64,000 nt of DNA, taken from assembly GCA_041660165.1 (NCBI GenBank), contig JBAZWW010000001.1, forward strand, positions 105,035 through 169,034. Reading direction: 5' to 3'. Positions 1 through 64,000 of the stretch are shown one piece after another. The stretch comes from Patescibacteria group bacterium (GTDB lineage Bacteria > Patescibacteriota > Patescibacteriia > UBA9934). Made by a program: the position numbers and the translations under genes. The notes under the pieces were generated by a model. The model worked only from the letters and a program-made list of their open reading frames with translations, was not told where the DNA came from and searched no databases. Each line of letters begins with the position of its first letter. Within the stretch, counting starts at the first letter, position 1.

Positions 1-244
1 CAAATGCTTGAGCTGGCTCAAGGCCATCCCTCTCTCGGTGATTCAACGTGGAGCGGGGGATGAGTTTGTGACGGCCGGTGGGGTCTCGCTCGACGAAATA
101 AATCCGCAAACCATGGAGTCAAAGATCTGTCCCGGACTCTTTTTTGCGGGTGAGATTATGAACGTGGACGGCTTTACGGGCGGGTTCAATTTGCAAGCTT
201 CTTGGTCTGCCGGACGCCTGGCCGGGCTCAGCACTTGCAATTAA
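1..244 (+). CDS. C-terminal fragment of a HI0933/YhiN-like flavoprotein (5' end is outside the window)
   Basis: ORF runs off the left edge. Its C-terminal GxFFAGE...DGxTGGFNLQ motif is typical of the HI0933-like FAD-dependent oxidoreductase family. Confidence 0.55.
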
Positions 245-295
245 ATTGTTTTTCCGCTAATATCAGCGGATTGAATCTCAAAAATTGCAATTTGT

Positions 296-712
296 ATGTT
301 TAACAAGCGATTTGGCAACAAAGGCGGGGGTGATTGGAAAGCTAAAAAGAGTTTTGGTAAGGATTTTGGCGACCGTGATAGCGCTCCGCGCGAGATGCAT
401 GAGGCTACTTGTTCTGGCTGTAACAAGCAGTGTGAAGTGCCATTTAAACCTAACGGCCGAAAGCCAGTTTTCTGCAGTGATTGTTTCCGCAAGGATGAGA
501 ACCAGGACGACCGTGCGTCCTTTGGCGAAAAGCGCTCTTTCCGTGATGACCGGGGTTCAGACCGTGGCGCAGATCGCTCTTTTGATCGCCCAGCTCCGCA
601 TCCGAATGACAGAAGCACTGACCGCGGTTCGAGCGAGATTTGCGCTGAACTCCGCATCATGAATACCAAGCTCGACTCCATTTTGAAGGCCCTCACGAAT
701 GGTGGCGAGTAA
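296..712 (+). CDS. Zinc-ribbon protein of the CxxC-x17-CxxC family
   Basis: The CSGCNKQCEVPFKPNGRKPVFCSDCF motif is followed by a low-complexity Arg/Asp-rich tail, as in the TIGR04272-like domain. Confidence 0.55.
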   Translation: MFNKRFGNKGGGDWKAKKSFGKDFGDRDSAPREMHEATCSGCNKQCEVPFKPNGRKPVFCSDCFRKDENQDDRASFGEKRSFRDDRGSDRGADRSFDRPAPHPNDRSTDRGSSEICAELRIMNTKLDSILKALTNGGE

Positions 713-809
713 GTGCTCGTACAGGAAGAAGACGACCGCAACCCTGTGGTCGTTTTGATTTCTGGTAAACTGTAGCCATGGTTTTGTACCGTTCTGCTAT
801 CATAGAGGA

Positions 810-2141
810 ATGAACATTGGGAAACTGGCCATGGTTCGATTTGGTTTACTCGCGCTTGGTTTCGCGCTAGCTTTTCGAGTATTCTCGATTGTTCGCGCCG
901 AGGACACCCCGCAAGCCCTCCAGCAACAGCTGAAGGAAATCGAGAGACAGATCAAGGCTGACCAGGCGGAGATTAAGCAGGTCCAGGGGCAGGCCAAGAC
1001 ATTGGCGAACATTATCAAGGTGCTCGGGAAACAGCAGAGCGTTTTACAGTTGCAGATCCAGTCAACTGAGGTAACGCTCAACGATGTTGAAAACCGCTTG
1101 CAGGATACGCAGATTGCCATGCAGGCAAATGAGAAGCATAGGGTGGCGTTACGCGAGCAGATGGGGGAGCTGATTCGGCAGATGAATTCCGCGGACGAGC
1201 AATCACTTTTGTATTCGTTTATTTCAAGCAAGAACATTTTTGACGTGCTGAATACCATCGAGCAGTACAAACAGCTGACCACTGATATTGGCGGAGCAGT
1301 TACTCGGGCCCGTGAGACCTCGGTGAAGCTCAAAAAACAAGAGACCGAGTTTACGCTTGAACAAGAAGAAGCGAGAAATTTGCAAACTGTTCGTGGTTTA
1401 CAGCAAACCGCGCTCGTCGAGAATACCGCCGAGCAAAAGACACTACTCGCAAATACCAAAGGCCAGGAGGCCGTGTATCAGTCAGAGCTGGGCGATCACA
1501 AGGCGCAGGCTGCTTTGATTCGCAATCGTATCTATGAACTGCTCGACGCTGGCAATACGCACATCACTTTTGGCCAAGCAGTGAAGATTGCGGATTGGGT
1601 GCATGAAGTGACCGGCATAGAGCCGGCTTTTCTGCTCGCCGTTGTCAGCCAAGAGTCCTCTCTCGGCGCGAACGTTGGCACGTGTAATCGAGCGGGCGAC
1701 CCTCCCTCGAAGAATTGGAAAGTCGTCATGAAACCAACGCGCGACCAAGCGCCGTTTGTCTCGATCATGAACCAGCTCGGCCGAAGCACTGAGGGCACGC
1801 CCATCTCCTGCCCCATGCATGACAAAGCCGGCCACCAGATTGGCTGGGGCGGGGCCATGGGCCCGGCGCAGTTTATTCCGTCTACATGGACAGGCTACGA
1901 CGCCAAGATTTCTGCCCTCACCGGCAAGCCCGCTGATCCCTGGGACATCCGTGATGCCTTCGTAGCCGCTGCACTAAAGTTAACTGCCGACGGAGCCTCA
2001 AGTAACACCGATCAAGGGGAGTGGAACTCGGCGATGCGTTACTTCAGCGGTTCGACCAATCCGCAATTCCGTTTCTACGGGGATCAGGTAATGACTCGCA
2101 CCGAGCGGTACAGAGCTGACATCAAAGAACTCGATAATTAG
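810..2141 (+). CDS. Secreted coiled-coil protein with a C-terminal lytic transglycosylase domain
   Basis: It has an N-terminal signal/TM segment, a long Q/E/L-rich coiled coil, and a C-terminal GAMGPAQFIPSTW motif of the MltB/Slt-like family. Confidence 0.65.
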   Translation: MNIGKLAMVRFGLLALGFALAFRVFSIVRAEDTPQALQQQLKEIERQIKADQAEIKQVQGQAKTLANIIKVLGKQQSVLQLQIQSTEVTLNDVENRLQDTQIAMQANEKHRVALREQMGELIRQMNSADEQSLLYSFISSKNIFDVLNTIEQYKQLTTDIGGAVTRARETSVKLKKQETEFTLEQEEARNLQTVRGLQQTALVENTAEQKTLLANTKGQEAVYQSELGDHKAQAALIRNRIYELLDAGNTHITFGQAVKIADWVHEVTGIEPAFLLAVVSQESSLGANVGTCNRAGDPPSKNWKVVMKPTRDQAPFVSIMNQLGRSTEGTPISCPMHDKAGHQIGWGGAMGPAQFIPSTWTGYDAKISALTGKPADPWDIRDAFVAAALKLTADGASSNTDQGEWNSAMRYFSGSTNPQFRFYGDQVMTRTERYRADIKELDN

Positions 2142-2191
2142 GGCGAAGTGAAGACGAACTTGTTATTCGTCCCATCTTTATCTTGATCGCC

Positions 2192-2225
2192 TCCGTACAC
2201 TAAGTTGTACGGGGCGTTTTCATTT
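2192..2225 (+). terminator. Rho-independent terminator candidate after the transglycosylase gene
   Basis: The hairpin CCGTACA-ctaagt-TGTACGG is followed by GGCGTTTTCATTT. Confidence 0.45.
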
Positions 2226-2273
2226 GTGGGTATGTATAGACGCTGTACTTCATTTGTACTACACTGCGGGTAT

Positions 2274-2474
2274 ATGAATACTATGCTTCAGGTGCGGGTT
2301 GATGGGAAAATCAAAGAGAAGGCCGGGAAGGCCTTTGTGGCCATGGGTCTTGATTTGTCATCGGGGGTGAGGCTCTATCTTACGCATGTAGCAAGAACGA
2401 AAACTATCCCGTACACAATGCTAGACATTGATAATTTTATTCGAGAACAAAAGATCAAACCTGCTACCAAATAG
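2274..2474 (+). CDS. DinJ/RelB-family antitoxin-like protein (ribbon-helix-helix)
   Basis: MLQVRVDGKIKEKAGKAFVAMGLDLSSGVRLYLTHVARTKTIPY aligns to the DinJ pattern VRxDxxLKxxAxxVLxxMGLxxSxxVRxxLTxVAxxKxLPF. The true start is taken as the ATG at 2274, not the ORF-track start at 2205, which lies inside the upstream terminator. Confidence 0.6.
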   Translation: MNTMLQVRVDGKIKEKAGKAFVAMGLDLSSGVRLYLTHVARTKTIPYTMLDIDNFIREQKIKPATK

Positions 2475-2480
2475 ACCTCT

Positions 2481-3038
2481 ATGGACTTCGGCAAACAAGC
2501 GATTATCATCCGCGGAAACGGGAACGCGAAACCAAGTAGTCATTGGTTCCCGTATGTTGAGCGCGAGCTGACCAAGCTCGGCCTTGAGGTGGTGAACGTT
2601 GAGTTTCCTGATCCCGTCATGGCGCATGAGCGCGAGTGGCTGCCGTTTCTTGACGAACTCGGTGCGGATGAGAACACGATTTTGATCGGCCATTCGTCTG
2701 GGGCGGTGGCGGCCATGCGGTACGCGGAGAAGAATGAAATCCTTGGCTCAGTCCTGGTTGGCGCCTGTTATACGGATCTTGGTGATGCGGGGGAGCGTGA
2801 GAGCGGGTATTATGATCGCCCGTGGGATTGGGAAGCAATCAAGAAGAACCAGCGGTGGATTGTGCAGTTTGCTTCAACGGATGACCCATTGATTCCGATT
2901 GCGGAGGCCAGGCATATTCACGAGGTGCTCGGCACAGAATACACAGAGTTCACTGACCGCCAGCATTTTGGCTATCCCAAAGAACAGAAAGAATTTCCTG
3001 AACTGGTGGCGTCTGTTCGTGAGAAGCTGAAGAGATAG
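2481..3038 (+). CDS. RBBP9/YdeN-family serine hydrolase (alpha/beta fold, PF06821-like)
   Basis: The IIIRGNGN..HWFPYV...GHSSGA nucleophile elbow and overall length match YdeN/RBBP9. The start lies 6 nt after the DinJ-like stop. Confidence 0.75.
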   Translation: MDFGKQAIIIRGNGNAKPSSHWFPYVERELTKLGLEVVNVEFPDPVMAHEREWLPFLDELGADENTILIGHSSGAVAAMRYAEKNEILGSVLVGACYTDLGDAGERESGYYDRPWDWEAIKKNQRWIVQFASTDDPLIPIAEARHIHEVLGTEYTEFTDRQHFGYPKEQKEFPELVASVREKLKR

Positions 3039-3054
3039 CTTAGACAGACCTGGC

Positions 3055-3120
3055 GTTCTTAGACCCTGACGTGAGGAAGCCCGTCCGACCGGATCGTCCG
3101 GGCGGGGGTCTAGAGGTGGA
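3055..3120. repeat. Short hairpin unit GACCCTGACGTGAGGAAG..GGTCTAGAGGTGG with an internal palindromic insertion
   Basis: The same unit recurs at about 23149, 23563 (inverted) and 26030. Confidence 0.5.
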
Positions 3121-3123
3121 CGC

Positions 3124-4902
3124 TTATGTATTTTTTTGCGTCTCCTGATACTTCTCCCACATTGTCTGGAATCTTTTCGAGTTTCTCATTAGCTCGTCGA
3201 GCGATCCCGATGTGATGATTCGTCCCTCGTCAAAATAGTAAATAACGTCAAACAGGTGAAGGAGGTGCAAGCGGTGAACGGAGGAGATGATGGCCTTATT
3301 CTTAAATTCTTTAAAAATATTTTCGTAAATGGCGGATTCGTTTTGGAGATCGACACTGCTGGTCGGCTCATCGAGCAAGACAATCGACTTGTCAGTACAG
3401 GCGAGTAATCCGCGAGCCAGCGCCAGGCGTTGTTTTTCGCCTCCGCTCAAGTTCACGCCTTTTTCGACGATCGAGGAATCAAGTCCGTGGGGGAGACGCT
3501 CGACTACATCCGTAAACCTGGCCATGTCCGTGTACTTGGTGATTGTTGAAGCCTTGTGCTCCACGCCCATCGTAATGTTTTCCCGAATAGTCGTAGCGAA
3601 AATCTCCGGATCCTGCGGGATTAGGGCAATCTGCGCGCTCATGGCGTCTAGTCCGTGCTTGAGCGGTTTGCCGTCAAGGATTACTCGAACATTCTTCGGT
3701 TCATACAGTCCTCGCAAAACTTTCAGCATGGTGGTCTTTCCGCTTCCGCTCTCGCCAATGAAGGCAATACGCGCTCCTCGACGAATAGAGATCGAGACAT
3801 CTTCAAGGTGAAGATCAGCGCCGGTTTCTGGATGATATGAGAAGGAGAGCTGGTTGATGTCCAGTTCCTTCCAGTTTGGTTTTGATGAAAGAAGGTTGAG
3901 ATTTTTCTTGGTGCGGAATTCGTCTGAAAGCTCCTCGGCATTTAAGACAGCCGAGCGTTGCTTAACCATGTCGCCGTACATGTAGGTGAAGTTGAAGAAG
4001 ACATCCGTGGCCCGCTGAACATAGGTATAGAGGAGATAGACCGCGCCAAGCGAGACGGCCAGGCCAAGCTGAACATTATGGGTGAAGTAAATGGCCAGCA
4101 CAAAGAACATGGTGATGCCCGTGCACATGGCTACCAGAAACCACTTCACTTCATTTAGCGTGGTATTCTTCTTATAGAGCGGGAATGGCTGGAAGATTTT
4201 AGTTTCTATGGTTTTGGCAACGAGTTTTTCAATTCGCAAGACAATGACCGTGGTCACATTGCTGATGACGTCAAATACTTTTGCGGAATTGGAATTGTAC
4301 ATTCGGTTTAATTCCCGATATTGCGCAATCAGCCGTTTATCAAAGGTGAGAATGATAACTGCGCTGACGCCAGCCATGCCGGCCACAATGAGGCCCGCCC
4401 AAATATCAAAGTAAAGGAGAATGCCAAAGGTGAAGAGAAGCCGGGAAGCGCTTTCTACAAGTTTATAAGTATCCTCGGCAAAGTTGCCAAGCGCCGTGGA
4501 GCCTTTTTCGATTTTATCTATCGTGTCGCCGGAATGATGATCCGTGTGCCAGGACGCTGGCAGATCAAGGACGCCATTAACGAGGAACATTTTGAAGTTC
4601 GAGAAAGTCAAAAAAGAATTCTTTCTTTCTATCACTCTGGCTGGTCCGTGAAAAGCCCAGAAGGCCAGCTGGACGCCTACAAACGAGCTTGAGAGCAGGA
4701 TGATTGACGGCAGAGTTGCTTGAGTGACGCCTTGGAATTGAATGACGTCGAGAATTTTTGCAACAAAGAACGGCTCCAGCAAATAAACCGTGTTAGCCCC
4801 CAAGAACAAGACAAAATACAAAACAACCATTCGGCGGTTGCCGGCGGAATATTTCCACAAGCGTTTGAGCAAGAAGAGTACCGGGTTGTTATCCAGCTTC
4901 AT
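3124..4902 (-). CDS. ABC exporter, fused permease/ATPase (MsbA/ABCB-type)
   Basis: It has six N-terminal TM helices, then GESGSGKTT Walker A, LSGGEKQRLALAR signature and LLDEPTS Walker B. The start is moved to the MKLDNNP ATG at 4900-4902; the ORF track extends it to 5013. Confidence 0.85.
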   Translation of the reverse strand: MKLDNNPVLFLLKRLWKYSAGNRRMVVLYFVLFLGANTVYLLEPFFVAKILDVIQFQGVTQATLPSIILLSSSFVGVQLAFWAFHGPARVIERKNSFLTFSNFKMFLVNGVLDLPASWHTDHHSGDTIDKIEKGSTALGNFAEDTYKLVESASRLLFTFGILLYFDIWAGLIVAGMAGVSAVIILTFDKRLIAQYRELNRMYNSNSAKVFDVISNVTTVIVLRIEKLVAKTIETKIFQPFPLYKKNTTLNEVKWFLVAMCTGITMFFVLAIYFTHNVQLGLAVSLGAVYLLYTYVQRATDVFFNFTYMYGDMVKQRSAVLNAEELSDEFRTKKNLNLLSSKPNWKELDINQLSFSYHPETGADLHLEDVSISIRRGARIAFIGESGSGKTTMLKVLRGLYEPKNVRVILDGKPLKHGLDAMSAQIALIPQDPEIFATTIRENITMGVEHKASTITKYTDMARFTDVVERLPHGLDSSIVEKGVNLSGGEKQRLALARGLLACTDKSIVLLDEPTSSVDLQNESAIYENIFKEFKNKAIISSVHRLHLLHLFDVIYYFDEGRIITSGSLDELMRNSKRFQTMWEKYQETQKNT

Positions 4903-4989
4903 AAGGCACCAGCAATTATAACAGGATAGCGCTCCTGTTCCCGATGTTGTAAACTTCCACCCATAATGCAACGCACTTCTTTCATGCGT

Positions 4990-6285
4990 ATGGCCAAGAT
5001 TGCCAAGATTCATGGGCGGGAAATTCTTGATTCGCGCGGGAATCCTACGGTTGAGGTTGATCTGTGGCTTGATAGCGGGCAGATGGTTAGGGCGAGTGTC
5101 CCCTCGGGCGCATCCACCGGTAAGCGCGAGGCGATTGAACTGCGCGATGGCGACAAGAAGCGCTATGCAGGCAAAGGCGTCTTAAACGCGGTGAATAACG
5201 TGAATACTGAACTGGCCAAACTGGTAGTCGGCCAGGATCCGGATGAACTTGAGAAGATCGATCAGATGATGATTGAGCTTGATGGCACTGAGAACAAAGG
5301 CCGGCTGGGGGCGAATGCAATTCTCGGCGTCTCCATCGCCGTCTTGAAGGCGGGCGCGGCTGCTGCGAATCTCCCCATCTACGAATACATCAAACGAAAG
5401 TATCGCCCAGAGACGCCGTACATCATGCCGGTGCCCATGTTCAACATTTTGAACGGTGGATTGCACGCCGAGGGCTCGTCCGATTTTCAGGAGTACAAGA
5501 TCGCTGCCATTGGTGCGCCGAGTTTGACGGAGGCTGTGCGCTGGAGTGCGGAGGTGTTCCACGTCCTTAAAAAGATTCTGCACGAGCGCGGTTTGACTAC
5601 AACGGTGGGGGATGAGGGGGGCTTTGCCCCGGCGCTCAGCTCGAACGACGAGTACCCACAGATCATTGTTGAAGCGATCAAGAAGGCGGGATACGAACCA
5701 GGTAAGGATATTTATCTGGCTCTCGATCCAGCGAGTAGTGCCTTCTATGACAATGGCAAGTACAATTTGAAGCGTGATGGTCGAGTACTAAACTCGGACG
5801 AAATGATTGCTTTCTGGGTTGATTGGGTGAACAAGTATCCGATTATCTCCATTGAGGATGGGCTAGGCGAGGATGACTGGGAGAACTGGAAGAAACTTTA
5901 CGAGACCCTGGGTCACAAGATCCAGATCATGGGTGATGATTTGCTCGTCACAAATCCCAAGATCATCAAGAAAGCAATAGCTGACAAGCTGGCTAACTCG
6001 GCCTTGATCAAGATCAACCAGATCGGTTCGATGTCTGAGACGATTGAAGCGGTGAACCTGGCCCACGCTGCGGGCTGGTCGGCCGTCGTGTCTCACCGAT
6101 CGGGGGAGACCGAAGACACAACTATCGCTGACCTGGTGGTCGGCCTTAGTACGGGCATGATCAAGACAGGCTCGGCCAGCCGGTCAGAACGCGTGGCCAA
6201 GTACAACCAGCTGATGCGCATTGAGGAAGAACTGGGGGAGAAGGCTGTGTACCCCGGCATGAAGGCGTTTGCGAATATTAAGTAG
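4990..6285 (+). CDS. eno: Enolase (phosphopyruvate hydratase)
   Basis: MAKIAKIHGREILDSRGNPTVEVD and SHRSGETEDTTIADL motifs identify it. The start is trimmed to the MAKI ATG. Confidence 0.95.
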   Translation: MAKIAKIHGREILDSRGNPTVEVDLWLDSGQMVRASVPSGASTGKREAIELRDGDKKRYAGKGVLNAVNNVNTELAKLVVGQDPDELEKIDQMMIELDGTENKGRLGANAILGVSIAVLKAGAAAANLPIYEYIKRKYRPETPYIMPVPMFNILNGGLHAEGSSDFQEYKIAAIGAPSLTEAVRWSAEVFHVLKKILHERGLTTTVGDEGGFAPALSSNDEYPQIIVEAIKKAGYEPGKDIYLALDPASSAFYDNGKYNLKRDGRVLNSDEMIAFWVDWVNKYPIISIEDGLGEDDWENWKKLYETLGHKIQIMGDDLLVTNPKIIKKAIADKLANSALIKINQIGSMSETIEAVNLAHAAGWSAVVSHRSGETEDTTIADLVVGLSTGMIKTGSASRSERVAKYNQLMRIEEELGEKAVYPGMKAFANIK

Positions 6286-6294
6286 GTCTTGTTC

Positions 6295-6425
6295 GTGTCA
6301 TCCCGACGTAAGGAGGGATCTGAATTGGCAATCTGGATAATGCATCGACCAATCAGATCTCTCGGCCGTCGGACGGCCTCGAGATGACAACAACGCTCAG
6401 GCTGACGCTGAGACTCGGGACGACA
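6295..6425. repeat. Dispersed nested-palindrome repeat, copy A (MITE/REP-like)
   Basis: GTCATCCCGACG...GGGATCTGAATTGG..CCAATCAGATCTCTCGGCCGTCGGACGGCCTCGAGATGAC, directly after the eno stop. Confidence 0.6.
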
Positions 6426-6441
6426 GCGAATAATACATAAG

Positions 6442-6474
6442 ACACTTATTATATAAGAGACTTATATAATTTCT
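6442..6474. promoter_or_regulatory. Conserved AT-rich palindrome block (TTATATAAG-aga-CTTATATAA) upstream of the helicase gene
   Basis: The arms are a perfect 9-bp inverted repeat. A near-identical 33-bp block occurs at 26683-26716. Confidence 0.4.
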
Positions 6475-6494
6475 GCTTGGGACGCGAATTTTCT

Positions 6495-8171
6495 ATGACC
6501 CAAAATGAAGCCCTTAACATCCTCAAAACCGGCGCGAATGTGTTCCTGACGGGGGAGCCAGGGGCGGGCAAGAGCCACACTGTGCGCGAGTACGTGCACT
6601 ATTTGCGCTCGCATGGCGTAGAGCCGGCCATTACGGCAAGTACCGGCATCGCCGCCACGCACATTGGCGGGCTCACCATTCATTCCTGGAGCGGGATTGG
6701 CATCAAGAAGGCGCTGACGAAGCACGAGATTCGAGAAATCGGAACTAACGATCGTGTAGCGAGCCGGATGCGGAAGACGCATGTGCTGATTATTGACGAG
6801 GTGTCCATGCTCGACGCCAACACGCTCGGCCTGGTTGACGCGGTGTTGCGAGGAGTGAAAGAGAATCACGCGGCCTTTGGTGGGATGCAGGTTATCTTTG
6901 TGGGCGACTTTTTCCAGCTTCCGCCAGTGTCCAGGCACGGCGAGGAGCCGAGCGAATTCTCTTTTACTGCAGACGCGTGGCACTCGGCCAAGCCGGTGGT
7001 TTGCTATTTGAGCGAGCAACACCGTCAAGAGGATCCCGAATTTCTCGAGGTCCTGTCCTCGATGCGTACCGGCAGTGTCCCCGCCGAGCACAAAGCTCGT
7101 CTGCTCGCTCGCCAACAAACGGGTGTTTCAGAATCCGATATCACGAAACTGTTCCCGCACAACGCCGACGTGGATAGGATCAACGCGAATGAGCTCTCGA
7201 AAATCCCGGGGGAGGCCAAATCTTTTAAGATGAATGACAACGGGAATCCAAAAATGTGCGAGGCTTTGCGCCGGGGCTGTCTCTCGCCCGAGAGGCTCGA
7301 CTTGAAGAAAGGCGCGCGAGTCATGTTTACTCGAAACAATTTCGAGGAGGGTTTTGTGAACGGCACAACGGGGGATGTAGAAGGCTTCTCGCCAGATACA
7401 GGATTCCCCGTAGTAATAACTCGATCCGGTCGCCGAATCGAAGTAGAACCGGCGCGCTGGGCGATTGAGGCGGATTCAAGAACGCTTGCGTCAATTTCGC
7501 AGATTCCTTTACGGCTGGCGTGGGCCATGACCGTGCATAAGAGCCAAGGCATGAGTCTCGACGCGGCCTTCGTTGATTTGTCCGGCGCGTTTGCGTACGG
7601 GCAGGGGTATGTGGCGCTGTCGAGAGTTCGTACGCTCGCCGGTCTGTTCCTTGGCGGTCTCAATGAGCGCGCGCTCGAGGTTGATCAAACGGTGCTTGCC
7701 GAAGACGGCGAGTTTAGAGCGCGCTCGGAAAATGCTCGAACAACCTACGGCGAACTTGATTCCGCAAAACTTGAACAGAAGCACAAAGGATTTTTGGTAG
7801 CCTGCGGGGGGAGAGTAACGGCGCGGACACCTATCGAGATGCTCGCGGCCCCGCTCACTCGCACACCAAGGAGCAAAGAACCACGATACGAACAAACGCT
7901 CGCGTTATTACTCGAAGGAAAAAGCGTGAGCGAGGTTGCCACCGAGCGGAGCCGAAAAGACGGGACAATTATCGAACACCTCGAAAAGTTAAAAGAACTC
8001 GGCAAACTGCCAAAGGAAAAATTGGAACACCTGCAGAGCAAAAAAATGTTCGCAGACATTCACTCCGCGTTCAAGGCCAAGAAGACTCAACAGCTGAGCC
8101 CGATCTTTGCGCACCTAAAGGGCAAGTACTCGTACGATGACATCAGGCTCGCGCGCATTTTCTACCCGTAG
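6495..8171 (+). CDS. PIF1/RecD-like ATP-dependent DNA helicase (AAA_30 family) with C-terminal HTH-like region
   Basis: LTGEPGAGKSH Walker A, LIIDEVSM Walker B and the FFQLPPV motif identify it. The ORF track begins at a TTG (6477), so the ATG at 6495 is preferred. Confidence 0.75.
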   Translation: MTQNEALNILKTGANVFLTGEPGAGKSHTVREYVHYLRSHGVEPAITASTGIAATHIGGLTIHSWSGIGIKKALTKHEIREIGTNDRVASRMRKTHVLIIDEVSMLDANTLGLVDAVLRGVKENHAAFGGMQVIFVGDFFQLPPVSRHGEEPSEFSFTADAWHSAKPVVCYLSEQHRQEDPEFLEVLSSMRTGSVPAEHKARLLARQQTGVSESDITKLFPHNADVDRINANELSKIPGEAKSFKMNDNGNPKMCEALRRGCLSPERLDLKKGARVMFTRNNFEEGFVNGTTGDVEGFSPDTGFPVVITRSGRRIEVEPARWAIEADSRTLASISQIPLRLAWAMTVHKSQGMSLDAAFVDLSGAFAYGQGYVALSRVRTLAGLFLGGLNERALEVDQTVLAEDGEFRARSENARTTYGELDSAKLEQKHKGFLVACGGRVTARTPIEMLAAPLTRTPRSKEPRYEQTLALLLEGKSVSEVATERSRKDGTIIEHLEKLKELGKLPKEKLEHLQSKKMFADIHSAFKAKKTQQLSPIFAHLKGKYSYDDIRLARIFYP

Positions 8172-8190
8172 ATTTGGTATACTCTGGCAT

Positions 8191-8835
8191 ATGTGTTTTT
8201 CAGCAACTGCTAGTTTCGTAGCCAGTGGGGTGCTCGTAGGCGCCTCGATTATTACGTTTGCGAACATGAGGAAACAGCCGACAAGGCTGTTCGCTGTCAT
8301 CCCGCTGTTGTTCGCTGTACAACAAGCTATTGAGGGCTTCCAATGGCTGGCGCTCGGCCACGGTTCGGCTAGCTTGCCATTAGGCTACGCGTTTCTCTTT
8401 TTTGCCTATCTGTTCTGGCCGGTTTTCCTTCCGCTCGCTTCGCTTCAAGCGGAGACTGACAAAACTCGGCGAACGCTTATCAAGGTTTGTTTCGGCGCGG
8501 GCATTTTTACGGCCATTCTTTTGGGCTACTATCTCATTGCCCGACCGCTCGTTGTAGAGGAGCTTGGGAATTGCATAAACTATTCCATTGAAACCACGCA
8601 TTCCGTTATCCTGCCCTTGGCGTATGTTATATCAGTTATTGGTGGAGGCCTTTTGGTCAAACGTTTCTGGATCCAGATGTTTGGCACTCTTGGCCTTGTT
8701 GGCCTGGCCGTAAGTTACATTGGCTTCACTCAGGCCTACCAATCCGTCTGGTGTTTTTTTGCGGCCGCTCTCAGCCTGTGCGTGATCATGGAGTTGCGCG
8801 CTCATCATCAACGATCAAATAATAAACAAGAGTAA
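8191..8835 (+). CDS. Multi-pass membrane protein, hypothetical
   Basis: About six predicted hydrophobic helices. The start is moved to the internal ATG so it does not overlap the helicase 3' end. Confidence 0.45.
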   Translation: MCFSATASFVASGVLVGASIITFANMRKQPTRLFAVIPLLFAVQQAIEGFQWLALGHGSASLPLGYAFLFFAYLFWPVFLPLASLQAETDKTRRTLIKVCFGAGIFTAILLGYYLIARPLVVEELGNCINYSIETTHSVILPLAYVISVIGGGLLVKRFWIQMFGTLGLVGLAVSYIGFTQAYQSVWCFFAAALSLCVIMELRAHHQRSNNKQE

Positions 8836-8847
8836 TTATTTTCTTAT

Positions 8848-9255
8848 ATGACAACTTTTCATTCGTATCGTTTGGGGCTTGCGTGTTCGGCAGTCGCTCT
8901 AGTTTTTATGGGCGCTGGTTGCACTGGATCATCATTAAACACACCGAGCGTTTCGACTGCTCCCGTAGCGCAGTCGGCCATCACGGTTGCCTCGCCCAAG
9001 GCGAATGAGACTGTCACAAACCCGCTGGCCATCACGGGCCAGGCTCCTGTTGGGCAAACGGTTTATGCTGCCGCCGTGGTAGACGGCAACCCCGTTTCTT
9101 TGACGCTCGATCAGCCGGATGAGGCAGGCAACTTTACCCTAAAGGAACTTGGACTTGATCGAGTCACTGGTGACTTTTCGCTAGTGGTCTACAACATTAA
9201 CGAGAACGGCGACTGGCTGAACCAGGTGACGATCCCACTGCATCTCAGACAGTAG
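8848..9255 (+). CDS. Small lipoprotein, possibly an Ig-like beta-sandwich
   Basis: Signal peptide with lipobox FMGAGC. Its architecture is similar to the lipoprotein at 63333..63719. Confidence 0.5.
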   Translation: MTTFHSYRLGLACSAVALVFMGAGCTGSSLNTPSVSTAPVAQSAITVASPKANETVTNPLAITGQAPVGQTVYAAAVVDGNPVSLTLDQPDEAGNFTLKELGLDRVTGDFSLVVYNINENGDWLNQVTIPLHLRQ

Positions 9256-9270
9256 AGGATATCCTCGGCA

Positions 9271-9924
9271 ATGTCTTCTATGATTCATGGTCTTCGAATA
9301 GTTTTTATAGCCTTGATCGGAACAGCCCTGGCAGGATTTCTTTTGCTGTTTTCGGTTATTATGATCGAGGGGAAACGGCATGATGTGAAGGCTGATCTTC
9401 AGGCCATTGCTCCGCAGAATGTAGCGATTGTTTTTGGCGCAGGAATCAAACGAGACAATACGCCATCTGATGCCTTAGAAGATAGGTTGATCGTAGCGGC
9501 GAGGCTCTATCATGCTGGTCAGGTCAAAACGATTCTTGTTTCCGGCGACAACCGATTTAAAAATTATTCCGAGCCGGACGTGATGCGGGATGCGCTTGTT
9601 GAGCGCATGGGCGTAGATGCAAAAGACATTCAGGCTGATTACGCCGGACGCCGGACGTATGACACTTGTATTCGAGCAAAAAAACTTTGGGGAGTTGATC
9701 ACGCCATTCTAATTTCACAAGATTTTCATCTTCCGCGAGCCATCTGGACCTGTGATAAATTAGGTATTGAAAGTTCCGGCGCTTCAGCCTCACTCCGTCC
9801 CTACATGTTTGCCGTGGATTATCGTGCTCGAGAAATTCTGGCCGATCTGAACGCCTTTATTAACGTCTATATTTGGCATCCTGGGTACGTGGGAGGGGAG
9901 TTTGTGACGGATATTGATCCGTAA
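9271..9924 (+). CDS. sanA: SanA/YdcF (DUF218) family envelope protein
   Basis: N-terminal TM segment, then IVFGAGI...LVSGDNRFKNYSEPDVMRD...ILISQDFHLPRA, characteristic of SanA/DUF218. Confidence 0.75.
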   Translation: MSSMIHGLRIVFIALIGTALAGFLLLFSVIMIEGKRHDVKADLQAIAPQNVAIVFGAGIKRDNTPSDALEDRLIVAARLYHAGQVKTILVSGDNRFKNYSEPDVMRDALVERMGVDAKDIQADYAGRRTYDTCIRAKKLWGVDHAILISQDFHLPRAIWTCDKLGIESSGASASLRPYMFAVDYRAREILADLNAFINVYIWHPGYVGGEFVTDIDP

Positions 9925-9983
9925 TTGAAACACCCCGCCGTTAGCGACCCATGGGGGCGTTTCATCGGCGGGATGACGGCGGG
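9925..9983 (+). repeat. Island boundary repeat, copy 1
   Basis: TTGAAACACCCCGCCGTTAGCGACCCATGGGGGCGTTTC starts directly at the sanA stop. It differs by 2 mismatches in 39 nt from the copy at 12768. Confidence 0.6.
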
Positions 9984-10011
9984 AGGCTTAGGCGCATGGC
10001 CCGAAGCCTCA

Positions 10012-10431
10012 CCAGAAGTGATTCCGTAAGGCATGGCAGGTAGCTGCCAAAAGCTGGCTAAGCTTTTTTCTGGCCCGTATATTTCTAAGCTCTGAGGGTT
10101 GCGCCGGTGAAGCAGGATATTCGGTGAGAACTTCCGGCACCGGGCGCGGAATGAAACGCACGACGCAGTCACGGATCAGCCCTTCCAGGCTGACTCCCAT
10201 GCGCTCCTGTCCGCGCTCCGACCAGGTGATGCGCACGCGGACGGGGGCGCCGTTTGAGCGTTCGTGCTTTGGCCTGTACTTGATGACGATGTCGTCCGGC
10301 TTGCAGGGGAACCCGGCGGTAGTACAGACCGCGCTCAGCTCTTTCTGCAGACGGGCTTGTTGATGGCCGGTCAGCACATCCATACTCCATTGCACGTCTC
10401 CCAAGCAGTTGAGGATTTCAACAGTGGGCAT
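10012..10431 (-). CDS. Hypothetical protein with 4-OT/tautomerase-like N-terminus
   Basis: Starts MPTVEILNCLGDV... (a Pro-1 pattern). A strong AGGGAGGG Shine-Dalgarno lies 5 nt upstream. The gene is GC-rich. The ORF-track extension to 10683 is probably spurious. Confidence 0.4.
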
Positions 10432-10490
10432 TGGACCCTCCCTGGCGTGTTGAGAAGCGATTACACGCGAACAAAATACGCCTCCCACGT

Positions 10491-10550
10491 AAAGCGTCAA
10501 GTACAAAACACCCCGCCTGCGCGCGATCCTCGGTCGAGGTGTTTCGCGGT
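10491..10550 (+). repeat. Island repeat, copy 1b
   Basis: GTACAAAACACCCCGCC...GGTGTTTCGCGGTAGCGGGGTG. Confidence 0.5.
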
Positions 10551-10583
10551 AGCGGGGTGCAGGTGATGGTTGTGGGATGGCGG

Positions 10584-10958
10584 CTACATCCCGAGACAGG
10601 CCTTTTCGATGACTCCATTTTTGACGATGAAGTCGGTTCCCGAGTTCGGATCGATGTAGACGATTCCAGCGTCCCTCGGCCAATCTGCATGAAGAGTGGC
10701 GTAGGTTACGGCGACGAGCACAAGATCGGTTCGAAGAGTAGCTAGCGGTTCGTCCGTCTTGATTGCTTCTACGACGCCGTATGCATGATCCGTTCCTTTG
10801 CGGGTGATACGCACGACTCGATGCAGATCGTATTCAACTATGACACCGCCCGCTGACCAGACGATGCTTTTGAGGAGTGGAACAGGCAGGTGGCGATGGC
10901 TACGACCACATGCATCAAGGTAGTAGTGGATACATTCTTGAACGAGTGTAAATTCCAT
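10584..10958 (-). CDS. Hypothetical protein, 124 aa, GC-rich
   Basis: Reasonable amino-acid composition. GGAG lies 5 nt upstream of the MEFTLVQE start, and a TATACT -10-like box is further upstream. Confidence 0.4.
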   Translation of the reverse strand: MEFTLVQECIHYYLDACGRSHRHLPVPLLKSIVWSAGGVIVEYDLHRVVRITRKGTDHAYGVVEAIKTDEPLATLRTDLVLVAVTYATLHADWPRDAGIVYIDPNSGTDFIVKNGVIEKACLGM

Positions 10959-11110
10959 GGGGTCTCCATATCGAACCATTCAGTATAGCAAAAAAATACG
11001 AATTTGTCAATAATTCCGCTAACATTAGATAGAAAAACTACCAAGAGCTCCTCAGCGAACGCTAGTCAAAGACCATTGAAAAACAAGTGCCGGTCTTTCA
11101 ATACGCATAA

Positions 11111-11182
11111 TGTACATTTTGTTCAAATTGAAACACCCCGCTCGTCAGCTGGCCCGGAGGGGTGTTTCGCTGTGGCGGGGCG
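11111..11182 (+). repeat. Island repeat, copy 2
   Basis: TGTACATTTTGTTCAAATTGAAACACCCCGC-loop-GGGGTGTTTCGCTGTGGCGGGGCG. Confidence 0.6.
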
Positions 11183-11207
11183 TACGTGGCAGATGCCAGT
11201 AGTCGAG

Positions 11208-11549
11208 CTACGCGCTCGTGGGCGCAGGGGCCTTGATGGCCAGGAGCTCTTCGACCGTTTTTTCGATGATCTGGTCGAGCAGTCCGCCGGGCGCGGTGAT
11301 CTGCTCCAGGGTGACCGGCTTCATTCGCTTGAGGTCGTCGTAGACGTCCTCCATGAGGTCGAGAGTTGCGCCGACCTTGAGCGGGATGTCGTTCACGGCG
11401 AGCACATTGATCGTTTCGATCTCGCGGACGATGCCCTGCATGGGCGTCTCGCCGTTCGCCGACACCTCGGCGCAGAAGCGCGTGATGCAGGAGCGGATGA
11501 AGGCCGTGATCATGGCAACTTCTTCGGGGATGAGACCTGACGGTGGCAT
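11208..11549 (-). CDS. Hypothetical protein B, 113 aa, paralogous to the adjacent gene
   Basis: A GGAG Shine-Dalgarno precedes the start. Its C-terminus ...LLDQIIEKTVEELLAIKAPAPTSA resembles ...VLDQLRSEITAIKIPEPANV of the upstream gene. Confidence 0.55.
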   Translation of the reverse strand: MPPSGLIPEEVAMITAFIRSCITRFCAEVSANGETPMQGIVREIETINVLAVNDIPLKVGATLDLMEDVYDDLKRMKPVTLEQITAPGGLLDQIIEKTVEELLAIKAPAPTSA

Positions 11550-11622
11550 GAAAACTCCAATAGGCGGATTGCCTGCCTATAAAGTAAGCATTTTTTTGCA
11601 CCCAGTCAACGGTAGACCCTGG

Positions 11623-11955
11623 CTAGACGTTGGCCGGCTCAGGAATCTTGATAGCCGTGATTTCCGACCGGAGCTGGTCGAGCACGGTGTTGATTGCGTC
11701 CCTGAACTCTTCGATCGTTTTCGGGGCCAGGACCGCCAGCTCCACGTAGCACTGCCGGTGGAACCCAAGGTAGCGTTCTTGGAGGGTGGTGGGCTTGTCG
11801 TCGAGTATCTGGTCAATCATCCGGATGACGGTCCAGATCTTGTCGACGGGTTGGCTCTTTTCCTTATCGATCGTTTGTCCCAGCCGAATCGCCGACGAAG
11901 CGAACGTGTCGAAGTGCCCGTCCAATTCCTTCAAAGTGACGTCAATCGGTTGCAT
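11623..11955 (-). CDS. Hypothetical protein A, 110 aa, paralogous to the downstream gene
   Basis: A strong GGAGG Shine-Dalgarno lies 4 nt upstream. The protein is non-repetitive and of balanced composition. Confidence 0.6.
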   Translation of the reverse strand: MQPIDVTLKELDGHFDTFASSAIRLGQTIDKEKSQPVDKIWTVIRMIDQILDDKPTTLQERYLGFHRQCYVELAVLAPKTIEEFRDAINTVLDQLRSEITAIKIPEPANV

Positions 11956-12039
11956 GAGACCTCCGTGAGCATGGCTCCTGGAAAGGGTAGGCGTTTGCTT
12001 CTACCGCGTCAACGGTGTTTGGTTATTGATTAAATATAT

Positions 12040-12095
12040 TACATAAGATGCTTATGTATTTTTTGAATGGGTAATTTGTACAAATTGTACAAATT
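12040..12095. promoter_or_regulatory. Promoter/operator region of higBA with two palindromes
   Basis: TACATAAG-atg-CTTATGTA (12040-12058) and AATTTGTACAAATTGTACAAATT (12073-12095) lie 55-110 bp upstream of higB. Confidence 0.4.
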
Positions 12096-12125
12096 GAAAC
12101 ACCCCGTCGATAGCAGCCATCATTC
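12073..12125 (+). repeat. Island repeat, copy 3 (left half only)
   Basis: AATTTGTACAAATTGTACAAATTGAAACACCCCGTCG... has no matching right arm. Confidence 0.4.
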
Positions 12126-12168
12126 GGCCATTGACACATAGTAACGCGTGGCGTTATCATTGGAACGT

Positions 12169-12453
12169 ATGATTCAATCGTTCGCCGATGCAGATACGAA
12201 GCATATTTTCCAACGGGATCTCATTAAGAGGTTTCCAACGTGGCTGCAGAAGATTGCGTTAAGAAAACTTCTGCATATTCACGCCGCTCACCGGCTTGAT
12301 GATCTGAAAGTCCCGCCGGGTAATCGTCTTGAGAAACTCAAAGGCAAGGACGGAGACAAGCACAGCATCCGAGTAAACGATCAATGGCGGTTGCGCTTCA
12401 AATGGAAAGATAGCGACGCCTATGAAGTTTGTTTAATCGATTACCACGACTAA
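12169..12453 (+). CDS. higB: HigB toxin (RelE/ParE superfamily)
   Basis: MIQSF....PPGNRLEKLKGKDGDKHSIRVNDQWRLRFKWKDSDAYEVCLIDYHD matches the HigB killer-protein consensus. The ORF-track GTG start at 12148 is trimmed to the ATG. Confidence 0.8.
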   Translation: MIQSFADADTKHIFQRDLIKRFPTWLQKIALRKLLHIHAAHRLDDLKVPPGNRLEKLKGKDGDKHSIRVNDQWRLRFKWKDSDAYEVCLIDYHD

Positions 12454-12454
12454 T

Positions 12455-12751
12455 ATGAAAAAACAAAAACCCATTCATCCTGGCGAAATCCTCCTTGAAG
12501 ATTTTCTTCTGGCGATGGAGATCACTCAGTATCGTTTGGCAAAGGATATTAGCGTGCCTGCTCGCCGAATCAACGAAATCGTTCACGGCAACCGCGCCAT
12601 TAGCCCGGACACCGCGCTTCGACTGGCAAAGTATTTTGGCACCAGTCCCGAATTCTGGATGAATCTCCAGGCTCATTATGATCTTGAGCTACTCAATGAG
12701 AGTTGGTCGAAAACCATCGAGAAACAGGTGCGAGTATTTCAACCGGCGTAA
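12455..12751 (+). CDS. higA: HigA antitoxin (XRE-type HTH)
   Basis: IHPGEILLEDFL...ITQYRLAKDISVPARRINEIVHGNRAISPDTALRLAKYFGTSPEFWMNLQ is the canonical HigA sequence. The gene begins 2 nt after the higB stop. Confidence 0.85.
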   Translation: MKKQKPIHPGEILLEDFLLAMEITQYRLAKDISVPARRINEIVHGNRAISPDTALRLAKYFGTSPEFWMNLQAHYDLELLNESWSKTIEKQVRVFQPA

Positions 12752-12767
12752 AGTACAATTTGTACAA

Positions 12768-12822
12768 AATGAAACACCCCGCCGTTAGCGACCCATGGGG
12801 GTGTTTCGCTGTGGCGGGGTGA
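12768..12822 (+). repeat. Island boundary repeat, copy 4
   Basis: ATGAAACACCCCGCCGTTAGCGACCCATGGGGGTGTTTCGCTGTGGCGGGGTG, preceded by AATTTGTACAAAA. Confidence 0.6.
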
Positions 12823-12854
12823 CGAAGGAGATACGTTTCGCGGACGTTGGAGCG

Positions 12855-13121
12855 TTATTCGTTATCAGTGAACTTTGGGCTTTCGACGCCGAGTTCAATG
12901 AGCGTCTGGTGTGCTTTTTTGTGCTCGTCATCGGTGTTGTACACCAGGCCGCCGCAGAGCCTGCAGTCGCTCCACATGACGCTCATATGGACGATGCCGT
13001 TATTCGAGCGTCTGCGAAGAGATATTGCGCCTTTGATCTTTTGCACCGCCGTTTCGATGCGCCTTTTTTCTAGAAATTTGTTGAACTTCTCTTCTGGAGT
13101 GACGGCTTTTTCTTCGCCCAT
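12855..13121 (-). CDS. Hypothetical 88-aa protein with an H..CxxC..HxxxH cluster
   Basis: GGAGG lies 4 nt upstream of ATGGGCGAAGAA. The upstream part of the ORF-track prediction is discarded. Confidence 0.55.
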   Translation of the reverse strand: MGEEKAVTPEEKFNKFLEKRRIETAVQKIKGAISLRRRSNNGIVHMSVMWSDCRLCGGLVYNTDDEHKKAHQTLIELGVESPKFTDNE

Positions 13122-13182
13122 GATGCCTCCTATAGTGAGGCTAGCACATTTCGGAGTCTTAGGGTATGATCCTGCCACTTTT

Positions 13183-14631
13183 ATGGACCATGGAGATGTC
13201 ATTATCAGATTTGAGGCCGTGTCCTTTGGATACGACGCGGAAAACATGCTTTTAGACGAGGCAGATTTTTCGGTGAGAGAGAACTCGAAAATGACCGTCA
13301 TGGGGCAGAACGGGGCGGGGAAGAGCACGATTTTTAAATTATTGACGGGCGCTTTGAAGCCGGATAGGGGCGAGATTCATATCAAGCAGGGGGCGAGTAT
13401 TGCCATCGCTACGCAGGTCATGCCGAGAGAGAAGCTCGAGCATACTGTCCGCGAGTTTTTTGCGAGTGCCTTCTCGGAAAAACACCACAACCTCGACAAA
13501 CTGATTACGGATGTACTCGTCGTAGTAAATCTCAAGGCACCACTCGATAAGAAGATCAAAGAATTTTCGGGGGGCCAGCAAGCTCGTCTTCTTCTCGCTT
13601 ATGCACTCATTCAAGAGCCGGACATTCTGCTTCTAGACGAGCCGACGAACAATCTTGACGCTGACGGCATTGCCGAGCTCACGGCTTTCTTGATCATGTA
13701 CGAAAAAACGGTGCTCGTTATTTCCCACGACGCGGATTTCTTGAACTCGTTCACGGACGGCGTGCTTCACCTTGACGTGTATACCGGCAAGGTTGATCGC
13801 TACGAGGGCAACTATGTAGACGTTGTCAAAGAGATCACGGCGCGGGTTGAGCGCGAGCAGATGAAGAACGCCAGACTATTAAAAGAAATCCAAGATAGAA
13901 AGGATAAGGTGAACTTCTTTGCGCACAAAGGAGGCAAGATGCGAAAACTCGCCAGCAAGCTCAAGGACCAGGTCGAGGAAGCCGAGGAAAACATGGTCGA
14001 GGTCAAGCGCGATGACAGAACCATCCGCGATTTTCAGATTCCGGCGCAGGCTTGGAATGACAACGTGTTGTCCATTACCTCAGTTAAGGTCATAAAGAAT
14101 CACGAGGCCGAGGAGAAGCCGGTTAAGATATATCTACGCAAGGGCCAGCGCCTGCTGATCACCGGACCAAACGGTATTGGCAAGAGCACGTTTTTACGAT
14201 CTCTCTCCGCCGGGGAAGCTGGTTCGAACATTGCTAAGGGTGTTGCCGTCGGCTATTATCGCCAGGATTTTTCCGGCCTCGACTTCAATAAGAGCGCCTA
14301 TGACTCGCTGGCTGAAATGATGCACCAGCCGGATAATGAAACGATCAGAAAAACGGGCGCCCATTTCCTCCTGAACGGCGACGCGCTCGCCACCAAAGTT
14401 GGCAGTCTATCTGAGGGACAGAAGGGTTTGCTCTGCTTCGCCCGGTTCGTACTCCAGAAGCCGGGCCTCCTAATTCTCGACGAGCCGACTAATCACATTA
14501 ACTTCCGCCACCTGCCAATTATTGCTAAGGCTATTGAGAATTATGAGGGGGCCATTGTGATGGTGAGCCACGCGCCGGACTTTGTGAGCCAGATTAAGTT
14601 TGGCCAAACGCTTGACCTTTCTGCTTTGTAG
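13183..14631 (+). CDS. ABC-F family ATPase (two ABC domains, no permease)
   Basis: Two Walker A sites (GQNGAGKST, GPNGIGKST), two signature motifs (FSGGQQARL, LSEGQKGLL) and an inter-domain linker. The start is trimmed to the MDHGD ATG. Confidence 0.85.
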   Translation: MDHGDVIIRFEAVSFGYDAENMLLDEADFSVRENSKMTVMGQNGAGKSTIFKLLTGALKPDRGEIHIKQGASIAIATQVMPREKLEHTVREFFASAFSEKHHNLDKLITDVLVVVNLKAPLDKKIKEFSGGQQARLLLAYALIQEPDILLLDEPTNNLDADGIAELTAFLIMYEKTVLVISHDADFLNSFTDGVLHLDVYTGKVDRYEGNYVDVVKEITARVEREQMKNARLLKEIQDRKDKVNFFAHKGGKMRKLASKLKDQVEEAEENMVEVKRDDRTIRDFQIPAQAWNDNVLSITSVKVIKNHEAEEKPVKIYLRKGQRLLITGPNGIGKSTFLRSLSAGEAGSNIAKGVAVGYYRQDFSGLDFNKSAYDSLAEMMHQPDNETIRKTGAHFLLNGDALATKVGSLSEGQKGLLCFARFVLQKPGLLILDEPTNHINFRHLPIIAKAIENYEGAIVMVSHAPDFVSQIKFGQTLDLSAL

Positions 14632-14671
14632 GCTGTTTACGTTTCGGGCGCAGTGCTTGCCCTTGGCGGGC

Positions 14672-15577
14672 TTAGGCGGTTTTTCTTTTGCCGAATCGAA
14701 TCTTCCAATGACTCCCCGGGTACCAGACTCGCCTAATGCCAAAGCGCGTTTTGAAGAGCGAGTAGCCTATGTCGGATTGAAAGGGGAGCGGGTTCGGTCC
14801 GCACATGTCGCCAAAGTTGCAGAGGGCGAGTTGTTTTTCGCGAGAACGCTCGAACCAGAGATTAACAAGACCAGTCATGGCCTGGGATTGCTTTGCTTGG
14901 GGGAGATAGAAGCCAAGGATGTAGAAGCTCTGAGATGCCTCACGGCACTCGCCAGCTACAAAGCCGGCCACTATGCCGTGCTCACGCGATTCGGCGATCA
15001 TGACGTCAATGGTTTCGGGATGCTCTTTGAGATGGCGCTCGGCTAAAGTCCAGAAGGTGGAGCGCATACTCCGGGGGACGCTTGAATGAAAATAGGCAGA
15101 TTTGATTTCGTCGAGAAGGCCGAGGCGCAGGGTAACGTTTGATTGTTTCTGAAATGTTCTGAGATGTCGTTTCGCCTGCGTGCGCCAGTTGGCGGTGACA
15201 GGGCCCTCGGCGAGTATCTCGGCTATCCCATGGAGACGGGGAGGACCAAAGGCCTTGAAGCCGTGCGTGACGCTTCCACCGAGGAAGGCGGGAACCCATT
15301 CCTCGATTCGAATGAGAGAGAGCCCGCCCCCCTTCCCCCTCCCAGGATGGGCGGGGGAGTCACTGTGAAGCGGGTTGTTGTCCGTGGTGAAGGTGCGGTG
15401 CCAAGAGATGAGGGGATTCTTCATGACAACCGTGGTGAATCCGCGTTCATTCAAGGTAGCGTAGCCGGGGTCAATTTGGCCAAGTCCCGCCCAATGCGTG
15501 GCGTCATACGGAGGGAGTACGCCGGGGGTGAAGAGCGGGCAGACGTCATTCACGTATTTGAGGTCTTTGCGCTTCAT
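14672..15577 (-). CDS. GNAT-fold protein, possibly FemAB/BioF2-like
   Basis: The family call is weak and rests on C-terminal acetyltransferase-like blocks. Confidence 0.35.
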   Translation of the reverse strand: MKRKDLKYVNDVCPLFTPGVLPPYDATHWAGLGQIDPGYATLNERGFTTVVMKNPLISWHRTFTTDNNPLHSDSPAHPGRGKGGGLSLIRIEEWVPAFLGGSVTHGFKAFGPPRLHGIAEILAEGPVTANWRTQAKRHLRTFQKQSNVTLRLGLLDEIKSAYFHSSVPRSMRSTFWTLAERHLKEHPETIDVMIAESREHGIVAGFVAGECREASQSFYILGFYLPQAKQSQAMTGLVNLWFERSREKQLALCNFGDMCGPNPLPFQSDIGYSLFKTRFGIRRVWYPGSHWKIRFGKRKTA

Positions 15578-15582
15578 AAGCT

Positions 15583-16437
15583 ATGATGAGCAGTGTAAAT
15601 CGAATGACCGCTATGATCAATAAAGAAACTGGTATCCAAGCATCCGTCAGCGTCCTCTTTGTCCTCCTTGTGGCCGGGCTTGGTTCGTACTTTACTTCGC
15701 TTGGCCTCCATGGCTGGTATGGCGCGCTTGAACGCCCGGCCATCATCCCCGCGGGTCAGACCTTCGGCCTTGTGTGGACGGTGCTGTTTGTCCTTCTGGC
15801 TGTGTCGATCTTTCTTTCCTGGCGGTCAGTGCCAAAAACGTTTTTGCGAACGCTCGGCCGATTGTACCTAGTGAACGGCGGGCTGAACGTGCTGTGGTGC
15901 TACGTCTTCTTTTCAATGCATGAACTTGGCGGGGCGGCTATCACGGCCGTGTTGCTGGCGTTCTCCGTTTTTGTGTTGATCGCAGCGAACGTGAAAGTGT
16001 CGAAAATCGCTGCGGTACTTTTGATCCCGTATTTTCTTTGGACAAGTTTTGCTGTCTATTTGAGCGCGGATATCGCGTACATGAACAAAACGCCTACGGT
16101 CCCGCCTGTGCTCATCGGCAACCCCGTTGATGAGACTGTCCAATTCGACTTCGATAGCCCCGGCCAGCAAGGGTTTACCCTGTACGTGGGCGTGACCAGG
16201 ACGATTGACTCACACGCGTCAATCAAACTTCTACGCGTAGATGACTCCCATTGTCCCGCAGACGTGAAGTGCATTTGGGCGGGGGAGCTCTCGCCCGTCT
16301 TCACGGTAACAGTTGACGGACAGAAGACCGAGTTAAAACTTGGCACCATGACCGCAGAGAAAGGCGGGGTTAGCGGGTATCACTTCACGCTTCTGGATGC
16401 TGGATTAGACTTTGCAAAAGTGAGTGTTGAGAGATAG
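15583..16437 (+). CDS. tspO: TspO/MBR family membrane protein with a C-terminal extra domain
   Basis: GLHGWYGALERPAIIPAGQTFGLVWTVLFVLLAVS and five TM helices identify TspO. An unassigned soluble domain of about 110 aa follows. Confidence 0.7.
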   Translation: MMSSVNRMTAMINKETGIQASVSVLFVLLVAGLGSYFTSLGLHGWYGALERPAIIPAGQTFGLVWTVLFVLLAVSIFLSWRSVPKTFLRTLGRLYLVNGGLNVLWCYVFFSMHELGGAAITAVLLAFSVFVLIAANVKVSKIAAVLLIPYFLWTSFAVYLSADIAYMNKTPTVPPVLIGNPVDETVQFDFDSPGQQGFTLYVGVTRTIDSHASIKLLRVDDSHCPADVKCIWAGELSPVFTVTVDGQKTELKLGTMTAEKGGVSGYHFTLLDAGLDFAKVSVER

Positions 16438-16455
16438 CGGTGTTGCTGTTCTGAT

Positions 16456-16616
16456 TCCTATCCCGTCCCGACCCTGAGTTCGACGAAGGGGAGGGATAGA
16501 ATTGGATGCCATTGGGAATCCTCGTCATCCTTGCTACCCCTCCTGTCGTCGGGGTGGGAACCACCGCAACGGCCAATCGGATCCTTCATCGCTGAAAGCT
16601 CCTCAGGATGACTGAA
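16456..16616. repeat. Dispersed nested-palindrome repeat, copy P (long form)
   Basis: It contains ...GGGAGGGATAGAATTGG...CCCCTCCTGTCGTCGGGGTGGGAACC and ends ...GCTGAAAGCTCCTCAGGATGAC. Confidence 0.55.
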
Positions 16617-16643
16617 TCGTTCAGGACGACAAAGACAAAACAA

Positions 16644-16675
16644 AAGGACCCCCGAATGGGGGTCCTTATTTGAAT
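16644..16675. terminator. Bidirectional intrinsic terminator
   Basis: GGACCCCC-gaat-GGGGGTCC is followed by TTATTTG. Confidence 0.6.
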
Positions 16676-16694
16676 GTACATTCTGAGCCCGGTC

Positions 16695-16895
16695 TTACTT
16701 CTGTGGCGGGGGATTAACCGGCTTAGGAGCTGGAGCTGGCGGAACTGGCTGACCTGGCTGTTGTCCATCGAATCGCATAATCTTTGCCGTTAAGAATAAC
16801 CAATGCCCATCCACCATAGAGCCAAGGGGAGGGGTGAACAATAAGTTATCCACATGGGGGCCTTTGAAGGCCCTGTTCATGGCCGAATAACCCAC
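16695..16895 (-). CDS. Small Pro-rich hypothetical ORF
   Basis: It ends right at the terminator hairpin but has no Shine-Dalgarno sequence. Low confidence. Confidence 0.2.
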   Translation of the reverse strand: MGYSAMNRAFKGPHVDNLLFTPPLGSMVDGHWLFLTAKIMRFDGQQPGQPVPPAPAPKPVNPPPQK

Positions 16896-16951
16896 AGTGT
16901 TTTACGACGCAACTACCGAATTTTATTATTCCCTAGGAAATTTGGATATTT

Positions 16952-17983
16952 GTGGTAGAGTTAGTCAATATGGTCAACAGTCTTGCACGAATCGCCAGTG
17001 AAAACGTCTCTACTATTGTGGAACACGTTTTTGCGGTAACGAAAGCTGAAAAATCCTTAATCGTGTTTGACCGTCAGTGCGAGCTCGCAAAAATACTCGC
17101 CGGCGCCTATCAAACTGCCTTGCCAGGGGCTACGGTGGTTGAGTTTGCGGAAGACAAGGCGCCGGAAATACTCGCCATCATTGAAAGCTTGAAGGCCGGT
17201 GATTTCGTGGCGCTTATTCAATCATCGAGTTTTCGTTTGAACGAGTTTCGGCTCCGTGTCGAGCTCTTTAAGAAAGGACTGAAGGTGGTCGAGCATCCGC
17301 ACCTCGATCGGATGAAGAGTGAAGCGGACATCGCTACCTACATTGACTCGCTGGCGTATGATTCGGCGTATTACCGAACCGTTGGTCGGGCCTTGAAAAC
17401 GGCCATTGATCGTGCGCAGAAAATTGTCGTCGAGTCTGACGGTTCAGTGCTCGAATATCTCGGGCCGTTTGAGGATGCAAAATTGAACATTGGTGATTAC
17501 ACCGGCATGAATAACGCTGGCGGGCAGTTTCCCATTGGCGAGGTATTCACGGAGCCGAAAGATATCGCGAACGTAAACGGCACGGCCAAGATTTTTGCTT
17601 TCGGTGATAACCAGTTTCGTCTGAACATTCCCGCAGAGCCCATCGAGCTGTTCATCATTGGCGGTCGAATTGATCATGTTGAAAACTCCACGCCAGAGTT
17701 TGACGCCGTCCTTGAAGAAATCCGCGAAGGGGATGAAGCCGTGGTCCGTGAACTCGGCCTAGGGATGAACAAAGCGTACACAAGAGCCAGGACCGTCCCA
17801 GACGTTGGCTCCTATGAACGCATGTGCGGAGTCCACATGTCCCTCGGCGGTAAGCACGCCATTTACGCCAAAGAAGGTTTTTCGAGGAAGCACTCGCGAT
17901 TCCACGTTGATGTTTTTGTAAAAGTTGATCGGGTTTTAATCGACGGCAAAACAATTTTTGAAAATCAGCAATACGTCGTCTAA
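16952..17983 (+). CDS. Aminopeptidase, possibly M29 (AmpS/PepS-like)
   Basis: Overall similarity to thermophilic aminopeptidases. The family assignment is uncertain. Confidence 0.5.
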   Translation: MVELVNMVNSLARIASENVSTIVEHVFAVTKAEKSLIVFDRQCELAKILAGAYQTALPGATVVEFAEDKAPEILAIIESLKAGDFVALIQSSSFRLNEFRLRVELFKKGLKVVEHPHLDRMKSEADIATYIDSLAYDSAYYRTVGRALKTAIDRAQKIVVESDGSVLEYLGPFEDAKLNIGDYTGMNNAGGQFPIGEVFTEPKDIANVNGTAKIFAFGDNQFRLNIPAEPIELFIIGGRIDHVENSTPEFDAVLEEIREGDEAVVRELGLGMNKAYTRARTVPDVGSYERMCGVHMSLGGKHAIYAKEGFSRKHSRFHVDVFVKVDRVLIDGKTIFENQQYVV

Positions 17984-17986
17984 ACA

Positions 17987-18012
17987 AAAAACTCCCGAAT
18001 GGGAGTCTGTTG
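17987..18012 (+). terminator. Terminator candidate after the aminopeptidase gene
   Basis: CTCCC-gaat-GGGAG is followed by TCTGTTGATT. It has the same cccgaatggg loop as the terminator at 16644. Confidence 0.4.
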
Positions 18013-18026
18013 ATTGAGGCAATTTA

Positions 18027-18164
18027 CTTTTTTGCAGCCGCAGCTTTTTCAAGCTTAGCCAAGCGAACTGCCTTTTGCTTCCGGCGGCGGAATTCCGCTT
18101 CCTTTCGCTTCACGGCGAACATGGCGTTAATGTCCTTGCGGGAGGTGTGTTGTCGTTGGGGCAT
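18027..18164 (-). CDS. Small basic ORF, 45 aa (MPQRQHTSRKDINAMFAVKRKEAEFRRRKQKAVRLAKLEKAAAAKK)
   Basis: It lies between convergent terminators. It has no Shine-Dalgarno sequence and could instead be part of an sRNA locus. Confidence 0.2.
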
Positions 18165-18249
18165 ATGTTGTGGGTGGGTAGGGGTCGACCCATGTGTCGA
18201 CCCAATATGCCGAGAATAATAATGGTCAGGGGCGAATTCGTCAAGTCTT

Positions 18250-18293
18250 AGCTGAATATAAATTACGAAAGCCGGCAGCGTGGTTCTGCCGGC
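18250..18293 (-). terminator. Terminator of the 18314..18922 gene
   Basis: GCCGGCAG-aaccacg-CTGCCGGC followed by TTTCGTAATTTATATT on the minus strand. Confidence 0.5.
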
Positions 18294-18313
18294 TGATTGA
18301 GCCGAGTAGCGGG

Positions 18314-18922
18314 CTACTTCGGCTTGGTGGTGGCGTCCGTCAGCTTCAGCTCGATCGCTTTGCTGAGCGGAATCCATCCTCCGCGGTGCTTGGGGCAGTC
18401 GCTCGGCCGTACGTGCGAGTAGTCCATCCAGGCCGGGTCTAGCACTTGGGGATCGAACCCGTTGACTTCGCCCTTCACGAGAATGCGCTGACCAGCAAAC
18501 TCGTTCTCTGAACCATGCAGGTCTGGGTACTCCCGGGGGATGATGAAGAAGGAGCCAATCATGGGTCCCTCCGTGGCGTAGAAGACCATGGTTTCCGGGA
18601 TGGCGGGCGGGAGCGGAAACGTACCGTCCGTGTAGCCCAGCTCGATGGCCGCTTCCCGGCTCACGTAGTGGCCACAACTTGCCGGCGCGTTCTTTTTCAT
18701 GTACGCAAGCCAGCCGGGGTTCATGATTTCCAGCTCGCTCCGACAGGATGCGAACATGAGCGGGCGTTGGCTGTCAGGAAACGTAGATACGGCATCCTTG
18801 CAGGGACGGAGGTTGGCCGAGGCCAACACGACTTCGTCGAAATAGAACCCCTTCATGCTCCCTTCCGTGGCGATGAACACTTCGCCTCTTTTCGGGTACA
18901 CGAGCGCTGTCAGATCCGACAT
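18314..18922 (-). CDS. Hypothetical GC-rich protein with an internal tandem duplication
   Basis: EVFIATEGSMKGFYFDEVVLASANL is repeated as MVFYATEGPMIGSFFIIPREYPDL. Confidence 0.5.
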   Translation of the reverse strand: MSDLTALVYPKRGEVFIATEGSMKGFYFDEVVLASANLRPCKDAVSTFPDSQRPLMFASCRSELEIMNPGWLAYMKKNAPASCGHYVSREAAIELGYTDGTFPLPPAIPETMVFYATEGPMIGSFFIIPREYPDLHGSENEFAGQRILVKGEVNGFDPQVLDPAWMDYSHVRPSDCPKHRGGWIPLSKAIELKLTDATTKPK

Positions 18923-19023
18923 GTAACCTCCCTAGTCGCAAGTGAATGGCCGAGAGAGGTTAGCGAAAAAATCTCAAGAAGTCAACTTGACAGATCTACA
19001 GAAATGCACGAAAACTAGGCTAT

Positions 19024-20517
19024 ATGACTATCAATATTGAGCGGGGGACGGCGGGGACGGCGGGAGCGAATCTGCTAGTGATTCCGATTTTTGGGGGGAA
19101 GACGTTTACGCTGAAGAGCATCAAGGGGATTCCGGATGATATGTTTGATAGATTTTTGGTGCTGGCTGAGCGGGCCGAGTTTGCCGGCAAAGCGAATGAG
19201 ACGGTCTATCTTCAGTTGCCGGTTGGCAGAAATGCTGACGGTATTCTCGTCATCGGTCTGGGCGAGAAGGGGAAGGACGTAGCGGGTGCGGTGCGCGAGG
19301 TTGTGGGGACGGCGGGAGCATTTGCTCGCCGGGGCGGGATGAAATCCGTGGCGCTCATCCTGCCGAAGGAACTGGCGAAAGCGAATGTCATTGACGCGAT
19401 TGCTACGGCGATTCATCTGGGCGAGTACTCATTCGACATGTACAAAAAAGAGCCGAGCAAAAAGCATCTCGATTCATTTTCGATTGTTATCGAGGACAGG
19501 AAGCAGTTGCTGGCGTTCAGAAAAATTGTCGAGCACGCCGAGACGGTATGTGACGGCGTCACGGTGGCGCGAGACCTGGTCAACACGCCCGCGCAGGAGA
19601 TGACGCCTACGCATTTGGCGGAAGCGGCGTTGGAAATTGCTAAAGTCTCAAACGAGCTCATTACCGTCAAAATCCTCGACGCCAAGGAATGCAAAGCGTT
19701 GGGCATGGGCGCCTATCTAGCGGTGGCGCAGGGGAGTGACGAAGCGCCAAAGTTCATTCACTTGATTTACACCTCGCCAAGACCCTCAAAAAAGACGATC
19801 GCCGTTGTCGGCAAAGGAATCACTTTTGATTCGGGTGGTCTGTCGCTCAAGCCGGCTGACGGCATGATGACCATGAAGTGCGACATGGCTGGCGCGGCCT
19901 CAGTGCTTGGCTTCTTTGCCACGTTGTCGCGGATCAAACCGCGCGTTAATATTCACGGCGTGATCGCTGCCACTGAAAATATGCCGAGCGGGAAAGCCAT
20001 TCGGCCAGGCGACATTGTGAAATCCATGAATGGAAAAACCGTCGAGATCCTGAATACCGATGCTGAAGGACGCCTCGTCCTCGCCGATTCCATGACGTAC
20101 ATCCAGCGCGAAGTGAAACTCGACGCCATGGTTGACCTGGCAACACTCACCGGTGCTGTTGTCGTAGCTCTCGGCGAAGAAGTTTCCGGCGTCATGGGCA
20201 ATGACAAAAAATTGATGAAAGAAATATTGTCGAGCGCCGGTTTGGTTGGCGAACAAACATGGGAATTACCGCTCGTTGAAAGGTACTCAGTACTTATGAA
20301 GTCCGAGCACGCTGATCTAAAAAATATTTCGAGTACAAAATACGGCGGATGCCTAACCGCCGGCTCTTTCCTGGCCGAATTTGTTGAGAACACTCCCTGG
20401 GTTCACTGGGACATTGCCGGCCCGGCCTTTGCAGAAAAGCCCCTGTCGAGCTATCTCGGCAAGGGCGGGACTGGTTTTGGGGTACGAACACTAGTCGAAT
20501 GGGTTCGTGAGATGTAA
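19024..20517 (+). CDS. pepA: Leucyl aminopeptidase (M17)
   Basis: VGKGITFDSGG and NTDAEGRL motifs identify the M17 family. Confidence 0.9.
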   Translation: MTINIERGTAGTAGANLLVIPIFGGKTFTLKSIKGIPDDMFDRFLVLAERAEFAGKANETVYLQLPVGRNADGILVIGLGEKGKDVAGAVREVVGTAGAFARRGGMKSVALILPKELAKANVIDAIATAIHLGEYSFDMYKKEPSKKHLDSFSIVIEDRKQLLAFRKIVEHAETVCDGVTVARDLVNTPAQEMTPTHLAEAALEIAKVSNELITVKILDAKECKALGMGAYLAVAQGSDEAPKFIHLIYTSPRPSKKTIAVVGKGITFDSGGLSLKPADGMMTMKCDMAGAASVLGFFATLSRIKPRVNIHGVIAATENMPSGKAIRPGDIVKSMNGKTVEILNTDAEGRLVLADSMTYIQREVKLDAMVDLATLTGAVVVALGEEVSGVMGNDKKLMKEILSSAGLVGEQTWELPLVERYSVLMKSEHADLKNISSTKYGGCLTAGSFLAEFVENTPWVHWDIAGPAFAEKPLSSYLGKGGTGFGVRTLVEWVREM

Positions 20518-20607
20518 TCCCATCCTGAGTGCAACTGTCATCTCGAGCAAAGCGAGAGATCCGCATTGGCCGGCCAATCAGATCCCTCCTCACGTCGGGA
20601 TGACATT
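20518..20607. repeat. Dispersed nested-palindrome repeat, copy B
   Basis: TCCCATCCTGAG...GAGATCCGCATTGGCCGGCCAATCAGATCCCTCCTCACGTCGGGATGAC. It fills the gap between convergent pepA and the peroxiredoxin gene. Confidence 0.6.
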
Positions 20608-21130
20608 ACGCCTTACCGAGCGTCTTCTCCCCCGGTTCCCACTCAACTGGACACAGTTCGCCAGACTGCAGGGCTTTAAGTACTCGATAAACTTCTTTGA
20701 CGCTTCGGCCAACCGAACCGGCGGAGATGACCGCGTATTTAACGATGCCTTCTGGGTTGATGATGAAGAGACCGCGGTCAGCACTGCCGTCATCCTCATT
20801 CAACACGCCGTAATTTCTAGAAACCTGTTGCGTCGTATCGGCAAGGATTGGATACTCGACCTCCTGCAAATCAGCTTGAAACCAGGTCTTGTGCGACCAT
20901 TCGGAATCAGTTGACGCCGAAAGAATCTTTGCGCCAAGTTTGCCAAAATCCGCCTCCATTTTAGCGAATCCCCTGATTTCGGTCGGGCAGATAAAGGTGA
21001 AGTCCCTTGGGTAAAAGAAGAGGATGAGCCAAGAGCCTTTATAGGTCTGCAGGCTGACCTTGGTGAATTCGCCTTTACAGTATGCGGTTACGTTGCTAAA
21101 ATCCGGTGCAGGTTTGTTGATTGAGATCAT
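20606..21130 (-). CDS. Peroxiredoxin (AhpC/Tsa, 2-Cys)
   Basis: FFYPRDFTFICPTEI peroxidatic-Cys motif. The start is trimmed to the MISINKPAPDF ATG. Confidence 0.9.
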   Translation of the reverse strand: MISINKPAPDFSNVTAYCKGEFTKVSLQTYKGSWLILFFYPRDFTFICPTEIRGFAKMEADFGKLGAKILSASTDSEWSHKTWFQADLQEVEYPILADTTQQVSRNYGVLNEDDGSADRGLFIINPEGIVKYAVISAGSVGRSVKEVYRVLKALQSGELCPVEWEPGEKTLGKA

Positions 21131-21190
21131 AGTGTGAGAAGTATACAGGATGAACACAGATTGAATTAGCGTGACAGATTTAACACAGAT

Positions 21191-22420
21191 ATGAAAAAAA
21201 TCAAGCAATTTATCCCGCTTATAGTTGGCGTCCTGGTCATCCTTATCCTCATTGGCGTGCGCGCTTGGGGCCTGTCGCATCTGCCAAAGGATGGACGCTG
21301 GCCAAACGTGGCCGGGGGCATGTATGACAAGCCGGTCATGAAAAACGGCGTGGAGTATTATGTTCCACCGGATGAGATTTATGAGAATGGCTTGGGCAAG
21401 AACGGTCTTCCTGCACTCAACTCCGCTACGTATGTAACGGTGGCGGTGGCTGATGACGTGCTCGCAGACGACGTTGAGGGCATTGACGTTGCGGTGAACG
21501 GCAAACACCGCTTCTATTCATTTCAAATTTTGAACTGGCACGGGTTGGTGAATGACCGCTTTGGCGACAAAGATTTGCTCGTATCGTACTCCTCGCTCTG
21601 CGGGAGCGCGGTGGTTTATGACCGGGTAGTTGAAGACGGCATCACTAGAACCTTTGGCGACAACGGCCAGGTCTATAACAACTGCCCGGTGCTGTACGAT
21701 GACAAGTCAGAAGAGTTGTGGGATCAGGCTAACGGCCTGCTTATTTCCGGCCATGAGCACAGCATGCGCCTGGCCCGTTACCCTAGCGCGGTGCTGACCT
21801 GGTCTGCTTGGAAGGACGCTAACCCGAATGGGGAAGTGCTCTCAACTGAGACAGGTTTCACGCGCGATTACCGCCGTCATCCGTACGGGAATTACGACAA
21901 GAATGCGTCGCTCTTTTTCCCGACCAATAAAACGGATGCCCGCTTGGCTGTGAAGGATTTTGTGGATGATTATGAACTGGATTACTACGGTGAGGTTCAT
22001 GTGGGAGCCAGCGCTAAATTCCTGTCCTTCGCTAAAGAGCCAAACTACACCATGGATTCCTTCGGACCAGGCGGTTCATTTGTGGTGGACTTCACCGCCT
22101 TTGTTGATGCGAACAATAAAGCTCATCTCTTCAGCCGTTCTGTGGACGGCCAGCTGTTGACCTTTGTTCGCGAGAACAATGAGATCAAGGATAAGGAAAC
22201 GGATTCCCGCTGGACGGCCAATGGCCTTTGCATTAAAGGTAAAATGAAAGGCAAGAAATTGGACGAGATGAAGCCAACCGGGCGCTACTTCGCCTTTGCA
22301 TATGTATCGCACTTCCCAAAAGCTACTTTGCTTGGCGCGGACGCGTATGATCTTGAGCAGGCTAAGGCTGAAACTCCTAAGGCTGTAAATCCGCCAACTG
22401 AAATCAATGTCACACCCTAA
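21191..22420 (+). CDS. DUF3179-family protein with N-terminal TM anchor
   Basis: LVSYSSLCGSAVVYDR...GQVYNNCPVLYDDKSEELWDQ matches the DUF3179 YCPLC...LYRSNLVMYDR..SLWSQ pattern. Confidence 0.6.
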   Translation: MKKIKQFIPLIVGVLVILILIGVRAWGLSHLPKDGRWPNVAGGMYDKPVMKNGVEYYVPPDEIYENGLGKNGLPALNSATYVTVAVADDVLADDVEGIDVAVNGKHRFYSFQILNWHGLVNDRFGDKDLLVSYSSLCGSAVVYDRVVEDGITRTFGDNGQVYNNCPVLYDDKSEELWDQANGLLISGHEHSMRLARYPSAVLTWSAWKDANPNGEVLSTETGFTRDYRRHPYGNYDKNASLFFPTNKTDARLAVKDFVDDYELDYYGEVHVGASAKFLSFAKEPNYTMDSFGPGGSFVVDFTAFVDANNKAHLFSRSVDGQLLTFVRENNEIKDKETDSRWTANGLCIKGKMKGKKLDEMKPTGRYFAFAYVSHFPKATLLGADAYDLEQAKAETPKAVNPPTEINVTP

Positions 22421-23078
22421 AGGCCAGCTCTTCATTGTTGCCACGCCCATCGGCAACCTGGGTGATATTTCAGCGCGCGCTAAGGAGATTTTGTCGAGCG
22501 TAGATCTCGTGCTGTGCGAGGATACAAGAGTGACGAGCAAGCTCTTGGCAGCACTCGAGATTACGCCGAGCACGATGAGCTTTCACGAGCACACTGATCC
22601 TCTGAAACGAAAACAAATTGTCGATAGACTCGTTAACGGATCGAGAATCGCCCTCGTCACTGACGCTGGCACTCCGGCCATCTCTGACCCCGGCGGTTTC
22701 CTCGTTAAGGATGCCGTTGACGCGGACATCGAGGTTACGCCCATCCCCGGGCCAAGTGCCGTGATCGCCGCGCTTTCGGTTTCTGGCTTCGCGATCGACA
22801 GATTTACTTTTCTAGGTTTCCCCCCGCACAAAAAAGGGCGCAATGGCTTCTTTGCTGACATCGCCGGCCTTGAGCACGCGGTGGTATTGTATGAATCGAC
22901 TCACCGCATCACGAAAACGCTCGAAGCCCTCAAAGAACTCGGCCGACCGCTCGTAGTTTGTCGAGAGCTCACGAAGATGCATGAGACAATCTATCGAGGG
23001 AGCGCGGAGGAGATTCTGAAAAAACTTGATGAGACGAGTACAAAGGGCGAGTTCGTGATCGTGGTTGGGAGGGTGTGA
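22407..23078 (+). CDS. rsmI: 16S rRNA (cytidine1402-2'-O)-methyltransferase
   Basis: LFIVATPIGNLGDIS...VLCEDTRVT matches the tetrapyrrole-methylase-like RsmI fold. Confidence 0.9.
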   Translation: MSHPKGQLFIVATPIGNLGDISARAKEILSSVDLVLCEDTRVTSKLLAALEITPSTMSFHEHTDPLKRKQIVDRLVNGSRIALVTDAGTPAISDPGGFLVKDAVDADIEVTPIPGPSAVIAALSVSGFAIDRFTFLGFPPHKKGRNGFFADIAGLEHAVVLYESTHRITKTLEALKELGRPLVVCRELTKMHETIYRGSAEEILKKLDETSTKGEFVIVVGRV

Positions 23079-23084
23079 CGCCGA

Positions 23085-23185
23085 GTCATCCTGAGGAGCT
23101 TTCAGCGACGAAGGAGCTGATTGGTCGCTCAGATTGGACCGACGTATTCGACCCTGACGTAAGGAAGGGTCTAGAGGTGGCGGAT
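23085..23185. repeat. Dispersed repeat copy C, ending in the short hairpin unit GACCCTGACGTAAGGAAGGGTCTAGAGGTGGCGG
   Basis: It starts with the GTCATCCTGAGGAGCTTTCAGCGA terminal inverted repeat shared with copy P. Confidence 0.55.
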
Positions 23186-23198
23186 TGGATAAAGAATT

Positions 23199-23561
23199 AT
23201 GAAATATCGCGGGCTACTACTTAAAGAGGGGCTAACCGACGAGACGATTCTCAATGATCTTGTTATTACAAAAACCGATTATTGGGATGTAAAAAATTCC
23301 TCGGCAGATCAGCCCAAGCAATGGACCGCTGTTTCATTTGAAGTCGAAGGAGATCGAGCTGACGTCATTGCGGAAAACCTAAGCAATGTTCTGAAGCCAA
23401 CGGGCTGGTACCTAAACATGAATAGCAATGATACGGTTATGGTTGTATTTCCGGGGAAGGTTTTTAAATATCTTAAGGGGGATAGCGCAAAACGTGCTGA
23501 AGCTATAGAATTCGGAAGGAGCATCGAGATTCCGGATAGTCAGCTCGATTGGGAGGAATAA
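23199..23561 (+). CDS. Hypothetical 120-aa protein flanked by 34-bp inverted repeats
   Basis: Clean ORF of ordinary composition. No family recognised. Confidence 0.5.
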   Translation: MKYRGLLLKEGLTDETILNDLVITKTDYWDVKNSSADQPKQWTAVSFEVEGDRADVIAENLSNVLKPTGWYLNMNSNDTVMVVFPGKVFKYLKGDSAKRAEAIEFGRSIEIPDSQLDWEE

Positions 23562-23562
23562 C

Positions 23563-23598
23563 CACCGCCTCTAGACCCTTCCTCACGTCAGGGTCTGG
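23563..23598. repeat. Inverted copy of the short hairpin unit (CCACCGCCTCTAGACCCTTCCTCACGTCAGGGTC)
   Basis: It is the reverse complement of 23149-23182, with 2-3 mismatches. Confidence 0.55.
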
Positions 23599-23627
23599 CC
23601 CAGCGCACGGGAACCGCCGAAAAATAT

Positions 23628-25067
23628 ATGCCCAATTATTACATCACCACAACGCTTCCGTACGTTAACGCTGATCCGCATATTGGCCATGCGATTGAGT
23701 TCATTCAGGCGGATGCGATTGCTCGATATCGACGGTCACTCGGGGACGAGGTCATTTTTAATACCGGTACAGACGAGCACGGGCAGAAGATTTATAAGAA
23801 GGCGCTTGAGCTTGGCGTCGAACCGAAAATCTATTGCGACATGTTCGCGGTGAAATTTGAGGCACTCCGCGAGTCTCTGAATTTATCGTACACGAACTTC
23901 ATTCGCACTACTGACCCGAAGCATATTGCGGCGGCTCAGGAATTCTGGAAGCGTTGTGATGCGTCCGGCGATATCTATAAGAAGCAATATCAAACGAAGT
24001 ATTGCGTCGGTTGCGAGCTCGAAAAGACGGACTCGGATCTCGTTGACGGTAAGTGTCCGGTGCACCCAAAGATGGAGATTGAAATGCGTGATGAGGAAAA
24101 CTACTTCTTCCGCTGGTCAAAGTATGAGAAAGCAATTATCGACTATTACGCTGAGCATCCCGATTTTGTTGTTCCCAAAGAAAAGTTCAATGAAATTAAA
24201 AACTTTGTAAAAGGCGGGCTGAACGATTTTAGTATCTCGCGCCTCAAAGAAAAGATGCCGTGGGGCATTGCAGTGCCCGGTGATGAAGATCATGTCATGT
24301 ACGTGTGGTTTGATGCGCTCGTCAATTACATTTCCACGCTCGACTGGCCAGCCAAGGGAAACTTTGAAAAGTTTTGGCCTGGCGTTCAAGTGGCCGGCAT
24401 AGACAATCTGAGACAGCAGAGCGCCATGTGGCAGGGGATGCTTTTCTCGGCCGGTTTGCCAATGAGCAAACAGATTTTTATTCACTCGTTCATCACCGTG
24501 AACGGCCAGAAGATGAGCAAGTCGCTTGGCAACGTGATTAACCCGAAGGATCTCGTTGAGAAATACGGAACTGATGCGGTTCGTTATTTCTTGTTGCGCG
24601 AAATGCCGTACGGGACTGACGGGGACTATTCTGAGATGCGGATGGAGGAACGATACAACGAACTCGCAAATAACCTTGGCAACCTGGCCGGCCGGGTAGC
24701 TGCTATGGCGAACAAATATTTTGACGGCATGGTCGGCGAGGTACCGTTCGGCCATACTGATCTCGACGCTTCACTCGACGCCTCCATGCGCGAGTACAAT
24801 TTCAAGCAATATATCGAGCATGTGTGGACGGTGGTTGATTCTGCGAATCATAAAATCGACGTTGAAGCTCCCTTCAGACTCGTCAAAACAGATCCCGACG
24901 GCGCTAAGAAATCCCTGGCCGAGCTGGCGTCCATGATCCGCTGGATCGCCACGTCTCTTGCCCCGATTATTCCTGGCACCTCAGCAGAGATCCTAAAGAG
25001 ATATACTAGTGAGCGGTTGATTCACGGAGAGCCGTTGTTTCCGAAGAGGGACGCGAAGTCATCCTGA
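23628..25067 (+). CDS. metG: Methionyl-tRNA synthetase (short form)
   Basis: PYVNADPHIGHA (HIGH motif), KMSKSLGN (KMSKS motif) and a CxxC...CP zinc knuckle. Confidence 0.9.
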   Translation: MPNYYITTTLPYVNADPHIGHAIEFIQADAIARYRRSLGDEVIFNTGTDEHGQKIYKKALELGVEPKIYCDMFAVKFEALRESLNLSYTNFIRTTDPKHIAAAQEFWKRCDASGDIYKKQYQTKYCVGCELEKTDSDLVDGKCPVHPKMEIEMRDEENYFFRWSKYEKAIIDYYAEHPDFVVPKEKFNEIKNFVKGGLNDFSISRLKEKMPWGIAVPGDEDHVMYVWFDALVNYISTLDWPAKGNFEKFWPGVQVAGIDNLRQQSAMWQGMLFSAGLPMSKQIFIHSFITVNGQKMSKSLGNVINPKDLVEKYGTDAVRYFLLREMPYGTDGDYSEMRMEERYNELANNLGNLAGRVAAMANKYFDGMVGEVPFGHTDLDASLDASMREYNFKQYIEHVWTVVDSANHKIDVEAPFRLVKTDPDGAKKSLAELASMIRWIATSLAPIIPGTSAEILKRYTSERLIHGEPLFPKRDAKSS

Positions 25068-25170
25068 CGCACTGTCATCCCGAGCAGAGCGAGGGATCTG
25101 AATTGGCCGGCCAATGCAGATCTCTCGGCCGTCGGACGGCCTCGAGATGACAATTACGCTCAGGATGACA
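25058..25170. repeat. Dispersed nested-palindrome repeat, copy D
   Basis: GTCATCCTGACGCACTGTCATCCCGAGCAGAGCGAGGGATCTGAATTGGCCGGCCAATGCAGATCTCTCGGCCGTCGGACGGCCTCGAGATGACAATTACGCTCAGGATGAC. It shows outer and inner inverted-repeat pairs. Confidence 0.65.
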
Positions 25171-25179
25171 ATACCGCCT

Positions 25180-25659
25180 ATGAACTCGATAATTGTTGAC
25201 ATCATCTTCTTAGTCCTCGCCCTTCTTCTTGCCCTCCAGGGCTGGAAACAGGGTTTTGTTAGGATGGGCGGAAGTTTGATCGCACTCGTCATCAGTGTTG
25301 TGCTCGCTACATGGGGTGTGGCGTGGATCGAGTCGGTGACTGGCTGGCGTATTAGCGCGAATCCTGTGGTGTTTGTACTCGTGTTCCTGCTCGTGACGCT
25401 TATTTTGACCAAGCTGATGGGTTTAGCAATTACGCTCCTCGACCTTGTCAGAAAAATAGTTTCTATCATCCCCGGCATCGGCATTCTGAACAGCATTCTC
25501 GGCTTTATCGTCGGCGCGCTTGAGGCTGGCATGATTGCTCTGGCCATTGCGTACGCAACCGTGAATTTCTTTCCGGCGAGTCAGGTCAGAACAGCTCTCG
25601 TGCAATCTAGAACGATTTCTACCGCGGTTGATGTGCTCGTGAGGATGAATGTGCTTTAG
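25180..25659 (+). CDS. cvpA: CvpA family membrane protein
   Basis: Four TM helices; MNSIIVDIIFLVLALLLALQGWKQGFV is a typical CvpA N-terminus. Confidence 0.7.
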   Translation: MNSIIVDIIFLVLALLLALQGWKQGFVRMGGSLIALVISVVLATWGVAWIESVTGWRISANPVVFVLVFLLVTLILTKLMGLAITLLDLVRKIVSIIPGIGILNSILGFIVGALEAGMIALAIAYATVNFFPASQVRTALVQSRTISTAVDVLVRMNVL

Positions 25660-25675
25660 CCCGGTCGCGATGCTT

Positions 25676-25775
25676 CGTCCCACCCCGACGTGAGGAGGGG
25701 TAGCATGGAGGCCGTTGGATCAGATCGAATTTCAGTAACCAATTCGACCCCTCCTTACGTCGGGGTGGGAACCAT
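25676..25775. repeat. Dispersed repeat copy E (CCCACCCCGACG variant)
   Basis: TCCCACCCCGACGTGAGGAGGGGTAGC...GACCCCTCCTTACGTCGGGGTGGGAACC, a compensated-arm variant. Confidence 0.6.
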
Positions 25776-25794
25776 TTTGAGACAACCGACCACT

Positions 25795-26670
25795 ATGAAA
25801 TTTATAGACACTCACTGTCACGTTCACTTCCAGGCCTACAAGGATGACATGGATGAGGTTGTTAAACGCTCGCTTGGAAAAGGCGTGGGCATGATTACGG
25901 TTGGGACGCAATCGACCACGAGTAAGAACGGCATCGCACTCGCCGAAAGGTATGACGGCGTGTGGTGTACCATCGGTCTCCACCCGAACCACCTGCATGC
26001 GCAAGAATTCCTCGATGAGGATGAGCTACCGGCTTTAGACCCCGACGCCAGGAGGGGCCTAGAGGTGGTTGCTACGAAAATCAAAACTCGCGCTGAAAAA
26101 TTTGACGCCGAGTATTACAAACCGCTCGTGACTCATCCGAAGGTTGTAGCTATCGGCGAGTTTGGACTCGACTATTTCCGCGTTCCGCCGAGCGTGAACC
26201 TTGAACAATTAAAATTCGATCAAGCCAGTGCTGTGCGCGAGCAGTTGCGCTTTGCCTCGCAATTCAACAAACCGATTGTTATCCATTGCCGTGACGCCCA
26301 CGCTGATCAGTGGCAACTGCTGAAGGAGGAAATTGACAGAGGTGGGATCGCCAAGAGGGGAGTAATCCACTGCTTCACGGGTACCGCCGAGGAAGCCTCG
26401 AAATATCGAGAGCTCGGTTTCCTTGTGTCATTTACCGGCATCGTTACCTTTGGCAAAAATGTTATGGCCACGGCCCGTGAGGTCCCGCTTGACCAAATCC
26501 TGATTGAAACTGATTCGCCATATCTCACCCCAGCGCCGAACAGAGGCAAGAGAAATGAACCGAGCAATGTGGTCTATGTTGCCGAGACGATTGCCAAGCT
26601 GAAGGGAATCTCAGTGGACGAGGTGGCGCGAGTAACGACGGAGAATGCGATGAAGCTTTTCGGGCTGTAG
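25795..26670 (+). CDS. tatD: TatD-family metal-dependent hydrolase
   Basis: FIDTHCHVHF metal-binding start and a conserved ...IETDSPYL block. The start is trimmed to MKFIDTHCH. Confidence 0.85.
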   Translation: MKFIDTHCHVHFQAYKDDMDEVVKRSLGKGVGMITVGTQSTTSKNGIALAERYDGVWCTIGLHPNHLHAQEFLDEDELPALDPDARRGLEVVATKIKTRAEKFDAEYYKPLVTHPKVVAIGEFGLDYFRVPPSVNLEQLKFDQASAVREQLRFASQFNKPIVIHCRDAHADQWQLLKEEIDRGGIAKRGVIHCFTGTAEEASKYRELGFLVSFTGIVTFGKNVMATAREVPLDQILIETDSPYLTPAPNRGKRNEPSNVVYVAETIAKLKGISVDEVARVTTENAMKLFGL

Positions 26671-26682
26671 AAGAATATATAA

Positions 26683-26716
26683 AACACTGATTATATAAGA
26701 TACTTATATAATTTCC
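26683..26716. promoter_or_regulatory. Second copy of the conserved AT-rich palindrome block (TTATATAAG-ata-CTTATATAA)
   Basis: Near-identical to 6442-6474, including flanks ACACT.ATTATATAAGA.ACTTATATAATTTC. Confidence 0.4.
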
Positions 26717-26744
26717 GCTCTCCTATTGTTTCCTCCCCAAAATC

Positions 26745-26795
26745 AGAAACCGCCCAGCACGTAGGACCTGGACGGTTCCTGTTGTGCGCGGGCGG
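26745..26795 (-). terminator. Terminator of the 26796..27323 gene
   Basis: Minus-strand CCGCCCGCGCAC...GTGCTGGGCGG followed by TTTCTGATTTTGGGG. Confidence 0.5.
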
Positions 26796-27323
26796 TTAGT
26801 CGTCCACGCAGCTGTGCTCGTCCCAATGTTCGTTGCAGAGCGCAACCAGCTCGGGGCAGGTTTCACGCAACGTTTCGCTGTCATACTTCCGCATGACGTT
26901 CACGATCAGATCGAGGCGTTCGCCGTAGGAAGCGATCGCGGACTCCTCCGAAACCTCTTCCGTGAGGAGAAGCTTCAGGAGCCCTAGAGCGGCGTTTTCA
27001 TGGAGCAACGCTGTTACGGCGGAGGCTGACTGGCCTAGTATCAGGCCGTTGATCTCGGCCATTCTGCCACTGATGTGCTCCAGGATCTCCGTCCTCTCGT
27101 CTTTTTCATCGCGGTCGTATTTACCGCTAACTCTCTGAGCCGCGGAGAGGGAGAGGACGCCCATGAGCAAGCTCCCCACGAGGAGGGGGAAATTGGCCGT
27201 CTGGTGTTCCTTTCTGAGGAGATCCAACTCGCTCGCAAACAGCAGGGCATTGAAGGCCAGTGAGAACAACAGCGCCATGAGTATGAGGCCATCAAGTTCG
27301 TTCGGTGGCTCGTCATCAACCAT
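26796..27323 (-). CDS. Hypothetical membrane protein, GC-rich (~57%)
   Basis: Start at MVDDEPPNEL. Two or three hydrophobic helices, then an acidic cytoplasmic part ending CNEHWDEHSCVDD. Confidence 0.45.
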   Translation of the reverse strand: MVDDEPPNELDGLILMALLFSLAFNALLFASELDLLRKEHQTANFPLLVGSLLMGVLSLSAAQRVSGKYDRDEKDERTEILEHISGRMAEINGLILGQSASAVTALLHENAALGLLKLLLTEEVSEESAIASYGERLDLIVNVMRKYDSETLRETCPELVALCNEHWDEHSCVDD

Positions 27324-27514
27324 CACGCACCTCAGTGAAAATGTGAATTGAAACGGGCTCCAGCATAGCCCTTTTCCCACAAAAAGTCAACCCCGCCAAC
27401 CTGAAAAAGCAAGCAGAAAATGAGCACGAGATCACATAAGACACAGATTACATTAGCAACCCTGTGCGTATTCCTTGACCTATTTTCCGCTCGCCCGTAT
27501 ACTACTGGCGTTTT

Positions 27515-27769
27515 ATGGCAGGGGATGATGTGCGGAAATATTACGTATTCGCGGCCAAGGCGGCGGGAGACATTCTGGCGACCATTTTGGTTCCAGGATT
27601 CCTGGTCCTTGTCCTCAAGTATGCGTTCCACCTTCCGTACAGCATTTTCCTTGGCCTGCTTATCGTGGCGCTAATTTTCACCGCCATGGTGCTCTGGAAA
27701 AAGATTACTGACTATGGCCGAGCGTACGACCAACTTAACGAAAGTGAGCTTCGCCGCCCTGGCAGCTGA
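27515..27769 (+). CDS. Small two-TM protein, AtpZ/AtpI-like ATP-synthase-associated
   Basis: It sits immediately upstream of atpB, overlapping it by 56 nt. Confidence 0.4.
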   Translation: MAGDDVRKYYVFAAKAAGDILATILVPGFLVLVLKYAFHLPYSIFLGLLIVALIFTAMVLWKKITDYGRAYDQLNESELRRPGS

Positions 27770-28553
27770 ACCATTGTTTCGTCTTGGTCATTTCACGGTA
27801 ACGAATTCATTGCTGAACGCTTGGATAGCGGTCGGCATTTTTGTTGTCTTTGCGTTTATTGCTTCCCGCCGAAAGTCCATTGTTCCTCATGGCATTCATA
27901 ATGCGATTGAGGCTTTGTTTGAGGGCATGCTGGGCGAGGTTCAGAAGGTGACCGGCGACCGTAAGCGCGCCATGGCCTTCTTTCCCATTTTTGCCACCTT
28001 GTTTTTATACATTCTGGTTAATAATTGGATGGGACTCATTCCGGGGACCGGCACCATAGGCCTCAGCGGTGAAGAGTTTATTCCGCTTTTCCGTCCGGCG
28101 GCTGCGGATCTGAACTTCACGCTGGCGATTGCTGTTTTCTCCGTTGTTCTGGTTCAGTTGGTAGGTATCAGGGCCACCGGGTTTATGAATTACGTCAGCA
28201 AGTTCATAAACATTCGGGGAATTATTTGGGCAATTCCCAAAGGCCCAATGGCGATAGTAATTGCGATCATTGAATTTTTTGTTGGCCTCATTGAAATCGT
28301 CAGTGAGGTGGCGAAAGTGGTTTCACTATCGCTTCGGTTGTTCGGTAATGTTTTTGCCGGTGAAATTTTGATCAGCGTCATGCTATCGCTCTTTGCCTTC
28401 ATCTTGCCGGTGCCGTTTATGTTCCTTGAGGTCTTGGTTGGCCTTATCCAAGCCACAGTTTTTGCTATGCTGGTTTTGGTCTTCCTAACAGTGGCCACGG
28501 ACTCGCATGGGCATGATGATGGGGCCGAGCATGGGATTGAGCCCAGTCATTGA
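27714..28553 (+). CDS. atpB: F0F1 ATP synthase subunit a
   Basis: LSLRLFGNVFAGEIL region and the conserved Arg helix. Confidence 0.85.
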   Translation: MAERTTNLTKVSFAALAAEPLFRLGHFTVTNSLLNAWIAVGIFVVFAFIASRRKSIVPHGIHNAIEALFEGMLGEVQKVTGDRKRAMAFFPIFATLFLYILVNNWMGLIPGTGTIGLSGEEFIPLFRPAAADLNFTLAIAVFSVVLVQLVGIRATGFMNYVSKFINIRGIIWAIPKGPMAIVIAIIEFFVGLIEIVSEVAKVVSLSLRLFGNVFAGEILISVMLSLFAFILPVPFMFLEVLVGLIQATVFAMLVLVFLTVATDSHGHDDGAEHGIEPSH

Positions 28554-28561
28554 GCAGGGGA

Positions 28562-28589
28562 GGGTTGCGGGTTGCGGGTTGCAGGTTAG
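28562..28589. repeat. Tandem heptamer (GGGTTGC)x3 + AGGTTAG
   Basis: Seen directly in the sequence after the atpB stop. Confidence 0.5.
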
Positions 28590-28620
28590 GGAGGCCTAAT
28601 CTATAACGCGGAACGTATAA

Positions 28621-28857
<237 letters not shown>

Positions 28858-28877
28858 CCACCAGGTAATAGGTTTCT

Positions 28878-28955
28878 TTTCCCATCCTGAGCGAGAGCGA
28901 AGGATCCGACTTTCACCTGTGAGGGTCGGACCCCTCGCATAGCTCGGGGTGGGAA
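28878..28955. repeat. Dispersed repeat, copy H
   Basis: TTCCCATCCTGAGCGAGAGCGAAGGATCCGACTTTCACCTGTGAGGGTCGGACCCCTCGCATAGCTCGGGGTGGGAATG. Confidence 0.6.
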
Positions 28956-28988
28956 TGAGATGATACTCGAAAACAGATTTTTCAAACT

Positions 28989-29513
28989 ATGGCAGAAACT
29001 CAAACAGCAAGCGGAATAGCTGGCGTTATCCAGACATTTAATGTCCGCGGGGATCTTTTTCTGGGCCAACTGACAGGTTTTCTCATTGTCCTGGCGGTCA
29101 TGTGGCTCTTTGCGTATAAGCCCGTACTGAAAATGTTGAACGATCGCGAGGCTCGTATTGCTAAGAGCCTGAAGGACGCCGAAGAGATTGAAAAAAGAAT
29201 GGTCGAGGCTGAAAAAGAACGCGCTGTCATGGTTGCCTCTGCGCAGAAAGAAGCACAGGCCATGCTCGTCAAGGCCGCGGCCGATACTGAAGCTCGGAAA
29301 ACAGAAATGGTTGAAGCCGCTAAGCGCGAAGTAGAGCGCGTCATTCAGAAAGGGAAGGAGAAACTGCAGGAAGAGCATTCGGCTATGCTGATTGAGGCCA
29401 GGAAGGACCTCGTCGAAATTGCTGTGAAAGCTGCAGCGAAGATCCTCTCAACGGGTCTTGACGAAAAGAAGTCCTCATCTCTTGCCGAAGAGGTAGTGCG
29501 CAAGCTCACCTAA
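28989..29513 (+). CDS. atpF: F0F1 ATP synthase subunit b
   Basis: N-terminal TM segment plus a long charged helix, in the expected operon position. Confidence 0.8.
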   Translation: MAETQTASGIAGVIQTFNVRGDLFLGQLTGFLIVLAVMWLFAYKPVLKMLNDREARIAKSLKDAEEIEKRMVEAEKERAVMVASAQKEAQAMLVKAAADTEARKTEMVEAAKREVERVIQKGKEKLQEEHSAMLIEARKDLVEIAVKAAAKILSTGLDEKKSSSLAEEVVRKLT

Positions 29514-29514
29514 T

Positions 29515-29907
29515 ATGAAGAAGAGCTTAAAACCACTTGCGGAAGCAATAGTCGAGCATCTCCACGGCAGAACTCGAAAAGAAATTGATAAAGAAATGGA
29601 CCTAGTCATCAAGTTCCTGGCCGATAAGAAATTACTTGGTCGAGTAAGAGATCTGGAAAAAGAAATTGGCGAGGCCTGGAAAGCAAAATTCGGTGCCTCA
29701 AAGGTCACGATTGTCTCCGCTCATCCGCTAACGAAGAAAGCCAGGTTAGAGATCGAGGAATTTGCTAAGGGCGCGGAGCTGGTTGAGCGAGTGGACGAAC
29801 GATTGATGGGCGGGGCGGTTATCCGAGCAGACGAGAGAAGGATCGACGGATCTTTAATCGGATCACTCCAACGCCTTAAGAATGCTCTTCTCAGAAATGA
29901 TGTGTAA
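29515..29907 (+). CDS. atpH: F0F1 ATP synthase subunit delta (short, 130 aa)
   Basis: Operon position between atpF and atpA. The C-terminal GGAVIRADERRIDGSLIGSLQRL is an OSCP-like block. Confidence 0.6.
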   Translation: MKKSLKPLAEAIVEHLHGRTRKEIDKEMDLVIKFLADKKLLGRVRDLEKEIGEAWKAKFGASKVTIVSAHPLTKKARLEIEEFAKGAELVERVDERLMGGAVIRADERRIDGSLIGSLQRLKNALLRNDV

Positions 29908-29950
29908 AATCTGTCGCACCTTGTAATCCGTGTAAATTGTTTTCAAAAAT

Positions 29951-31459
29951 ATGGCTAAAAAAATGGATATAATTGAATCGCTCCGAGCGCAACTTGACGC
30001 CTTCTCAGCTGGCGCAGAAGTTGAACGCGTCGGCACTGTTGCCTCTGTTGGTGACGGCACCGCCCGTATGACCGGACTCTCAAACGCGATGAGCCAAGAA
30101 ATGTTGGACTTCGGTTCCGGCGTGATTGGTATTGCGCTAAACCTTGAAGAGCAGAGTACGGGCGCGATTCTTCTTTCTGGAGCCTCGACGGTTAAGGCGG
30201 GGGACACAGTGCGAGCCACGGGCAAGATTCTTTCAATTCCCGTTGGCGATGGCATCATCGGACGAGTCGTTGACTCTCTCGGCCAGCCCGTTGATGGCAA
30301 GGGCCCGATCGCTGATACAACGTTCGTCTCTGTTGAGAAAGTTGCTCCAGGCGTGATGACTCGCAAGTCAGTTGGCGTGCCATTGCAGACGGGCATCAAA
30401 GCGATCGACGCTCTAATCCCTATCGGCCGGGGCCAGCGCGAACTTATTATTGGCGATCGTCAGACGGGAAAAACAGCGATTGCGATTGATACCATTTTGA
30501 ACCAAGCCGGACAGAACGTGAAGTGTGTGTACGTTGCCATTGGTCAGAAAGAGTCGAAGGTGGCGCAGATCCGCGCCAGACTCGAGAAGGCAGGGGCGAT
30601 GGATTATACGACTATTGTGCTTGCCGGCGCGTCTGACCAGGCCGCCATGTTGTATATTGCGCCGTACACGGGCTGTGCCATTGCCGAATATTTCATGGCC
30701 AAGGGCGAAGATGTTTTGATCGTGTACGATGATCTTTCCAAGCATGCCTGGGCGTATCGTGAGATCTCGCTCTTGCTCCGCCGTCCGCCGGGACGCGAGG
30801 CCTATCCGGGAGACGTTTTCTACCTGCACTCCCGTTTGCTCGAGCGTTCTGCTCGTTTGAACGAAGAGAACGGCGGGGGATCGATCACCGCGCTTCCTAT
30901 CATCGAAACTCAAGGCGGAGACGTGGCGGCCTACATTCCAACGAACGTGATTTCGATTACCGATGGCCAGATTTATCTTGAATCCGATTTGTTTTACCGG
31001 GGACAGCGCCCAGCACTGAACGTCGGTCTCTCAGTTTCCCGCGTAGGCTCCGCCGCTCAGACCAAGGCGATGAAGAACGTGGCCAAGTCGCTCAAAGTTG
31101 ACCTGGCGCAGTTCCGTGAGCTTGAAGCGTTCGCACAGTTTGCGACAGATCTTGACGAAGCCACGAAGAAACAAATCGAACGCGGACGCCGGGCTATGGA
31201 GCTCATGAAACAGAAGCAATATTCGCCGATGCACTTTGCAGACCAGTCGATTGTTATCTTCGCACTGAATAACGGGTATCTCGACACCATTCCCGTAGCC
31301 GACGTCCTGCGGTTTGAGTCCGAATTACTCGAACTCATGCACGGCGTAGGCGCGGATCTTTTGAAGGCGATTGTTGAAAGCAAGGAAGTGACCGCTGAGT
31401 CAAAGGCGGAACTTGAGAAAATGCTGAAGACGTTTGTGGCGGGGTTCACCAAGGGATAA
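29951..31459 (+). CDS. atpA: F0F1 ATP synthase subunit alpha
   Basis: [13 protein letters not shown] Walker A, and a DDLSKHA motif. Confidence 0.95.
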
Positions 31460-31475
31460 CATCTTGACATGACTG

Positions 31476-31562
31476 TTCCCATCCCGAGCAATGCGAGGGA
31501 TCCGACTTTCTCCTGTGATAGTGGAGAGGGCCGGACCCTTCGCTCTCGCTCAGGGTGGGAAG
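31476..31562. repeat. Dispersed repeat, copy I
   Basis: TTCCCATCCCGAGCAATGCGAGGGATCCGACTTTCTCCTGTGATAGTGGAGAGGGCCGGACCCTTCGCTCTCGCTCAGGGTGGGAAG. Confidence 0.6.
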
Positions 31563-31590
31563 TGATACGAAGCACGAGCATCGCAACCAT

Positions 31591-32466
31591 ATGGCTCAAT
31601 CAAAAAAACTCATCAAGCTTCGCATCAAGTCGGTGCGCAACACTCGCAAAATTACCAAGGCGATGGAGCTTGTGGCTGCTTCAAAAATGCGCCGGGCGGT
31701 GGCTTCTGCTTTGCGCACTCGGTCATATGCGGATTCGGCGTTTGAGGCCATTCGTTCCGCGGCTGAGCAGGCGCCGGAAAACGTACAGAGCGTGCTCTTG
31801 CACGGCAACCCCAAGGCCAAGCGCTCGCTTGTGGTTCTGTTCTCAAGTGATCGAGGCCTGGCTGGCGGGCTGAACGTAAACCTGGCGCGGGCCGCGATTG
31901 AGAAAATCCGCGGACTAGGCGCCGGCGAGGTAGACGTGATCGGCGTGGGTAAGAAGGGCGCGGATGCGGTTGAGAGGGCGGGCATCAAAGTCATTGCTCG
32001 CTTCCCAGCGCTTTCAAACAATCCGGTCTATACCGATCTTCTTCCTACCGCCCGTTTAGCCCTCGACGAGTTCATGAAGGGAACGTACAAGACGGTCACG
32101 ATTGGCTATACGCATTTTGTCTCCGGTATTTCCCAGCGCCCAACTCTAAAAGATTTTCTCCCCTTTGCCTTTGAAGCCAAGTCCGGCAAAGCCGGATCCG
32201 GCTCTGCCGGAAATTTACGTTTTGAGCCTTCGCCCCATGAAGTCTTTGAACGGATGCTTCCCGCGGTTGCCAGAACAATGCTTTATCAGTCCTTGCTAGA
32301 GTCTGTAGCAAGCGAACACGCGGCCCGCATGCTCGCCATGAGAAACGCCTCAGACTCCGCTCTGGAAATGCTCGACAGCCTCACGTTCACCTATAACCAA
32401 GCCCGACAGGCAGGCATCACGCAAGAAATTGCAGAAATCAGTTCGGGTAAAGCAGCACTTGAATGA
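31591..32466 (+). CDS. atpG: F0F1 ATP synthase subunit gamma
   Basis: MAQSKKLIKLRIKSVRNTRKITKAMELVAASKMRRA N-terminus. The start is trimmed past the upstream repeat. Confidence 0.9.
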   Translation: MAQSKKLIKLRIKSVRNTRKITKAMELVAASKMRRAVASALRTRSYADSAFEAIRSAAEQAPENVQSVLLHGNPKAKRSLVVLFSSDRGLAGGLNVNLARAAIEKIRGLGAGEVDVIGVGKKGADAVERAGIKVIARFPALSNNPVYTDLLPTARLALDEFMKGTYKTVTIGYTHFVSGISQRPTLKDFLPFAFEAKSGKAGSGSAGNLRFEPSPHEVFERMLPAVARTMLYQSLLESVASEHAARMLAMRNASDSALEMLDSLTFTYNQARQAGITQEIAEISSGKAALE

Positions 32467-32477
32467 GGCTAGAATTA

Positions 32478-32574
32478 TTCCCATCCCGAGCAAAGCGAGG
32501 GATAGCAAGGAGGCCATTGGCTCACGACAAGTCTCAGTAAACCAATTCTATCCCTCCTCACGTCGGGATGGGAA
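32478..32574. repeat. Dispersed repeat, copy J
   Basis: TTCCCATCCCGAGCAAAGCGAGGGATAGC...CTATCCCTCCTCACGTCGGGATGGGAACC. Confidence 0.65.
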
Positions 32575-32595
32575 CCAAACACCATCCATCACTAA

Positions 32596-33966
<1,371 letters not shown>

Positions 33967-34054
33967 TCAGGTTTCAGGTGTCAGGTATCAGGTTATTGAA
34001 TGGATTCTTCAAAGAATTTAGTCCTCAACCTGACACCTGAAACCTGACACCTGA
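33967..34054. repeat. Long inverted repeat between atpD and atpC
   Basis: TCAGGTTTCAGGTGTCAGGTATCAGGTT ... AACCTGACACCTGAAACCTGACACCTGA gives a stem of about 25-28 bp. Confidence 0.55.
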
Positions 34055-34060
34055 TGGAAT

Positions 34061-34492
34061 ATGTTGAAATACAAACTCATCACTCCCGACCGTATAGTTT
34101 CCGAAGGCGAGACCAGCTCGCTCACGGTCATGACGGAAAGCGGAGAGATCACCATTCTGCCCGGCCACATCCCGCTGGCTACGCTTTTGCGCGCCGGTGA
34201 AATGCGCGTAGGCTCAGGCGCAAAGGAGGAATTACTCGCCGTGTCTGGCGGAATGCTCGAAGTAAAACCGGGGAATGAGATTGTAATTCTCGCTGAAACT
34301 GCCGAGCATTCGCATGAGCTCGAACTCGCAGCGATTGAGGAAGCCAAGAAGCGCGCAGAAGACGCGCTTAAGGAAGCTCGAAATAGAAACGACGTTGGTT
34401 ACGCAGACGCCGCCGCCCACCTTGAAAGAGAACTGGCGAGGTATCGAGTAGCGATGAAAGGAAAGGGGAGACAACCGAAAGGGAGGGTCTAA
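34061..34492 (+). CDS. atpC: F0F1 ATP synthase subunit epsilon
   Basis: Operon position and an N-terminal beta-sandwich-like sequence. Confidence 0.85.
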   Translation: MLKYKLITPDRIVSEGETSSLTVMTESGEITILPGHIPLATLLRAGEMRVGSGAKEELLAVSGGMLEVKPGNEIVILAETAEHSHELELAAIEEAKKRAEDALKEARNRNDVGYADAAAHLERELARYRVAMKGKGRQPKGRV

Positions 34493-34514
34493 GACCCTCC
34501 CTAACAATGCAGAG

Positions 34515-34550
34515 AGCCCTCCTGCGCGATCCGCAAGGGGGCTCTTTCGA
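34515..34550. terminator. Bidirectional terminator candidate
   Basis: AGAGCCCTCCTGCG...CGCAAGGGGGCTCT, between convergent atpC and the 34560 gene. Confidence 0.45.
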
Positions 34551-34559
34551 TGAGGGCGA

Positions 34560-34886
34560 TCACGTGGCGTTCGCCCGGACAAGTTCGGCCACGAGTCTTG
34601 GTTTGAGCCACGGACTCGGGGTAATGAACTTGCTGATGTCATCGGGCAAAGGATCGCGGGCGTAGTCTGACAGCGGCAGGATGCGCGATTTCCTCGGGAC
34701 GGAACCGCGTTCCTCAGCGAGCTGGACGAAGATGTCTCCAGCTTCATCTACGCCGTAGTAGACCAAGAACGTGAATTTGGCGTCCATGTCTCCAGTCAGG
34801 TCCATTGCCTTCACGGTATCCACGCACACATGATGTGCGTCGGTCATCAGTTCGGGATACATGCCCGATTCTAGCGTATCTCCCAT
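34560..34886 (-). CDS. Hypothetical 108-aa protein, GC-rich
   Basis: AGGGAGG lies 7 nt upstream of the MGDTLESG start. It is divergent from uvrD. Confidence 0.5.
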   Translation of the reverse strand: MGDTLESGMYPELMTDAHHVCVDTVKAMDLTGDMDAKFTFLVYYGVDEAGDIFVQLAEERGSVPRKSRILPLSDYARDPLPDDISKFITPSPWLKPRLVAELVRANAT

Positions 34887-34950
34887 GAAACCTCCCTTAG
34901 GCAGAGCCCGTACTGACAATATTCCTTCTTCACACTACAATAGCCCGGCT

Positions 34951-37900
34951 ATGCCTGCAAACCCGCTTCTTGAAGATTTGAACCCTGAACAGCTGATGGC
35001 CGTGACCCACGGGGAAGGCCCGCTTATGATTATTGCTGGCGCGGGGACGGGAAAAACTACTGTGGTAACTAAGCGTATCGCGTGGTTGATCGAGCAGAAA
35101 TTGGCCGAGCCGAATGAGATCCTGGCGCTGACGTTTACGGATAAGGCGGCCAACGAAATGGAGGAACGCGTTGATCGATTATTACCGATGGGCTATCTCG
35201 ATCTTAGTATTTCGACATTCCATTCGTTCTGCGAGAAAGTTCTGCGCGAGCATGGAATTCACATTGGCATCCCCTCGGACTTTAAGCTGTATACCGAGGT
35301 TGATTGCTGGCTTTTGATGCGCCGAAATATTGATAGGTTCGAGCTCGACTATTTTAAGCCGAGGGGATCACCGACCAAGTTCCTTAGACAATTGCTTCAG
35401 CATTTTTCTCGCGCCAAGGATGAGGGAATCACGCCGGAGAAGTATCTGCTCGCCGTCGAGGAACTCGAATCAGTCATCCTGAGCGATGTTGTCATCTCGA
35501 GCGGAGCGAGAGATCTGATTGGCCAATCAAATCCCTCCTCACGTCGGGATGACAATGCGGTGAGCGACGAAGATCGGCTCGAACTTCAAAAGTGGCAGGA
35601 ACTTTCAAGTGCGTACGCCATGTATGAAACGTTGCTGTCTGAAAAGCACGCCATTGATTTTGGCGGGTTATTATTGCTGACGCTCGAGTTATTCAAAACT
35701 CGGCCGAACGTACTCGAGGAGTATAAGAAGCGGTTTAAATATATTATCGTCGACGAATTCCAGGACACGAATAGCATTCAGAATGAGCTCGTCAAAATCC
35801 TTGTTCACGAGCCGAGGAACATTACTGTCGTGGGCGACGACGACCAGGCCATTTATAAGTTTCGAGGCGCCGCTCTGGCAAACATTCTTGAGTTCAGAAC
35901 AGATTTTCCTGATGCATCTCGCGTGGTGCTGACTCGCAATTACCGAAGTGGAGCAACGATCCTCGACGCCGCTCACAAACTCATCCAGACAAACAACCCG
36001 CACCGGCTCGAAGCGAGCGAGGGACTCTCGAAAAAGCTTCAATCACAAACTGAGTCTGAGGGACTTGTCCGCCATTTGCACTGCGCCACTGCCGTTGAGG
36101 AGGTTGAGCAAGTTATTAAAGAAATCATCACGAAGCACGAGAGCGGGGAAGCGGAGTGGAGCGACTTTGCGATTCTGGCCAGATCGAATGACGCCGTTGA
36201 TCCGTTCCTTGAGGCCCTTGAACGCGCCGGCGTCCCGTATCATTTCGTGGCGCTCTCGGGTTTGTACACGAAGCCGATTATTCTTGATGCCATGGCGTAC
36301 ATGCGCGCGGTCTGCGAACCGTACCACTCGCCGGCGATGTATCGAATTTTGAGCCACCCCAGGCTCGGTCTCACTGAGGGTGACTTGTCCGAGCTGATGC
36401 GCTACGTTCGCCGAAAGTCTGGCGGAGCGATTATTGACGGCATGCGTTCACTCACTCAAGCGATTGGCATGTCGCTCGACGGACGCAATCGAGCCATGCA
36501 GATTACGACTATTATTGAGCAGTTGCGTGAGAAGGCCAAACGCCTACCAGTCACCGAGCTCTTCGTCTCGGTTCTCAAAGACACCGGTTTGCTTGGCGAC
36601 TTGAAAGTTCTCGCCGAACGAGACCAGCAGGAAAACTTCCGTCATCTCGAGGGCTTCCTGGCGCGTCTTAAGCGTTATGTAATCGCGAGTCCGGACAACA
36701 AGCTCCTCCCTGGTTTTCTCGAAGAGTTTGATGCCGAACGCGAGGCAGGGGAGGCTGGCGGATTACGGCCAGACGCCGAGGAAGGGCCGGACGTGGTGAA
36801 CGTCATGACGATTCACGCCGCTAAGGGGCTTGAGTTCAAATATGTGTTTGTCGTTAACATGATCGAGCAGAGATTTCCCTCGGTCTCACGCTCCGACCAA
36901 CTACCACTCCCGCCTGCGCTTGTTCGTAAGGTTGACGCTGCACTGGACGATCATGTAGCTGAGGAACGCCGGTTATTTTATGTGGCCATGACGCGAGCGA
37001 AAGAAGGTTTGTATCTTTGCTCGGCCGAGGATTACGGAGGTACCCGAAAACGCAAGCCGTCGAGATTCCTGGCCGAGCTCGGTTATCAAGCTCCGGTAGT
37101 CGAAAAGAAAAAAACGATCACGACCGATGATCTCCTCGATGAGCGCGCCGGCGGTAGGGACGAGGATCGAGCCATCCCCTCGTTGGCGCTCCCCACGAAA
37201 TTCTCCTTTTCGCAAATCGCCGCCTTTGGCAATTGTCCTCTGCAATACAAATACGCGCACATTCTCAAGATTCCCACCTTTGGCCGGCACCAGTTTAGCT
37301 TTGGCCAGAGCATGCACTTGACCCTTGAAAAGTTTGTAAAACGACTACTCGAGGCCGAGGGCAACACGCAAGTTTCATTGTTCGGTGCACCGCCGACTGC
37401 TCCCGTGCTACCGAGCGAACGAGAACTCCTCGAAATGTATTCAGCTTCATTTATTGACGAGTGGTACCCGGATTCAGCTACTCGTGAAAAGTATCGAGAA
37501 GAGGGCGTGAAGGCACTCAAGGAGTTTCACCGAAAAGTGGCCGAGAACACACCCAAACCACTCCTTCTCGAAGCTGGCTTCACTTTGAAGATCGGCGATA
37601 TCTTGATGAAGGGTCGGATCGACAGAATTGACTCGGTTGACGGCGGTGTCGAGATCATTGACTACAAGACTGGTCGAGCGAAAGAAAAACTCGAATGGGA
37701 CGACCGCCGACAGTTGTTGCTGTACGCGCTCGCCGGCGAGCAATGTTTTAATCCTCCACTCATCGTGAAAGCACTGACATATTATTACGTAGAGACAAAC
37801 CAGACCATGAGTTTTGCGCCAACAGAAAAGGACAAAGAAAAACTACTCGATGAGATTCAAGAGACAGTTGGTGGTATTCGAACGAGCTCGTTCGAGGCCA

Positions 37901-37965
37901 AGCCCGGACCGTTTACGTGCAAGTACTGTGATTTTAAAGATATTTGTCCGAAAGCTGAGCTGTAA
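34951..37965 (+). CDS. uvrD: UvrD/PcrA-type superfamily-1 DNA helicase with a C-terminal PD-(D/E)xK-like extension
   Basis: AGAGTGKTTV Walker A, VDEFQDTN motif II, and a downstream TIHAAKGLEFKYVFVV block. The start is at the MPANPLLEDLNPEQ ATG. Confidence 0.85.
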   Translation: MPANPLLEDLNPEQLMAVTHGEGPLMIIAGAGTGKTTVVTKRIAWLIEQKLAEPNEILALTFTDKAANEMEERVDRLLPMGYLDLSISTFHSFCEKVLREHGIHIGIPSDFKLYTEVDCWLLMRRNIDRFELDYFKPRGSPTKFLRQLLQHFSRAKDEGITPEKYLLAVEELESVILSDVVISSGARDLIGQSNPSSRRDDNAVSDEDRLELQKWQELSSAYAMYETLLSEKHAIDFGGLLLLTLELFKTRPNVLEEYKKRFKYIIVDEFQDTNSIQNELVKILVHEPRNITVVGDDDQAIYKFRGAALANILEFRTDFPDASRVVLTRNYRSGATILDAAHKLIQTNNPHRLEASEGLSKKLQSQTESEGLVRHLHCATAVEEVEQVIKEIITKHESGEAEWSDFAILARSNDAVDPFLEALERAGVPYHFVALSGLYTKPIILDAMAYMRAVCEPYHSPAMYRILSHPRLGLTEGDLSELMRYVRRKSGGAIIDGMRSLTQAIGMSLDGRNRAMQITTIIEQLREKAKRLPVTELFVSVLKDTGLLGDLKVLAERDQQENFRHLEGFLARLKRYVIASPDNKLLPGFLEEFDAEREAGEAGGLRPDAEEGPDVVNVMTIHAAKGLEFKYVFVVNMIEQRFPSVSRSDQLPLPPALVRKVDAALDDHVAEERRLFYVAMTRAKEGLYLCSAEDYGGTRKRKPSRFLAELGYQAPVVEKKKTITTDDLLDERAGGRDEDRAIPSLALPTKFSFSQIAAFGNCPLQYKYAHILKIPTFGRHQFSFGQSMHLTLEKFVKRLLEAEGNTQVSLFGAPPTAPVLPSERELLEMYSASFIDEWYPDSATREKYREEGVKALKEFHRKVAENTPKPLLLEAGFTLKIGDILMKGRIDRIDSVDGGVEIIDYKTGRAKEKLEWDDRRQLLLYALAGEQCFNPPLIVKALTYYYVETNQTMSFAPTEKDKEKLLDEIQETVGGIRTSSFEAKPGPFTCKYCDFKDICPKAEL
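35472..35555. repeat. Dispersed repeat copy K, inserted in-frame inside uvrD
   Basis: GTCATCCTGAGCGATGTTGTCATCTCGAGCGGAGCGAGAGATCTGATTGGCCAATCAAATCCCTCCTCACGTCGGGATGAC encodes ...SVILSDVVISSGARDLIGQSNPSSRRDD... with no stop codon. Confidence 0.6.
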
Positions 37966-37976
37966 GGGCGCGTGTT

Positions 37977-38088
37977 TTTCCATCCCGAGCAGAGCGAGGG
38001 ATAGAATTGGCTAGTGAAATTTGTCACGATCCTCGTCCAACGGCATCCATGCTACCCCTCCTGTCGTCGGGGTGGGAATCATCCCAAT
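37977..38088. repeat. Dispersed repeat, copy L
   Basis: TTCCATCCCGAGCAGAGCGAGGGATAGAATTGG...CCCCTCCTGTCGTCGGGGTGGGAATC, directly after the uvrD stop. Confidence 0.6.
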
Positions 38089-38133
38089 TACTCGAATATG
38101 CAAAAACGCAGTCCGCTCACGTCCGTCAGTAGC

Positions 38134-38430
38134 ATGATGGAATCCGTCATGGCCAGGCATGGCATTGGCAAACAGGTGCTGTCCGCGCAGGTTGTTCGAC
38201 GGGCAAACACTATGCTCGGCGAGCTCATAACGCCCGAGATGCTTGGCGACATTCGTGTCTTGAGCCTGAAGGACGGCGTCCTGACACTCGCCTGCAGAAA
38301 TAACGTAGCCATGTATGACGCGGAGAATATTGGCAAGAAGATCGCCAGGGCGCTTGAGGAGGAATTTCCGTCTCTCTCATTGACCGCCATGGCCAGGCTT
38401 CGGCCAGAGGCCTTCAACGAGGTATACTAG
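38134..38430 (+). CDS. DUF721/DciA-like small protein
   Basis: ...IRVLSLKDGVLTLACRNNVAMYDAEN... fits DUF721. The start is placed after the repeat. Confidence 0.45.
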   Translation: MMESVMARHGIGKQVLSAQVVRRANTMLGELITPEMLGDIRVLSLKDGVLTLACRNNVAMYDAENIGKKIARALEEEFPSLSLTAMARLRPEAFNEVY

Positions 38431-38437
38431 CCCGGCT

Positions 38438-38851
38438 ATGAACCTTCGCCAGTACCTCCTCATTCTTGCGCTTGGCACCGCGGTGGCCCTGGGCGCCTGG
38501 GCCATTGTGCTTATGGCCATTGATCCCGCTACCGCTGGCGGGCTGTCGCTTCTCATCTTCTATGTCACGCTCGGCAGTGGTCTGGTGGGCCTCTTTACGA
38601 TTGTCGGGACCGTACTACGAGCCCGAAAATTCAAGGACAGTGGTATCGGCATTGCCGTCACTCGATCTCTCAGACAGGGCACTTTGCTGTCAATCCTCTT
38701 GATTGCTTCCTTAATTCTTCTCTCGACTGGTCGATTCTCAACGCCTCTACTCTTCCTCATGGTTGGCATCTCTGCCTTGATCGAGTTTTTCTTCTTGTTT
38801 TTCCAGGAACGGCACGCCGGTATTGAAACGGAAACCGAGCCAACGGCATAA
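38438..38851 (+). CDS. Membrane protein (4 TM), hypothetical
   Basis: Hydrophobic segments only; no family recognised. Confidence 0.45.
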   Translation: MNLRQYLLILALGTAVALGAWAIVLMAIDPATAGGLSLLIFYVTLGSGLVGLFTIVGTVLRARKFKDSGIGIAVTRSLRQGTLLSILLIASLILLSTGRFSTPLLFLMVGISALIEFFFLFFQERHAGIETETEPTA

Positions 38852-38919
38852 TCGCTTTTTGCTCCACACCCCGCCTTGTCCCCAAAACCTCCCCGTGGTG
38901 AAATGCGCGTGGACACCCT

Positions 38920-39963
38920 ATGTTCAACAGCGTTTTTGGGCGTTTTTCAAAAGATATTGCCGTAGACCTTGGGACCTCAAATACGAGGGTTTTTGTGCGC
39001 GAGCGCGGAATTGTCATGCATGAGCCGTCGATCGTGGCGGTCAATACTCGAACAAATCATATTCTGGCCGTGGGAACCGCGGCTAAGGACATGCTCGGCA
39101 AAACCCCGCCACACATCGTAACCACCCGTCCGCTTACTAAGGGTGTTATTTCGGACTTCGAGGTGACTGAAAAAATGTTGAAATATTTCGTCGACAAAGT
39201 TCATGAGGAAACGTTCACGCTCGTCCCTCGGCCTCGGATGATCATGTCGGTTCCACTCGAAACGACTGAGGTAGAACGTAAGGCCGTTGAAGACGCCGCT
39301 CTCTCGGCTGGCGCTCGCGAAGCATTTTTGGTCGAGGCTCCACTGTGTGCAGCGATTGGCGCTGGCCTACCCGTTGAGGAATCCATCGGCAGTATGATCG
39401 TGGACATCGGTGGGGGAACGACTGAGATTGCGGTCATCGCTCTCGGTGGTATCGTCACCTGGAAATCGCTGACCGTGGCTGGAGACGAAATGACGAAGAG
39501 CATTGTGCAATACGCGCGGGACGTCTTCAACTTGCTCGTTGGCGAAAGAGTTGCCGAGGAGGTGAAATGGCGTATTGGCAGTACCATGGACATGGGCACG
39601 CCGGTTGAAATGGAAATGCGCGGACGGTATTTGATCACGGGTTTGCCTCGCCAGGTCATGGTGAACGACACGCAGATCAGAGAGGCCATCTATCGCAACG
39701 TCCAGCATATTGTCGAGAATATCAAGGCGACGATCGAGGTAACACCGCCGGAAATTGTGGCCGATATTTACGAACGCGGTATTGTCCTGACAGGCGGTGG
39801 CGCGCTTTTGCGAGGGATTGACCGAACAATTGCTCGCGAGACCGATATCCCCGTACGCATCGCCGACGATCCGCTGACGTGTACAGTCCGAGGTGCCGGC
39901 GCACTGCTCGACCATGAGGCGTTACTCAAGGACATCTCGCTCCCAACTACGGCGCACAACTGA
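38920..39963 (+). CDS. mreB: Rod-shape-determining actin homologue
   Basis: DLGTSNTRV phosphate-1 and DIGGGTTEIAVI phosphate-2 motifs. Confidence 0.95.
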   Translation: MFNSVFGRFSKDIAVDLGTSNTRVFVRERGIVMHEPSIVAVNTRTNHILAVGTAAKDMLGKTPPHIVTTRPLTKGVISDFEVTEKMLKYFVDKVHEETFTLVPRPRMIMSVPLETTEVERKAVEDAALSAGAREAFLVEAPLCAAIGAGLPVEESIGSMIVDIGGGTTEIAVIALGGIVTWKSLTVAGDEMTKSIVQYARDVFNLLVGERVAEEVKWRIGSTMDMGTPVEMEMRGRYLITGLPRQVMVNDTQIREAIYRNVQHIVENIKATIEVTPPEIVADIYERGIVLTGGGALLRGIDRTIARETDIPVRIADDPLTCTVRGAGALLDHEALLKDISLPTTAHN

Positions 39964-39969
39964 TGAAAT

Positions 39970-40776
39970 ATGGTCCAAGAAACGGGCTCATGGCGTAAAG
40001 CAGTGAAGCCTTTAGGGGTCTTTTTTGCAGTCCTTGGCATCCTTTTCCTCTCGCCTAAAATTCCGTATGTTGGCGGAGTTGTGCGCTCAATTGAAGCCGG
40101 TTTTTCAGCCTTTGGTTCCGCCTTTGGCAGAGGTGCATCACGATTTCTCGCCTCGGAAAACTCGCTGTCAACTCAGCTGACCATTTGTCGAGATGATAAA
40201 ACTGCGCTCGCCAGGGACGTGGTTGAGTTCGAGCGCCTGAAAGATGAGAACGCGGAACTGCGGGAGTCGCTTCATTACAAAGAAACCACCGGGCGTTCCG
40301 GCCTGACCGCGCGCATTATTGCCCGGTCAATCCCCGAGGATACAATGCGGGTGATTATTGACAAAGGATCGGCTGACGGTGTGGCCCGCGGTTCCTCGGC
40401 GGTGGTTGGCCAAGGTATTGTGTTCGGAACGGTCACTGAGGTGAAGGAGACGACGTCGATCATAACGCTTCTCACGAGCACGGCTAGCAAGATGCCCTCT
40501 GCCATTCTTGGCAAAAAGAAAACCATTGGGTTAGCCGAGGGACGGGATGGTGCGGTCATGTCCCTTAAGTTCATTCCGCGCGACGTTGATATTGCCCGCG
40601 CTGACGTGGTCGTGACCAGCGGTCTTGGCGGGCTGGTACCCGAGGGGCTCCTCCTTGGCACGGTGACTGATGTGGTGGACATGGAGAGCGCGCCGTTCAA
40701 AGAGGCGTTTGTTGCTCCGCTTGAGGATCCGCTTGACTGGTCAACGGTTCTGCTGATACCTCCATCCGCAAATTAA
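39970..40776 (+). CDS. mreC: Rod-shape-determining protein MreC
   Basis: TM segment, coiled coil and beta-domain, downstream of mreB. Confidence 0.8.
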   Translation: MVQETGSWRKAVKPLGVFFAVLGILFLSPKIPYVGGVVRSIEAGFSAFGSAFGRGASRFLASENSLSTQLTICRDDKTALARDVVEFERLKDENAELRESLHYKETTGRSGLTARIIARSIPEDTMRVIIDKGSADGVARGSSAVVGQGIVFGTVTEVKETTSIITLLTSTASKMPSAILGKKKTIGLAEGRDGAVMSLKFIPRDVDIARADVVVTSGLGGLVPEGLLLGTVTDVVDMESAPFKEAFVAPLEDPLDWSTVLLIPPSAN

Positions 40777-40779
40777 CCT

Positions 40780-41298
40780 ATGTCTTCCGCAATTCTTTCG
40801 GCTCTAGGCCTTTTAACGGCCCTGCTCCTTGAACAGGCATGCATGTCTGCTTTGCCGTATCCCTGGAGAAGCATTCCGCTCCTTCTTGTCATTGCTCTTG
40901 TTATTATGCATCGCGCCTCCCTTGAGCTTGGCGTATCAGCGTTCATGGTTGGAACCATTTTCATGGTTGTTTCCGGAATGGCTGGCGCAGAAACGCTTCT
41001 TACCGCATCTCTCACCATGGGCGGGGCGGTCTTCTTTTCCACCAGAATTTTTGCTCGGCGGTCACTGGCCGCGTTTTTTGGCTTCGCCCTCGGGACATCA
41101 TTTCTGTATGAAGCTCTCCACTCGGCGAGTCTTGCAATCCGCATGGCGGATGTTTCTCTCTTGGCCGAAATATTTTTAATCGGAGTGGCATCGGCATTAG
41201 CCCTGTTGCTTTCACTGGTGGTAGAAACCATGGTGAGAAACTTTGGCCTCAGATTTGTTCGAAAAGAAACCACGTATGAAGTCCGGCAGACATCTTGA
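40780..41298 (+). CDS. mreD: Rod-shape-determining protein MreD (putative)
   Basis: Polytopic membrane protein in the mreBCD position. Confidence 0.55.
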   Translation: MSSAILSALGLLTALLLEQACMSALPYPWRSIPLLLVIALVIMHRASLELGVSAFMVGTIFMVVSGMAGAETLLTASLTMGGAVFFSTRIFARRSLAAFFGFALGTSFLYEALHSASLAIRMADVSLLAEIFLIGVASALALLLSLVVETMVRNFGLRFVRKETTYEVRQTS

Positions 41299-41371
41299 AA
41301 ATGGTCTCTTCGGCCTGCCCGAATCCCTGCCGGAGTGGGGTCTTTCGGGCGACGAAAATATTGAGGGCGTC

Positions 41372-43165
41372 ATGGGGAACCCGAACGCAACCAGGGCCCG
41401 GGTGTCCACTAAGGCGCCTATTCACTTTGCCCGCATGCGTGTGGGGGTTTTGCTGATGGTGCTGGCGGGCGTGCTTCTTCTTGGAAAAACGGCCTATCTC
41501 CAGCTCATCCGCGGAGGGTTCTATAGAGCACTTGCTGAGCAGAATCGCATCCGTATTCACGCCACTCCTTCGCATCGAGGAATTTTGAAAGACAGAAACG
41601 GCATCGCACTGGCCGAAAATTTGCCAACATTTCGTCTGGTGGCGTACTCATCCCAGTTGCCGGTGAAGGTTGAGGAACGCAGAGCGATGCTCAATTATCT
41701 GGCAATGAAACTGAATCTTTCGGTTGATGATCTCACAGCAAAAACGAGCGAGCAGAAACCGCCAGAAGAATTACTCCTGGCGGAGGACATTGATTATGAG
41801 AAGGCGATTGCGTACATGGGAGGCGACGTGCAGTATCCGGGTATTTCTGTCGAGTTGTCAGAAATGCGTGGGTATCCGACTGATGCTATTCCCACGCTCT
41901 CGCACGTGATCGGCTATACCGGACCAGTCAGCGAAAAAGAATACGCTTCGCTCAAGGATGACGGCTATAGAAAATTCGACGTAGTTGGCAAGCAGGGGAT
42001 TGAGGCTTCGCGCGAGGTTGATCTGCGCGGGTCATTCGGCCAAGAAGTGCTTGAAGTAAACGCCAAGGGCGAGCCGTTGCGCACCATTTCAGAAAAAGAT
42101 CCGGTTGACGGCAAAGATTTGACGCTAACGATTGACGCCAGACTTCAAGCGTACATAGAGATGGTGCTTGAAAACAAACTCAAGAATGTGCCGGTGAAGA
42201 AGGCGGCGGTTGTGGCCATGAATCCGCAGAACGGCGAAGTCCTGGCTCTTGTTTCGTATCCCGCCTTTGACGCCAACCTGTTCGCGAAGGGTATTTCGAC
42301 GGAAAAGTATCAGGCGCTCGTTGATGACCCCGACGCTCCGCTCTTTCCAAGGGCAATGTCTGGTCAGTATCCGTCAGGTTCGATCATTAAGCCCATCTTC
42401 GCCTCGGCCGCGCTGATTGAGGGGATTGTCACTCCGCAAAAGACGTTTCTTTCAACTGGCGGACTAAAACTCGGTGATCACTTTTTCCCTGACTGGCGCC
42501 CCGGCGGTCATGGGATTACGAATATCTATCACGCCATTGCCGACTCGGTTAACACTTATTTTTACATGATCGGCGGAGGGAATGAGTCATTCAAGGGCCT
42601 CGGTGTCGAAAAGTTGATGAGCTACGCGCGTTTGTTTGGTCTGGCCACAAAAACTGGCATTGGTTTGCCCGGCGAGGCTGACGGTTTTTTGCCAAGCAAA
42701 GAGTGGAAGAAAGAAACCAAGGGCGAGGACTGGTTTCTGGGCGATACGTATAACGTATCTATCGGCCAAGGCGATGTGCTCGTCACTCCGCTCCAGATGG
42801 CCAGAGCAACCGCCGTAATCGCGAACGGCGGATCGCTTGTCAACCCGTATCTCGTCATCGGCGAGGACGAGGGCTCGACGAGGATCATTGATCAAGAAAC
42901 GGCAGGCATCGTCCGCGACGCCATGCGCACCACGGTCACGAACGGTACCGCTAGCTCATTGCAATCGCTTCCTGTCCCTTCCGCCGGCAAAACCGGTACT
43001 GCCCAGTGGAACGTTAACAAGGTTCCTCATTCTTGGTTCACTGGCTTTGCGCCATTTGATAACCCTAAGATTGTCCTCGCAGTGATAGTCGAAGAAGGCG
43101 GAGACATTACGGCCGCCACGCCGGTAGCTAAAGACATTTTAGATTGGTACTTGAGACAGCCTTAG
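41372..43165 (+). CDS. mrdA: Penicillin-binding protein 2 (transpeptidase)
   Basis: SGSIIKP (SxxK), SxN, and KTGTAQ (KTG) motifs. The start is chosen at the ATG with a GAGGG Shine-Dalgarno. The ORF track starts at a TTG (41243), and an ATG at 41276 is an alternative. Confidence 0.8.
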   Translation: MGNPNATRARVSTKAPIHFARMRVGVLLMVLAGVLLLGKTAYLQLIRGGFYRALAEQNRIRIHATPSHRGILKDRNGIALAENLPTFRLVAYSSQLPVKVEERRAMLNYLAMKLNLSVDDLTAKTSEQKPPEELLLAEDIDYEKAIAYMGGDVQYPGISVELSEMRGYPTDAIPTLSHVIGYTGPVSEKEYASLKDDGYRKFDVVGKQGIEASREVDLRGSFGQEVLEVNAKGEPLRTISEKDPVDGKDLTLTIDARLQAYIEMVLENKLKNVPVKKAAVVAMNPQNGEVLALVSYPAFDANLFAKGISTEKYQALVDDPDAPLFPRAMSGQYPSGSIIKPIFASAALIEGIVTPQKTFLSTGGLKLGDHFFPDWRPGGHGITNIYHAIADSVNTYFYMIGGGNESFKGLGVEKLMSYARLFGLATKTGIGLPGEADGFLPSKEWKKETKGEDWFLGDTYNVSIGQGDVLVTPLQMARATAVIANGGSLVNPYLVIGEDEGSTRIIDQETAGIVRDAMRTTVTNGTASSLQSLPVPSAGKTGTAQWNVNKVPHSWFTGFAPFDNPKIVLAVIVEEGGDITAATPVAKDILDWYLRQP

Positions 43166-43182
43166 GTGGTAGAATCATAAGT

Positions 43183-43803
43183 ATGGAATCAAATTGGCGC
43201 ACATCAATTGAAAAAGAAACAGCCATCATGGTTTATTTAGACGTTGCGAATATAATCGGCTGGCAGAAACGGCTTGGCTGGAAGATTCGCATTGTTCGAC
43301 TCATAGAACAGTTACGAGCAATGAATAACGTACGTGAGGTGAAGGCATATTACGGAACGAACGAACGGGCCAAGGCCCAATCAGATGCATTTAATCGTGA
43401 CGTCATGAAGTCCGGAGCTATTTTGAGAACGAAACCGGTAAAATTTATCCGTAAAACGATTGATCTGGGAATGTTTTTCAAAAAGATGACGCTGAATCAG
43501 CTTGATCTTGGAACGACCACCCTCGTGAATAGCGTGGTCGAGGCCGTCCAATCCTCTGGGACGGTGATTGAGGAGCCAAAATGTAACTTCGATGTCGAAA
43601 TAACCATGGATCTCATGGATGACGTTGAACGTGCGTCTGGGTTCATGCTCTTTTCCGGAGATTCTGATTTTTATGCACCGTTAGAGCGTCTCAAGCTAAA
43701 AGGAAAACATGTGTATGTCGTTGGCGCGCGAGGTGCTGTAGCCGGCGAGCTGTTTCGTGTAGCTGACGCGTACATCGACATCGGAAAACTATATCAGCGG
43801 TAG
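43183..43803 (+). CDS. NYN-domain (LabA/DUF88-like, PIN-fold) protein
   Basis: MVYLDVANIIGW...FMLFSGDSDFYAPLERLKLKGKHVYVVG. Confidence 0.7.
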   Translation: MESNWRTSIEKETAIMVYLDVANIIGWQKRLGWKIRIVRLIEQLRAMNNVREVKAYYGTNERAKAQSDAFNRDVMKSGAILRTKPVKFIRKTIDLGMFFKKMTLNQLDLGTTTLVNSVVEAVQSSGTVIEEPKCNFDVEITMDLMDDVERASGFMLFSGDSDFYAPLERLKLKGKHVYVVGARGAVAGELFRVADAYIDIGKLYQR

Positions 43804-44005
43804 CATTTTAAAAAGCGAAATCCCGCTTTTGGCGGGACCGCGTGAATCGCAGTGATTGCTCACTACGCAGATAATATAGCAAGAAAATTACGGATCGGTC
43901 AAGGATTGTGTATAACTAAGCTATTCAGTCTTCGTGCACACCCCGCATTGACCACGCCCCCCCCAATGACATGATTCCGCTATTGAAATAAGCGAAATCT
44001 TTCCT

Positions 44006-45136
44006 ATGGGTATGAAAAGAGAAATGATGGCCGCTGGCATGGCAGCCTCCCTCTCGACTGGGGCTGAGGCGCATGCACAGGATAGGGGACACGATGTCGA
44101 ACCAAAAGCGGAAGTGATGTATACGATTGAGGGGAAGGAATACTCAAGCGAAGAAATGTCTGCGCATGTTCGTCTACTGAGAGATGGGGCATATTTTTCT
44201 TGGGAAAAGGATAAGAAAAATAAGGATAAGAAAATTGATGAATTTGTACACTTTAGTTCAGAAGCGTTAGACGTTGGTGATGACCGCGCAGAGAGACAAG
44301 TCATTAGTTGCGTTGATCGACTCTGGGAAAAGCCCGAGCTACATCAGGTTCTTATCCCTTTGGTTAGCGATGTCACGCTGAAATTATCAGCCGAGGCTCA
44401 CGGTTATCTACATGAAGGGAAGCCGATCGACGTTGACACCGTGATTGCGCTGGAGGAGCTTGATTCCTTTACATATGACCTAAAGACGCATACACAGCCT
44501 GGAGAAGATCTTGGTGAACTACGGAGGGTAGACCAAAAAATAGTTTCAGAGAAGCTGGCTGAGGTCTATTTGGATTATCAGCTTTCGCTTGACCGCCACA
44601 CAAAGGATGGAGACCGCCCATTTCGCTATGGTGAGCTTACAACACCGAATCGTTCTTTAGTGTTGACCAATGGACCAGACTTTGACCGCGCCCTCTATCA
44701 CGCACAGGCGGCGGGTGCAGAGACGTATAAGGATGTTTCGGAAAAAATTCTTGAGAAGTATTTGACTGATTTGGAGTTAGAGAAGGGTGGAAGTAGCATA
44801 TACTGGGACCAAATTAGTCCGTTAGGGTGGGTTGGACCGAAGAAAGCGAGCGAGCCGATGGCGCAGTATTTTACTGTCAGGGAAGGCCTTGACGTACTTG
44901 CCTTGGCCGTTAGTGCCGGCTGGTCTGAAAAACAGCTTATTGATCGCCTGACCCCGATGAAGACGGAAGCGTTGCGTGAGGAAGACTACGGCGCCGTCAT
45001 GACCGTCCAGGGGCTTATGAAACAAGTTGAACGTGGTGATTATGCCGTAGATTTAGACTACCTCGCGTCAAATCGTATAGAACTAGTATCGGGTCCCCAT
45101 AGCTCTCCCTACTATGAGGAGACATTCACTTATTAG
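44006..45136 (+). CDS. Hypothetical secreted protein, 376 aa
   Basis: The signal-like N-terminus MKREMMAAGMAASLSTGAEAHAQ suggests secretion. No family recognised. A terminator hairpin follows the gene. Confidence 0.5.
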   Translation: MGMKREMMAAGMAASLSTGAEAHAQDRGHDVEPKAEVMYTIEGKEYSSEEMSAHVRLLRDGAYFSWEKDKKNKDKKIDEFVHFSSEALDVGDDRAERQVISCVDRLWEKPELHQVLIPLVSDVTLKLSAEAHGYLHEGKPIDVDTVIALEELDSFTYDLKTHTQPGEDLGELRRVDQKIVSEKLAEVYLDYQLSLDRHTKDGDRPFRYGELTTPNRSLVLTNGPDFDRALYHAQAAGAETYKDVSEKILEKYLTDLELEKGGSSIYWDQISPLGWVGPKKASEPMAQYFTVREGLDVLALAVSAGWSEKQLIDRLTPMKTEALREEDYGAVMTVQGLMKQVERGDYAVDLDYLASNRIELVSGPHSSPYYEETFTY

Positions 45137-45149
45137 CCGTGTTGGTTTG

Positions 45150-45226
45150 CCTCTTGACGCATCGGGAACGTAGGGCATAATGGCGTTAACGCGCCCCTCT
45201 TTTGGGGCGGTCTCTTTTTTACAAGT
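45150..45226 (+). promoter_or_regulatory. greA promoter and leader with a terminator-like hairpin
   Basis: TTGACG-N16/17-CATAAT, then GCGCCCCTCTTTTGGGGCGG + TCTCTTTTTT, all before the greA ATG. Confidence 0.3.
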
Positions 45227-45688
45227 ATGGAAAACAGCAATACGTACATTTCTGAGTCCGGGCTCGCCGACATGAAGAAGGAGCTTGAATATCGTATTAA
45301 GGAACTTCGCCCAGAAATTGCACAGAGAATTAGTGATGCCAAAGAGATGGGGGACCTGTCCGAAAATTTTGCGTACCATGAAGCCCGTGATCAGCAAGGA
45401 ATCAATGAAACACGCGTTGTCAATTTACAGGAATATATTTCTACGGCGGTTGTAGTCGAGGAAAAGAAGGGAGGCTCGATCGGCCTCGGTTCTACGTTTA
45501 AGGTAAAAACCGGCGGAAAGGAAATTACCTATGAAATTGTGGGTGAAAATGAGGCTAGTCCCATGGACGCTAAGATCAGCAACGTTTCGCCACTCGGCAG
45601 TGCCTTCCTTGGTAAAGGCGTTGGTGATAAAGTAGAGGCCAAAGTACCGTCTGGAGTAACCACCTACGAAATCATTTCGGTCGAATAA
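45227..45688 (+). CDS. greA: Transcription elongation factor GreA
   Basis: GDLSENFAYHEAR (Asp/Glu acidic tip) and the C-terminal FKBP-like fold. Confidence 0.9.
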   Translation: MENSNTYISESGLADMKKELEYRIKELRPEIAQRISDAKEMGDLSENFAYHEARDQQGINETRVVNLQEYISTAVVVEEKKGGSIGLGSTFKVKTGGKEITYEIVGENEASPMDAKISNVSPLGSAFLGKGVGDKVEAKVPSGVTTYEIISVE

Positions 45689-45693
45689 CCACT

Positions 45694-47130
45694 ATGATGC
45701 GCGAAGAAGGTGACCGTCGTGTAAGACTGCAATCGCTGATTGACGCGAATGCGAATCCCTATCCGGATGATATTTCTCGCACGCATGAGATCGGCCAGGT
45801 TCTTTCGAGCTTTGATAAACTCGTCGAGTCGCAAGAGCGCGTGATCATTGTTGGCCGAGCAATTGCTCTGCGCGACATTGGCGCGCTCACCTTTGCCAAG
45901 CTGATGGATGCGACTGGGACAATGCAAATTGTTTTGCGGAAGGCAGACCTTGAAACCGCCTATGACTTTTTCTTGGCGCACACTGACGTAGGAGACATTC
46001 TTGAAGCAAAAGGGCGAGCCTACGTGACCAAGACGGGCGAGAAATCTGTACTGATTGACGAAGTACGGATCATCTCAAAGGCGCTTAAACCCCTTCCTGA
46101 AAAGTGGCATGGACTCACGGATGTTGAGGCTAGATTCCGCCAGCGTGAACTTGATCTAATCTCGAACCCTGAAGTTCGCGAGCGTTTTATTACCAGATCA
46201 AAAATCGTTTCTTCGCTTCGCCGATATCTCGACGAGCGCGGATTCCTTGAGGTTGAGACGCCCATCCTCCAGCCGATTGCTGGCGGGGCGAGTGCGAAGC
46301 CGTTCATGACGCATCACAACGCGCTCGGTGCTGATCTGTTTTTACGCATCGCTCCAGAGCTGTACCTCAAGCGCTTGATCGTGGGCGGGTTTGAAAAGAT
46401 TTACGAGATTGGACGTTGTTTTAGGAATGAAGGGATCGATCACACACACAATCCTGAATTCACGATGCTCGAACTTTATTGGGCGTATGCAAACAAGGAC
46501 GAGTTTATTTCATTCATGGAAGGACTCGTGACTAGCGCGGCTATGTTTAAGATCCCTGCGCCGTGGCCTCGAAAAACATTCCGCGAGGCGATTCTCGATG
46601 CTTGCGGAATTGATATTGACGAGCTTGCCACCGTTGAGGATTTGATCGGCGAGATCAAAAAAAGGAAGCTTAAGATTGATTTCAAAAAGTGCGTTGGTCT
46701 TGGCGAGCATCTTGACGAGCTTTGGAAGAAAACGGCGAGAGCGGAACTTGAGGGCCCGATCTGGATTTTCGACTACCCCGCCGAGCTAAAGCCGCTTGCC
46801 AAATCACACGGCGCGGATAAGACGAAGAGCTCGACTGCCCAGCTGGTCATTGGCGGGGCTGAGATCATTAACGCCTACTATCACGAGCTGAATGATCCGA
46901 TTGATCAGCGCAATCGGTTCCTCGCGCAGGAGAAGCTACGTGAAGAGGGGAGTGAGGAAGCCCAGCATCTTGACGAAGCCTTCCTCGAATCGCTCGAACA
47001 TGGCATGCCTCCTACGAGCGGTTTTGGCATCGGTATCGACAGGCTCGTAGCTTTTCTGACGGGGGCTGAAAGTCTGAAAGAAGTGATCTTGTTTCCAACC
47101 TTGAAACCAGAAAAACCCAACCAGGTATGA
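45694..47130 (+). CDS. lysS: Lysyl-tRNA synthetase, class II
   Basis: FLEVETPILQ, RIAPELYLKRL, FRNEGID and GIGIDRL motifs. Confidence 0.95.
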   Translation: MMREEGDRRVRLQSLIDANANPYPDDISRTHEIGQVLSSFDKLVESQERVIIVGRAIALRDIGALTFAKLMDATGTMQIVLRKADLETAYDFFLAHTDVGDILEAKGRAYVTKTGEKSVLIDEVRIISKALKPLPEKWHGLTDVEARFRQRELDLISNPEVRERFITRSKIVSSLRRYLDERGFLEVETPILQPIAGGASAKPFMTHHNALGADLFLRIAPELYLKRLIVGGFEKIYEIGRCFRNEGIDHTHNPEFTMLELYWAYANKDEFISFMEGLVTSAAMFKIPAPWPRKTFREAILDACGIDIDELATVEDLIGEIKKRKLKIDFKKCVGLGEHLDELWKKTARAELEGPIWIFDYPAELKPLAKSHGADKTKSSTAQLVIGGAEIINAYYHELNDPIDQRNRFLAQEKLREEGSEEAQHLDEAFLESLEHGMPPTSGFGIGIDRLVAFLTGAESLKEVILFPTLKPEKPNQV

Positions 47131-47534
47131 AGACCGTTCTAGTGTTCGGTTCATTTGATGGCATTCATCCGGGGCATGAAGCCATGCTGAAGGAGGCTCG
47201 CCGGCATGGCGATAGATTAGTGGCTGCCCTCGCCCCCGATAATGTCATCGAAAGAATCAAGGGTCGTTTTCCGAAACATTTGTTTGAGGAACGCCAGGAC
47301 GCACTCATTGCGAGCGGACTCGTAGACCAAATTGCGACGAGTGACAAAGAGAACGGAACTTATAACATTTTGAACCGCGTGCACCCGGACGTGGTGGCCT
47401 TTGGGTATGACCAAACGGAGCTCCGGGAAAACTTTTTGAAGTATTTAGAGAAAACTGGTAGAAAGGTAGCGATTGTCATGCTCTCCCCGTTTGAGCCCGA
47501 GAAGTACAAATCCTCGAAAATTCAATCTGAGTGA
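47127..47534 (+). CDS. FMN adenylyltransferase-like nucleotidyltransferase domain protein (RibF N-domain-like)
   Basis: GSFDGIHPGH (HxGH motif). Translationally coupled to lysS via ATGA. Confidence 0.55.
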   Translation: MKTVLVFGSFDGIHPGHEAMLKEARRHGDRLVAALAPDNVIERIKGRFPKHLFEERQDALIASGLVDQIATSDKENGTYNILNRVHPDVVAFGYDQTELRENFLKYLEKTGRKVAIVMLSPFEPEKYKSSKIQSE

Positions 47535-47538
47535 TTTG

Positions 47539-47625
47539 GTTCCCACCCCGAGGCGACGAGGGGTAGGATTCTAGCCGAGATTCTCGAATAAAATACTATC
47601 CCTCCTATCGTCGGGATGGGAGATC
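47539..47625. repeat. Dispersed repeat copy M (CCCACCCCGAGG variant)
   Basis: TTCCCACCCCGAGGCGACGAGGGGTAGGATT...CTATCCCTCCTATCGTCGGGATGGGAGATCC. Confidence 0.6.
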
Positions 47626-47641
47626 CGTACACAACAGCCAT

Positions 47642-48904
47642 ATGATTGACATCAAACTGTTCCGAGAAAATCCAAACTTCTATCGTGACGCATCGCGCGC
47701 CAAAAATATTGAGATAGACATCCAGCGCATCATGGAGCTTGATCGGCGCGTACGATTATTGAAAACGGAACTCGAGGGTATTAGTGCGCAGAAGAATGAG
47801 GTCTCCAAGCGTATTCCGAAGGCGACGGCTGAAGAACGTAAAGAGATGATTGGCGAGATGCGGACGATTGATCAAAAAGCGGAAACGCTTCAGGCCGAGC
47901 TTGGCCCGATTGACAATGAGCTTGAGGATTTGCTTTACCATATCCCAAACCCCGCGCTCGCTGACGTAAAACTCGGCAAGAATGACACGGAGAATGAGGT
48001 CCTGCGCGAGGTTGGCAAACCAACGGAGTTTTCGTTTGCACCAAAGGATCATCTGGCGCTTGGCGAGGCGCTCGGAATTATTGACGTTGAGCAAGCCTCA
48101 AAGGTCAGCGCGTCGCGTTTCAACTATTTGATTGGCAACGGTGCGGGATTGGCCTACGCCATTCAGCAGTACGCCATGTGTACGGTCATGAAGCACGGTT
48201 TCACGCCGGTGGTTGTTCCGCACCTTGTCAACGCTCGCACCATGCGCGCCATGGGCTATCTTGAACACGGCGGACATGATGAGATTTACTATTTCCCCAA
48301 AGACAATTTGTATCTGATCGGTACGGCGGAACAACCGCTCGGTGGTCTGCACGTTGATCAGATTCTGGCCGAAAAAGTCTTGCCATTACGCTACGTGGCG
48401 TTTTCTAATGCTTTCAGACGCGAGGCCGGTAGTTATGGCAAGGATACGAAGGGCCTCATCCGCATGCACGAGTTCCAAAAGATCGAAATGTTCAGCTACA
48501 CCATCCCTGAAAACTCGAACGCTGAGCATGAGTTGCTGTTGTCAATTGAGGAGGAACTCGTTCGGGGCCTTGGTGTTCCTTATCGAGTAATCAAACAGTG
48601 TACAGGCGACCTCGGTCTCCCAGCGGCACGCAAGTACGACATTGAGTGCTGGATGCCAACACAGAATACCTACCGCGAGACTCACTCGACGAGTACGTGC
48701 ACGGACTTCCAGTCCAGACGTTTGAATACTCGCTATAAGAATGGGGAAGGGGAGACCAAACTCGTCCATACGCTGAACGGCACAGCCTTTGCCATAGGCC
48801 GTATCCTCGCGGTCATTCTCGAGAATTTCCAGAACGAGGATGGCTCGATCACTATCCCGGGGGTGTTACGGCCGTACATGGGCGGGATGGAACGGATCGG
48901 GTAG
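47642..48904 (+). CDS. serS: Seryl-tRNA synthetase
   Basis: N-terminal coiled coil; class II motifs FRREAGS and GLGVPYRVI. Confidence 0.95.
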   Translation: MIDIKLFRENPNFYRDASRAKNIEIDIQRIMELDRRVRLLKTELEGISAQKNEVSKRIPKATAEERKEMIGEMRTIDQKAETLQAELGPIDNELEDLLYHIPNPALADVKLGKNDTENEVLREVGKPTEFSFAPKDHLALGEALGIIDVEQASKVSASRFNYLIGNGAGLAYAIQQYAMCTVMKHGFTPVVVPHLVNARTMRAMGYLEHGGHDEIYYFPKDNLYLIGTAEQPLGGLHVDQILAEKVLPLRYVAFSNAFRREAGSYGKDTKGLIRMHEFQKIEMFSYTIPENSNAEHELLLSIEEELVRGLGVPYRVIKQCTGDLGLPAARKYDIECWMPTQNTYRETHSTSTCTDFQSRRLNTRYKNGEGETKLVHTLNGTAFAIGRILAVILENFQNEDGSITIPGVLRPYMGGMERIG

Positions 48905-48905
48905 T

Positions 48906-50051
48906 ATGCACGCCAAAACCTGGGTTGAGATTTCTGCTCCGGCTCTGCGGAGCAATATTCGTGAGCTGATGGCTACGCTCAGCCCAGGCGTTTCTTTTTG
49001 CGCCATCGTCAAAGCGAATGCCTACGGCCACGGCACAGCGCAAGTGGCCTCAATCGCCGTTCAGGAAGGCGTGAAGCTATTCGGGGTTGACTCAGTTGAC
49101 GAAGCCTTGGTTGTTAGAGCCGTCGCGCCTAAAGCGTCGATTTTTATTATGGGGGCAACCATCCCCGAACGGCTTGAGGACGTTATAAATGTTCGAGCAA
49201 TTCAAGCCATCTATGACGTTGGCAGTCTGAAAGCCATTCGCGAGACGGCTCGATTACTTGGCAAACCGGCGCTCGTGACGATCGAGCTTGAAACCGGTTT
49301 GCACCGGCTCGGCGCGGAAGGGCGAGAACTTTCGGCTATGCTAGACGAGCTCAAATTTTCCTGTGGGCTCGTGTATGTCGTTAGTGTTGCTTCGCATCTT
49401 TCGAGTGCGGAAGACCTGCCGATGGCGGGTTTGACAAGCGGTCAGTATGACCGTTTCTGGAAAGCGGTCAGCGAGATTCAGACAAAGGGCCATCAGCCTG
49501 AACACCTGCATATTGCCTGCTCGGCTGCCGGCATCATGCATGAGCTGAATCACGGCACGCAGATTCGCTACGGCATTGTCATGTACGGCCTGTGGCCATC
49601 GCTTGACGTCCGGCGAGCCGGCACGCTCGGTAAACACCACGCCGACCTGAAACCGGTGCTGTCGTGGAAAACAACGATTGCTCAAGTGAAGGATGTGTCG
49701 GCTGGTGCGGGAATTAGTTATGGACCAACGGTTGTTGTAAATAGGCTGACTCGAGTAGCTGTTTTGCCAGTAGGCTATTACGATGGCTATGATCGAGCGT
49801 TGTCTGGCATTAGTTCGGTTGTCATTCACGGCACAAAGTGCCCTATCCTCGGCCGTGTTTGCATGAACATGTTCATGGTGGATGTCTCGACCGTTCCAGG
49901 AACGCTCTCTGCGAACACGCCAGTTACCTTGCTCGGACGTGACGGCATTCATACAATTACCGCTGAAGACATCGCTGATAAACTCGGCACGATCAATTAC
50001 GAGGTGGTAACGCGCATAAATCCGCTCTTGCCTCGTGTTATCGTTGGGTAG
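48906..50051 (+). CDS. alr: Alanine racemase
   Basis: AIVKANAYGHG PLP-lysine motif. The start is trimmed to MHAKTWVEIS. Confidence 0.9.
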   Translation: MHAKTWVEISAPALRSNIRELMATLSPGVSFCAIVKANAYGHGTAQVASIAVQEGVKLFGVDSVDEALVVRAVAPKASIFIMGATIPERLEDVINVRAIQAIYDVGSLKAIRETARLLGKPALVTIELETGLHRLGAEGRELSAMLDELKFSCGLVYVVSVASHLSSAEDLPMAGLTSGQYDRFWKAVSEIQTKGHQPEHLHIACSAAGIMHELNHGTQIRYGIVMYGLWPSLDVRRAGTLGKHHADLKPVLSWKTTIAQVKDVSAGAGISYGPTVVVNRLTRVAVLPVGYYDGYDRALSGISSVVIHGTKCPILGRVCMNMFMVDVSTVPGTLSANTPVTLLGRDGIHTITAEDIADKLGTINYEVVTRINPLLPRVIVG

Positions 50052-50052
50052 T

Positions 50053-50922
50053 ATGAAGCGCGACTTTTTTAGGGCCTCGATAGCGAAAGCGCATGATGGA
50101 GAAGGGATGGCTAATCCCTTGTTTCCGGTTCATCAAAAACCGCTCTGGAAAAAGATCTTGTATGTGGTATTTGTGACGAGTCTATCATTTGGTGCCTGCG
50201 AGTTTGGCATTTCGTATTTACAACGTCCGCAATTTCAGTTATCGAACGTGACATTAGAGGGCCTGTCGTTGCTTGATGAGGGGGCGGTGCGAGGCGTGAT
50301 TGATAAAGACCTGCATGAAAGAACGATGCTCTTCTTCACGCAAGGGCATCAAGCATTTTTTAACGCTGATGATCTCAAGGCCGTGCTAACAGAAAATTTC
50401 TCTATTCGCGGAGTTTCAGTCGCCCGAAACGGAGCAGATCTTCATGTGGCCATCGTTGAAGATATCGTTATGGTCCTGGTGCATTCCAGCGAGCATTGGC
50501 TTTTAACAGGACTCGATGGAAAGATCTTGCGGGAACTTTCAGCAGAGGAAATTAAGAATGCTAGCGCCTCTGAAGTTACCCCGCCATTTGATAGAGTGCC
50601 CTTGATCGTTCTTGACGAACAAATTGATTCCGCACTCGCTGAACCCGTCATCTCGCCCGCCAGGCTTGCGGGCTTGGTGAAACTCGACCATAATCTGCGG
50701 GCCAGAACGCTGACTCCCATCAGCTATTCCCTCAATACTCGCAAAACGAGCTGGCTAAAGGTAAAAGTAAAAGAAAAACCCTACGGCATTCTGGTGGATC
50801 TTGATCAGGACATTGAACAAGAAACCGCCATGTTAGACGCCGCCGCTGCCTCATACGCCAACGCCGATGGGGGACTGCAATACATTGATCTTAGATTTGG
50901 AAATCACGTTTACGTAAAATAA
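50053..50922 (+). CDS. FtsQ/DivIB-like cell-division protein (TM + POTRA)
   Basis: Single TM segment, then a POTRA-like beta-alpha block. Weak family call. Confidence 0.5.
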   Translation: MKRDFFRASIAKAHDGEGMANPLFPVHQKPLWKKILYVVFVTSLSFGACEFGISYLQRPQFQLSNVTLEGLSLLDEGAVRGVIDKDLHERTMLFFTQGHQAFFNADDLKAVLTENFSIRGVSVARNGADLHVAIVEDIVMVLVHSSEHWLLTGLDGKILRELSAEEIKNASASEVTPPFDRVPLIVLDEQIDSALAEPVISPARLAGLVKLDHNLRARTLTPISYSLNTRKTSWLKVKVKEKPYGILVDLDQDIEQETAMLDAAAASYANADGGLQYIDLRFGNHVYVK

Positions 50923-50923
50923 T

Positions 50924-51910
50924 ATGAAAATTCTTGTCACGGGAGGCGCGGGCTTTATTGGCTCGAACCTTGTTCGCCGATTGCTTGATGCCAAGCACGA
51001 TGTTACAATTTACGACTGTTTTTCTACCGGCGTTGAGGCGAACATTGAAGGACTGCCCGTGGAAATTATCCGTGACACAATTAGTAATTTCGACAAGCAC
51101 GATTCGTCCGCCTTTGAGGTAATTTTCCACCTTGGTATGCCAAGTACCATGATGCTCTATAGAAACGACTCGGTTGATACCATGTATGAGGCGGTCATTG
51201 GCATGCAGAGGATACTCGAGGCCTGCAGAGTACATGGCTCAAAGCTCATTTTTGCCAGTTCGTCGAGCGTCTATAACGGCCTTGAACTCCCGCACACGGA
51301 AGATCGAGAGATACTGATCAAAGACTTCTACACGGAGGCGCGAGTAGCTATGGAGCGCATGGCCAAATTATATACGGATCTCTACGGCCTGAATTCAATC
51401 GGCTTCCGTTTCTTTGCGGTCTACGGCCCGCACGAGGAGGCTAAGAAAGGCTACGCGAATATGGTCAGTCAGTTTATGTGGTCAATCATGAAGGGTGATG
51501 CTCCGCGAGTATTTGGCGACGGTACGCAGACCCGTGATTTTACCTACGTTGATGACGTGACGAGGATTCTCGCGGAAGCCATGGACAGGACGTTTGACCG
51601 CACGGAGATTTTCAACATTGGCACGGCGCACAACTATACTTTTAACGACATCATTCGAGTAATAAACGAAGAACTCGGCACGAACGTTCAGCCGGTCTAC
51701 GTCCCGAATCCGATCCGCAATTACGTTTCAACTTTGCTCGCTGACATCACGAAGCTAAAACAGCACTTCGGTGCACCAGAGATTGAACTTCGCGAGGGCG
51801 TAAGACGGCTCGTGAACTACTACAAAACAGAATCAGCCCCTCCAGATATGCAAAAGATGGAAGACTACTACGTCTCAAAGGTGGCCACCCGCGGACCTGA
51901 CGAGAAATAA
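50924..51910 (+). CDS. NAD-dependent sugar epimerase/dehydratase (SDR extended)
   Basis: VTGGAGFIGSNL Rossmann motif and a YxxxK catalytic pair. Confidence 0.85.
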   Translation: MKILVTGGAGFIGSNLVRRLLDAKHDVTIYDCFSTGVEANIEGLPVEIIRDTISNFDKHDSSAFEVIFHLGMPSTMMLYRNDSVDTMYEAVIGMQRILEACRVHGSKLIFASSSSVYNGLELPHTEDREILIKDFYTEARVAMERMAKLYTDLYGLNSIGFRFFAVYGPHEEAKKGYANMVSQFMWSIMKGDAPRVFGDGTQTRDFTYVDDVTRILAEAMDRTFDRTEIFNIGTAHNYTFNDIIRVINEELGTNVQPVYVPNPIRNYVSTLLADITKLKQHFGAPEIELREGVRRLVNYYKTESAPPDMQKMEDYYVSKVATRGPDEK

Positions 51911-51913
51911 TTT

Positions 51914-52339
51914 ATGGCCATTAGAAAACCACCGCGAGGAGTTGCTGCGTCCGTTGCTGTTTATTCGGCGAGTACAGGTTCATTTTTGATGATTCAGAGA
52001 AAGTGGGACCCAGATAAGGGCAAATGGGCCTTTCCTGGCGGGTATATGGAGGTTGATCAGGAAACCCTTGAGCAGGCCGGGGTCCGAGAATTAAAAGAAG
52101 AAACGGGTGTTGAGATTGCCGAAGCTCAGCTGAAGCTGATGCACGTACTGTCGGACCCTAAAAGAGACCCGCGGGGCCACGTAGTTGACGTGGGCTACTT
52201 TGTTCGCTTTGAAAAAGAGGCGCCCGGAATTGGCAGTGATGAAACGCGTACAAAATGGATCACGGTAGATGTGGCAAAACGGCTTGATTTCGCCCTGGGG
52301 CACCGTCAAATGTTTGATGAGGCCATGAAACTTATCTAG
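51914..52339 (+). CDS. NUDIX hydrolase
   Basis: GGYMEVDQETLEQAGVRELKEETGV Nudix box. Confidence 0.8.
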   Translation: MAIRKPPRGVAASVAVYSASTGSFLMIQRKWDPDKGKWAFPGGYMEVDQETLEQAGVRELKEETGVEIAEAQLKLMHVLSDPKRDPRGHVVDVGYFVRFEKEAPGIGSDETRTKWITVDVAKRLDFALGHRQMFDEAMKLI

Positions 52340-53265
52340 AGCTTCACGATCTGTTCGGCAAGCTGCACGTTCTCAATTTTGCTGTCGTGGTCAACGATAC
52401 ATGTGTCAATTTTCGAGTTCTCGATTCGTGCTCCCGCCAAAATGATCGAATCCTTAATGGTCGAATTTTTGATCTCGCAAGTTTCGTCAACATGATTCAC
52501 ACCCGCGAACGTATTGCCGAGTGCGGGGTCAAGGAACCTTGGCGGAACGGCGATCGAGGCCCCGGCATGAATGTGGGCGTCCACATACGCCCTGAAAGAG
52601 CCGATGTCATTCCAGTAGCCCGTGAAGGTATAGACATGAGACTCAACTCCTTGTTCGAGGAAATTCTCGAACACTGCCCCGATACGATCAGGCAAGCGGA
52701 CAGCGAGTTCCGAAATCATCGGCAAGTAGCGCTGAGGCACGTAATAGAAACAGGCGCCAACGAGTGTGGAGAGGGGATGCTCCGGCTTCTCTTGAAAGCT
52801 TTTTACGACGCTACCTTCCGCGATAACTACCCCGTACTTTTTTGCATCTTCAACATTTTGAATATCATAAGCAGCTAGCGCCGGCTGATTCTGAGTAAAG
52901 GCCATGAAGTCCTCTATCTTGAAGCTGAAGAAATTGTCCCCGCCGATAATTAGCAGGTCCTCGTCAATCTTAAACTGGTCTATGGCGAGTCCTACCGCGC
53001 CAAGGGAACCCTTCTTCGTAGCTTCTGACGTAGACGGTTCTACGAGCACAGTGATGTCCCTGTCTGCGTGCAGTTTTCGCCACTCGTGAAAATCGTTCTC
53101 AAACGCGGTATTGGTGCTCACAATGATGGGGAAGTGGGCGGGGACGTTCTCCACGATATGCGAAATGACCGCCTTGCCAGCCAGCGGTAAAAGCGTCTTC
53201 GCTTTATCTGCGGTTAATGGTTGCAAGCGTTTAGCAAAACCTCCGGCGAGGATCAATACTTTCAT
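52336..53265 (-). CDS. Sugar-1-phosphate nucleotidyltransferase with C-terminal left-handed beta-helix
   Basis: MKVLILAGGFAKRLQPLT G-x-G-x-R motif, and hexapeptide repeats at the C-terminus. Confidence 0.8.
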   Translation of the reverse strand: MKVLILAGGFAKRLQPLTADKAKTLLPLAGKAVISHIVENVPAHFPIIVSTNTAFENDFHEWRKLHADRDITVLVEPSTSEATKKGSLGAVGLAIDQFKIDEDLLIIGGDNFFSFKIEDFMAFTQNQPALAAYDIQNVEDAKKYGVVIAEGSVVKSFQEKPEHPLSTLVGACFYYVPQRYLPMISELAVRLPDRIGAVFENFLEQGVESHVYTFTGYWNDIGSFRAYVDAHIHAGASIAVPPRFLDPALGNTFAGVNHVDETCEIKNSTIKDSIILAGARIENSKIDTCIVDHDSKIENVQLAEQIVKL

Positions 53266-53469
53266 AAGATGATTCTTTTTATCACAAAATGGGAGACGGT
53301 TCAATATGGGTCAGATTCTAGACAGGGGAGTAGGGAGACCCATATGCTAGTTTAAAACGCGGGTATCCAGATAGCCTTCACACGAATATAGTGGCGTCGC
53401 ACAATATATCTTCTACGACCCTTGGGGCGTTAATTACCATGAATCGCTAATACCTCAATAACCTTAGCA

Positions 53470-53545
53470 TCCCTCCTGAATCATACTTGTTCGCCCAATC
53501 AGATCTCTTCCCTTCGACAAGCTCAGGGTCGAGATGACAACGTGG
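53470..53545. repeat. Degenerate dispersed-repeat copy N
   Basis: CGCCCAATCAGATCTCTTCCCTTCGACAAGCTCAGGGTCGAGATGACAA resembles the inner half of copies A and D. Confidence 0.4.
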
Positions 53546-53673
53546 ACCGTCAGATCCAGCCTCGATCACAACCGTCTTTAAACTCGCCAAAACCCCGACG
53601 CGTTTAAATGCCCTGGGTTGATTTGGGGGTATCCTAGTACCCCTAATTTAAAGTGCGAAAACCAGCGGTCCTT

Positions 53674-54903
53674 TTAGCGTGGCAAGAACGGCATAGGGTC
53701 TACAGGAATACCACCTTTACGCACTTCAAAGTGCAGGTGCGGACCCGTTGAGAGTCCCGCACCCTTGCTTCCTGGGCGTCCACCAGATAGTCCAATGATG
53801 TCGCCACGGCTGACTACCTGGTCTTGCACGACCATGAATTTTGAAAGATGCGCGTATAACGTAGCCAAACCGTTTTCATGAATAATCATGATGTAGTTGC
53901 CGTATTGACTGCCGGTACGGGTCCAGGCCACAACGCCTGGCGCAGCGGCCTCAACGGGACTGCCCTGAGGCGTAGCGATATCGAGTCCAGGGTGTTCGAA
54001 CAAGTATCGAAACGGATAGGTAGGGTCGTGAAATAATGTAGTAATGATCCCGCGGAGAGGCCAGGTTATAGCACTCGGATTCGGATCATCGCTCTGTGCC
54101 AATGCCTCATCCGCTTTATTTTGAAGCTCATTGATTCTGGTAGTGATCGCTTGCTGTTCTTGGCGTAATTCATTGATGAGCTGGCGGTACCCCGCCTCTG
54201 TGTCCTCCGTCTCCGCAGCCAGAACTTCCTTTGCTCCCTTCTGATTTTCAAGGACGAGCGCCTGCTTCTTCAGCTTCTGTTCAAGGGTCTGGAGGTCCTC
54301 TAATTTAGAGCTGGCTGTACTCATATCCTCCTGAAGTCCTTCCCGCGTGACGTGCGTAGCGGACAGTGTCTTGCGCAGGTCTCCGTTCACGGATTCAAGA
54401 TCCGCCACAGCTTTAAATACCTGATCAAATGTCTTTGCGCCAAGCATGAGCTCAAGCGCTCCTCCTTCTGCGTCCTGCTTGTGGAGTGAAAAGATGAGAT
54501 TGCCAAGCAATTGCTTTTGTCTCTCCAGCTTCTTATCAGCCTCGCTAATCTTACCGTTGATTTGTTGGAGCTCAAGATTTGAGGTATCAATCTCCGCCTG
54601 CGTGCTTGCCACGTCAAGCTCTGCCATGGCCGTTTGGTTTTCAAGAAGTGCTATGTCATTCATGAGCGATGCTGACTTCTTTCCGTACTCCGCAATTTTC
54701 TTTTTATACTCGCCCAGCTGATTGTTAATGGTCTCAATCTGCGCTTTGCGGTTTTGAATTTCTTGAGCAATCGCCGTAGGATCCGTTGGCATTTCAGCGA
54801 GCGCGAACAACTGCGCGGGCGCAATGCTCACAGCTAGAAGCGCTAGAACAGTTTGTCGAACAATCCTCCGAATGTTCATAGTGGCGTTCATACTGATGGC
54901 CAA
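53674..54903 (-). CDS. M23 peptidase with N-terminal coiled coil (EnvC/NlpD-like)
   Basis: HPGLDIA...GNYIMIIHENGLATLYAHL...GPHLHFEV LytM motifs. Confidence 0.85.
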   Translation of the reverse strand: MAISMNATMNIRRIVRQTVLALLAVSIAPAQLFALAEMPTDPTAIAQEIQNRKAQIETINNQLGEYKKKIAEYGKKSASLMNDIALLENQTAMAELDVASTQAEIDTSNLELQQINGKISEADKKLERQKQLLGNLIFSLHKQDAEGGALELMLGAKTFDQVFKAVADLESVNGDLRKTLSATHVTREGLQEDMSTASSKLEDLQTLEQKLKKQALVLENQKGAKEVLAAETEDTEAGYRQLINELRQEQQAITTRINELQNKADEALAQSDDPNPSAITWPLRGIITTLFHDPTYPFRYLFEHPGLDIATPQGSPVEAAAPGVVAWTRTGSQYGNYIMIIHENGLATLYAHLSKFMVVQDQVVSRGDIIGLSGGRPGSKGAGLSTGPHLHFEVRKGGIPVDPMPFLPR

Positions 54904-54942
54904 TTCAGATCCCTCGCTCTGCTCGGGATGACAAACGCGTCC
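54899..54942. repeat. Half copy of the dispersed repeat (inverted), copy O
   Basis: CCAATTCAGATCCCTCGCTCTGCTCGGGATGAC is the reverse complement of the left half of copy D. Confidence 0.5.
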
Positions 54943-56405
54943 TACTCGATGATCTTAATAGCCTTCTCGATCCGTTTCAGAGATTCCTCTTTTCCTAAAA
55001 CCCACAACAGCTCGAATGGACTGGCAGATTTTTCACGGCCGGATAACGCGACGCGAAGAGGCCACAACACGTTGCCGTTTGAGAGGCCCTTATCCGTAAT
55101 ATACGCCTTCACAGATGCCTCGAGAAGCACAATTTCTGAAAAGGTCTTTTGGTCGAGCATTTTCAGGTGCTCAAGCATTCCCGCCAACTGCATCTTTGCA
55201 TCCACGACATCAGCTTTTTTCCAAACGAGAATCGCTGGCTCGTAGCCCTCGGCCGACAGATACGGCGCGATCGCCGGCACGAACTCGGCCAGCGTGTTGA
55301 CCCGGGGGCGCTCGATAATCACAGCTCGGCGGACGAGTTCATTCTGCAGATCAATCTCCGCAGAAAAAGCCCCAAGTGTCGTAAAAAACTCAGCCTCCCC
55401 CATTGCGTTCAGATAGTGGTGGTTCATCCAGTCGAGTTTCTCGTGATTGAGTACGGCTCCGCTCTTATTCACTTTGGAGAGATCAAAAAGTTCGATCAGT
55501 TCCTGTAGCGTATAGAGTTCCTGGTCAGCTTTCGGATTAAAGCCGAGTGTTCCAATAAAGTTCAGGAGCGTTTTTGGCAAGTAGCCCTTCTGTAAAAACT
55601 CCTCCACTGCTACATCACCCTGGCGCTTGGATAACTTCGTTTTATCAGGGTTGAGCAGAAGCGGAAGATGAGCGAACTCCGGAACCTTCCAGCCGAACAT
55701 GCCAAAAAGGATGGTCTGCTTTGGCGTTGACGGCAACCATTCTTCGCCCCGAATAATGTGCGAGATTTCCATGTGGTGGTCATCAACCACCACGGCCAAG
55801 TGATACGTTGGGAAACCGTCAGACTTCATCAGCACCTGGTCATCAATCTCCTGGTGCGAGATGGTAACTTCGCCCCGTACAAGGTCCTTGATCGTGGTTG
55901 AGCCTTCGGGCACCTTCATGCGGATGACGCTAGGCTCGCCGGCAGTTAATCTGGCGCTAACCTCGCCTGCCGATAGTTTTAGACACAGGCGATCATAGCG
56001 CGGTGTTTGTTTGGCAGCCGTTTGCGCCGTGCGCATTTCTTCTAGTCGCTCGGCCGTGCAGAAACAGCGATACGCGTGGCCATCAGTGAGCAACTGTTCG
56101 GCATACTTCTGATACATGGGCAAGCGTTGTGACTGGACGTACGGGCCGAACGGTCCTTTTTCAGACAGCGTTCCATCCGCTAAAAGAACCGGGCCTTCAT
56201 CATGCCCAAGCCCAAAAACCGCCAGCGTTTTGAGTAAATTTTCAACCGCTCCGGGGACAAGGCGCTTCTGATCAGTGTCCTCAATGCGGATCAAAAATTC
56301 ACCGCCATTTTTCTTCGCGAAGAGATAATTGGACAACGCCATACGAAGCGTTCCAATGTGCATGAAGCCGGTTGGCGATGGTGCAATTCTTGTTCGGACA
56401 TGCAT
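54942..56405 (-). CDS. gltX: Glutamyl-tRNA synthetase
   Basis: RIAPSPTGFMHIGTLR (HIGH motif) and KLSKR (KMSKS-like motif). Confidence 0.95.
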   Translation of the reverse strand: MHVRTRIAPSPTGFMHIGTLRMALSNYLFAKKNGGEFLIRIEDTDQKRLVPGAVENLLKTLAVFGLGHDEGPVLLADGTLSEKGPFGPYVQSQRLPMYQKYAEQLLTDGHAYRCFCTAERLEEMRTAQTAAKQTPRYDRLCLKLSAGEVSARLTAGEPSVIRMKVPEGSTTIKDLVRGEVTISHQEIDDQVLMKSDGFPTYHLAVVVDDHHMEISHIIRGEEWLPSTPKQTILFGMFGWKVPEFAHLPLLLNPDKTKLSKRQGDVAVEEFLQKGYLPKTLLNFIGTLGFNPKADQELYTLQELIELFDLSKVNKSGAVLNHEKLDWMNHHYLNAMGEAEFFTTLGAFSAEIDLQNELVRRAVIIERPRVNTLAEFVPAIAPYLSAEGYEPAILVWKKADVVDAKMQLAGMLEHLKMLDQKTFSEIVLLEASVKAYITDKGLSNGNVLWPLRVALSGREKSASPFELLWVLGKEESLKRIEKAIKIIE

Positions 56406-56428
56406 AGCGTTGTTGTTGTCCTAATTTA

Positions 56429-57244
56429 TTAAAATAACTCGCTGTAAACGCGCTTCGCTGCCTTCAAGAGCCTTCTCCGGCCGATACACTCCCAGACTAC
56501 AACTGCTGGAAAAACGATGACTGCCCGGAATATTCGCGGTGATCGCCAGGGCTGTTTAATCAACCGCCACAAGGACTCTACCCCTCGCTTGCGCCAGGCT
56601 AACGGCGGAATGAGCGACGGATGCGCCAGCGTGCGAATGGCCCCGCCAACGCCAATGAGAATACGTGCGGTCGAAATTTCCTCAGCAAGAAACGCCATGA
56701 CCCGCTCCTGTTTCCCCTGCCGGCGCCCCCTCCCCTGCCCCAACGCCACAGCAATAATAACAGGTTCAAGCGATTTGACGCGGGAGGCCACAGCCTCAGA
56801 TAGCCTTGGCACCTCATCATCAATGATGCCGGGATCAAGAGCCACAATATCAAGCGTGGGATATAACTTCTTAAACTCTCCGCCAACAATTTCCGGATCT
56901 TTGCCAGTTCCGCCAAGAATGAGCATCCGCTTGCCAGACTCAGCGCTGAGGCGGGCTAACAACTGCAGAGTGTCAACGCCAGTGTGACGATGAATAAGCG
57001 CCTCATCATCCGTCAACGCGGCCACGGCGTACTTAATACTGACCCCATCGGGCAAAGATAAGTCCGCACTTTTTAGAATACCGCGGAACTCTGCATCATC
57101 CCGAGCGGAAAGAATAAATTCAGCGTTGGGCGTAACCACAATATTCGCCCGGGCAGAGACGAGCATGTCGTTCAGTCTTTGTTCAAGCTCCGCGTCAGGA
57201 ATGTCATCCACTCGAACACCTAAGATGTCATGCGAAGAGTTCAT
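56429..57244 (-). CDS. WecB/TagA/CpsF-family glycosyltransferase
   Basis: ILGVRVD...VVTPNAEF N-terminus is typical of GT26. Confidence 0.75.
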   Translation of the reverse strand: MNSSHDILGVRVDDIPDAELEQRLNDMLVSARANIVVTPNAEFILSARDDAEFRGILKSADLSLPDGVSIKYAVAALTDDEALIHRHTGVDTLQLLARLSAESGKRMLILGGTGKDPEIVGGEFKKLYPTLDIVALDPGIIDDEVPRLSEAVASRVKSLEPVIIAVALGQGRGRRQGKQERVMAFLAEEISTARILIGVGGAIRTLAHPSLIPPLAWRKRGVESLWRLIKQPWRSPRIFRAVIVFPAVVVWECIGRRRLLKAAKRVYSELF

Positions 57245-57705
57245 GATTTTTTACGAAAGGTGATGTACGAGCATGCAAACGCAGCCATTGCCCCGAATAG
57301 ATCAAAAAATAAATCTTTCATAGTATCTCCAATACTCGGCTGGGCAGGAGTAAAAACAACCTGCGTAAAGGCTCGGGCAAAATCGTGAATAAACTCATAC
57401 CACTCCCAAACAATACCTACAATCGCCACAAAGCCAATCACCGCCACCGTCTTCACCAGGAACGGTATACTGGAGAGCGAACGCTTGCCGTAGCCCAGGC
57501 CCATATCCCACGCAACCAGCCCCATGACTGCAATAGATGCTCCACCCAGGAAGTGCATGGGAATATCAAAGTACGGCCAAACCCCATAAACACCGGCCTT
57601 CGCCCCAAAAAAGTTAATGAAGTAAATTGCCAAAGTGAAGCCAAAAAGCTTAAGTAATTTGCTCAACATATTGGCCCCATGATACGCCCACCCAAAGTTC
57701 TCCAC
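57241..57705 (-). CDS. VanZ-like membrane protein
   Basis: Four TM helices and a GDTMKDLFFDLFGAMAAF C-terminal motif. Confidence 0.45.
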   Translation of the reverse strand: MENFGWAYHGANMLSKLLKLFGFTLAIYFINFFGAKAGVYGVWPYFDIPMHFLGGASIAVMGLVAWDMGLGYGKRSLSSIPFLVKTVAVIGFVAIVGIVWEWYEFIHDFARAFTQVVFTPAQPSIGDTMKDLFFDLFGAMAAFACSYITFRKKS

Positions 57706-57767
57706 AAGTAAATTGACACCCCTATTTTAGCAATCTATACTTGTGAGTGCTAAGCTGAAAATGCCCT

Positions 57768-60419
57768 ATGCCCCCCAACAATTTCACCAGCAAATCCCAA
57801 GAAGCTATTCAAGAAGCCCAAATCATCGCTCACGGGAGCGGTCAACAGGGCGTTGAGCCCATTCACCTGCTCTCCGCTCTTGTCTCTCAAGAAGATGGTT
57901 TTGTGGTAACCGTTCTCAAAAAGATGGAGGTCAGCCTGCCGGCGCTTCGGGCAGATATCGCCAGAGTAATGGATACGCTTCCCAAGATGCAATCGGTCGA
58001 GCGGAACCAAGGCGGGCCGGTCATGCTCACCCCTCCCCTAGCGCAAGCCCTCCAAGTGGCCACGCAAAAAGCCAAACAATTCGGTGATGAATATATTTCC
58101 ACGGAACACTTGTTCCTTGGCCTTATTGGCGACCGTTTACTGCATGAGCTTCTTTCGCTTCACAATATCCATGAAGAGCTGATTCTAACTTCGCTCAAAA
58201 CGTTGCGCGGATCCCAGCGCGTAGACTCTCCGGAGCCGGAAGCAAAATTCCAAGCCATCGAAAAGTACAGCCTAAATTTGACAGAACGCGCTCGGCACGG
58301 AAAATTGGATCCCATCATCGGACGCGATGAAGAAATCCGCCGAATAATGCAAGTCCTTTCCCGCCGAACAAAAAATAATCCGGTACTTATTGGCGAGGCC
58401 GGCGTAGGAAAAACATCGATCGTCGAGGGGCTGGCTCAACGAATTGTGGCCGGTGATGTGCCGGAAACGTTGCTCAACAAAGAAGTGGTGTCGCTTGATC
58501 TTGGCGCACTCATTGCCGGCACAAAATTCCGCGGAGAATTTGAGGAGCGTCTGAAAGCCGTTGTTAGAGAGATCCAAGAAGCGTCTGGCCGGTATATTTT
58601 GTTCATTGACGAACTTCACATGCTCGTTGGCGCTGGCAAAGCCGATGACTCGCCAATGGATGCCAGCAACATGTTAAAACCGGCGTTGGCCCGGGGAGAA
58701 CTGCGAGTGATTGGTGCAACCACCACGAAGGAATACCACAAACATATTGAAAAAGATCAGGCTCTCGAACGCCGTTTCCAGCCGATCTTCGTGAACGAGC
58801 CCTCGATCCCTGATGCCATTGCCATGCTTCGAGGCCTCAAAGAACGCTACGAACTCCACCATGGCGTGCGCATTAACGACGGCGCGGTAGTGGCGGCGGT
58901 TGAGCTATCCGCACGCTACATTTCCGATCGCCAGCTTCCAGACAAGGCCGTTGATCTGATTGACGAAGCGGCCTCAGCTTTACGCTTGCAAATCGAATCA
59001 ATGCCGGAAGAACTCGACAGATTCAAGCGCGAAGAAATGAGACTAGAAATCGAACGGCGAGCTTTGCAAAAAGAAGAAGACAAGGACTCGAAAACCCGCT
59101 TAAAGGAAATCGAGAAGGCGCTCGCTGACGTTAAAGAGAAAAAAGAAGCACTTGAGCTCAGATGGAAAGGCGAGAAAGATATTATCGGTTCTCTGCGAGA
59201 GAAAAAGAACGAACTCGACCGCCTTACGAGCGAGGCTGATTTTGAGGAACGTCGTGGCAACCTCGAGCGGGTTGCTGAGATTCGCTACGGCGAAATCCCC
59301 GCCATGCGGACCGAGCTTGAAAAACTCGACAATGAACTACGCAAATTCCAGGCTGAACGCGGGCTCCTAAAAGAAGTCATCTCGGAAGAAGACATTGCGC
59401 AGGTGGTGGCCCGCTGGACAAACATTCCTGTCTCAAAAATGCTTGAAAGCGAAATGATGAAGCTCATCCGCATGGAAGATGAGCTGAAGAAACGCGTGGT
59501 TGGCCAGGAAGAAGCCATCGTGGCCGTGAGCAATGCTCTCAGGCGCTCGCGGGCTGGCATCAGCGAGGAAAAGCGCCCCATCGGCTCCTTCATTTTCCTT
59601 GGTCCCACGGGCGTAGGTAAGACCGAGCTGGCCAAAGCACTGGCGGAGTTCATGTTTAATGACGAAAAGGCGCTCATCAGGCTAGACATGAGCGAATACA
59701 TGGAACGCCACAGCGTCAGTAAGATGATCGGTTCTCCGCCGGGGTATATCGGTTATGACGAGGGAGGCCAACTCACTGACATGGTTCGTCGTCATCCTTA
59801 TGCGGTCGTGTTGTTCGACGAGATAGAGAAGGCGCATCCTGACGTGTTCAATACGCTCCTCCAAATCCTCGACGACGGTCGGCTGACTGACGCCAAAGGA
59901 CGAGTGGTCAACTTCAAGAACACGATCATCATCATGACAAGCAATCTTGGATCCGAGGCTATTCTATCTAACGGCAAAGCCGGAGGCATTGGTTTCGGCA
60001 ATGCGACGAGCTCGGCAGAGGACGAAACGAAAACAAAAATCCTTGATCTCCTCAAAGAACAGTTCCGTCCTGAATTCCTGAACCGCGTAGATGACGTGAT
60101 TGTTTTCCACGCCTTAACCGAAGAGAACATTACTGGCGTGGTTGAGCTCCAGCTTGCACTCGTAGCCGATCGTCTCAAAGAAACCCGCGGAATCATTCTC
60201 AAAGTTACTGACCGAGCGAAAAAGTTGCTCGCCGAAAAAGGCTATGACCCGCACTACGGCGCCCGCCCGCTCAAGCGCGTCATCCAGCAGATGATTCTCA
60301 ATCCCGTCGCCATGAAAATAGTTTCCGGCGAGGTGAAAGAAGATGGCGTGGTAACAATCGATGCGAAAAACGAACTGATCGAGCTAAAGCTCAAGGCGCC
60401 ACTTGCGTACGCCAAATAA
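57768..60419 (+). CDS. clpB: ATP-dependent chaperone ClpB
   Basis: Two AAA+ modules ([16 protein letters not shown]) and an M-domain coiled coil. Confidence 0.95.
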
Positions 60420-60424
60420 ACAGA

Positions 60425-60456
60425 AAGAAAAAAGAGGCCCTGGGGAAGCCTCTTTT
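60425..60456. terminator. Bidirectional intrinsic terminator
   Basis: AGAGGC-cctggggaa-GCCTCT is flanked by A-runs and T-runs. Confidence 0.7.
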
Positions 60457-60460
60457 TTTG

Positions 60461-60790
60461 TTAGGTTGCTGGTTTGTATCTGAGACCATGGTTCATCCGA
60501 AACTTGTCAAGCTGTTCTTCAACGAATCCTTTTGAAGCCATTTGCGTATCTATTTTCTTGTCGATGTGATCTGCCCTGTTTTCAATCCGATCTACTTTAT
60601 CCTCGAGTCTATCTACCGTTACCTCGAGCTTATCAATTCGACTGTGGATAAGATCGAATTGTGGCATAAGCACATTTTCTAATGCAGAGTTAATGCCCCT
60701 ATCAATCATCAGAGGAACACGCTCGTCAATCGCTTTATAAACGACTTCCGTCACAATCCCCCTGATCTGCTGAAGATCCTGTTTGTTCAT
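60461..60790 (-). CDS. Hypothetical coiled-coil protein
   Basis: The KLEVTVDRLEDKVDRIENRADHIDKKID block is heptad-like. Confidence 0.4.
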   Translation of the reverse strand: MNKQDLQQIRGIVTEVVYKAIDERVPLMIDRGINSALENVLMPQFDLIHSRIDKLEVTVDRLEDKVDRIENRADHIDKKIDTQMASKGFVEEQLDKFRMNHGLRYKPAT

Positions 60791-60849
60791 ACAAACAACA
60801 CTAAGAATTATTCGCACAGTTCTGGGGAGTGATTACTATTCTATCACAC

Positions 60850-61656
60850 TCAATTCTGCCGAATATCCAAGCTATAAAGAGCCACCGCGTTGAGAGCGAA
60901 TATTTTCTCTTCAGCTTCGAAACCAAGATTCAAATCTTTAATCAGCTGAATGTGTTTATCAACAGGGCACATCGGCCAGTCCGAACCAAACAACACATTA
61001 GCTGGCTTGGCGAGAACTACTTTTTTTAGTACTTGGACAACCGCTTCCCAGCCGCCGGATGCTTTAACGACTTCGGGATCACCCATGGCTGAAATATCGT
61101 AATATATGTTCGGTTGATCTTTGGTGATGTCAAAACAGTATTGCATCTTCGGCCAATAGAAATGAGCCAGAACTATTTTGAGCCTTGGGTATTTCTCACA
61201 AAGTTCGACGGCGTATTTCGGATCATTGTATTTCGCGCACTCAATGTCGTCAGAGTTAATGCCAGTATGAATCACAACCGGAACATCGAACCTAACGCAT
61301 AACTCATAAATCGACGAACATCTTTCGTCTATCGGGTAAAATGGATCGTGTCCAGGAAATAATTTAATGGCACAAATTTCCTTGTTGGCAAGCGAAGCCT
61401 CGAGCTTTTGGATTTGTTCGTCACGATCATGAAATATGTTTATCGTCCCCATTGTAAACAGATGATCCTTATCGCGAACTAATTCCGGCAGCGTATTTAG
61501 ATCAGCACATTTTGGATTTGGCACGTTGTCAGGAATAACAATCGAATAACTGATCCCTTTATTTTTCATTGACGAAAGTAACTCAGTTTCTATACTTGTT
61601 AGCTCCCTCTTCTGATCACCGGAATACGAAATGTGTACGTGGCTATCGATAATCAT
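60850..61656 (-). CDS. Amidohydrolase-2 family TIM-barrel metal hydrolase
   Basis: IIDSHVHI metal-binding start. Confidence 0.7.
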   Translation of the reverse strand: MIIDSHVHISYSGDQKRELTSIETELLSSMKNKGISYSIVIPDNVPNPKCADLNTLPELVRDKDHLFTMGTINIFHDRDEQIQKLEASLANKEICAIKLFPGHDPFYPIDERCSSIYELCVRFDVPVVIHTGINSDDIECAKYNDPKYAVELCEKYPRLKIVLAHFYWPKMQYCFDITKDQPNIYYDISAMGDPEVVKASGGWEAVVQVLKKVVLAKPANVLFGSDWPMCPVDKHIQLIKDLNLGFEAEEKIFALNAVALYSLDIRQN

Positions 61657-61657
61657 A

Positions 61658-62770
61658 TTATTTTATTACACCACTCCCAACCGCCTCTTTAATGTTCTTG
61701 AACCCATCTCTTCGTAGTAGTTCCGCGAGGCCCTTGTTGATTTCGCCGATGGCTTGCGGACCTTGGAAAATCATGCCAGTAATCATTTGGACAAGTGAGG
61801 CGCCACGGCGTATTTTCTCGTAGGCGTCTTCAGCCGTAAAGATTCCGCCGGTGCCGATGATGACGAACCTATCGCCGGTTGTTTTGTACAGGTGCTCGAT
61901 GAGTGCGAGTGATGCGTCGACAGTTGGCTTGCCGCTAATTCCGCCCTTGTCGATGCCAGCAATTTCGGTTTGGTCGATTTCCGGCCGGTCGCGCTTCTTC
62001 GTTAGGTTCGACAAAATGATTCCGTGGACGCGATGGCGCTTGCAAACCTCTACCAAGCCATCGAGTTCACTGGTCGTCAAATCCGCCGGCATCTTGATGA
62101 AGATTGGTTTGCTGGTGGCAATCTTGTCGAGTTCGGTCATGAGTAACTCGAGGCGCTCCGGCGTGGTAAAAGGCTCTCCCCCGCACGTATTCGGACAACT
62201 TATGTTTATCGTAAAGTATTGTCCAATATCAACGAACGCCTTAAACGCTTTTACGTAGTCGGCGATTCCCGATTGAACCTCGACGGTCGACGAATCATTA
62301 GTCTTCGCGACGCTTATGCCGATCGGCAGCGGTAACTTTTCGTGCTTCAACTTCGCCGAAAGCAACTCTGCTCCATCATTCTTCAGCCCGTAATAGACAA
62401 CAAGTCCTTTGCTCTTTGGCAGTCTCCATAGTCGAGGTCTTGGATTCCCCGCGCACGGCTCCCCCGTGATAGAGCCAACTTCCTCAAAACCAAAACCTAC
62501 GGTCTCCATAACATTTGTCAACTGCGCGTTCTTATCAAAGCCGGCAGATAAACCAACGGGGTTCGCGAAATGTATTCCAAGAATATCCTGCTCCAGGATC
62601 GCATCGTCATACCGGTAATTCAGTCGCGCGAGCATCCGCAACGGCGCAACCGAACCAATCACTCGCCCAATCAATGAAAAACCGTCATGTACATCTTCCG
62701 GGTCGCGCTTAAAAATAATCGGCTTCAATATATTCTGATAACCCCAAGCCTGTAACTTCGTAGCGAACAT
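61658..62770 (-). CDS. pyrD: Dihydroorotate dehydrogenase (quinone-type)
   Basis: GFDKNAQ...FGFEEVGSITGEPCAGNPRPRLWRL and IIGTGGI motifs. Confidence 0.85.
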   Translation of the reverse strand: MFATKLQAWGYQNILKPIIFKRDPEDVHDGFSLIGRVIGSVAPLRMLARLNYRYDDAILEQDILGIHFANPVGLSAGFDKNAQLTNVMETVGFGFEEVGSITGEPCAGNPRPRLWRLPKSKGLVVYYGLKNDGAELLSAKLKHEKLPLPIGISVAKTNDSSTVEVQSGIADYVKAFKAFVDIGQYFTINISCPNTCGGEPFTTPERLELLMTELDKIATSKPIFIKMPADLTTSELDGLVEVCKRHRVHGIILSNLTKKRDRPEIDQTEIAGIDKGGISGKPTVDASLALIEHLYKTTGDRFVIIGTGGIFTAEDAYEKIRRGASLVQMITGMIFQGPQAIGEINKGLAELLRRDGFKNIKEAVGSGVIK

Positions 62771-62812
62771 AGAAAGAAAAGCACGAGCTGTTTAGGCTCG
62801 CGCTTTATTCAA

Positions 62813-63319
62813 CTAGGCTTTAGCTCTAGTAATCCCCTCGACAATCAACTTCTTAGCAGCTACGGCGTCTTGCCAGCCCTCTATCTTTGTCATCTTCTTC
62901 TCCAGGATCTTGTAGGACTCAAAGAAAAATGAAATCTCGTCCTTCATGTGTTGAGACACGTCGGCGAGGTCGTTCACGTGCTTGAAGCGTGGGTCGTCCT
63001 TCGCAACAGCGAGAATCTTCTCGTCCTGGCCTTTGTCGTCACTCATGACGAGGACACCGATCGGACGAACATCGACAGCTACACCTGGGAAGAGCGGATT
63101 CGACACGAGCACCAAGACGTCGAGCGGGTCTCCGTCTCCGCCGAGGGTCTCTGGAAAGAAACCATAATCAGCCGGATAGAACATGGGGGCGAACAACACT
63201 CGATCAAGCTTGATAATTCCCTGCTCTTTATCAAACTCGTACTTGTTCTGCGAGCCCTTTGGAACCTCGATAATTGCTTGACACACTTCTGGAGCTTTAG
63301 AACCAATGGAGAGTTTCAT
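62813..63319 (-). CDS. ppa: Inorganic pyrophosphatase, family I
   Basis: EVPKGSQNKYEFD and DGDPLDVLV motifs. The start is trimmed to the MKLSIGS ATG. Confidence 0.9.
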   Translation of the reverse strand: MKLSIGSKAPEVCQAIIEVPKGSQNKYEFDKEQGIIKLDRVLFAPMFYPADYGFFPETLGGDGDPLDVLVLVSNPLFPGVAVDVRPIGVLVMSDDKGQDEKILAVAKDDPRFKHVNDLADVSQHMKDEISFFFESYKILEKKMTKIEGWQDAVAAKKLIVEGITRAKA

Positions 63320-63332
63320 ACATTGAAAATGG

Positions 63333-63719
63333 TTAAAATGTAATGGGAACGGTAAGCGCGCCAGCATTTTCTGGCAAGCCCGATGGGTTGTCCTTCTCAA
63401 GAAGGAGCGTCCCGTGCGTGCCAGAAGCAGGCTGAACAAACTCAATCGTTGCAGTGAAGGGAACGAAATCCGTTGTCATCCAGTCACCGTCCGCATGTGC
63501 GGTAGAGGAACCAATCATCGTACCGTTCTCATCGAGTACCTTCACAGGGAACTGAGCTTCAAAAAAGAAACTGTCGACTGCTTCGCCCCTCAGAACGAGC
63601 GGGCTTGAGACCGGTTTTGACTCGTCAAAATTAGTGAGCCGTACAAGATTTGATCGATCTGCACAGCCAGCCCCAAACAGAGCGAGTCCGAGAGTAGCAA
63701 TGAGCATTTTCTTGAACAT
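63333..63719 (-). CDS. Small lipoprotein (lipobox LFGAGC)
   Basis: MFKKMLIATLGLALFGAGCADRS. Its architecture resembles the protein at 8848..9255. Confidence 0.5.
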   Translation of the reverse strand: MFKKMLIATLGLALFGAGCADRSNLVRLTNFDESKPVSSPLVLRGEAVDSFFFEAQFPVKVLDENGTMIGSSTAHADGDWMTTDFVPFTATIEFVQPASGTHGTLLLEKDNPSGLPENAGALTVPITF

Positions 63720-63767
63720 ATGGGACAAAGTGTACGGCAATCTGCAAATTTTGTATACTACCAGCGT

Positions 63768-64000
63768 ATGCAACATCCTAAAATGTTTGCTTTTTTGCTG
63801 GCAGTCGGTCTTCTTCTCTCCCCCGCCGGAAAAGCCCTCGCGTTTGATCCCAACTATATCCTATCAGATGATGATCTTAAGGATTCCTTCTCCATGGATC
63901 TCCCCCAGATTCAAGCCTTCTTATCAAGGGGCTTCCTTGGCGAGTATCGGACGGCCGATCAGAACGGAAACATTCGCAGTGCAGCCCAGATTATTTACAA
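63768..64000 (+). CDS. N-terminal fragment of a signal-peptide protein (3' end is outside the window)
   Basis: ATG at about 63768, MQHPKMFAFLLAVGLLLSPAGKALA... The reading frame runs open to the window edge. Confidence 0.3.
   Translation, partial: MQHPKMFAFLLAVGLLLSPAGKALAFDPNYILSDDDLKDSFSMDLPQIQAFLSRGFLGEYRTADQNGNIRSAAQIIY

Follow-up and report, generated by a model that had tools for sequence, protein, structure and literature searches.

The 64-kb stretch of Patescibacteria DNA analysed here (64,000 nt, hereafter the window) carries a new family of repeats that belongs to the known bacterial REP class and is not a new kind of element. The repeats are probably REP-class elements, mostly REPIN-like head-to-head dimers, that came and went at permissive sites. 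Genomes of CPR/Patescibacteria measure about 1 Mb and are usually described as streamlined; here about 2.4% of the window consists of repeat hairpins, whose presence changes from one close relative to the next and which lie in frame in two essential genes.

In motif counts over the 64-kb window, CTCGGGATGGGA with at most one mismatch was found 9 times against 0.40 expected, and CGTCGGGGTGGGA 7 times against 0.03 expected. The repeat families and their inverted arms were also recovered by a repeat search of the window. A covariance model of the basic unit, built from 25 units, detected 29 units at E <= 8e-4 in 64 kb, the next match being at E = 0.09. The original prediction of a dispersed repeat family is therefore real: the model matches the copies listed at 6295, 16456, 20518, 23085, 25058, 25676, 28878, 31476, 32478, 35472, 37977, 47539, 53470, 54899, and 26030, and the copy at 3055 is a family member with a 26-nt hairpin insertion. 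The 29 units stand clear of background and establish the family. Both the description as REP-like (they are genuine REP-like repeats) and the claim that a small genome is densely populated by them (0.45 units per kb) stand.

The unit is an imperfect palindrome of ~30–39 nt, present in many copies. It consists of a 5' tag (TGTC or TCCC), a 5-bp stem, a tandem G.A/A.G mismatch, 1–2 further pairs, and a loop of the GNRA, GNA-like or tri-nucleotide type (3–4 nt), in place of which extra hairpins may be found. Among the 25 aligned units the tag is TGTC (or AGTC) in 11, TCCC (or TTCC) in 12 and another sequence in 2; TTCG and CCAG are rare tags, and GTAG is not among the unit tags. A TCCCA terminus common to all copies, as had been proposed, gives way to two tag classes. 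All 25 units open the stem with an A-T pair; at the second pair 16 have T-A and 9 have C-G, and the tandem G.A/A.G mismatch breaks the stem in every one of them. Stem variants ATCCC, ATCTC, ACCCC, ATCCT, and ACCCT recur, and the 3' tails are CTGA, CCGA, AGCA or AGAA (AGNA). The typical arrangement is a head-to-head dimer of ~95 nt, sometimes with outer half-units. There are 11 such dimers, which hold 22 of the 29 units, and the + unit always comes first and the - unit second. By stem sequence, 9 of the 11 are heterodimers in which every difference between the arms is compensated locally; the long palindrome is weakened because its two arms carry different stems. Constraint falls on the local stem-loop formed by the single unit, ~20–30 nt in length.

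Four out of six stem pairs covary, and the paired cells amount to 100% compared with at most 45–55% when the 3' partner is slid by 1–3 columns, in a set that was ascertained by a scanner that demanded pairing. In an unbiased sample of 98 pattern matches with the pair left free we counted 74 T-A, 23 C-G, 1 T.G, and 0 C.A. In orthologous units of a closer relative (L082), T-A to C-G double changes are present in two out of four units, one of them inside tatD. Hairpin shape is conserved and stem sequence is not. The compensatory covariation that had been predicted is upheld by the unbiased sample and the orthologous copies, but it acts within the hairpin of each arm and not between the arms of the long palindrome. 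A strand asymmetry test of the long hairpin (G.U versus C.A) was dropped since local compensation alters the two strands to the same extent. That orthologous copies change in a compensatory way suggests that they are constrained where they stand, by a host-level function or by hairpin-templated repair; such a constraint is not required of a purely selfish element.

The window contains 17 elements, 15 extragenic and 2 intragenic; those with units in both orientations are given without a strand. Among dimers or singletons, 11 lie in co-directional spacers and 2 in convergent spacers, and no element is found in any of the ~9 divergent spacers of the window. A variant unit of the TAGACCC subtype (3059..3122, +), whose 3' stem arm is preceded by an inserted extra hairpin of 26 nt, lies between convergent hydrolase and ABC-transporter genes and is a partial match to the covariance model. 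A dimer with two right-hand half-units (6294..6430; units 6294–6331 + and 6345–6391 -) begins 8 nt past the eno stop codon. The composite element after tspO (16455..16634) is made of 16459–16509 + with a second unit nested in its apex, 16524–16561 -, 16569–16615 -, and a half-unit, while the convergent pepA/ahpC spacer is exactly filled by an outer half-unit plus dimer (20518..20607; units 20534–20572 + and 20570–20607 -). Two + units (23082..23182) lie between rsmI and ORF120, namely 23082–23128 with a doubled GA module and 23145–23182; the latter has its inverted partner, 91% complementary over 34 nt, in a - unit (23563..23600) located 1 nt past the ORF120 stop codon. In the nested element at 25058..25170, an outer half-unit pair GTCATCCTGA...TCAGGATGAC surrounds 25071–25109 + and 25108–25154 -, and the metG stop codon TGA falls within the outer half-unit. 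A head-to-head homodimer with ACCCC stems in both units lies between cvpA and tatD (25676..25772). Head-to-head heterodimers separate atpE from atpF (28878..28956) and atpA from atpG (31475..31568, spacer 131 nt), and a further head-to-head dimer separates atpG from atpD (32477..32575, spacer 135 nt). Another heterodimer lies between a cytidylyltransferase-like (ribF-like) gene and serS (47539..47623). The remaining extragenic elements are single units on the - strand, one whose apex holds a nested second unit and whose outer unit has its second GA degenerated to AA (53491..53541), and one between gltX and the M23 peptidase gene (54897..54935) with the top score in the window, 46 bits; the heterodimer at 37976..38079 is considered below.

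The distance to the next start codon is 10–46 nt, about the same as that to the previous stop, and the elements simply fill the spacer. The distances of 0–25 nt from upstream stop codons listed in the original prediction hold. The bias toward the 3' side of stop codons is also seen, but it is expected of any spacer-filler in a compact co-directional genome, and two copies are intragenic. One of these is the unit listed at 26030, which is not in a spacer: it is a single unit inside tatD (26033..26070, +), in frame, and encodes ..LDPDARRGLEVV.. in a variable loop. The other is the copy at 35472..35570. This outer half-unit plus head-to-head dimer (units 35488–35526 + and 35519–35556 -) lies inside the UvrD/AddA-like helicase-nuclease ORF and forms its aa 204–232 in frame, with the ORF intact at 1034 aa. 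The head-to-head heterodimer at 37976..38079 begins 10 nt past the stop codon of the UvrD-like gene. Single units are in sense orientation in 6 out of 6 cases in the window; a broad sample with crude ORF calls shows no sense bias (16 sense vs. 25 antisense).

Comparison with relatives indicates gain or loss. In the nearest relative, the syntenic L001 (AtpA 85% identical), several element junctions are empty: its spacers measure 1 nt at metG|cvpA, 5 nt at atpA|atpG, and 6–7 nt at atpG|atpD, compared with 112, 131, and 135 nt in the window. The corresponding gaps between aligned blocks are 27 vs. 138, 30 vs. 155, and 7 vs. 136 nt. The cvpA|tatD junction in both L082 and L001 is occupied by an unrelated palindromic family, and spacer lengths across CPR loci are bimodal (~1–50 nt or ~93–145 nt). 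It is only from presence and absence between species at 80–85% identity that we infer that the elements may be moving actively. Other CPR metagenome-assembled genomes (MAGs) carry a GA-type unit with the same architecture, and one locus (L036) has GA-type units with a true CGTC tag. The GA-type unit is also present in at least 120 environmental viral contigs (IMG/VR) and in a Planktothrix plasmid, and further gene-internal copies are found in a phage portal gene and a plasmid MmeI gene.

We found no consistent flanking direct repeat (target-site duplication) among the 11 dimers, no transposase or integrase Pfam domain, including Y1_Tnp, in the ~60 ORFs of the window, and no autonomous IS with the same termini within the window. 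The MITE reading of the original prediction, which lacks both target-site duplications and a transposase in the window, is not supported. A search for a cognate IS200/IS605 or RAYT-like transposase had also been suggested; tblastn with seven RAYT/TIRYT sequences gave no match in the window or in 85 CPR-derived loci. The sole contig with an HUH fragment in this tblastn was a phage-like one (L121); as a mobiliser the fragment was judged coincidental, being ~1.1 kb from a dimer and unflanked by units. ORF120 (23199–23561), which lies between inverted units, was tested as a candidate REPtron-like cognate gene, but its protein contains neither a His residue nor an HUH motif. A confident ferredoxin-like model of it gave no significant match in the PDB, and units do not flank the homologue in L084/L085; the candidate was rejected. 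The terminator reading fared no better, as no T-tract is present at any element and three elements lie within the atp gene cluster; none of the 27 terminator-like sites in 19–39 kb coincides with an element. Rfam gave nothing at gathering thresholds in the window and nothing on the elements at E <= 5 in 16–39 kb, and a tRNA or tmRNA search found none. The GA motif was also considered, from the sequence alone, as a K-turn/K-loop, a hammerhead, or a CsrA/SD mimic; these readings were set aside because the dimers are symmetric and have no Rfam match. Literature searches by sequence strings returned primer coincidences only, searches combining CPR with REP or MITE terms found no paper on such elements in CPR, and CPR is outside the coverage of RepRanger 2025.

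Of the repeats described so far, the CGTC/TGTC-tagged REP superfamily comes closest; Neisseria dRS3 and Rickettsia RPE-4 and RPE-6 are among its members (Di Nocera, De Gregorio and Rocco, 2013; PMC3733652). TGTC and CCTC are listed there as variants of the CGTC tag, stems have 8–9 uninterrupted pairs starting A-T, T-A (repeats with more than one mismatch were discarded), loops are 4–5 nt and the 3' tail fits CCA; the survey covered eight phyla, Patescibacteria not among them, and these REPs were reported without RAYT association (PMC3733652). The window units likewise have an unpaired 5' tag, including TGTC, and stems starting A-T; the head-to-head dimer is the predominant form and often a heterodimer, the elements occupy co-directional or convergent spacers <=20 nt from an upstream stop, and there are in-frame intragenic copies, notably in UvrD/repair genes, with no linked transposase. 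They differ in that the stem is interrupted by the invariant tandem G.A/A.G mismatch, loops are mostly 3–4 nt, the tail is CTGA, CCGA or AGNA instead of CCA, half of the units are tagged TCCC, and the host phylum lies outside the survey. In the REPIN/RAYT system, GTAG-tagged REPs are mobilised by REP-associated tyrosine transposases. The window elements resemble it in having two inverted REP hairpins as a ~100-nt doublet, a conserved 5' tag beside a hairpin with a conserved irregularity, no target-site duplication, and a hairpin shape kept while the sequence is not; unlike it, they have no GTAG tag, and no RAYT was found in the window or the examined CPR loci. In-frame insertion into variable loops of intact essential genes (UvrD/AddA-like helicase, TatD) is shared with Rickettsia palindromic elements (RPE) and intragenic REPs, although only 2 of the 17 elements lie within genes and their sequences form another family than RPE. 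Like MITEs such as the Neisseria Correia element, the window elements are abundant between genes, are co-transcribed with their neighbours, and have inverted termini and a similar size; they differ by having no target-site duplication, no related IS in the window, and arms that are covarying hairpins.

Three other explanations were weighed. The elements could be operon punctuation selected by the host, as mRNA 3'-end stabilisers or processing sites, with the repeat family merely the current supplier of hairpins. E. coli REPs are known to stabilise upstream mRNA (also cited in PMC3733652), and in different genomes the cvpA|tatD, atpE|atpF, atpG|atpD, and metG|cvpA junctions hold large hairpins of unrelated families. 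Pairing of orthologous units is kept via compensatory changes, the elements follow stop codons and never occupy divergent, promoter-containing spacers, and the long hairpins are very stable (z-scores -2.0 to -7.8, with 8 out of 10 folds at -4.9 or below). We nevertheless consider this explanation unlikely: close relatives have no element at atpA|atpG, atpG|atpD or metG|cvpA, where spacers are 1–30 nt; copies lie in frame in two window genes and in the phage portal and plasmid MmeI genes; the symmetric dimers place the GA face on the sense strand in one of two units only; single units in the broad sample show no bias towards sense; and G.T wobble is nearly absent (1 out of 98), which is unusual for a selected RNA helix.

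Classical MITEs, as deletion derivatives of a DDE-transposase IS, with the TGTCATCCYGAG 12-mers at each end as transposase-binding terminal or subterminal sites, would account for the inverted termini beginning TGT...ACA, the MITE-typical length of ~95 nt, and the direct-orientation half-units that several ends carry ~17 nt away from the terminal unit, which resemble multiple transposase-binding sites. Besides the missing flanking repeats and the missing IS or transposase in the window, this origin is made quite improbable by the covariation of the unit halves, which binding to double-stranded DNA does not need. The compensatory evolution could also be mutational, through template switching in quasi-palindromes or gene conversion among copies, in which case pairing would be uninformative on function. 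Many near-identical copies are available as conversion donors, the few stem variants recur as if whole units were copied, and apical segments are swapped wholesale between orthologues (the rsmI-a unit). Hairpin-templated correction, however, should also erase the tandem G.A/A.G mismatch, and this is kept in nearly all window units (the nested unit at 53491, with AA, is the exception) while flanking pairs change; it is also kept in CPR units from genomes whose AtpA is 63–80% identical to that of the window. We give this explanation very little credence.

The preferred reading, REP-class elements gained and lost in permissive places, would place them in a Candidatus Uhrbacteria-like lineage of Patescibacteria, the permissive places being the spacers that follow genes and, in two proteins, variable loops. 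The folded unit, as single-stranded DNA or a cruciform, would most likely be recognised by a trans-acting enzyme that copies or moves units; the conserved tag and GA bubble would serve this enzyme as the GTAG tag and hairpin serve RAYT transposases, and no gene for the putative mobilising enzyme was found in the window. Once inserted, transcribed hairpins may be passive barriers to 3' exonucleases within operons, and a role as mRNA 3' stabilisers is possible. More speculatively, the GA-bubble hairpin may define a distinct and very widespread REP superfamily of uncultured bacteria and their phages that is recognised by a non-RAYT protein and is kept in CPR by host-level selection as punctuation of operons and even protein loops. 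We regard this as a tentative and rather doubtful proposal; if true, the superfamily would be the first handle on the propagation of CGTC-type REPs, which have no known transposase.

In this family, hairpin covariation around an invariant tandem G.A motif can be seen with unusual clarity. Many environmental phage-like contigs share the family, and for this reason it could be of use in the search for the missing enzyme or host factor of the transposase-less CGTC-type REPs. The elements also matter for annotation and assembly, being likely break points for MAG assembly and a source of confusion for gene callers, which called spurious starts and small ORFs inside them.

The repeats in the window form a family of self-folding units that are combined into symmetric dimers. 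The family predicted originally is real: its two arm motifs occur 9 and 7 times in the window against 0.40 and 0.03 expected, and all predicted sites were recovered by a covariance model trained on 25 window units. At E <= 8e-4 this model detects 29 window units, and the next match has E = 0.09. A repeat search of the window returned multiple direct and inverted families that overlap at these sites, and side-by-side comparison of the copies showed that the repeated entity is a unit of ~30 nt (family A, or GA-type) rather than the ~95-nt palindrome. In each unit, a tag of 4 nt (TGTC or TCCC) is followed by a stem of 5 bp (ATCCC/GGGAT, ATCTC/GAGAT, ACCCC/GGGGT, ATCCT/AGGAT, or ACCCT/AGGGT), a GA dinucleotide on both strands, opposed as a tandem G.A/A.G mismatch, and 1-2 closing pairs with a short loop (GTAA, GTGA, GAGA, GCGA, AGA, AAA, and others). 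Some copies have the loop replaced by an extra inserted hairpin or even by another unit. Head-to-head pairing of units is near-universal in the window, with 11 dimers of ~75-105 nt in which the + unit leads and the - unit follows. Extra 5' half-units (GTCATCCTGAG...), oriented like the adjoining unit, lie outside several of the dimers, hence the nested-palindrome appearance.

RNA folding favors the long hairpin (z -2.0 to -7.8). The stem sequences differ between arms in 9 of the 11 dimers, and each difference is compensated inside its own unit. Judged from these sequences, the local hairpins and not the long palindrome are what is maintained. In an alignment of 25 window units all 150 pair cells are standard and four of six pairs covary, while shifting the 3' partner one to three columns lowers pairing to 55% or less. 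Because the scanner that gathered these units required pairing, two unbiased tests were added. IMG/VR was scanned with a pattern in which one stem pair was left free (Y...R), and in the 98 matches listed that pair was T-A in 74, C-G in 23, T.G in one, and C.A in none. In L082, a relative at ~81% nucleotide identity to the window, two of four orthologous units show a T-A to C-G double substitution at stem position 5, one of them inside the tatD coding sequence, where the encoded residues are altered. The compensatory pairing proposed originally is thus borne out by the listed IMG/VR matches and the L082 orthologues, but the compensation acts within the unit and not between the palindrome arms. 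The GA bubble is kept throughout, even in units of CPR genomes that share only 63-80% AtpA identity with the window; the sole window exception is a nested unit at 53491 (second GA to AA).

AtpA assigns the window to Candidatus Uhrbacteria-like Patescibacteria, and a protein at 100% identity together with 20 kb of identical sequence links it to a Patescibacteria MAG. Pfam confirmed the gene names assigned earlier. Occupied spacers separate co-directional genes or, at 3059 and 20518, convergent ones, and none of the ~9 divergent window spacers checked holds an element. Elements start 0-21 nt past the upstream stop, and one includes the metG stop codon; they end 10-46 nt ahead of the next start and so just occupy the spacer, with space left for a ribosome-binding site. 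The suggestion that they are terminators is not supported, since no T-tract was found at any element and three elements sit within the atp gene cluster. In-frame insertions are tolerated: a dimer at 35472-35570 lies in a UvrD/AddA-like ORF that is intact (1034 aa), within its UvrD-helicase domain, and a single unit at 26033-26070 lies inside TatD. In relatives the region at the dimer site is shorter by 9-23 aa (by 17 aa in L001). The repeats also mislead start-codon assignment, as public gene starts and ORFs fall inside them. In L081, a public record matching the window sequence, a 43-aa ORF was called wholly within an element (L081 3260-3391, window 16458-16589) and the called tatD start falls inside another (L081 12507, window 25705); the longest cvpA ORF in the window (25114-25659) starts inside the metG-cvpA element, and the public call starts at 25180.

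Elements are present in one relative and absent from another. L001, the nearest relative in the species-representative collection (AtpA identity 85%), is syntenic with the window over 22 kb and contains no family-A unit. Estimated from flanking gene ends, its spacers versus those of the window measure 1 and 112 nt (metG-cvpA), 5 and 131 nt (atpA-atpG), 6 and 135 nt (atpG-atpD), and 57 and 549 nt (rsmI-metG); the wider blocks left unaligned by blastn measure 27 and 138, 30 and 155, 7 and 136, and 75 and 566 nt, respectively. A different, unrelated palindromic family with arms of CAGGTKT heptamers occurs in L001 and L082 at cvpA-tatD, atpE-atpF, or metG-cvpA. These arms are tandem heptamers (CCACCAGGTTTCAGGTGTCAGGT...ACCTGACACCTGAAACCTGGTGG), and in the relatives this family fills junctions held by family A in the window (L001 6585-6700 and 8980-9070; L082 6725-6860 and 7340-7480); the window has one copy, in the atpD-atpC spacer (33960-34054). 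Across 80 loci the atpG-atpD spacer is bimodal (~1-50 nt or ~93-145 nt), the long class containing hairpins of at least six unrelated families, and in one CPR-derived locus (L036) GA-type units there have a genuine CGTC tag. Further heptamer-armed palindromes occur at atpG-atpD in other CPR loci.

The GA-type unit is not restricted to CPR genomes: exact matches to a degenerate pattern are found in at least 120 IMG/VR contigs, which share the dimer-plus-half-unit architecture; one (L148) carries a tandem array of units. A head-to-head dimer lies in frame in a phage portal-protein ORF (IMG/VR contig L121, 5332-5436) and another in a gene annotated as an MmeI-type restriction-modification enzyme on a Planktothrix agardhii plasmid (NZ_LR882964.1, 15455-15532), so intragenic tolerance of the repeat is widespread. 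Among the IMG/VR matches listed, GC-GNA-GC is the most frequent apex, G.T wobble is all but missing (1/98), and single units show no sense-strand bias (16 sense and 25 antisense, by crude ORF calls). In DNA, d(GCGNAGC) mini-hairpins have unusual stability, as do sheared tandem G.A pairs within a Y-GA-R context. For these reasons we lean towards recognition of the units as folded DNA rather than as a strand-specific RNA motif.

No Rfam family matched the elements. Among published descriptions, the closest fit is the REP class, and within it the CGTC-tagged superfamily of Di Nocera et al. (2013; PMC3733652), whose members include Neisseria dRS3 and Rickettsia RPE-4 and RPE-6. The REP-like claim is upheld. 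Shared features are tag variants (TGTC or CCTC; family A has TGTC in some of its units), an A-T pair opening the stem, mostly head-to-head dimers, often heterodimers, location <= 20 nt from the upstream stop, between co-directional or convergent genes, in-frame intragenic copies that are enriched in repair genes (UvrD among them), and lack of an associated transposase. However, in the window family tandem G.A interrupts the stem, tails and loops differ, and TCCC occurs as a second tag, which sets it apart from the four CGTC families already published; the survey in PMC3733652 dropped repeats with more than one mismatch. We found no coverage of CPR in the REP literature, RepRanger 2025 included. 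Family A is a new family, in a phylum new for this known kind of element.

By analogy with RAYT and GTAG REPs, a putative trans-acting enzyme that recognizes the tag and GA hairpin would propagate the units. Once transcribed, the elements may passively affect mRNA stability. In tblastn searches, RAYT and TIRYT queries taken from PMC3733652 had no match in the window or the CPR loci; the only match, an HUH fragment in one phage-like contig, is not flanked by units. Host-selected operon punctuation would be another way to read elements that occupy gene ends, and we consider it unlikely. IS-derived MITEs, as proposed originally, are more doubtful: the elements have no consistent target-site duplications, and Pfam found no transposase or integrase domain in the ~60 window ORFs. 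Marginally less probable again is that unit pairing is kept by purely mutational processes.

Between inverted family-A units lies ORF120 (23199-23561; 120 aa), with 43.8% G+C against 51.7% for the window. It is missing from L001 and from another locus, L002, and is present in L082 at the equivalent place; only 11 homologues were found in a set of 5.8 billion proteins. ORF120 lacks a Pfam domain; its AlphaFold model, confident at pLDDT 93, is ferredoxin-like and has no significant counterpart in the PDB. Three copies of another structured repeat (TGTACAAATTGTACAAA..GAAACACCCCGC..N20..GGGGTGTTTCGCTGTGGCGGGG; repeat families D6, D7, and D14) at 10440-12850 adjoin small toxin-antitoxin-type genes (a HigB-like toxin and an HTH_3 protein), a layout that resembles a cassette array, and a RelB-like gene is located at 2205-2474. 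A 50-nt A+T-rich direct repeat (GAATAATACATAAGACACTTATTATATAAGAGACTTATATAATTTCTGCT; 88% identical) is found at 6428-6477 and 26670-26719, one copy just upstream of a PIF1-like helicase gene and the other directly after tatD, and may be a shared promoter or operator. Cumulative GC skew reaches its maximum at ~48000-52400 and gene orientation switches from + to - at ~52.3 kb, which suggests a replication terminus or other strand-switch point within the window.

Follow-up and report, generated by a model that had tools for sequence, protein, structure and literature searches.

Introduction

The CPR bacteria (Patescibacteria) have genomes of roughly 1 Mb with few recognised mobile elements, and their means of acquiring accessory genes are poorly known. 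REP/BIME and REPIN elements are short, imperfect, GC-rich palindromes at the 3' ends of genes that can serve as terminators, mRNA stabilisers or recombination hotspots. Phage morons are autonomous promoter-gene-terminator units between resident genes. In the minimal mobile elements and repeat-rich intergenic hotspots of Neisseria, strain-specific cassettes lie between conserved flanks and are thought to be exchanged by DNA uptake and homologous recombination. According to the citation in PMC1538595, this concept comes from Saunders and Snyder 2002.

Integrons provide another point of comparison. Integron cassettes rarely carry promoters, and two or more attC sites that share a strand, fall within 4 kb and have no intI nearby are classed as a CALIN (PMC4889954). 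Xer recombination sites have a characteristic 28-bp form, with two 11-bp arms whose inner parts are palindromic and a 6-bp centre (PMC6449649).

The locus described here lies in a 64-kb stretch of DNA (the window) from an uncultured Uhrbacteria (CPR) genome whose size we assume to be roughly 1 Mb; another 0.7 kb was also available. Positions 9925-12831 form a block of ~2.9 kb in which small orphan genes and one toxin-antitoxin pair are parted by copies of a repeat, H (Table 1). The block appears to be a gene-swapping hotspot that is laid out like an integron cassette array, yet it fails key tests for one. As with the Neisseria elements, differing cassettes lie between the same conserved flanking genes, but here the cassettes are stacked in tandem with a copy of a single structured repeat at the boundary of each, and crossovers map to H and not to the flanking genes alone. 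Like phage morons, the cassettes appear to be autonomous promoter-gene-terminator units among resident genes; unlike morons, they have no phage context, and their predicted terminators are copies of one another.

Table 1. Features of the block and its flanks (positions in the 64-kb window)
Feature	Position	Strand	Description
sanA/DUF218, left flank	9271..9924	+	Pfam: DUF218 protein
H1	9925..9985	+	Abuts sanA stop; 3' of minus-strand ORF140; degenerate tail; 67.6 bits
ORF140	10009..10431	-	Orphan; homologues in L012 (121 aa, E 1e-10) and L010 (115 aa)
ORF140 promoter-like site	10473..10500	-	TTGACG-16-TATTTT, 9/12
S2'	10494..10508	+	Half S motif GCGTCAAGTACAAAA; on minus strand, -35 box of ORF140 promoter; also in L007 copy a
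H2	10503..10569	+	Full copy, own loop; 3' of minus-strand ORF131; 64.6 bits
ORF131 (WC802_00590)	10584..10979	-	124 aa by NCBI call; strong own promoter (predicted)
ORF131 promoter-like site	10982..11010	-	TTGACA-17-TATACT, TG extension, 11/12
higA 3'-end relic	11045..11110	+	76% to 12686-12751; 85% to L007 relic
S3	11103..11128	+	A/T-rich TGTACA motif; dif-like; overlaps relic higA stop codon
H3	11128..11192	+	Full copy; 3' of ORF110-ORF113 unit; orthologous to L007 copy b; 70.6 bits
ORF113	11208..11549	-	GC3 86%; C-terminal part conserved in L007, dN/dS 0.36
ORF110	11623..11955	-	Predicted helical; homologues in L007 (80%) and L010 (47%); dN/dS 0.20
S4	12073..12095	+	AATTTGTACAAATTGTACAAATT; two tandem TGTACAAAT units including a perfect palindrome
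H4'	12094..12130	+	Truncated (left arm and loop); stops where higB promoter starts
higBA promoter-like site	12131..12160	+	TTGACA-18-TATCAT, 11/12; palindrome AACGCGTGGCGTT between boxes; conserved in L012
higB toxin	12169..12453	+	PF05015, 3.5e-18; PHROG toxin family
higA antitoxin	12455..12751	+	HTH_3, PF01381, 6.5e-9; PHROG antitoxin family
S5	12752..12770	+	AGTACAATTTGTACAAAAT, directly after higA stop; perfect 16-bp inverted repeat with S4
H5	12769..12831	+	Best full copy; 3' of minus-strand ORF88; 94.9% identical to L007 copy a; 87 bits
ORF88	12855..13121	-	Small, Cys-containing; H5 at 3' end as putative terminator; homologue (79 aa) elsewhere in L007 array
ABC-F ATPase, right flank	13183..14631	+	Profile match; anchor for comparing relatives

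The H repeat and the genes between its copies

H is an element of ~63 nt with five same-strand copies, the fourth of them truncated. The unit has sharp, repeatable ends (AAWTGAAAC to GTGACGRRGGA), which are also compatible with a site-specific system. The original prediction of five directly oriented repeats was confirmed using GAAACACCCCG, which occurs with at most one mismatch on the plus strand only at 9927, 10505, 11130, 12096 and 12771. Its reverse complements fall inside copies 2, 3 and 5; on both strands there are 8 matches versus 1.1 expected, and 0 elsewhere in the 64 kb. A 39-nt unit said to recur at both ends of the block was also recovered, with copies 1 and 5 being 95% identical over 41 nt around a 32-nt exact core, and copy 4 is, as had been described, a left arm and loop and nothing more. 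The shared tail reported earlier takes the form GTGTTTCGCnGTrGCGGGG and is found at 10539, 11162 and 12801 only. Arm, loop and linker variants form a mosaic among the copies. Scanning 1.17 Mb of related loci with a covariance model returned six full copies and two simple hairpins in the related locus L010, and nothing else; among the related loci compared, the H family is present in two species only. A 15-nt loop is identical in three copies across these two species. This is more conservation than a terminator requires, and hints at protein recognition or recent exchange.

Between PIF1 and ABC-F, this genome has four transcription units with five small genes on the minus strand and a single higBA pair in the opposite orientation. 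The cassettes are thus less mixed in orientation than proposed earlier, higBA being the only reversed unit: ORF140, ORF131, ORF113 with ORF110, and ORF88 in the flank share the minus strand, so that four of five units run the same way, and each of the four has H at its 3' end. Identification of higBA was sound: a Pfam-matched toxin gene is followed by an HTH antitoxin gene in one operon, and L012 has an orthologous pair. A relic of the higA 3' end, together with the repeat, occupies 11045-11141 at 76% identity, and the higA relic alignment scores 56 against a null maximum of 26. ORF140 had been called tautomerase-like, an assignment for which we find no support: ORF140 has no Pfam match, and its L012 homologue, which starts MFLIRI, has Phe at position 2 in place of the N-terminal catalytic proline of that superfamily. 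The structure model of ORF140 is of low confidence (pLDDT 51). A homologue search with ORF131 found none. ORF110 and ORF113, described as paralogues, are indeed related, but weakly (E 0.005), and its dN/dS indicates that ORF110 is a real gene.

The block was originally described as a GC-shifted island of ~60%. The interval 10000-12000 has a lower GC content of 55.8%, and 30001-32001 matches it; the window mean is 51.7% (sd 2.1% for 2-kb windows). Compositional outliers are limited to ORF113 (z 4.5) and ORF110 (GC3 79%, z 3.5), while ORF131 and higBA are ordinary.

H as a putative terminator

In minus-strand RNA, each full copy of H is predicted to form a long hairpin (-25 to -36 kcal/mol) with a U-rich tract directly after the 3' arm. 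Fold energies are -27.7 kcal/mol for H1, -32.8 kcal/mol for H2 (z -4.3) and -28.7 kcal/mol for H5 (z -4.6). The hairpin spans ~52 nt and consists of a 9-bp outer stem, CACCCCGCC/GGCGGGGUG, and two inner stems of 4 bp each, with internal loops, followed by UUUCAAUUU or UUUUGUACUU. Two alternative pairings had been proposed for each repeat, and both were found on folding. The long hairpin is 91% paired and has two compensatory pairs, while every variation in the short hairpin disrupts it. The covariation is not significant, with 114 of 500 shuffles of the six sequences reaching the observed level.

Four of the five copies lie 24-34 nt past a minus-strand stop codon (ORF140, ORF131, ORF113 and ORF88). 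H thus has the features of a rho-independent terminator, with a GC-rich hairpin and then a U-rich tract at the gene 3' end, on the transcribed strand. Together with the promoter-like sites, the hairpin, its U-rich tract and its position past the stop codons suggest that the most likely role of H is that of an intrinsic terminator. Counting against this function, the hairpin greatly exceeds in length the short, canonical tetraloop terminators found in other parts of the window, and its U tract is interrupted. H went unflagged in a simple terminator scan, its loops being over the limit that the scan allows.

Comparison with related loci

The relatives compared are at the species level (85% at the nucleotide level), a distance at which individual events are not reconstructable. 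Insertion of the block relative to relatives, as originally predicted, is supported by the near-empty site in L010 (89% in ABC-F), where a single simple hairpin and one gene lie between sanA and ABC-F. Judged by this sequence comparison, the 2.9-kb block is accessory DNA inserted relative to relatives. In L007 (a 97% relative) the modules are the same but their order differs, and homology breaks at H. Such breaks at H are seen in three comparisons, which involve sanA with the left arm (window versus L010), the ORF140 5' region with the left arm (window versus L007), and H3 with ORF113 (window versus L007). Homology with the higBA region of L012 begins at 12131. H is more conserved than synonymous sites: the window and L007 share 82-85% identity in coding DNA, with a dS of 1.16 for ABC-F, against the much closer match of H5 to L007 copy a (Table 1).

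Simple hairpins with a T-run are found at orthologous positions in relatives, after sanA in L010 and after the ORF140 homologue in L012, the latter with a related loop, GGTAGCGACC. H therefore looks to be derived from a simple terminator hairpin. L010 has three similar simple hairpins within 3 kb. Across Uhrbacteria, the spacing from PIF1 to ABC-F ranges from ~0.1 to 5 kb, as estimated from tblastn match positions.

A model for gene flux at H

The joint explanation that best fits these data, to which we would give an even chance of being correct, combines three elements. The PIF1-to-ABC-F interval would be a gene-flux hotspot of this Uhrbacteria lineage; H would be a lineage-specific elaboration of the simple intrinsic terminator seen at the same gene ends in relatives; and the breakpoints of cassettes would fall at H. 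From its structure and position, the H hairpin would terminate transcription and insulate the upstream cassette. The comparison with relatives shows breakpoints of cassette gain, loss and reordering at H, typically in the conserved arm AAACACCCCGCC. A cassette with one H could then leave as a circle or come in as taken-up DNA, and a single crossover with a resident H would give every cassette its own copy. The putative enzyme route that we think most likely is general homologous recombination on repeats of 60-100 nt.

Alternative explanations

An alternative that we consider unlikely is that H is the recombination site of a dedicated site-specific system, integron-like but with terminator-like hairpins that may act in folded, single-stranded form, and with a recombinase gene elsewhere in the genome. 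As in CALIN, same-strand, imperfectly palindromic sites of ~60 nt lie 3' of small, co-oriented and mostly unknown (here orphan) genes, and are more similar within a lineage than between lineages (PMC4889954). Like CALIN, the array includes a reversed toxin-antitoxin unit and has no integrase nearby; its five same-strand repeats fall within 2.9 kb, a spacing that would suit a CALIN if they counted as attC sites. Half of known CALIN are on replicons encoding no IntI (PMC4889954). The sharp ends of the unit, the permutation of cassettes at H between species, the conservation of H above synonymous sites with the same loop in three copies, and the retention of structure despite loop variation also favour a dedicated system.

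Several findings argue against such a system. Both strands of all copies were read and, as had been noted, contain no RYYYAAC/GTTRRRY (R''/R') cores; the lone AAC/GTT pair, GAAAC/GTTTC, is off-consensus in its flanking bases. Unlike the mostly promoterless integron cassettes, ORF131, ORF140 and higB have promoter-like sites of their own, although co-orientation and the 3' position of the site hold for four units. Neither an integrase nor any other recombinase was found in the 64-kb window, in agreement with the original prediction; the flanks of +/-10 kb are wholly filled by other genes. H is confined to two species, apparently descends from an ordinary terminator, and shows loop swaps between H2 and L007 copy a that resemble gene conversion rather than cassette exchange. 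The array also differs from CALIN in that the fold has no recognisable arrangement of R/L boxes with extrahelical bases, and in that the host has a tiny CPR genome, of a size class in which no complete integrons were found (PMC4889954). Given the missing cores, the promoter-like sites, the lack of an integrase within 64 kb and the apparent descent from a simple terminator hairpin, membership of the attC or CALIN family, as suggested earlier, is not supported. The uncharacterised recombination-site family offered in its place is possible, but is not needed to explain the data. In a more specific proposal, which strikes us as rather improbable, H elements are attachment sites of an undescribed CPR cassette-exchange system, a "proto-integron" with a recruited terminator hairpin, served by a novel recombinase elsewhere or by host recombination on folded hairpins.

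It is also rather doubtful that the H copies are terminators only, with their likeness due to local duplication and gene conversion and with no part in gene movement. The architecture and position of H are consistent with this idea, as are the three simple hairpins of L010, and the mosaic of arms, loops and linkers fits gene conversion. Nevertheless, a 63-nt unit with sharp ends is common to unrelated genes, three independent comparisons between genomes show homology breaking off at H, and the truncated H4' is located where no minus-strand gene ends.

An A/T-rich TGTACA motif, S, accompanies some copies of H. A palindrome had been predicted before copies 2, 3 and 4; S does precede copies 3 and 4, and also copy 5, but it is halved at copy 2 and missing at copy 1. 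S could be a Xer (dif-like) site, with the modules being dif-module or IMEX-like insertions moved by XerC/D, but this is very unlikely. S3 matches what we take to be the E. coli dif sequence at 22 of 25 positions with one gap, and is the sole match to a general dif pattern in the window (chance 0.06). Across 1.2 Mb of related loci, no other site comes within five mismatches of the E. coli dif core. Some 40 kb away there is a skew switch like that of a terminus. In Acinetobacter pdif/IMEX, small modules, including toxin-antitoxin dif modules of ~770 bp, are likewise bounded by short, A/T-rich, partly palindromic sites (PMC6449649), and here the inverted S4 and S5 surround higBA. However, S4 and S5 fit the Xer site form poorly; S3 fits it well, given a 1-nt insertion in the XerD arm. 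A Xer site is not present at every module boundary, S being absent at H1 and L007 copy b and halved at H2 and L007 copy a. In S3, the left arm is made up of the final codons of the higA relic and its stop. The corresponding locus in relatives lacks any dif-like site, and a candidate S-like relic in L007 was tested and unsupported. In contrast to pdif/IMEX, the sites read as direct rather than alternating, the locus is chromosomal, and what is conserved is the GC-rich hairpin next to S, a feature that dif modules do not have.

Finally, we regard it as highly improbable that H belongs with the small selfish repeats (REP/REPIN or MITE), which a transposase encoded elsewhere would copy and which would merely tend to land at gene ends. 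H is a short, GC-rich imperfect palindrome with 9-bp inverted termini, discrete ends and intergenic 3' positions, but it is clustered in one hotspot of two species, with no copies outside 9925-12831 in the 64-kb window (against the random scatter expected of a REP) and none in ~60 other intergenic regions, no target-site duplication or conserved GTAG-type head was seen by eye in the H copies, the window has no RAYT or Y1 transposase gene, and orthologously placed copies in relatives indicate vertical descent from a terminator.

Conclusions

The locus suggests a concrete route of gene gain in CPR bacteria, in which self-contained promoter-gene-terminator units are stacked in a fixed hotspot between conserved genes, and a terminator copied at each boundary would mark the sites of past rearrangement. 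If H copies are merely repeated terminators acted on by homologous recombination, this would be a neat but ordinary case of hotspot dynamics. The origin of new integron cassettes is still unknown (PMC4889954). If the hairpin is a true recombination site, it would bear on that origin and would extend cassette-type capture to tiny symbiotic genomes; a "proto-integron", if real, would be a living example of attC-like sites arising from terminators.

A structured repeat bounding a block of small genes

The core of H, a hairpin repeat adjoining the small genes between sanA and an ABC-F gene, is GAAACACCCCG. Allowing up to one mismatch, a scan of the 64-kb window located this core on the + strand at 9927, 10505, 11130, 12096 and 12771, and its reverse complement lies within copies 2, 3 and 5. 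Counting reverse complements, there are 8 occurrences against 1.1 expected in 64 kb, and none falls outside the five H copies, which bears out the original prediction of five directly oriented structured repeats. The right part of H, GTGTTTCGCnGTrGCGGGG, occurs in the window only at 10539, 11162 and 12801. Copies 1 and 5 flank the block at both ends and share 41 nt at 95% identity, and copy 4 (H4') consists of the left arm and loop alone, stopping at the start of the higB promoter; near-identical outer copies and a half-length inner copy had both been predicted. A covariance model built from the six full copies, four in the window and two (a and b) at the related locus L007, gives a unit length of ~63 nt.

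Coordinates of the repeat copies and other local features (window positions unless stated)
Feature	Position	Strand	Description
H1	9925-9985	+	covariance-model limits
H2	10503-10569	+	covariance-model limits
H3	11128-11192	+	covariance-model limits
H5	12769-12831	+	covariance-model limits
S3	11103-11128		ACGCATAATGTACATTTTGTTCAAAT
16-bp inverted repeat	12075-12090, 12753-12768		TTTGTACAAATTGTAC / GTACAATTTGTACAAA, perfect, around higBA
higA relic	11045-11141		higA 3' end, S and H left arm
higB promoter palindrome	12131-12160; L012 9330-9362		TAACGCGTnnCGTTA
Canonical short terminators	16644-16667, 17989-18008	-	GC stem, ATTC loop, T run; unrelated to H
RelB-like antitoxin gene	2274-2474; L001 3004-3204		lone gene upstream
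Simple hairpins of L010	L010 6905-6950, 8124-8166, 9494-9527		AAAACACCCC[GA]CCGG..CCGG[TC]GGGGTG

A strict H pattern had no match in GTDB genomes or JGI metagenomes, and the sole match to a looser pattern in an exact-pattern scan was a relative's contig already known. The single match in a viral scan, in a high-GC phage, was attributed to chance. Neither motif scanning across 80 related loci nor a covariance-model search over 1.17 Mb of related loci yielded further copies; across all these searches the complex H was seen in no genome beyond those of the window and L007. Rfam at a permissive threshold gave no relevant match around the locus, and neither Rfam families nor tRNAs were found across the 64 kb. 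The window covers 6% of a genome of roughly 1 Mb, a size that is assumed. An assembly artefact was rejected, the ENA, NCBI and Logan assemblies giving one arrangement; Logan contigs end precisely at the 32-nt core common to H1 and H5, which is the behaviour to be expected at k=31. IS200/IS605 or PATE ends, a retron, a CRISPR-like repeat and a DNA uptake sequence were all dropped: the motif shows no dispersal, and genes for TnpA, TnpB, reverse transcriptase and Cas proteins are absent.

Gene content and base composition

Family matches identify the left flank as sanA/DUF218, the right flank as an ABC-F ATPase, and higB and higA as members of their respective families. ORF140, ORF131, ORF113, ORF110 and ORF88 had no Pfam or PHROG match, and ORF131 and ORF140 matched only themselves among 5.8 billion proteins. 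The NCBI locus tags in the block are WC802_00585 and WC802_00590, the latter being ORF131. The prediction of a tautomerase-like gene did not survive: there is no Pfam match, and the ORF140 homologue at the related locus L012 (E 1e-10) begins MFLIRI and lacks the catalytic proline. A protein database search with ORF110 returned a single close cluster and weak matches to long repetitive proteins; its dN/dS of 0.20 against the L007 orthologue indicates a real gene. Its sequence also has 3-8 separate matching stretches in long proteins of a representative library, P0123 (1175 aa), P0124 and P0125, a sign that the helical unit of ORF110 may serve as a repeat module elsewhere. Single-sequence structure models had pLDDT values of 51 (ORF140) and 54 (ORF110). 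A phage or plasmid origin of the block was discarded, since higA alone gave a match.

The block had been predicted to be richer in GC than its flanks, at ~60%. The 10000-12000 interval does stand at the top of the window distribution, but at 55.8% (window mean 51.7%, sd 2.1%, 2-kb windows); it is equalled at 30-32 kb, and the only GC3 outliers are ORF113 (86%, z 4.5) and ORF110 (79%, z 3.5), with ORF131 and higBA ordinary.

Probable terminator character of H

All five small genes lie on the - strand, and the - strand transcription units stop 24-34 nt ahead of an H copy. Promoter-like sites precede ORF131 (TTGACA-17-TATACT, 11/12, with TG), higB (11/12) and ORF140 (9/12), and weaker TTGAC(G/T) and -10 candidates were seen by eye upstream of ORF110 and ORF113. 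Given these sites and the position of H past the unit ends, the units look like self-contained promoter-gene-terminator units rather than promoterless cassettes. In the higB promoter, the spacer from the -35 box to the -10 box holds a palindrome that is kept in both the window and L012 and is a likely HigA operator.

Folded as DNA or RNA, full H copies reach minimum energy as a long hairpin that CACCCCGCC/GGCGGGGTG closes. In the six-copy alignment this hairpin shows 91% pairing and two compensatory pairs, a covariation that is not significant (matched by 114/500 shuffles, n=6). The short hairpin GAAACACCCC/GGGGTGTTTC is 87% paired, and each variant disrupts pairing. Both of the predicted alternative pairings exist, and comparison across the alignment favours the long one. 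On the - strand, UUUCAAUUU or UUUUGUACUU immediately follows the 3' arm. Elsewhere in the window, canonical terminators take the form of short tetraloop hairpins with sequences unrelated to H, which makes H a special element and not the usual terminator type here.

Homology breakpoints in related genomes

Three relatives, all at species-level distance, were informative. The original prediction had proposed comparing the syntenic sanA to ABC-F interval, and L010 (ABC-F 89% aa) is, from its gene order, a near-empty site: the sanA stop is followed by one simple hairpin, AAAAACACCCCGCCGGCGGTTCCGGTGGGGC, one ORF110 homologue (47%) and ABC-F. This hairpin has its left arm in common with H and on the - strand reads as a classic terminator, GGCGGGGUGUUUUUUAUGG. 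L012 (89%) has the order o135, simple hairpin AAAACACCCGTCGGTAGCGACCGAGGGTGTT, ORF140 homologue, higBA and then ABC-F directly; its hairpin loop is similar to that of H1/H5, and the locus has no sanA, S (the A/T-rich motif adjoining H) or complex H. L007 (97% aa, 85% nt) carries the ORF140 5' region, H copy a, homologues of ORF110 and ORF88, H copy b, a fusion of a truncated ORF113 homologue with a higA relic, and ABC-F.

Homology repeatedly breaks at H. The window and L010 have sanA and the left arm AAACACCCCGCC in common, and everything rightward differs. With L007, the window has the ORF140 5' region, half-S and left arm in common, followed by a different loop and a different gene; H3 and ORF113 are also common, with a different left flank. 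Identity between H5 and L007 copy a is 94.9% over 59 nt; both serve the ORF88/79 unit, and their left flanks are unrelated. The window order [113-110][higBA][88] corresponds to [79-110][113::higA] in L007. These comparisons show that modules have changed order and that the joins lie at H. Synonymous sites are much less conserved than H (dS 1.16 for ABC-F, 0.38-0.53 for cassettes). An ancestral higA-to-ABC-F junction is common to L007 and L012, so S5-H5-ORF88 must have been inserted in the lineage of the window. Ahead of H3 lies a higA relic (76% identical, significant against shuffles). The idea that higBA was formerly in every module was abandoned, since the stretches ahead of H2 and H4' were not significant; an S-like scar behind the L007 higA relic was likewise unsupported when examined.

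Among Uhrbacteria, PIF1 and ABC-F lie anywhere from about 0.1 kb to 5 kb apart (an estimate from tblastn match positions), which marks the interval as a hotspot. Toxin-antitoxin genes also recur around the region, given the RelB-like gene of the window and, at the equivalent position in L012, a RelB-YafQ pair. L010 has a local family of three simple hairpins, each between convergent genes in the same variable zone, with RhuM and Fic fragments. Numerous GTDB records titled "uncultured Gammaproteobacteria bacterium" (L026, L029, L033-L044 and others) encode ABC-F proteins 64-70% identical to the window's, and these titles are probably taxonomic mislabels.

Models for the origin and role of H

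We give an even chance to a model in which H is an elaborated terminator copy that still terminates the - strand units and is also the sequence of cassette exchange. H would be a lineage-specific elaboration of a terminator that once separated sanA (or o135) from the first - strand gene. Its structure and position suggest termination, and cassettes would be exchanged at H, where comparison places the breakpoints, possibly by a Campbell-type single crossover. The favoured enzyme route would be that DNA is taken up and recombines by ordinary homologous recombination at repeats of 60-100 nt. The alternative of a dedicated recombinase that works on the H hairpin is unlikely, though two features speak for it: the 15-nt loop is identical in three copies from two species, and the unit ends are sharp. 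As first noted, no recombinase is in view in the 64 kb. It is quite improbable that the copies are terminators made alike by gene conversion and irrelevant to mobility.

Action of Xer at S, as at dif, was also considered. S consists of tandem A/T-rich TGTACAAAT units. A palindrome had been predicted before copies 2, 3 and 4; S does precede copies 3 and 4, is only a half at copy 2, also precedes copy 5, and is absent at copy 1. S3 matches E. coli dif at 22/25 positions if one gap is allowed. Nothing else in the window matches a general dif pattern, and nothing else across 1.2 Mb of related loci comes within 5 mismatches of the E. coli dif core. The inverted repeat around higBA sits just beyond the region homologous to L012 higBA, an arrangement comparable with Acinetobacter toxin-antitoxin dif modules (PMC6449649). 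The cumulative GC skew peaks at 52000-53500 and gene strand flips from + to - near 52.3 kb, where genes are convergent; this switch at about 52-53 kb, ~40 kb from the H array, looks like the replication terminus. These features are consistent with Xer action, but S is missing or halved at 4/7 H copies, the fit of S4 and S5 to dif is poor, the higA relic ends in what forms the left arm of S3, and in relatives the locus has no such site, which makes the model very improbable. That H is a REP/MITE-like selfish repeat is hardly to be expected.

Relation to known systems

The layout resembles an integron cassette array or CALIN on a small scale, as originally proposed. This assignment failed the tests run: the locus has no R''/R' cores, the genes examined have promoter-like sites of their own, and the 64 kb holds no integrase. 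Published work found no complete integrons in genomes of this size class (PMC4889954). The locus both resembles and differs from REP/BIME elements, phage morons and Neisseria minimal mobile elements (PMC1538595). Given resemblance to known systems with differences from each, the locus is classed as a repeat-bounded cassette hotspot whose repeat would be terminator-derived.

Follow-up and report, generated by a model that had tools for sequence, protein, structure and literature searches.

Two small adjacent genes in a patescibacterial genome lie next to a higBA toxin-antitoxin locus, which raises the question of whether they form a further couple of this kind or something else. A sequence-only reading of the locus had described them as a tandem pair of diverged paralogues from no recognized family and suggested a toxin-antitoxin-like or defense-related pair of unknown type. 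In this study, we analyzed the two genes, their surroundings and their relatives. The complete stretch of 64,000 nucleotides (64 kb) that was analyzed is referred to as the window, and all positions given are those of the window unless another contig is named.

Genes A and B and their kinship

Both genes are located on the minus strand and correspond to listed open reading frames (ORFs). Gene A (11623..11955) encodes a protein of 110 aa and gene B (11208..11549) a protein of 113 aa. As had been reported, each gene has its own Shine-Dalgarno (SD) sequence, which was read from the sequence as GGAGG for A (11960..11964, minus strand; 4 nt before the ATG) and as GGAG for B (11555..11558, minus strand; 5 nt before the ATG). 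The NCBI annotation of B comprises 101 aa from Met12 and starts 12 codons late. Here, 113 aa is the better call, because the N-terminal MPPSGY motif of the protein family described below aligns with MPPSGL at the upstream ATG (11549). Both genes look like real coding sequences. In comparison to an 80%-identical homologue from a related strain (P0002), A showed a dN/dS of 0.20 at a dS of 0.53, and for the C-terminal half of B a dN/dS of 0.36 was obtained against the related strain. Full length and SD of A are retained in both lineages, while B is of full length in the window and has retained its N-terminal motif and SD.

According to sequence comparisons, A and B are diverged paralogues. BLASTP of A against B aligned the C-terminal 51 residues with 31% identity (E = 0.005), and MAFFT aligned the two proteins collinearly from end to end at 22-23% identity. 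The global alignment score (z = 6.5) was reached by 0 of 2000 shuffles and the local alignment score (z = 4.5) by 2 of 2000. Furthermore, an HMM was built from nine relatives from other organisms, with zero sequences of the Patescibacteria lineage, and used to search 591 ORFs (hmmsearch). It matched B with E = 7.4e-17 (profile positions 1-106) and A with E = 3.3e-13 (profile positions 21-107), the next best ORF having E = 1.7. Since this lineage-free HMM matches both proteins, it can be taken as independent proof of their common ancestry. Relatives used as tblastn queries also led to both genes: a fused relative (P0011) recovered A with E = 6e-6, and P0006 recovered B with E = 5e-8. By BLASTP, MAFFT, shuffles and the independent HMM, the shared blocks of similarity between otherwise diverged proteins noted in the sequence-only reading are thus real. 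In the family comparison, the identity between A and B is 20%, which is no higher than that between A and distant members (20-28%); B is closer to outside members (up to 31% identity) than to A.

Similarity between the two units was also seen on the DNA level. A leader block upstream of A (11987..12016, minus strand), ACCGTTGACGCGGTAGAAGCAAACGCCTAC, containing a -35-like TTGACG, is matched in the unit-to-unit alignment by a block upstream of B (11584..11613, minus strand), located in the 73-nt spacer between A and B. These two 30-nt blocks form a direct repeat with 73% identity at an offset of 403 nt, and a 3′ block is common to the A and B units at the same offset. The leader similarity score was reached by 29 of 5000 shuffles. 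The leader block upstream of A has a poor -10 region and is absent from the promoter scan list. The most likely origin of A and B would be a tandem duplication of a unit of ~403 nt including the leader. Because a duplication in situ is argued from a weak leader similarity, with A being no closer to B than to other members, it is possible that A and B were acquired independently.

The island and its hairpin repeat

Together, A and B make up a single inter-repeat unit within a small strain-variable island (9921-13130) that is inserted between the DUF218 and ABC-F genes, in agreement with their earlier description as one cassette of an island, next to higBA. On one side, the island is flanked by genes for enolase, PIF1 helicase, DUF6629 and DUF218, and on the other side by genes for ABC-F, a protein without Pfam match and TspO. 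These flanking genes are all ordinary chromosomal genes, with no integrase among them.

Each gene unit is followed by an imperfect hairpin of ~50-60 nt on the gene strand. With a covariance model of this repeat (R1), four full sites and one half site were detected in the 64 kb, all of them within the island and on the gene strand. The hairpin closing the A-B unit (11124..11187, minus strand; R1 69.5 bits, E = 4e-21) has a CCCCGC/GCGGGG basal stem followed by TTTCAATTTG and an RNA fold of -25.5 kcal/mol. Further full sites follow the gene of a 91-aa CxxC protein (12765..12826, minus strand; R1 86.9 bits; fold -28.7 kcal/mol, z = -4.5) and a 131-aa gene (10499..10564, minus strand; R1 65.2 bits; fold -32.8 kcal/mol), and the last one, overlapping the stop codon of the DUF218 gene, marks the distal border of the island (9921..9980, minus strand; R1 64.9 bits). 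The upstream border of the A-B unit is the 3′ half of the repeat, GGGGTGTTTCAATTTG (12090..12106, minus strand), recognized by an exact 16-mer match and by alignment, which abuts the inverted higBA and reaches just 12.2 bits with R1 because its left arm is missing.

Six copies were aligned, and each of them forms a long hairpin of the same kind (fold energies from -24 to -36 kcal/mol) with conserved ends and a variable centre, a GC-rich basal stem of 9-10 bp being followed by the T-rich TTTCATTTTG, TTTCAATTTG or TTTTGTACTT. Judged by these elements, the repeat looks like a terminator, having the features of an intrinsic (rho-independent) one; a simple terminator scanner misses the hairpins because their loop exceeds 8 nt. 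Rfam gave nothing at E ≤ 1 on the island. A scan of a genome collection for the hairpin arms, GCGAAACACCCC N8-30 GGGGTGTTT, was discarded as a source of further copies, as it returned at least 119 single matches in unrelated phyla, i.e. generic terminator-like hairpins. With a stricter hairpin pattern, a metagenome scan recovered solely the related contig L121 described below, and the repeat was not found in a scan of viral contigs.

The higBA unit (12148..12751, plus strand) is inverted relative to the other units. It consists of higB, which starts at 12148 or 12169 and ends at 12453 (Pfam HigB-like_toxin, E = 3.5e-18), and higA at 12455-12751 (HTH_3, E = 6.5e-9), and a promoter-like TTGACA-18-TATCAT is present at 12131-12160. 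Just beyond the hairpin after B, a remnant of a higA 3′ end was detected (11045..11110, plus strand) as part of a 97-nt direct repeat with 76% identity to 12686-12782. The sequence ACGCATAATGTACATTTTGTTCAAAT at 11100-11128 resembles E. coli dif. A dif/Xer site (pdif-module) at this position was rejected, as the equivalent positions of the other copies are unlike dif and the stretch is the tail of the higA remnant.

The sole related lineage found with A and B is represented by two independent assemblies of the same strain (L001 and L121). In this lineage, A is intact and directly follows a different gene of 79 aa, with the hairpin repeat coming next, and B is cut to its C-terminal half and fused to a higA fragment. 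Only 13 nt separate the 79-aa gene from A in L001, and this junction carries no repeat. The gene of the 91-aa CxxC protein (12855..13130, minus strand) has a homologue in the related strain (L001 6200-6436; 59% identity, E = 1e-33), where it is the gene immediately before the A homologue. The window and L001 have their units in different orders at the shared chromosomal site, and several of the breakpoints are inside genes. The dS of A (0.53) is half of that of the flanking ABC-F gene (1.16), which suggests a more recent exchange of the cassette gene. A survey of the co-occurrence of homologues, proposed by the sequence-only reading as a check, spoke against a fixed pair: the pairing is not kept in L001/L121, and the other members of the family that were found are single-copy.

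Promoter-poor units, a hairpin with conserved ends, strain-variable content and a toxin-antitoxin module are shared with integron cassettes and CALIN. Therefore, A and B might be regarded as an integron cassette, with the hairpin as a divergent attC in a CALIN-like array and the integrase encoded elsewhere. The hairpin ending each gene unit, the different assortment of units that two related strains have at this chromosomal site and the presence of higBA within the array would fit this explanation; chromosomal integrons carry toxin-antitoxin modules within their arrays. We nevertheless consider it very improbable. By inspection, the RYYYAAC and GTTRRRY cores are absent from all six copies (stem CACCCCGCC/GGCGGGGTG), with GTT being followed by TCAA, TCAT or TTGT and not by RRRY, which rules out a canonical attC. 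In addition, the minimum-free-energy stem has no obvious pattern of extrahelical bases and, like an intrinsic terminator, is followed by a T-rich tail, and covariation in the six copies was not significant, i.e. not distinguishable from shuffles. The lack of an integrase among the flanking genes, the partner swap of A between the strains at a junction off the repeat and the breakpoints inside genes also set the island apart from integron cassettes.

The MPPSGY family and its membrane partners

The family of A and B, uncurated and here named MPPSGY after its N-terminal motif, was collected by a profile search of 1.84 billion representatives. This resulted in 14 matches at E ≤ 1e-3, of which nine were genuine after subtraction of three sequences of the Patescibacteria lineage and two artefacts. 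Seven of the nine are full-length proteins of 107-124 aa starting with MPPSGY, and two (P0006 and P0011) are C-terminal domains of transmembrane (TM) proteins with 303 and 306 aa, respectively. A kinship to acyl carrier proteins (ACPs) via P0007, a PKS with six ACP domains, was dismissed, as each repeat scored 5-7 bits and the total sums up the tandem repeats; the independent family HMM gave no match, and P0007 is a false positive. The same behavior was seen for P0009 with its 14 tandem repeats, which is likewise a false positive.

MPPSGY proteins are a rare family of soluble, acidic proteins of ~108 aa that are predicted to be all-helical, with four helices. Family motifs are the N-terminal MPPSGY, F-x-x-S-C, an invariant Tyr and the C-terminal E-I-x-x-I-H/K-V-P. 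B matches in both the first and the second motif region (MPPSGL and FIRSC) and can be regarded as a canonical-type member. A is a divergent member having MQPIDV and FASSA at these positions, so that Pro3 and Ser alone are kept and the S-C motif is gone. No hydrophobic segment is present in A, B or their relatives. Structure prediction, which had been suggested for both proteins, gave four helices for A (AF2, pLDDT 62) and helices at the same positions for B (pLDDT 59). Since both models have low pLDDT values (59-62) and were built from an alignment of three sequences, the term four-helix bundle is to be understood as a statement at the level of secondary structure.

Searches of A, B and the family against Pfam, NCBIfam, PADLOC, PHROGs and PDB sequences gave no match, and Foldseek against PDB and viral structures gave nothing below E = 0.3. 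The statement that no known family was recognized is therefore correct with regard to these curated libraries, and neither protein was placed in a housekeeping family by the profile searches that had been proposed as a check. The MPPSGY motif was not found in the literature searched.

The relatives from other organisms share a conserved gene neighborhood. In all six informative foreign contigs (L124, L127, L128, L129, L130, L133), a polytopic protein similar to the SSS family is followed by a TM protein and then by the MPPSGY member, which is either the last gene of the module or the C-terminal cytoplasmic domain of the middle gene. The large upstream partners have 545-601 aa with 12-16 hydrophobic segments and are mutually homologous (pairwise E 1e-30 to 1e-93), and the middle protein is variable (2-6 TM). 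In hhalign, the large partner matched PutP/PanF/ActP with a probability of 97.2% and E = 3.9e-11 over 432 columns. On this profile evidence, it is a divergent SSS/SLC5-type membrane protein, the kinship being remote since Pfam and NCBIfam HMMs alone give no match. In the three contigs long enough to judge, the module is located between recombinases or replication genes, i.e. two tyrosine integrases and Prim-Pol in L124, two serine recombinases and a PADLOC PDC-S06 gene in L127, and a Replic_Relax gene in L128. All family members found outside the Patescibacteria lineage are single-copy. The SSS-like partner had no match in plasmid and phage collections (tblastn) and was not found in a scan of viral contigs. 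Neither a partner gene nor an SSS-like ORF was found near A and B by tblastn and HMM searches of the ~590 ORFs of the 64-kb window; A and B are orphans here, without a module partner within 64 kb.

These data bear directly on the proposal of a new type of toxin-antitoxin-like or defense pair, in which one paralogue would be toxic, possibly HEPN-like, and the other would neutralize it. A and B are small, adjacent and co-stranded genes with an SD each, they share their location in a variable island with the neighboring type II toxin-antitoxin module higBA, and their relatives are cargo of mobile elements, with the module of L127 adjoining the PDC-S06 gene. Even so, we give this proposal hardly any credence. 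The partners of type II systems such as HigBA have different folds and are strictly paired, whereas A and B are paralogues with the same predicted four-helix layout, which argues against a toxin plus its neutralizer. Instead of an obligate co-occurrence, A is intact and coupled to another gene in the sister lineage, where B is truncated, and every other MPPSGY member is single-copy. The 73-nt spacer with its duplicated leader is unlike the usual tight coupling, and toxin, antitoxin or defense models from Pfam, NCBIfam and PADLOC gave no match. As the family elsewhere always follows a transporter-like membrane protein, the two genes are unlikely to constitute a toxin-antitoxin pair. A defense-related role in a wider sense is conceivable, since relatives are located on mobile elements and one of them adjoins a PADLOC candidate gene.

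The HEPN-like stretch of A that had been pointed out before did not hold up either. A has a single R-x4-H spacing as in the Rx4-6H motif of HEPN RNases, but this motif is conserved neither in B nor in any other member, and the HEPN model gives no match. At the position of H66, most members have Thr and B has Met; R61 lacks conservation in 10 of the 12 sequences that were aligned, and Y70 alone is invariant.

Possible roles of A and B

For the MPPSGY family, we propose a role as cytoplasmic accessory or coupling subunit, which would be neither an enzyme nor a toxin. The protein would dock on the inner face of the SSS-like partner complex and thereby modulate or relay transport. We derive this proposal from the way the gene order is conserved, from the gene fusions, and from STAC, CbrX, YjcH and YhdT as precedents.

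STAC, which occurs on its own or as a fused domain, folds into a four-helix bundle and shows genetic coupling to SLC5 transporters (PMC4834066, PMC7918813). It docks beneath the transporter, accompanied by CbrX, a small TM peptide (PMC13022988). Like STAC (Af1502, PDB 5A1Q; CbrA, CrbS), MPPSGY proteins are small soluble helical units with four predicted helices, occurring stand-alone or fused to a neighboring polypeptide and coupled to an SSS/SLC5-type protein. Moreover, the CbrA transporter with CbrX encoded by the adjacent gene (PMC13022988) resembles the three-part logic of SSS-like protein, TM protein and MPPSGY member. The differences concern several levels. With the family profile, P0014 and P0015 as queries against all PDB sequences, 5A1Q was not among the matches up to E = 10. 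MPPSGY proteins are longer (~108 aa) with motifs of their own; the STAC motif LGPx(x)A between helices 1 and 2 (PMC4834066) is loosely echoed as L-x-P-x-x-A/G in some members. They are without attached two-component signaling domains, and the fused MPPSGY domain is joined to the second TM protein and not to the transporter.

A comparable arrangement is known from small membrane proteins. In E. coli, a gene of this type adjoins both panF and actP, namely yhdT and yjcH, respectively. As with MPPSGY, the genes of YjcH/DUF485 (with ActP), YhdT/DUF997 (with PanF) and CbrX (with CbrA) lie right next to a gene of the SSS type, and these proteins are presumed or, in the case of CbrX, shown to bind their SSS partner (PMC13022988). 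However, YjcH, YhdT and CbrX are tiny membrane proteins whose genes precede that of the transporter, whereas MPPSGY has no hydrophobic segment and is encoded last.

The association with an SLC5/SSS-type protein is seen for the family elsewhere, whereas A and B have no transporter in the window. As the SSS-like partner is absent there, the docking mechanism may not carry over to them. Taken as a whole, our analysis leans slightly towards A and B being independent orphan cargo genes of an accessory-subunit family and not a toxin-antitoxin couple. The purifying selection on A suggests that A probably still binds something, and candidate targets would be a membrane partner whose gene lies in another part of the genome, or else some new target. 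B is dispensable, given its truncation in the sister strain.

Alternatively, A and B could be decaying leftovers of a lost three-gene module in a recombination-prone island, without current function. Partner genes are absent from the window, A has lost the MPPSGY and S-C motifs, the B copy of the sister strain is a truncated chimera, and other debris is present in the island in form of the higA remnants. This explanation has to be weighed against the selection on A (dN/dS = 0.20 over dS = 0.53), which has kept its full length and SD in both lineages, and against the full-length B of the window with N-terminal motif and SD; it appears unlikely.

A further option, also unlikely, is that the module is an undescribed mobile membrane system with MPPSGY as cytoplasmic coupling element, convergent with STAC or a very distant relative of it, and that A and B are free-standing, diversifying derivatives acting in trans. 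The module might then be a transceptor-like sensor or an exclusion or defense device, and A and B might either connect to a transporter, be it of the epibiont or of its host, or neutralize incoming modules.

Neutralization is also the core of another explanation, which we regard as quite improbable. Here, the orphans A and B would be free-standing neutralizers or decoys. Like immunity proteins, they would bind an SSS-like membrane module and dampen its action, whether it is introduced by a mobile element, by a phage or by the bacterium that hosts the epibiont, and tandem diversification would broaden their specificity. It would account for two orphaned, tandemly diversified genes in a strain-variable island, for the purifying selection on A without a nearby partner and for the more recent exchange suggested by its low dS relative to ABC-F, and canonical modules are indeed cargo of mobile elements. 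On the other hand, there is no evidence for a harmful canonical module, the cognate module was seen in no Patescibacteria contig, B decays in the sister strain, and in P0006 and P0011 the domain is fused to a TM protein, which speaks more for a structural subunit than for an antagonist.

MPPSGY might prove a commonplace accessory protein, and the two window copies may be in the course of being lost. As MPPSGY proteins match nothing curated, they are new as a protein family in that narrow sense, and two orphan 'hypothetical proteins' are now tied to a conserved mobile three-gene module with an SSS/SLC5-type protein. Should MPPSGY act as a docking subunit like STAC, a second, independent case would be known in which SLC5 transporters are coupled to a small cytoplasmic module of helices, a theme whose structural understanding is just emerging with CbrA. 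The island with its shared terminator-like hairpin provides a concrete locus for gene turnover in the reduced genomes of Patescibacteria.

Coding status and paralogy of genes A and B

The window belongs to a metagenome-assembled genome of the Patescibacteria (CPR, Candidate Phyla Radiation), and the two products of the gene pair studied here are the NCBI hypothetical proteins WC802_00600 and WC802_00595. Gene A (11623-11955, minus strand, 110 aa) and gene B (11208-11549, minus strand, 113 aa) are separated by a 73-nt spacer, and each carries its own Shine-Dalgarno sequence, as a sequence-only reading had stated: GGAGG 4 nt before the ATG of A and GGAG 5 nt before that of B. Comparison of A with its 80%-identical homologue P0002 gave dN = 0.106 and dS = 0.53 (ratio 0.20), and a ratio of 0.36 was obtained for the C-terminal half of B; these values indicate that both are genuine coding sequences. 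In the public annotation, B starts at Met12 (101 aa), leaving out the region 11514-11549. GGAG, however, precedes an ATG further upstream, at 11549, from which the protein reads MPPSGL and so matches the N-terminal motif MPPSGY of the family described below; this shows that B truly starts there and that the NCBI call is too short.

Pairwise BLASTP detected similarity between A and B in the C-terminal 51 residues alone (31% identity, E = 0.005). By alignment, the proteins are collinear over their entire length with 22-23% identity, and the global alignment score lies 6.5 standard deviations above 2000 shuffles, none of which reached it. Furthermore, an independent family HMM built from nine relatives from other organisms was searched against 591 ORFs and retrieved B (E = 7.4e-17) and A (E = 3.3e-13); no other ORF of the 64-kb window scored better than E = 1.7. 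This sequence-based test is transitive and non-circular, and we consider it decisive. Both results confirm the earlier proposal of diverged paralogues.

The DNA of the two units has two blocks in common, a 30-nt leader with a TTGAC(G/T) hexamer and a block spanning the LDQ(L/I) codons. Because both occur at a 403-nt offset, a tandem duplication of a unit of about 403 nt is plausible; it is not proven, since A shares 20% identity with B and 20-28% with members from outside, so that it is no nearer to its neighbour. Among 5000 shuffles, 29 equalled the leader match, as did 38 among 5000 random genomic windows.

The MPPSGY family

Word-indexed searches of 5.8 billion proteins yielded a single homologue of A and, for B, nothing except its own annotated entry. 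When 1.84 billion representatives were searched exhaustively with HMMER, a profile of A, P0002 and B returned 14 proteins at E <= 1e-3, of which three came from the window's lineage, two were artefacts and nine remained. The PKS P0007, which has six ACP domains, and P0009, which has 14 repeats, were rejected as members, as their scores were sums of weak tandem-repeat matches and the independent HMM hit neither. Seven of the nine have 107-124 aa and all begin with MPPSGY, from which we name the family; the other two are the C-terminal 110 residues of 303- and 306-aa proteins with hydrophobic N-terminal halves. Conserved in the family are the N-terminal MPPSGY, F-x-x-S-C, E-I-x-x-I, L-T-R-x-F-Y (whose Tyr is invariant), an invariant Pro and, at the C-terminus, E-I-x-x-I-(H/K)-(V/I)-P. 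At the N-terminus B has MPPSGL and A has MQPIDV, so that A has lost the motif. No member matched Pfam, NCBIfam, PADLOC, PHROGs or PDB sequences, in line with the earlier failure to recognise a known family.

Both proteins are acidic and have no hydrophobic segment. In structure prediction, which had been suggested as a check, AF2 models built on a shallow three-sequence alignment gave four helices for A (8-32, 36-51, 58-76, 81-101) at a pLDDT of just 62, and for B (8-32, 36-54, 59-75, 90-106, with an extra short helix at 81-85) at just 59. At this low confidence the predicted helices correspond in position, and Foldseek returned generic helical bundles alone (E >= 0.3). The HEPN-like R-x4-H motif suspected in A falls on L-x-L-T-R-x-F-Y; as the His position is Thr or Met in the family and the first Arg is not conserved, such a site is unsupported.

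A membrane module on mobile elements

Outside the lineage, every contig long enough to judge has the same gene order: a large protein of 545-601 aa, a TM-type protein of 168-269 aa with 2-6 hydrophobic segments, and the MPPSGY protein. This was found in L124 (7522-10803; 551, 269 and 109 aa plus a further 153-aa gene), L129 (1267-4278; 601, 232 and 112 aa), L130 (356-3146; 574, 230 and 109 aa) and L133 (424-2948; 545, 168 and 119 aa), while the second and third parts are fused in L127 (1854-4493; 568 and 306 aa) and L128 (5188-7881; 588 and 303 aa). The six large proteins, with 12-16 hydrophobic segments each, are mutually homologous (pairwise E 1e-30 to 1e-93), and a HMMER family search assigned them no family. 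Their profile aligned with E. coli PutP, PanF and ActP in a profile-profile comparison (probability 97.2%, E = 3.9e-11, 432 columns), and the aligned region contains the signatures DYF..R.L and GG..A...TD..Q; the partner is therefore a membrane protein of SSS/SLC5 type, though a remote one.

Two tyrosine integrases enclose the module in L124, where it adjoins a Prim-Pol gene; in L127 it is enclosed by two large serine recombinases and adjoins a PADLOC PDC-S06 (AAA_13) gene, and in L128 a Replic_Relax gene is located nearby. The modules are thus cargo of mobile elements; none was found in plasmid, phage and viral-contig collections. The SSS/SLC5-type, variable TM and MPPSGY proteins together form a conserved, previously undescribed module.

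The closest known analogue of the family is the STAC domain, a four-helix bundle occurring in stand-alone and fused forms and in nearly all cases coupled genetically to SLC5 domains (PMC4834066, PMC7918813). In the 2026 cryo-EM structure of CbrA, STAC is docked in a pocket beneath the transporter, and the small two-helix peptide CbrX, whose gene adjoins that of CbrA, is bound within the membrane (PMC13022988). The three-part logic is the same, but the family has no sequence match to the STAC structure 5A1Q and echoes the LGPx(x)A motif just loosely. By analogy, we suggest that it works like STAC, and do not claim membership.

Orphan copies in a strain-variable island

No SSS-like or partner ORF is present within the 64-kb window, in which A and B are orphans. 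The small island that contains them (9921-13130) is bordered by a DUF218 gene on one side and an ABC-F gene on the other. Further out lie genes for enolase, PIF1 helicase, DUF6629 and TspO, and no integrase gene. Every minus-strand gene unit of the island is closed by the same element of about 62 nt. A covariance model run over the 64 kb located exactly four full copies (12765-12826, 11124-11187, 10499-10564, 9921-9980), none of them outside the island or off the gene strand, besides a 3' half copy (12090-12106). All copies fold as a single long hairpin (base CACCCCGCC/GGCGGGGTG, -24 to -36 kcal/mol) with a T-rich tail behind it, so that the element resembles a terminator. Neither of the integron core sites, RYYYAAC or GTTRRRY, occurs in the copies, and an Rfam search of the island gave no match. 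Since A and B occupy a single inter-repeat interval, describing them as one cassette is fair for this genome.

The higBA module is inverted and flanked by a 16-nt perfectly complementary palindromic repeat, GTACAA(A/T)TTGTAC (12075-12090, 12753-12768); the hairpin 3' half also brackets it. This looks like an insertion with target duplication or a site-specific junction. A promoter-like TTGACA-18-TATCAT of higB (12131-12165) overlaps the palindrome TAACGC-GTG-GCGTTA, plausibly a HigA operator, and a 66-nt higA 3' remnant (11045-11110) immediately follows the hairpin after B. The hairpin copy 10499-10564 falls inside a mechanical 224-aa TTG ORF (10009-10683, minus strand), where the gene proper is probably the 137-aa ORF with its ATG at 10422 (MPTVEI...) and GGAGGG ahead of it. 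Neither this ORF nor a 131-aa ORF (10584-10979) matched a family.

Two independent assemblies of a sister strain, L001 (ENA) and L121 (JGI), share the ABC-F flank. In both, a piece of the higA 3' end comes first, joined to the C-terminal half of B, and is followed by a hairpin, a 79-aa CxxC gene, an intact A 13 nt further on, a second hairpin and the upstream region of the 137-aa gene; the order of island units in L001 thus differs from that in the window. At the fusion (L001 5724-5898, and L121), this higA piece measures 175 nt and meets the half of B head-on, yielding a chimeric 93-aa ORF (P0004). In these assemblies A persists without B beside another gene, while B decays. The pairing is therefore non-obligate, and the toxin-antitoxin-like pair once proposed is not borne out.

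The C-x-x-C protein (79-91 aa, 59% identity between strains, no family match; window 12855-13130, minus strand; L001 6200-6439) is encoded upstream of A in both strains, adjacent in L001 and with a hairpin and higBA intervening in the window; a functional link to A is possible. Against L001, A has a dS of 0.53, roughly half the value for the neighbouring ABC-F core gene (13183-14631; dS 1.16, dN/dS 0.017), which suggests that exchange of island genes postdates the divergence of the flanks.

A and B are best explained as orphan members of an undescribed family, paralogous to each other and diverged, and the family would resemble a STAC-type accessory protein. Outside the window's lineage, it would serve a membrane module of remote SSS type that mobile elements carry, with a presumed cytoplasmic docking or regulatory function, while in the window its copies sit in an island that varies between strains and has hairpins as its unit boundaries.
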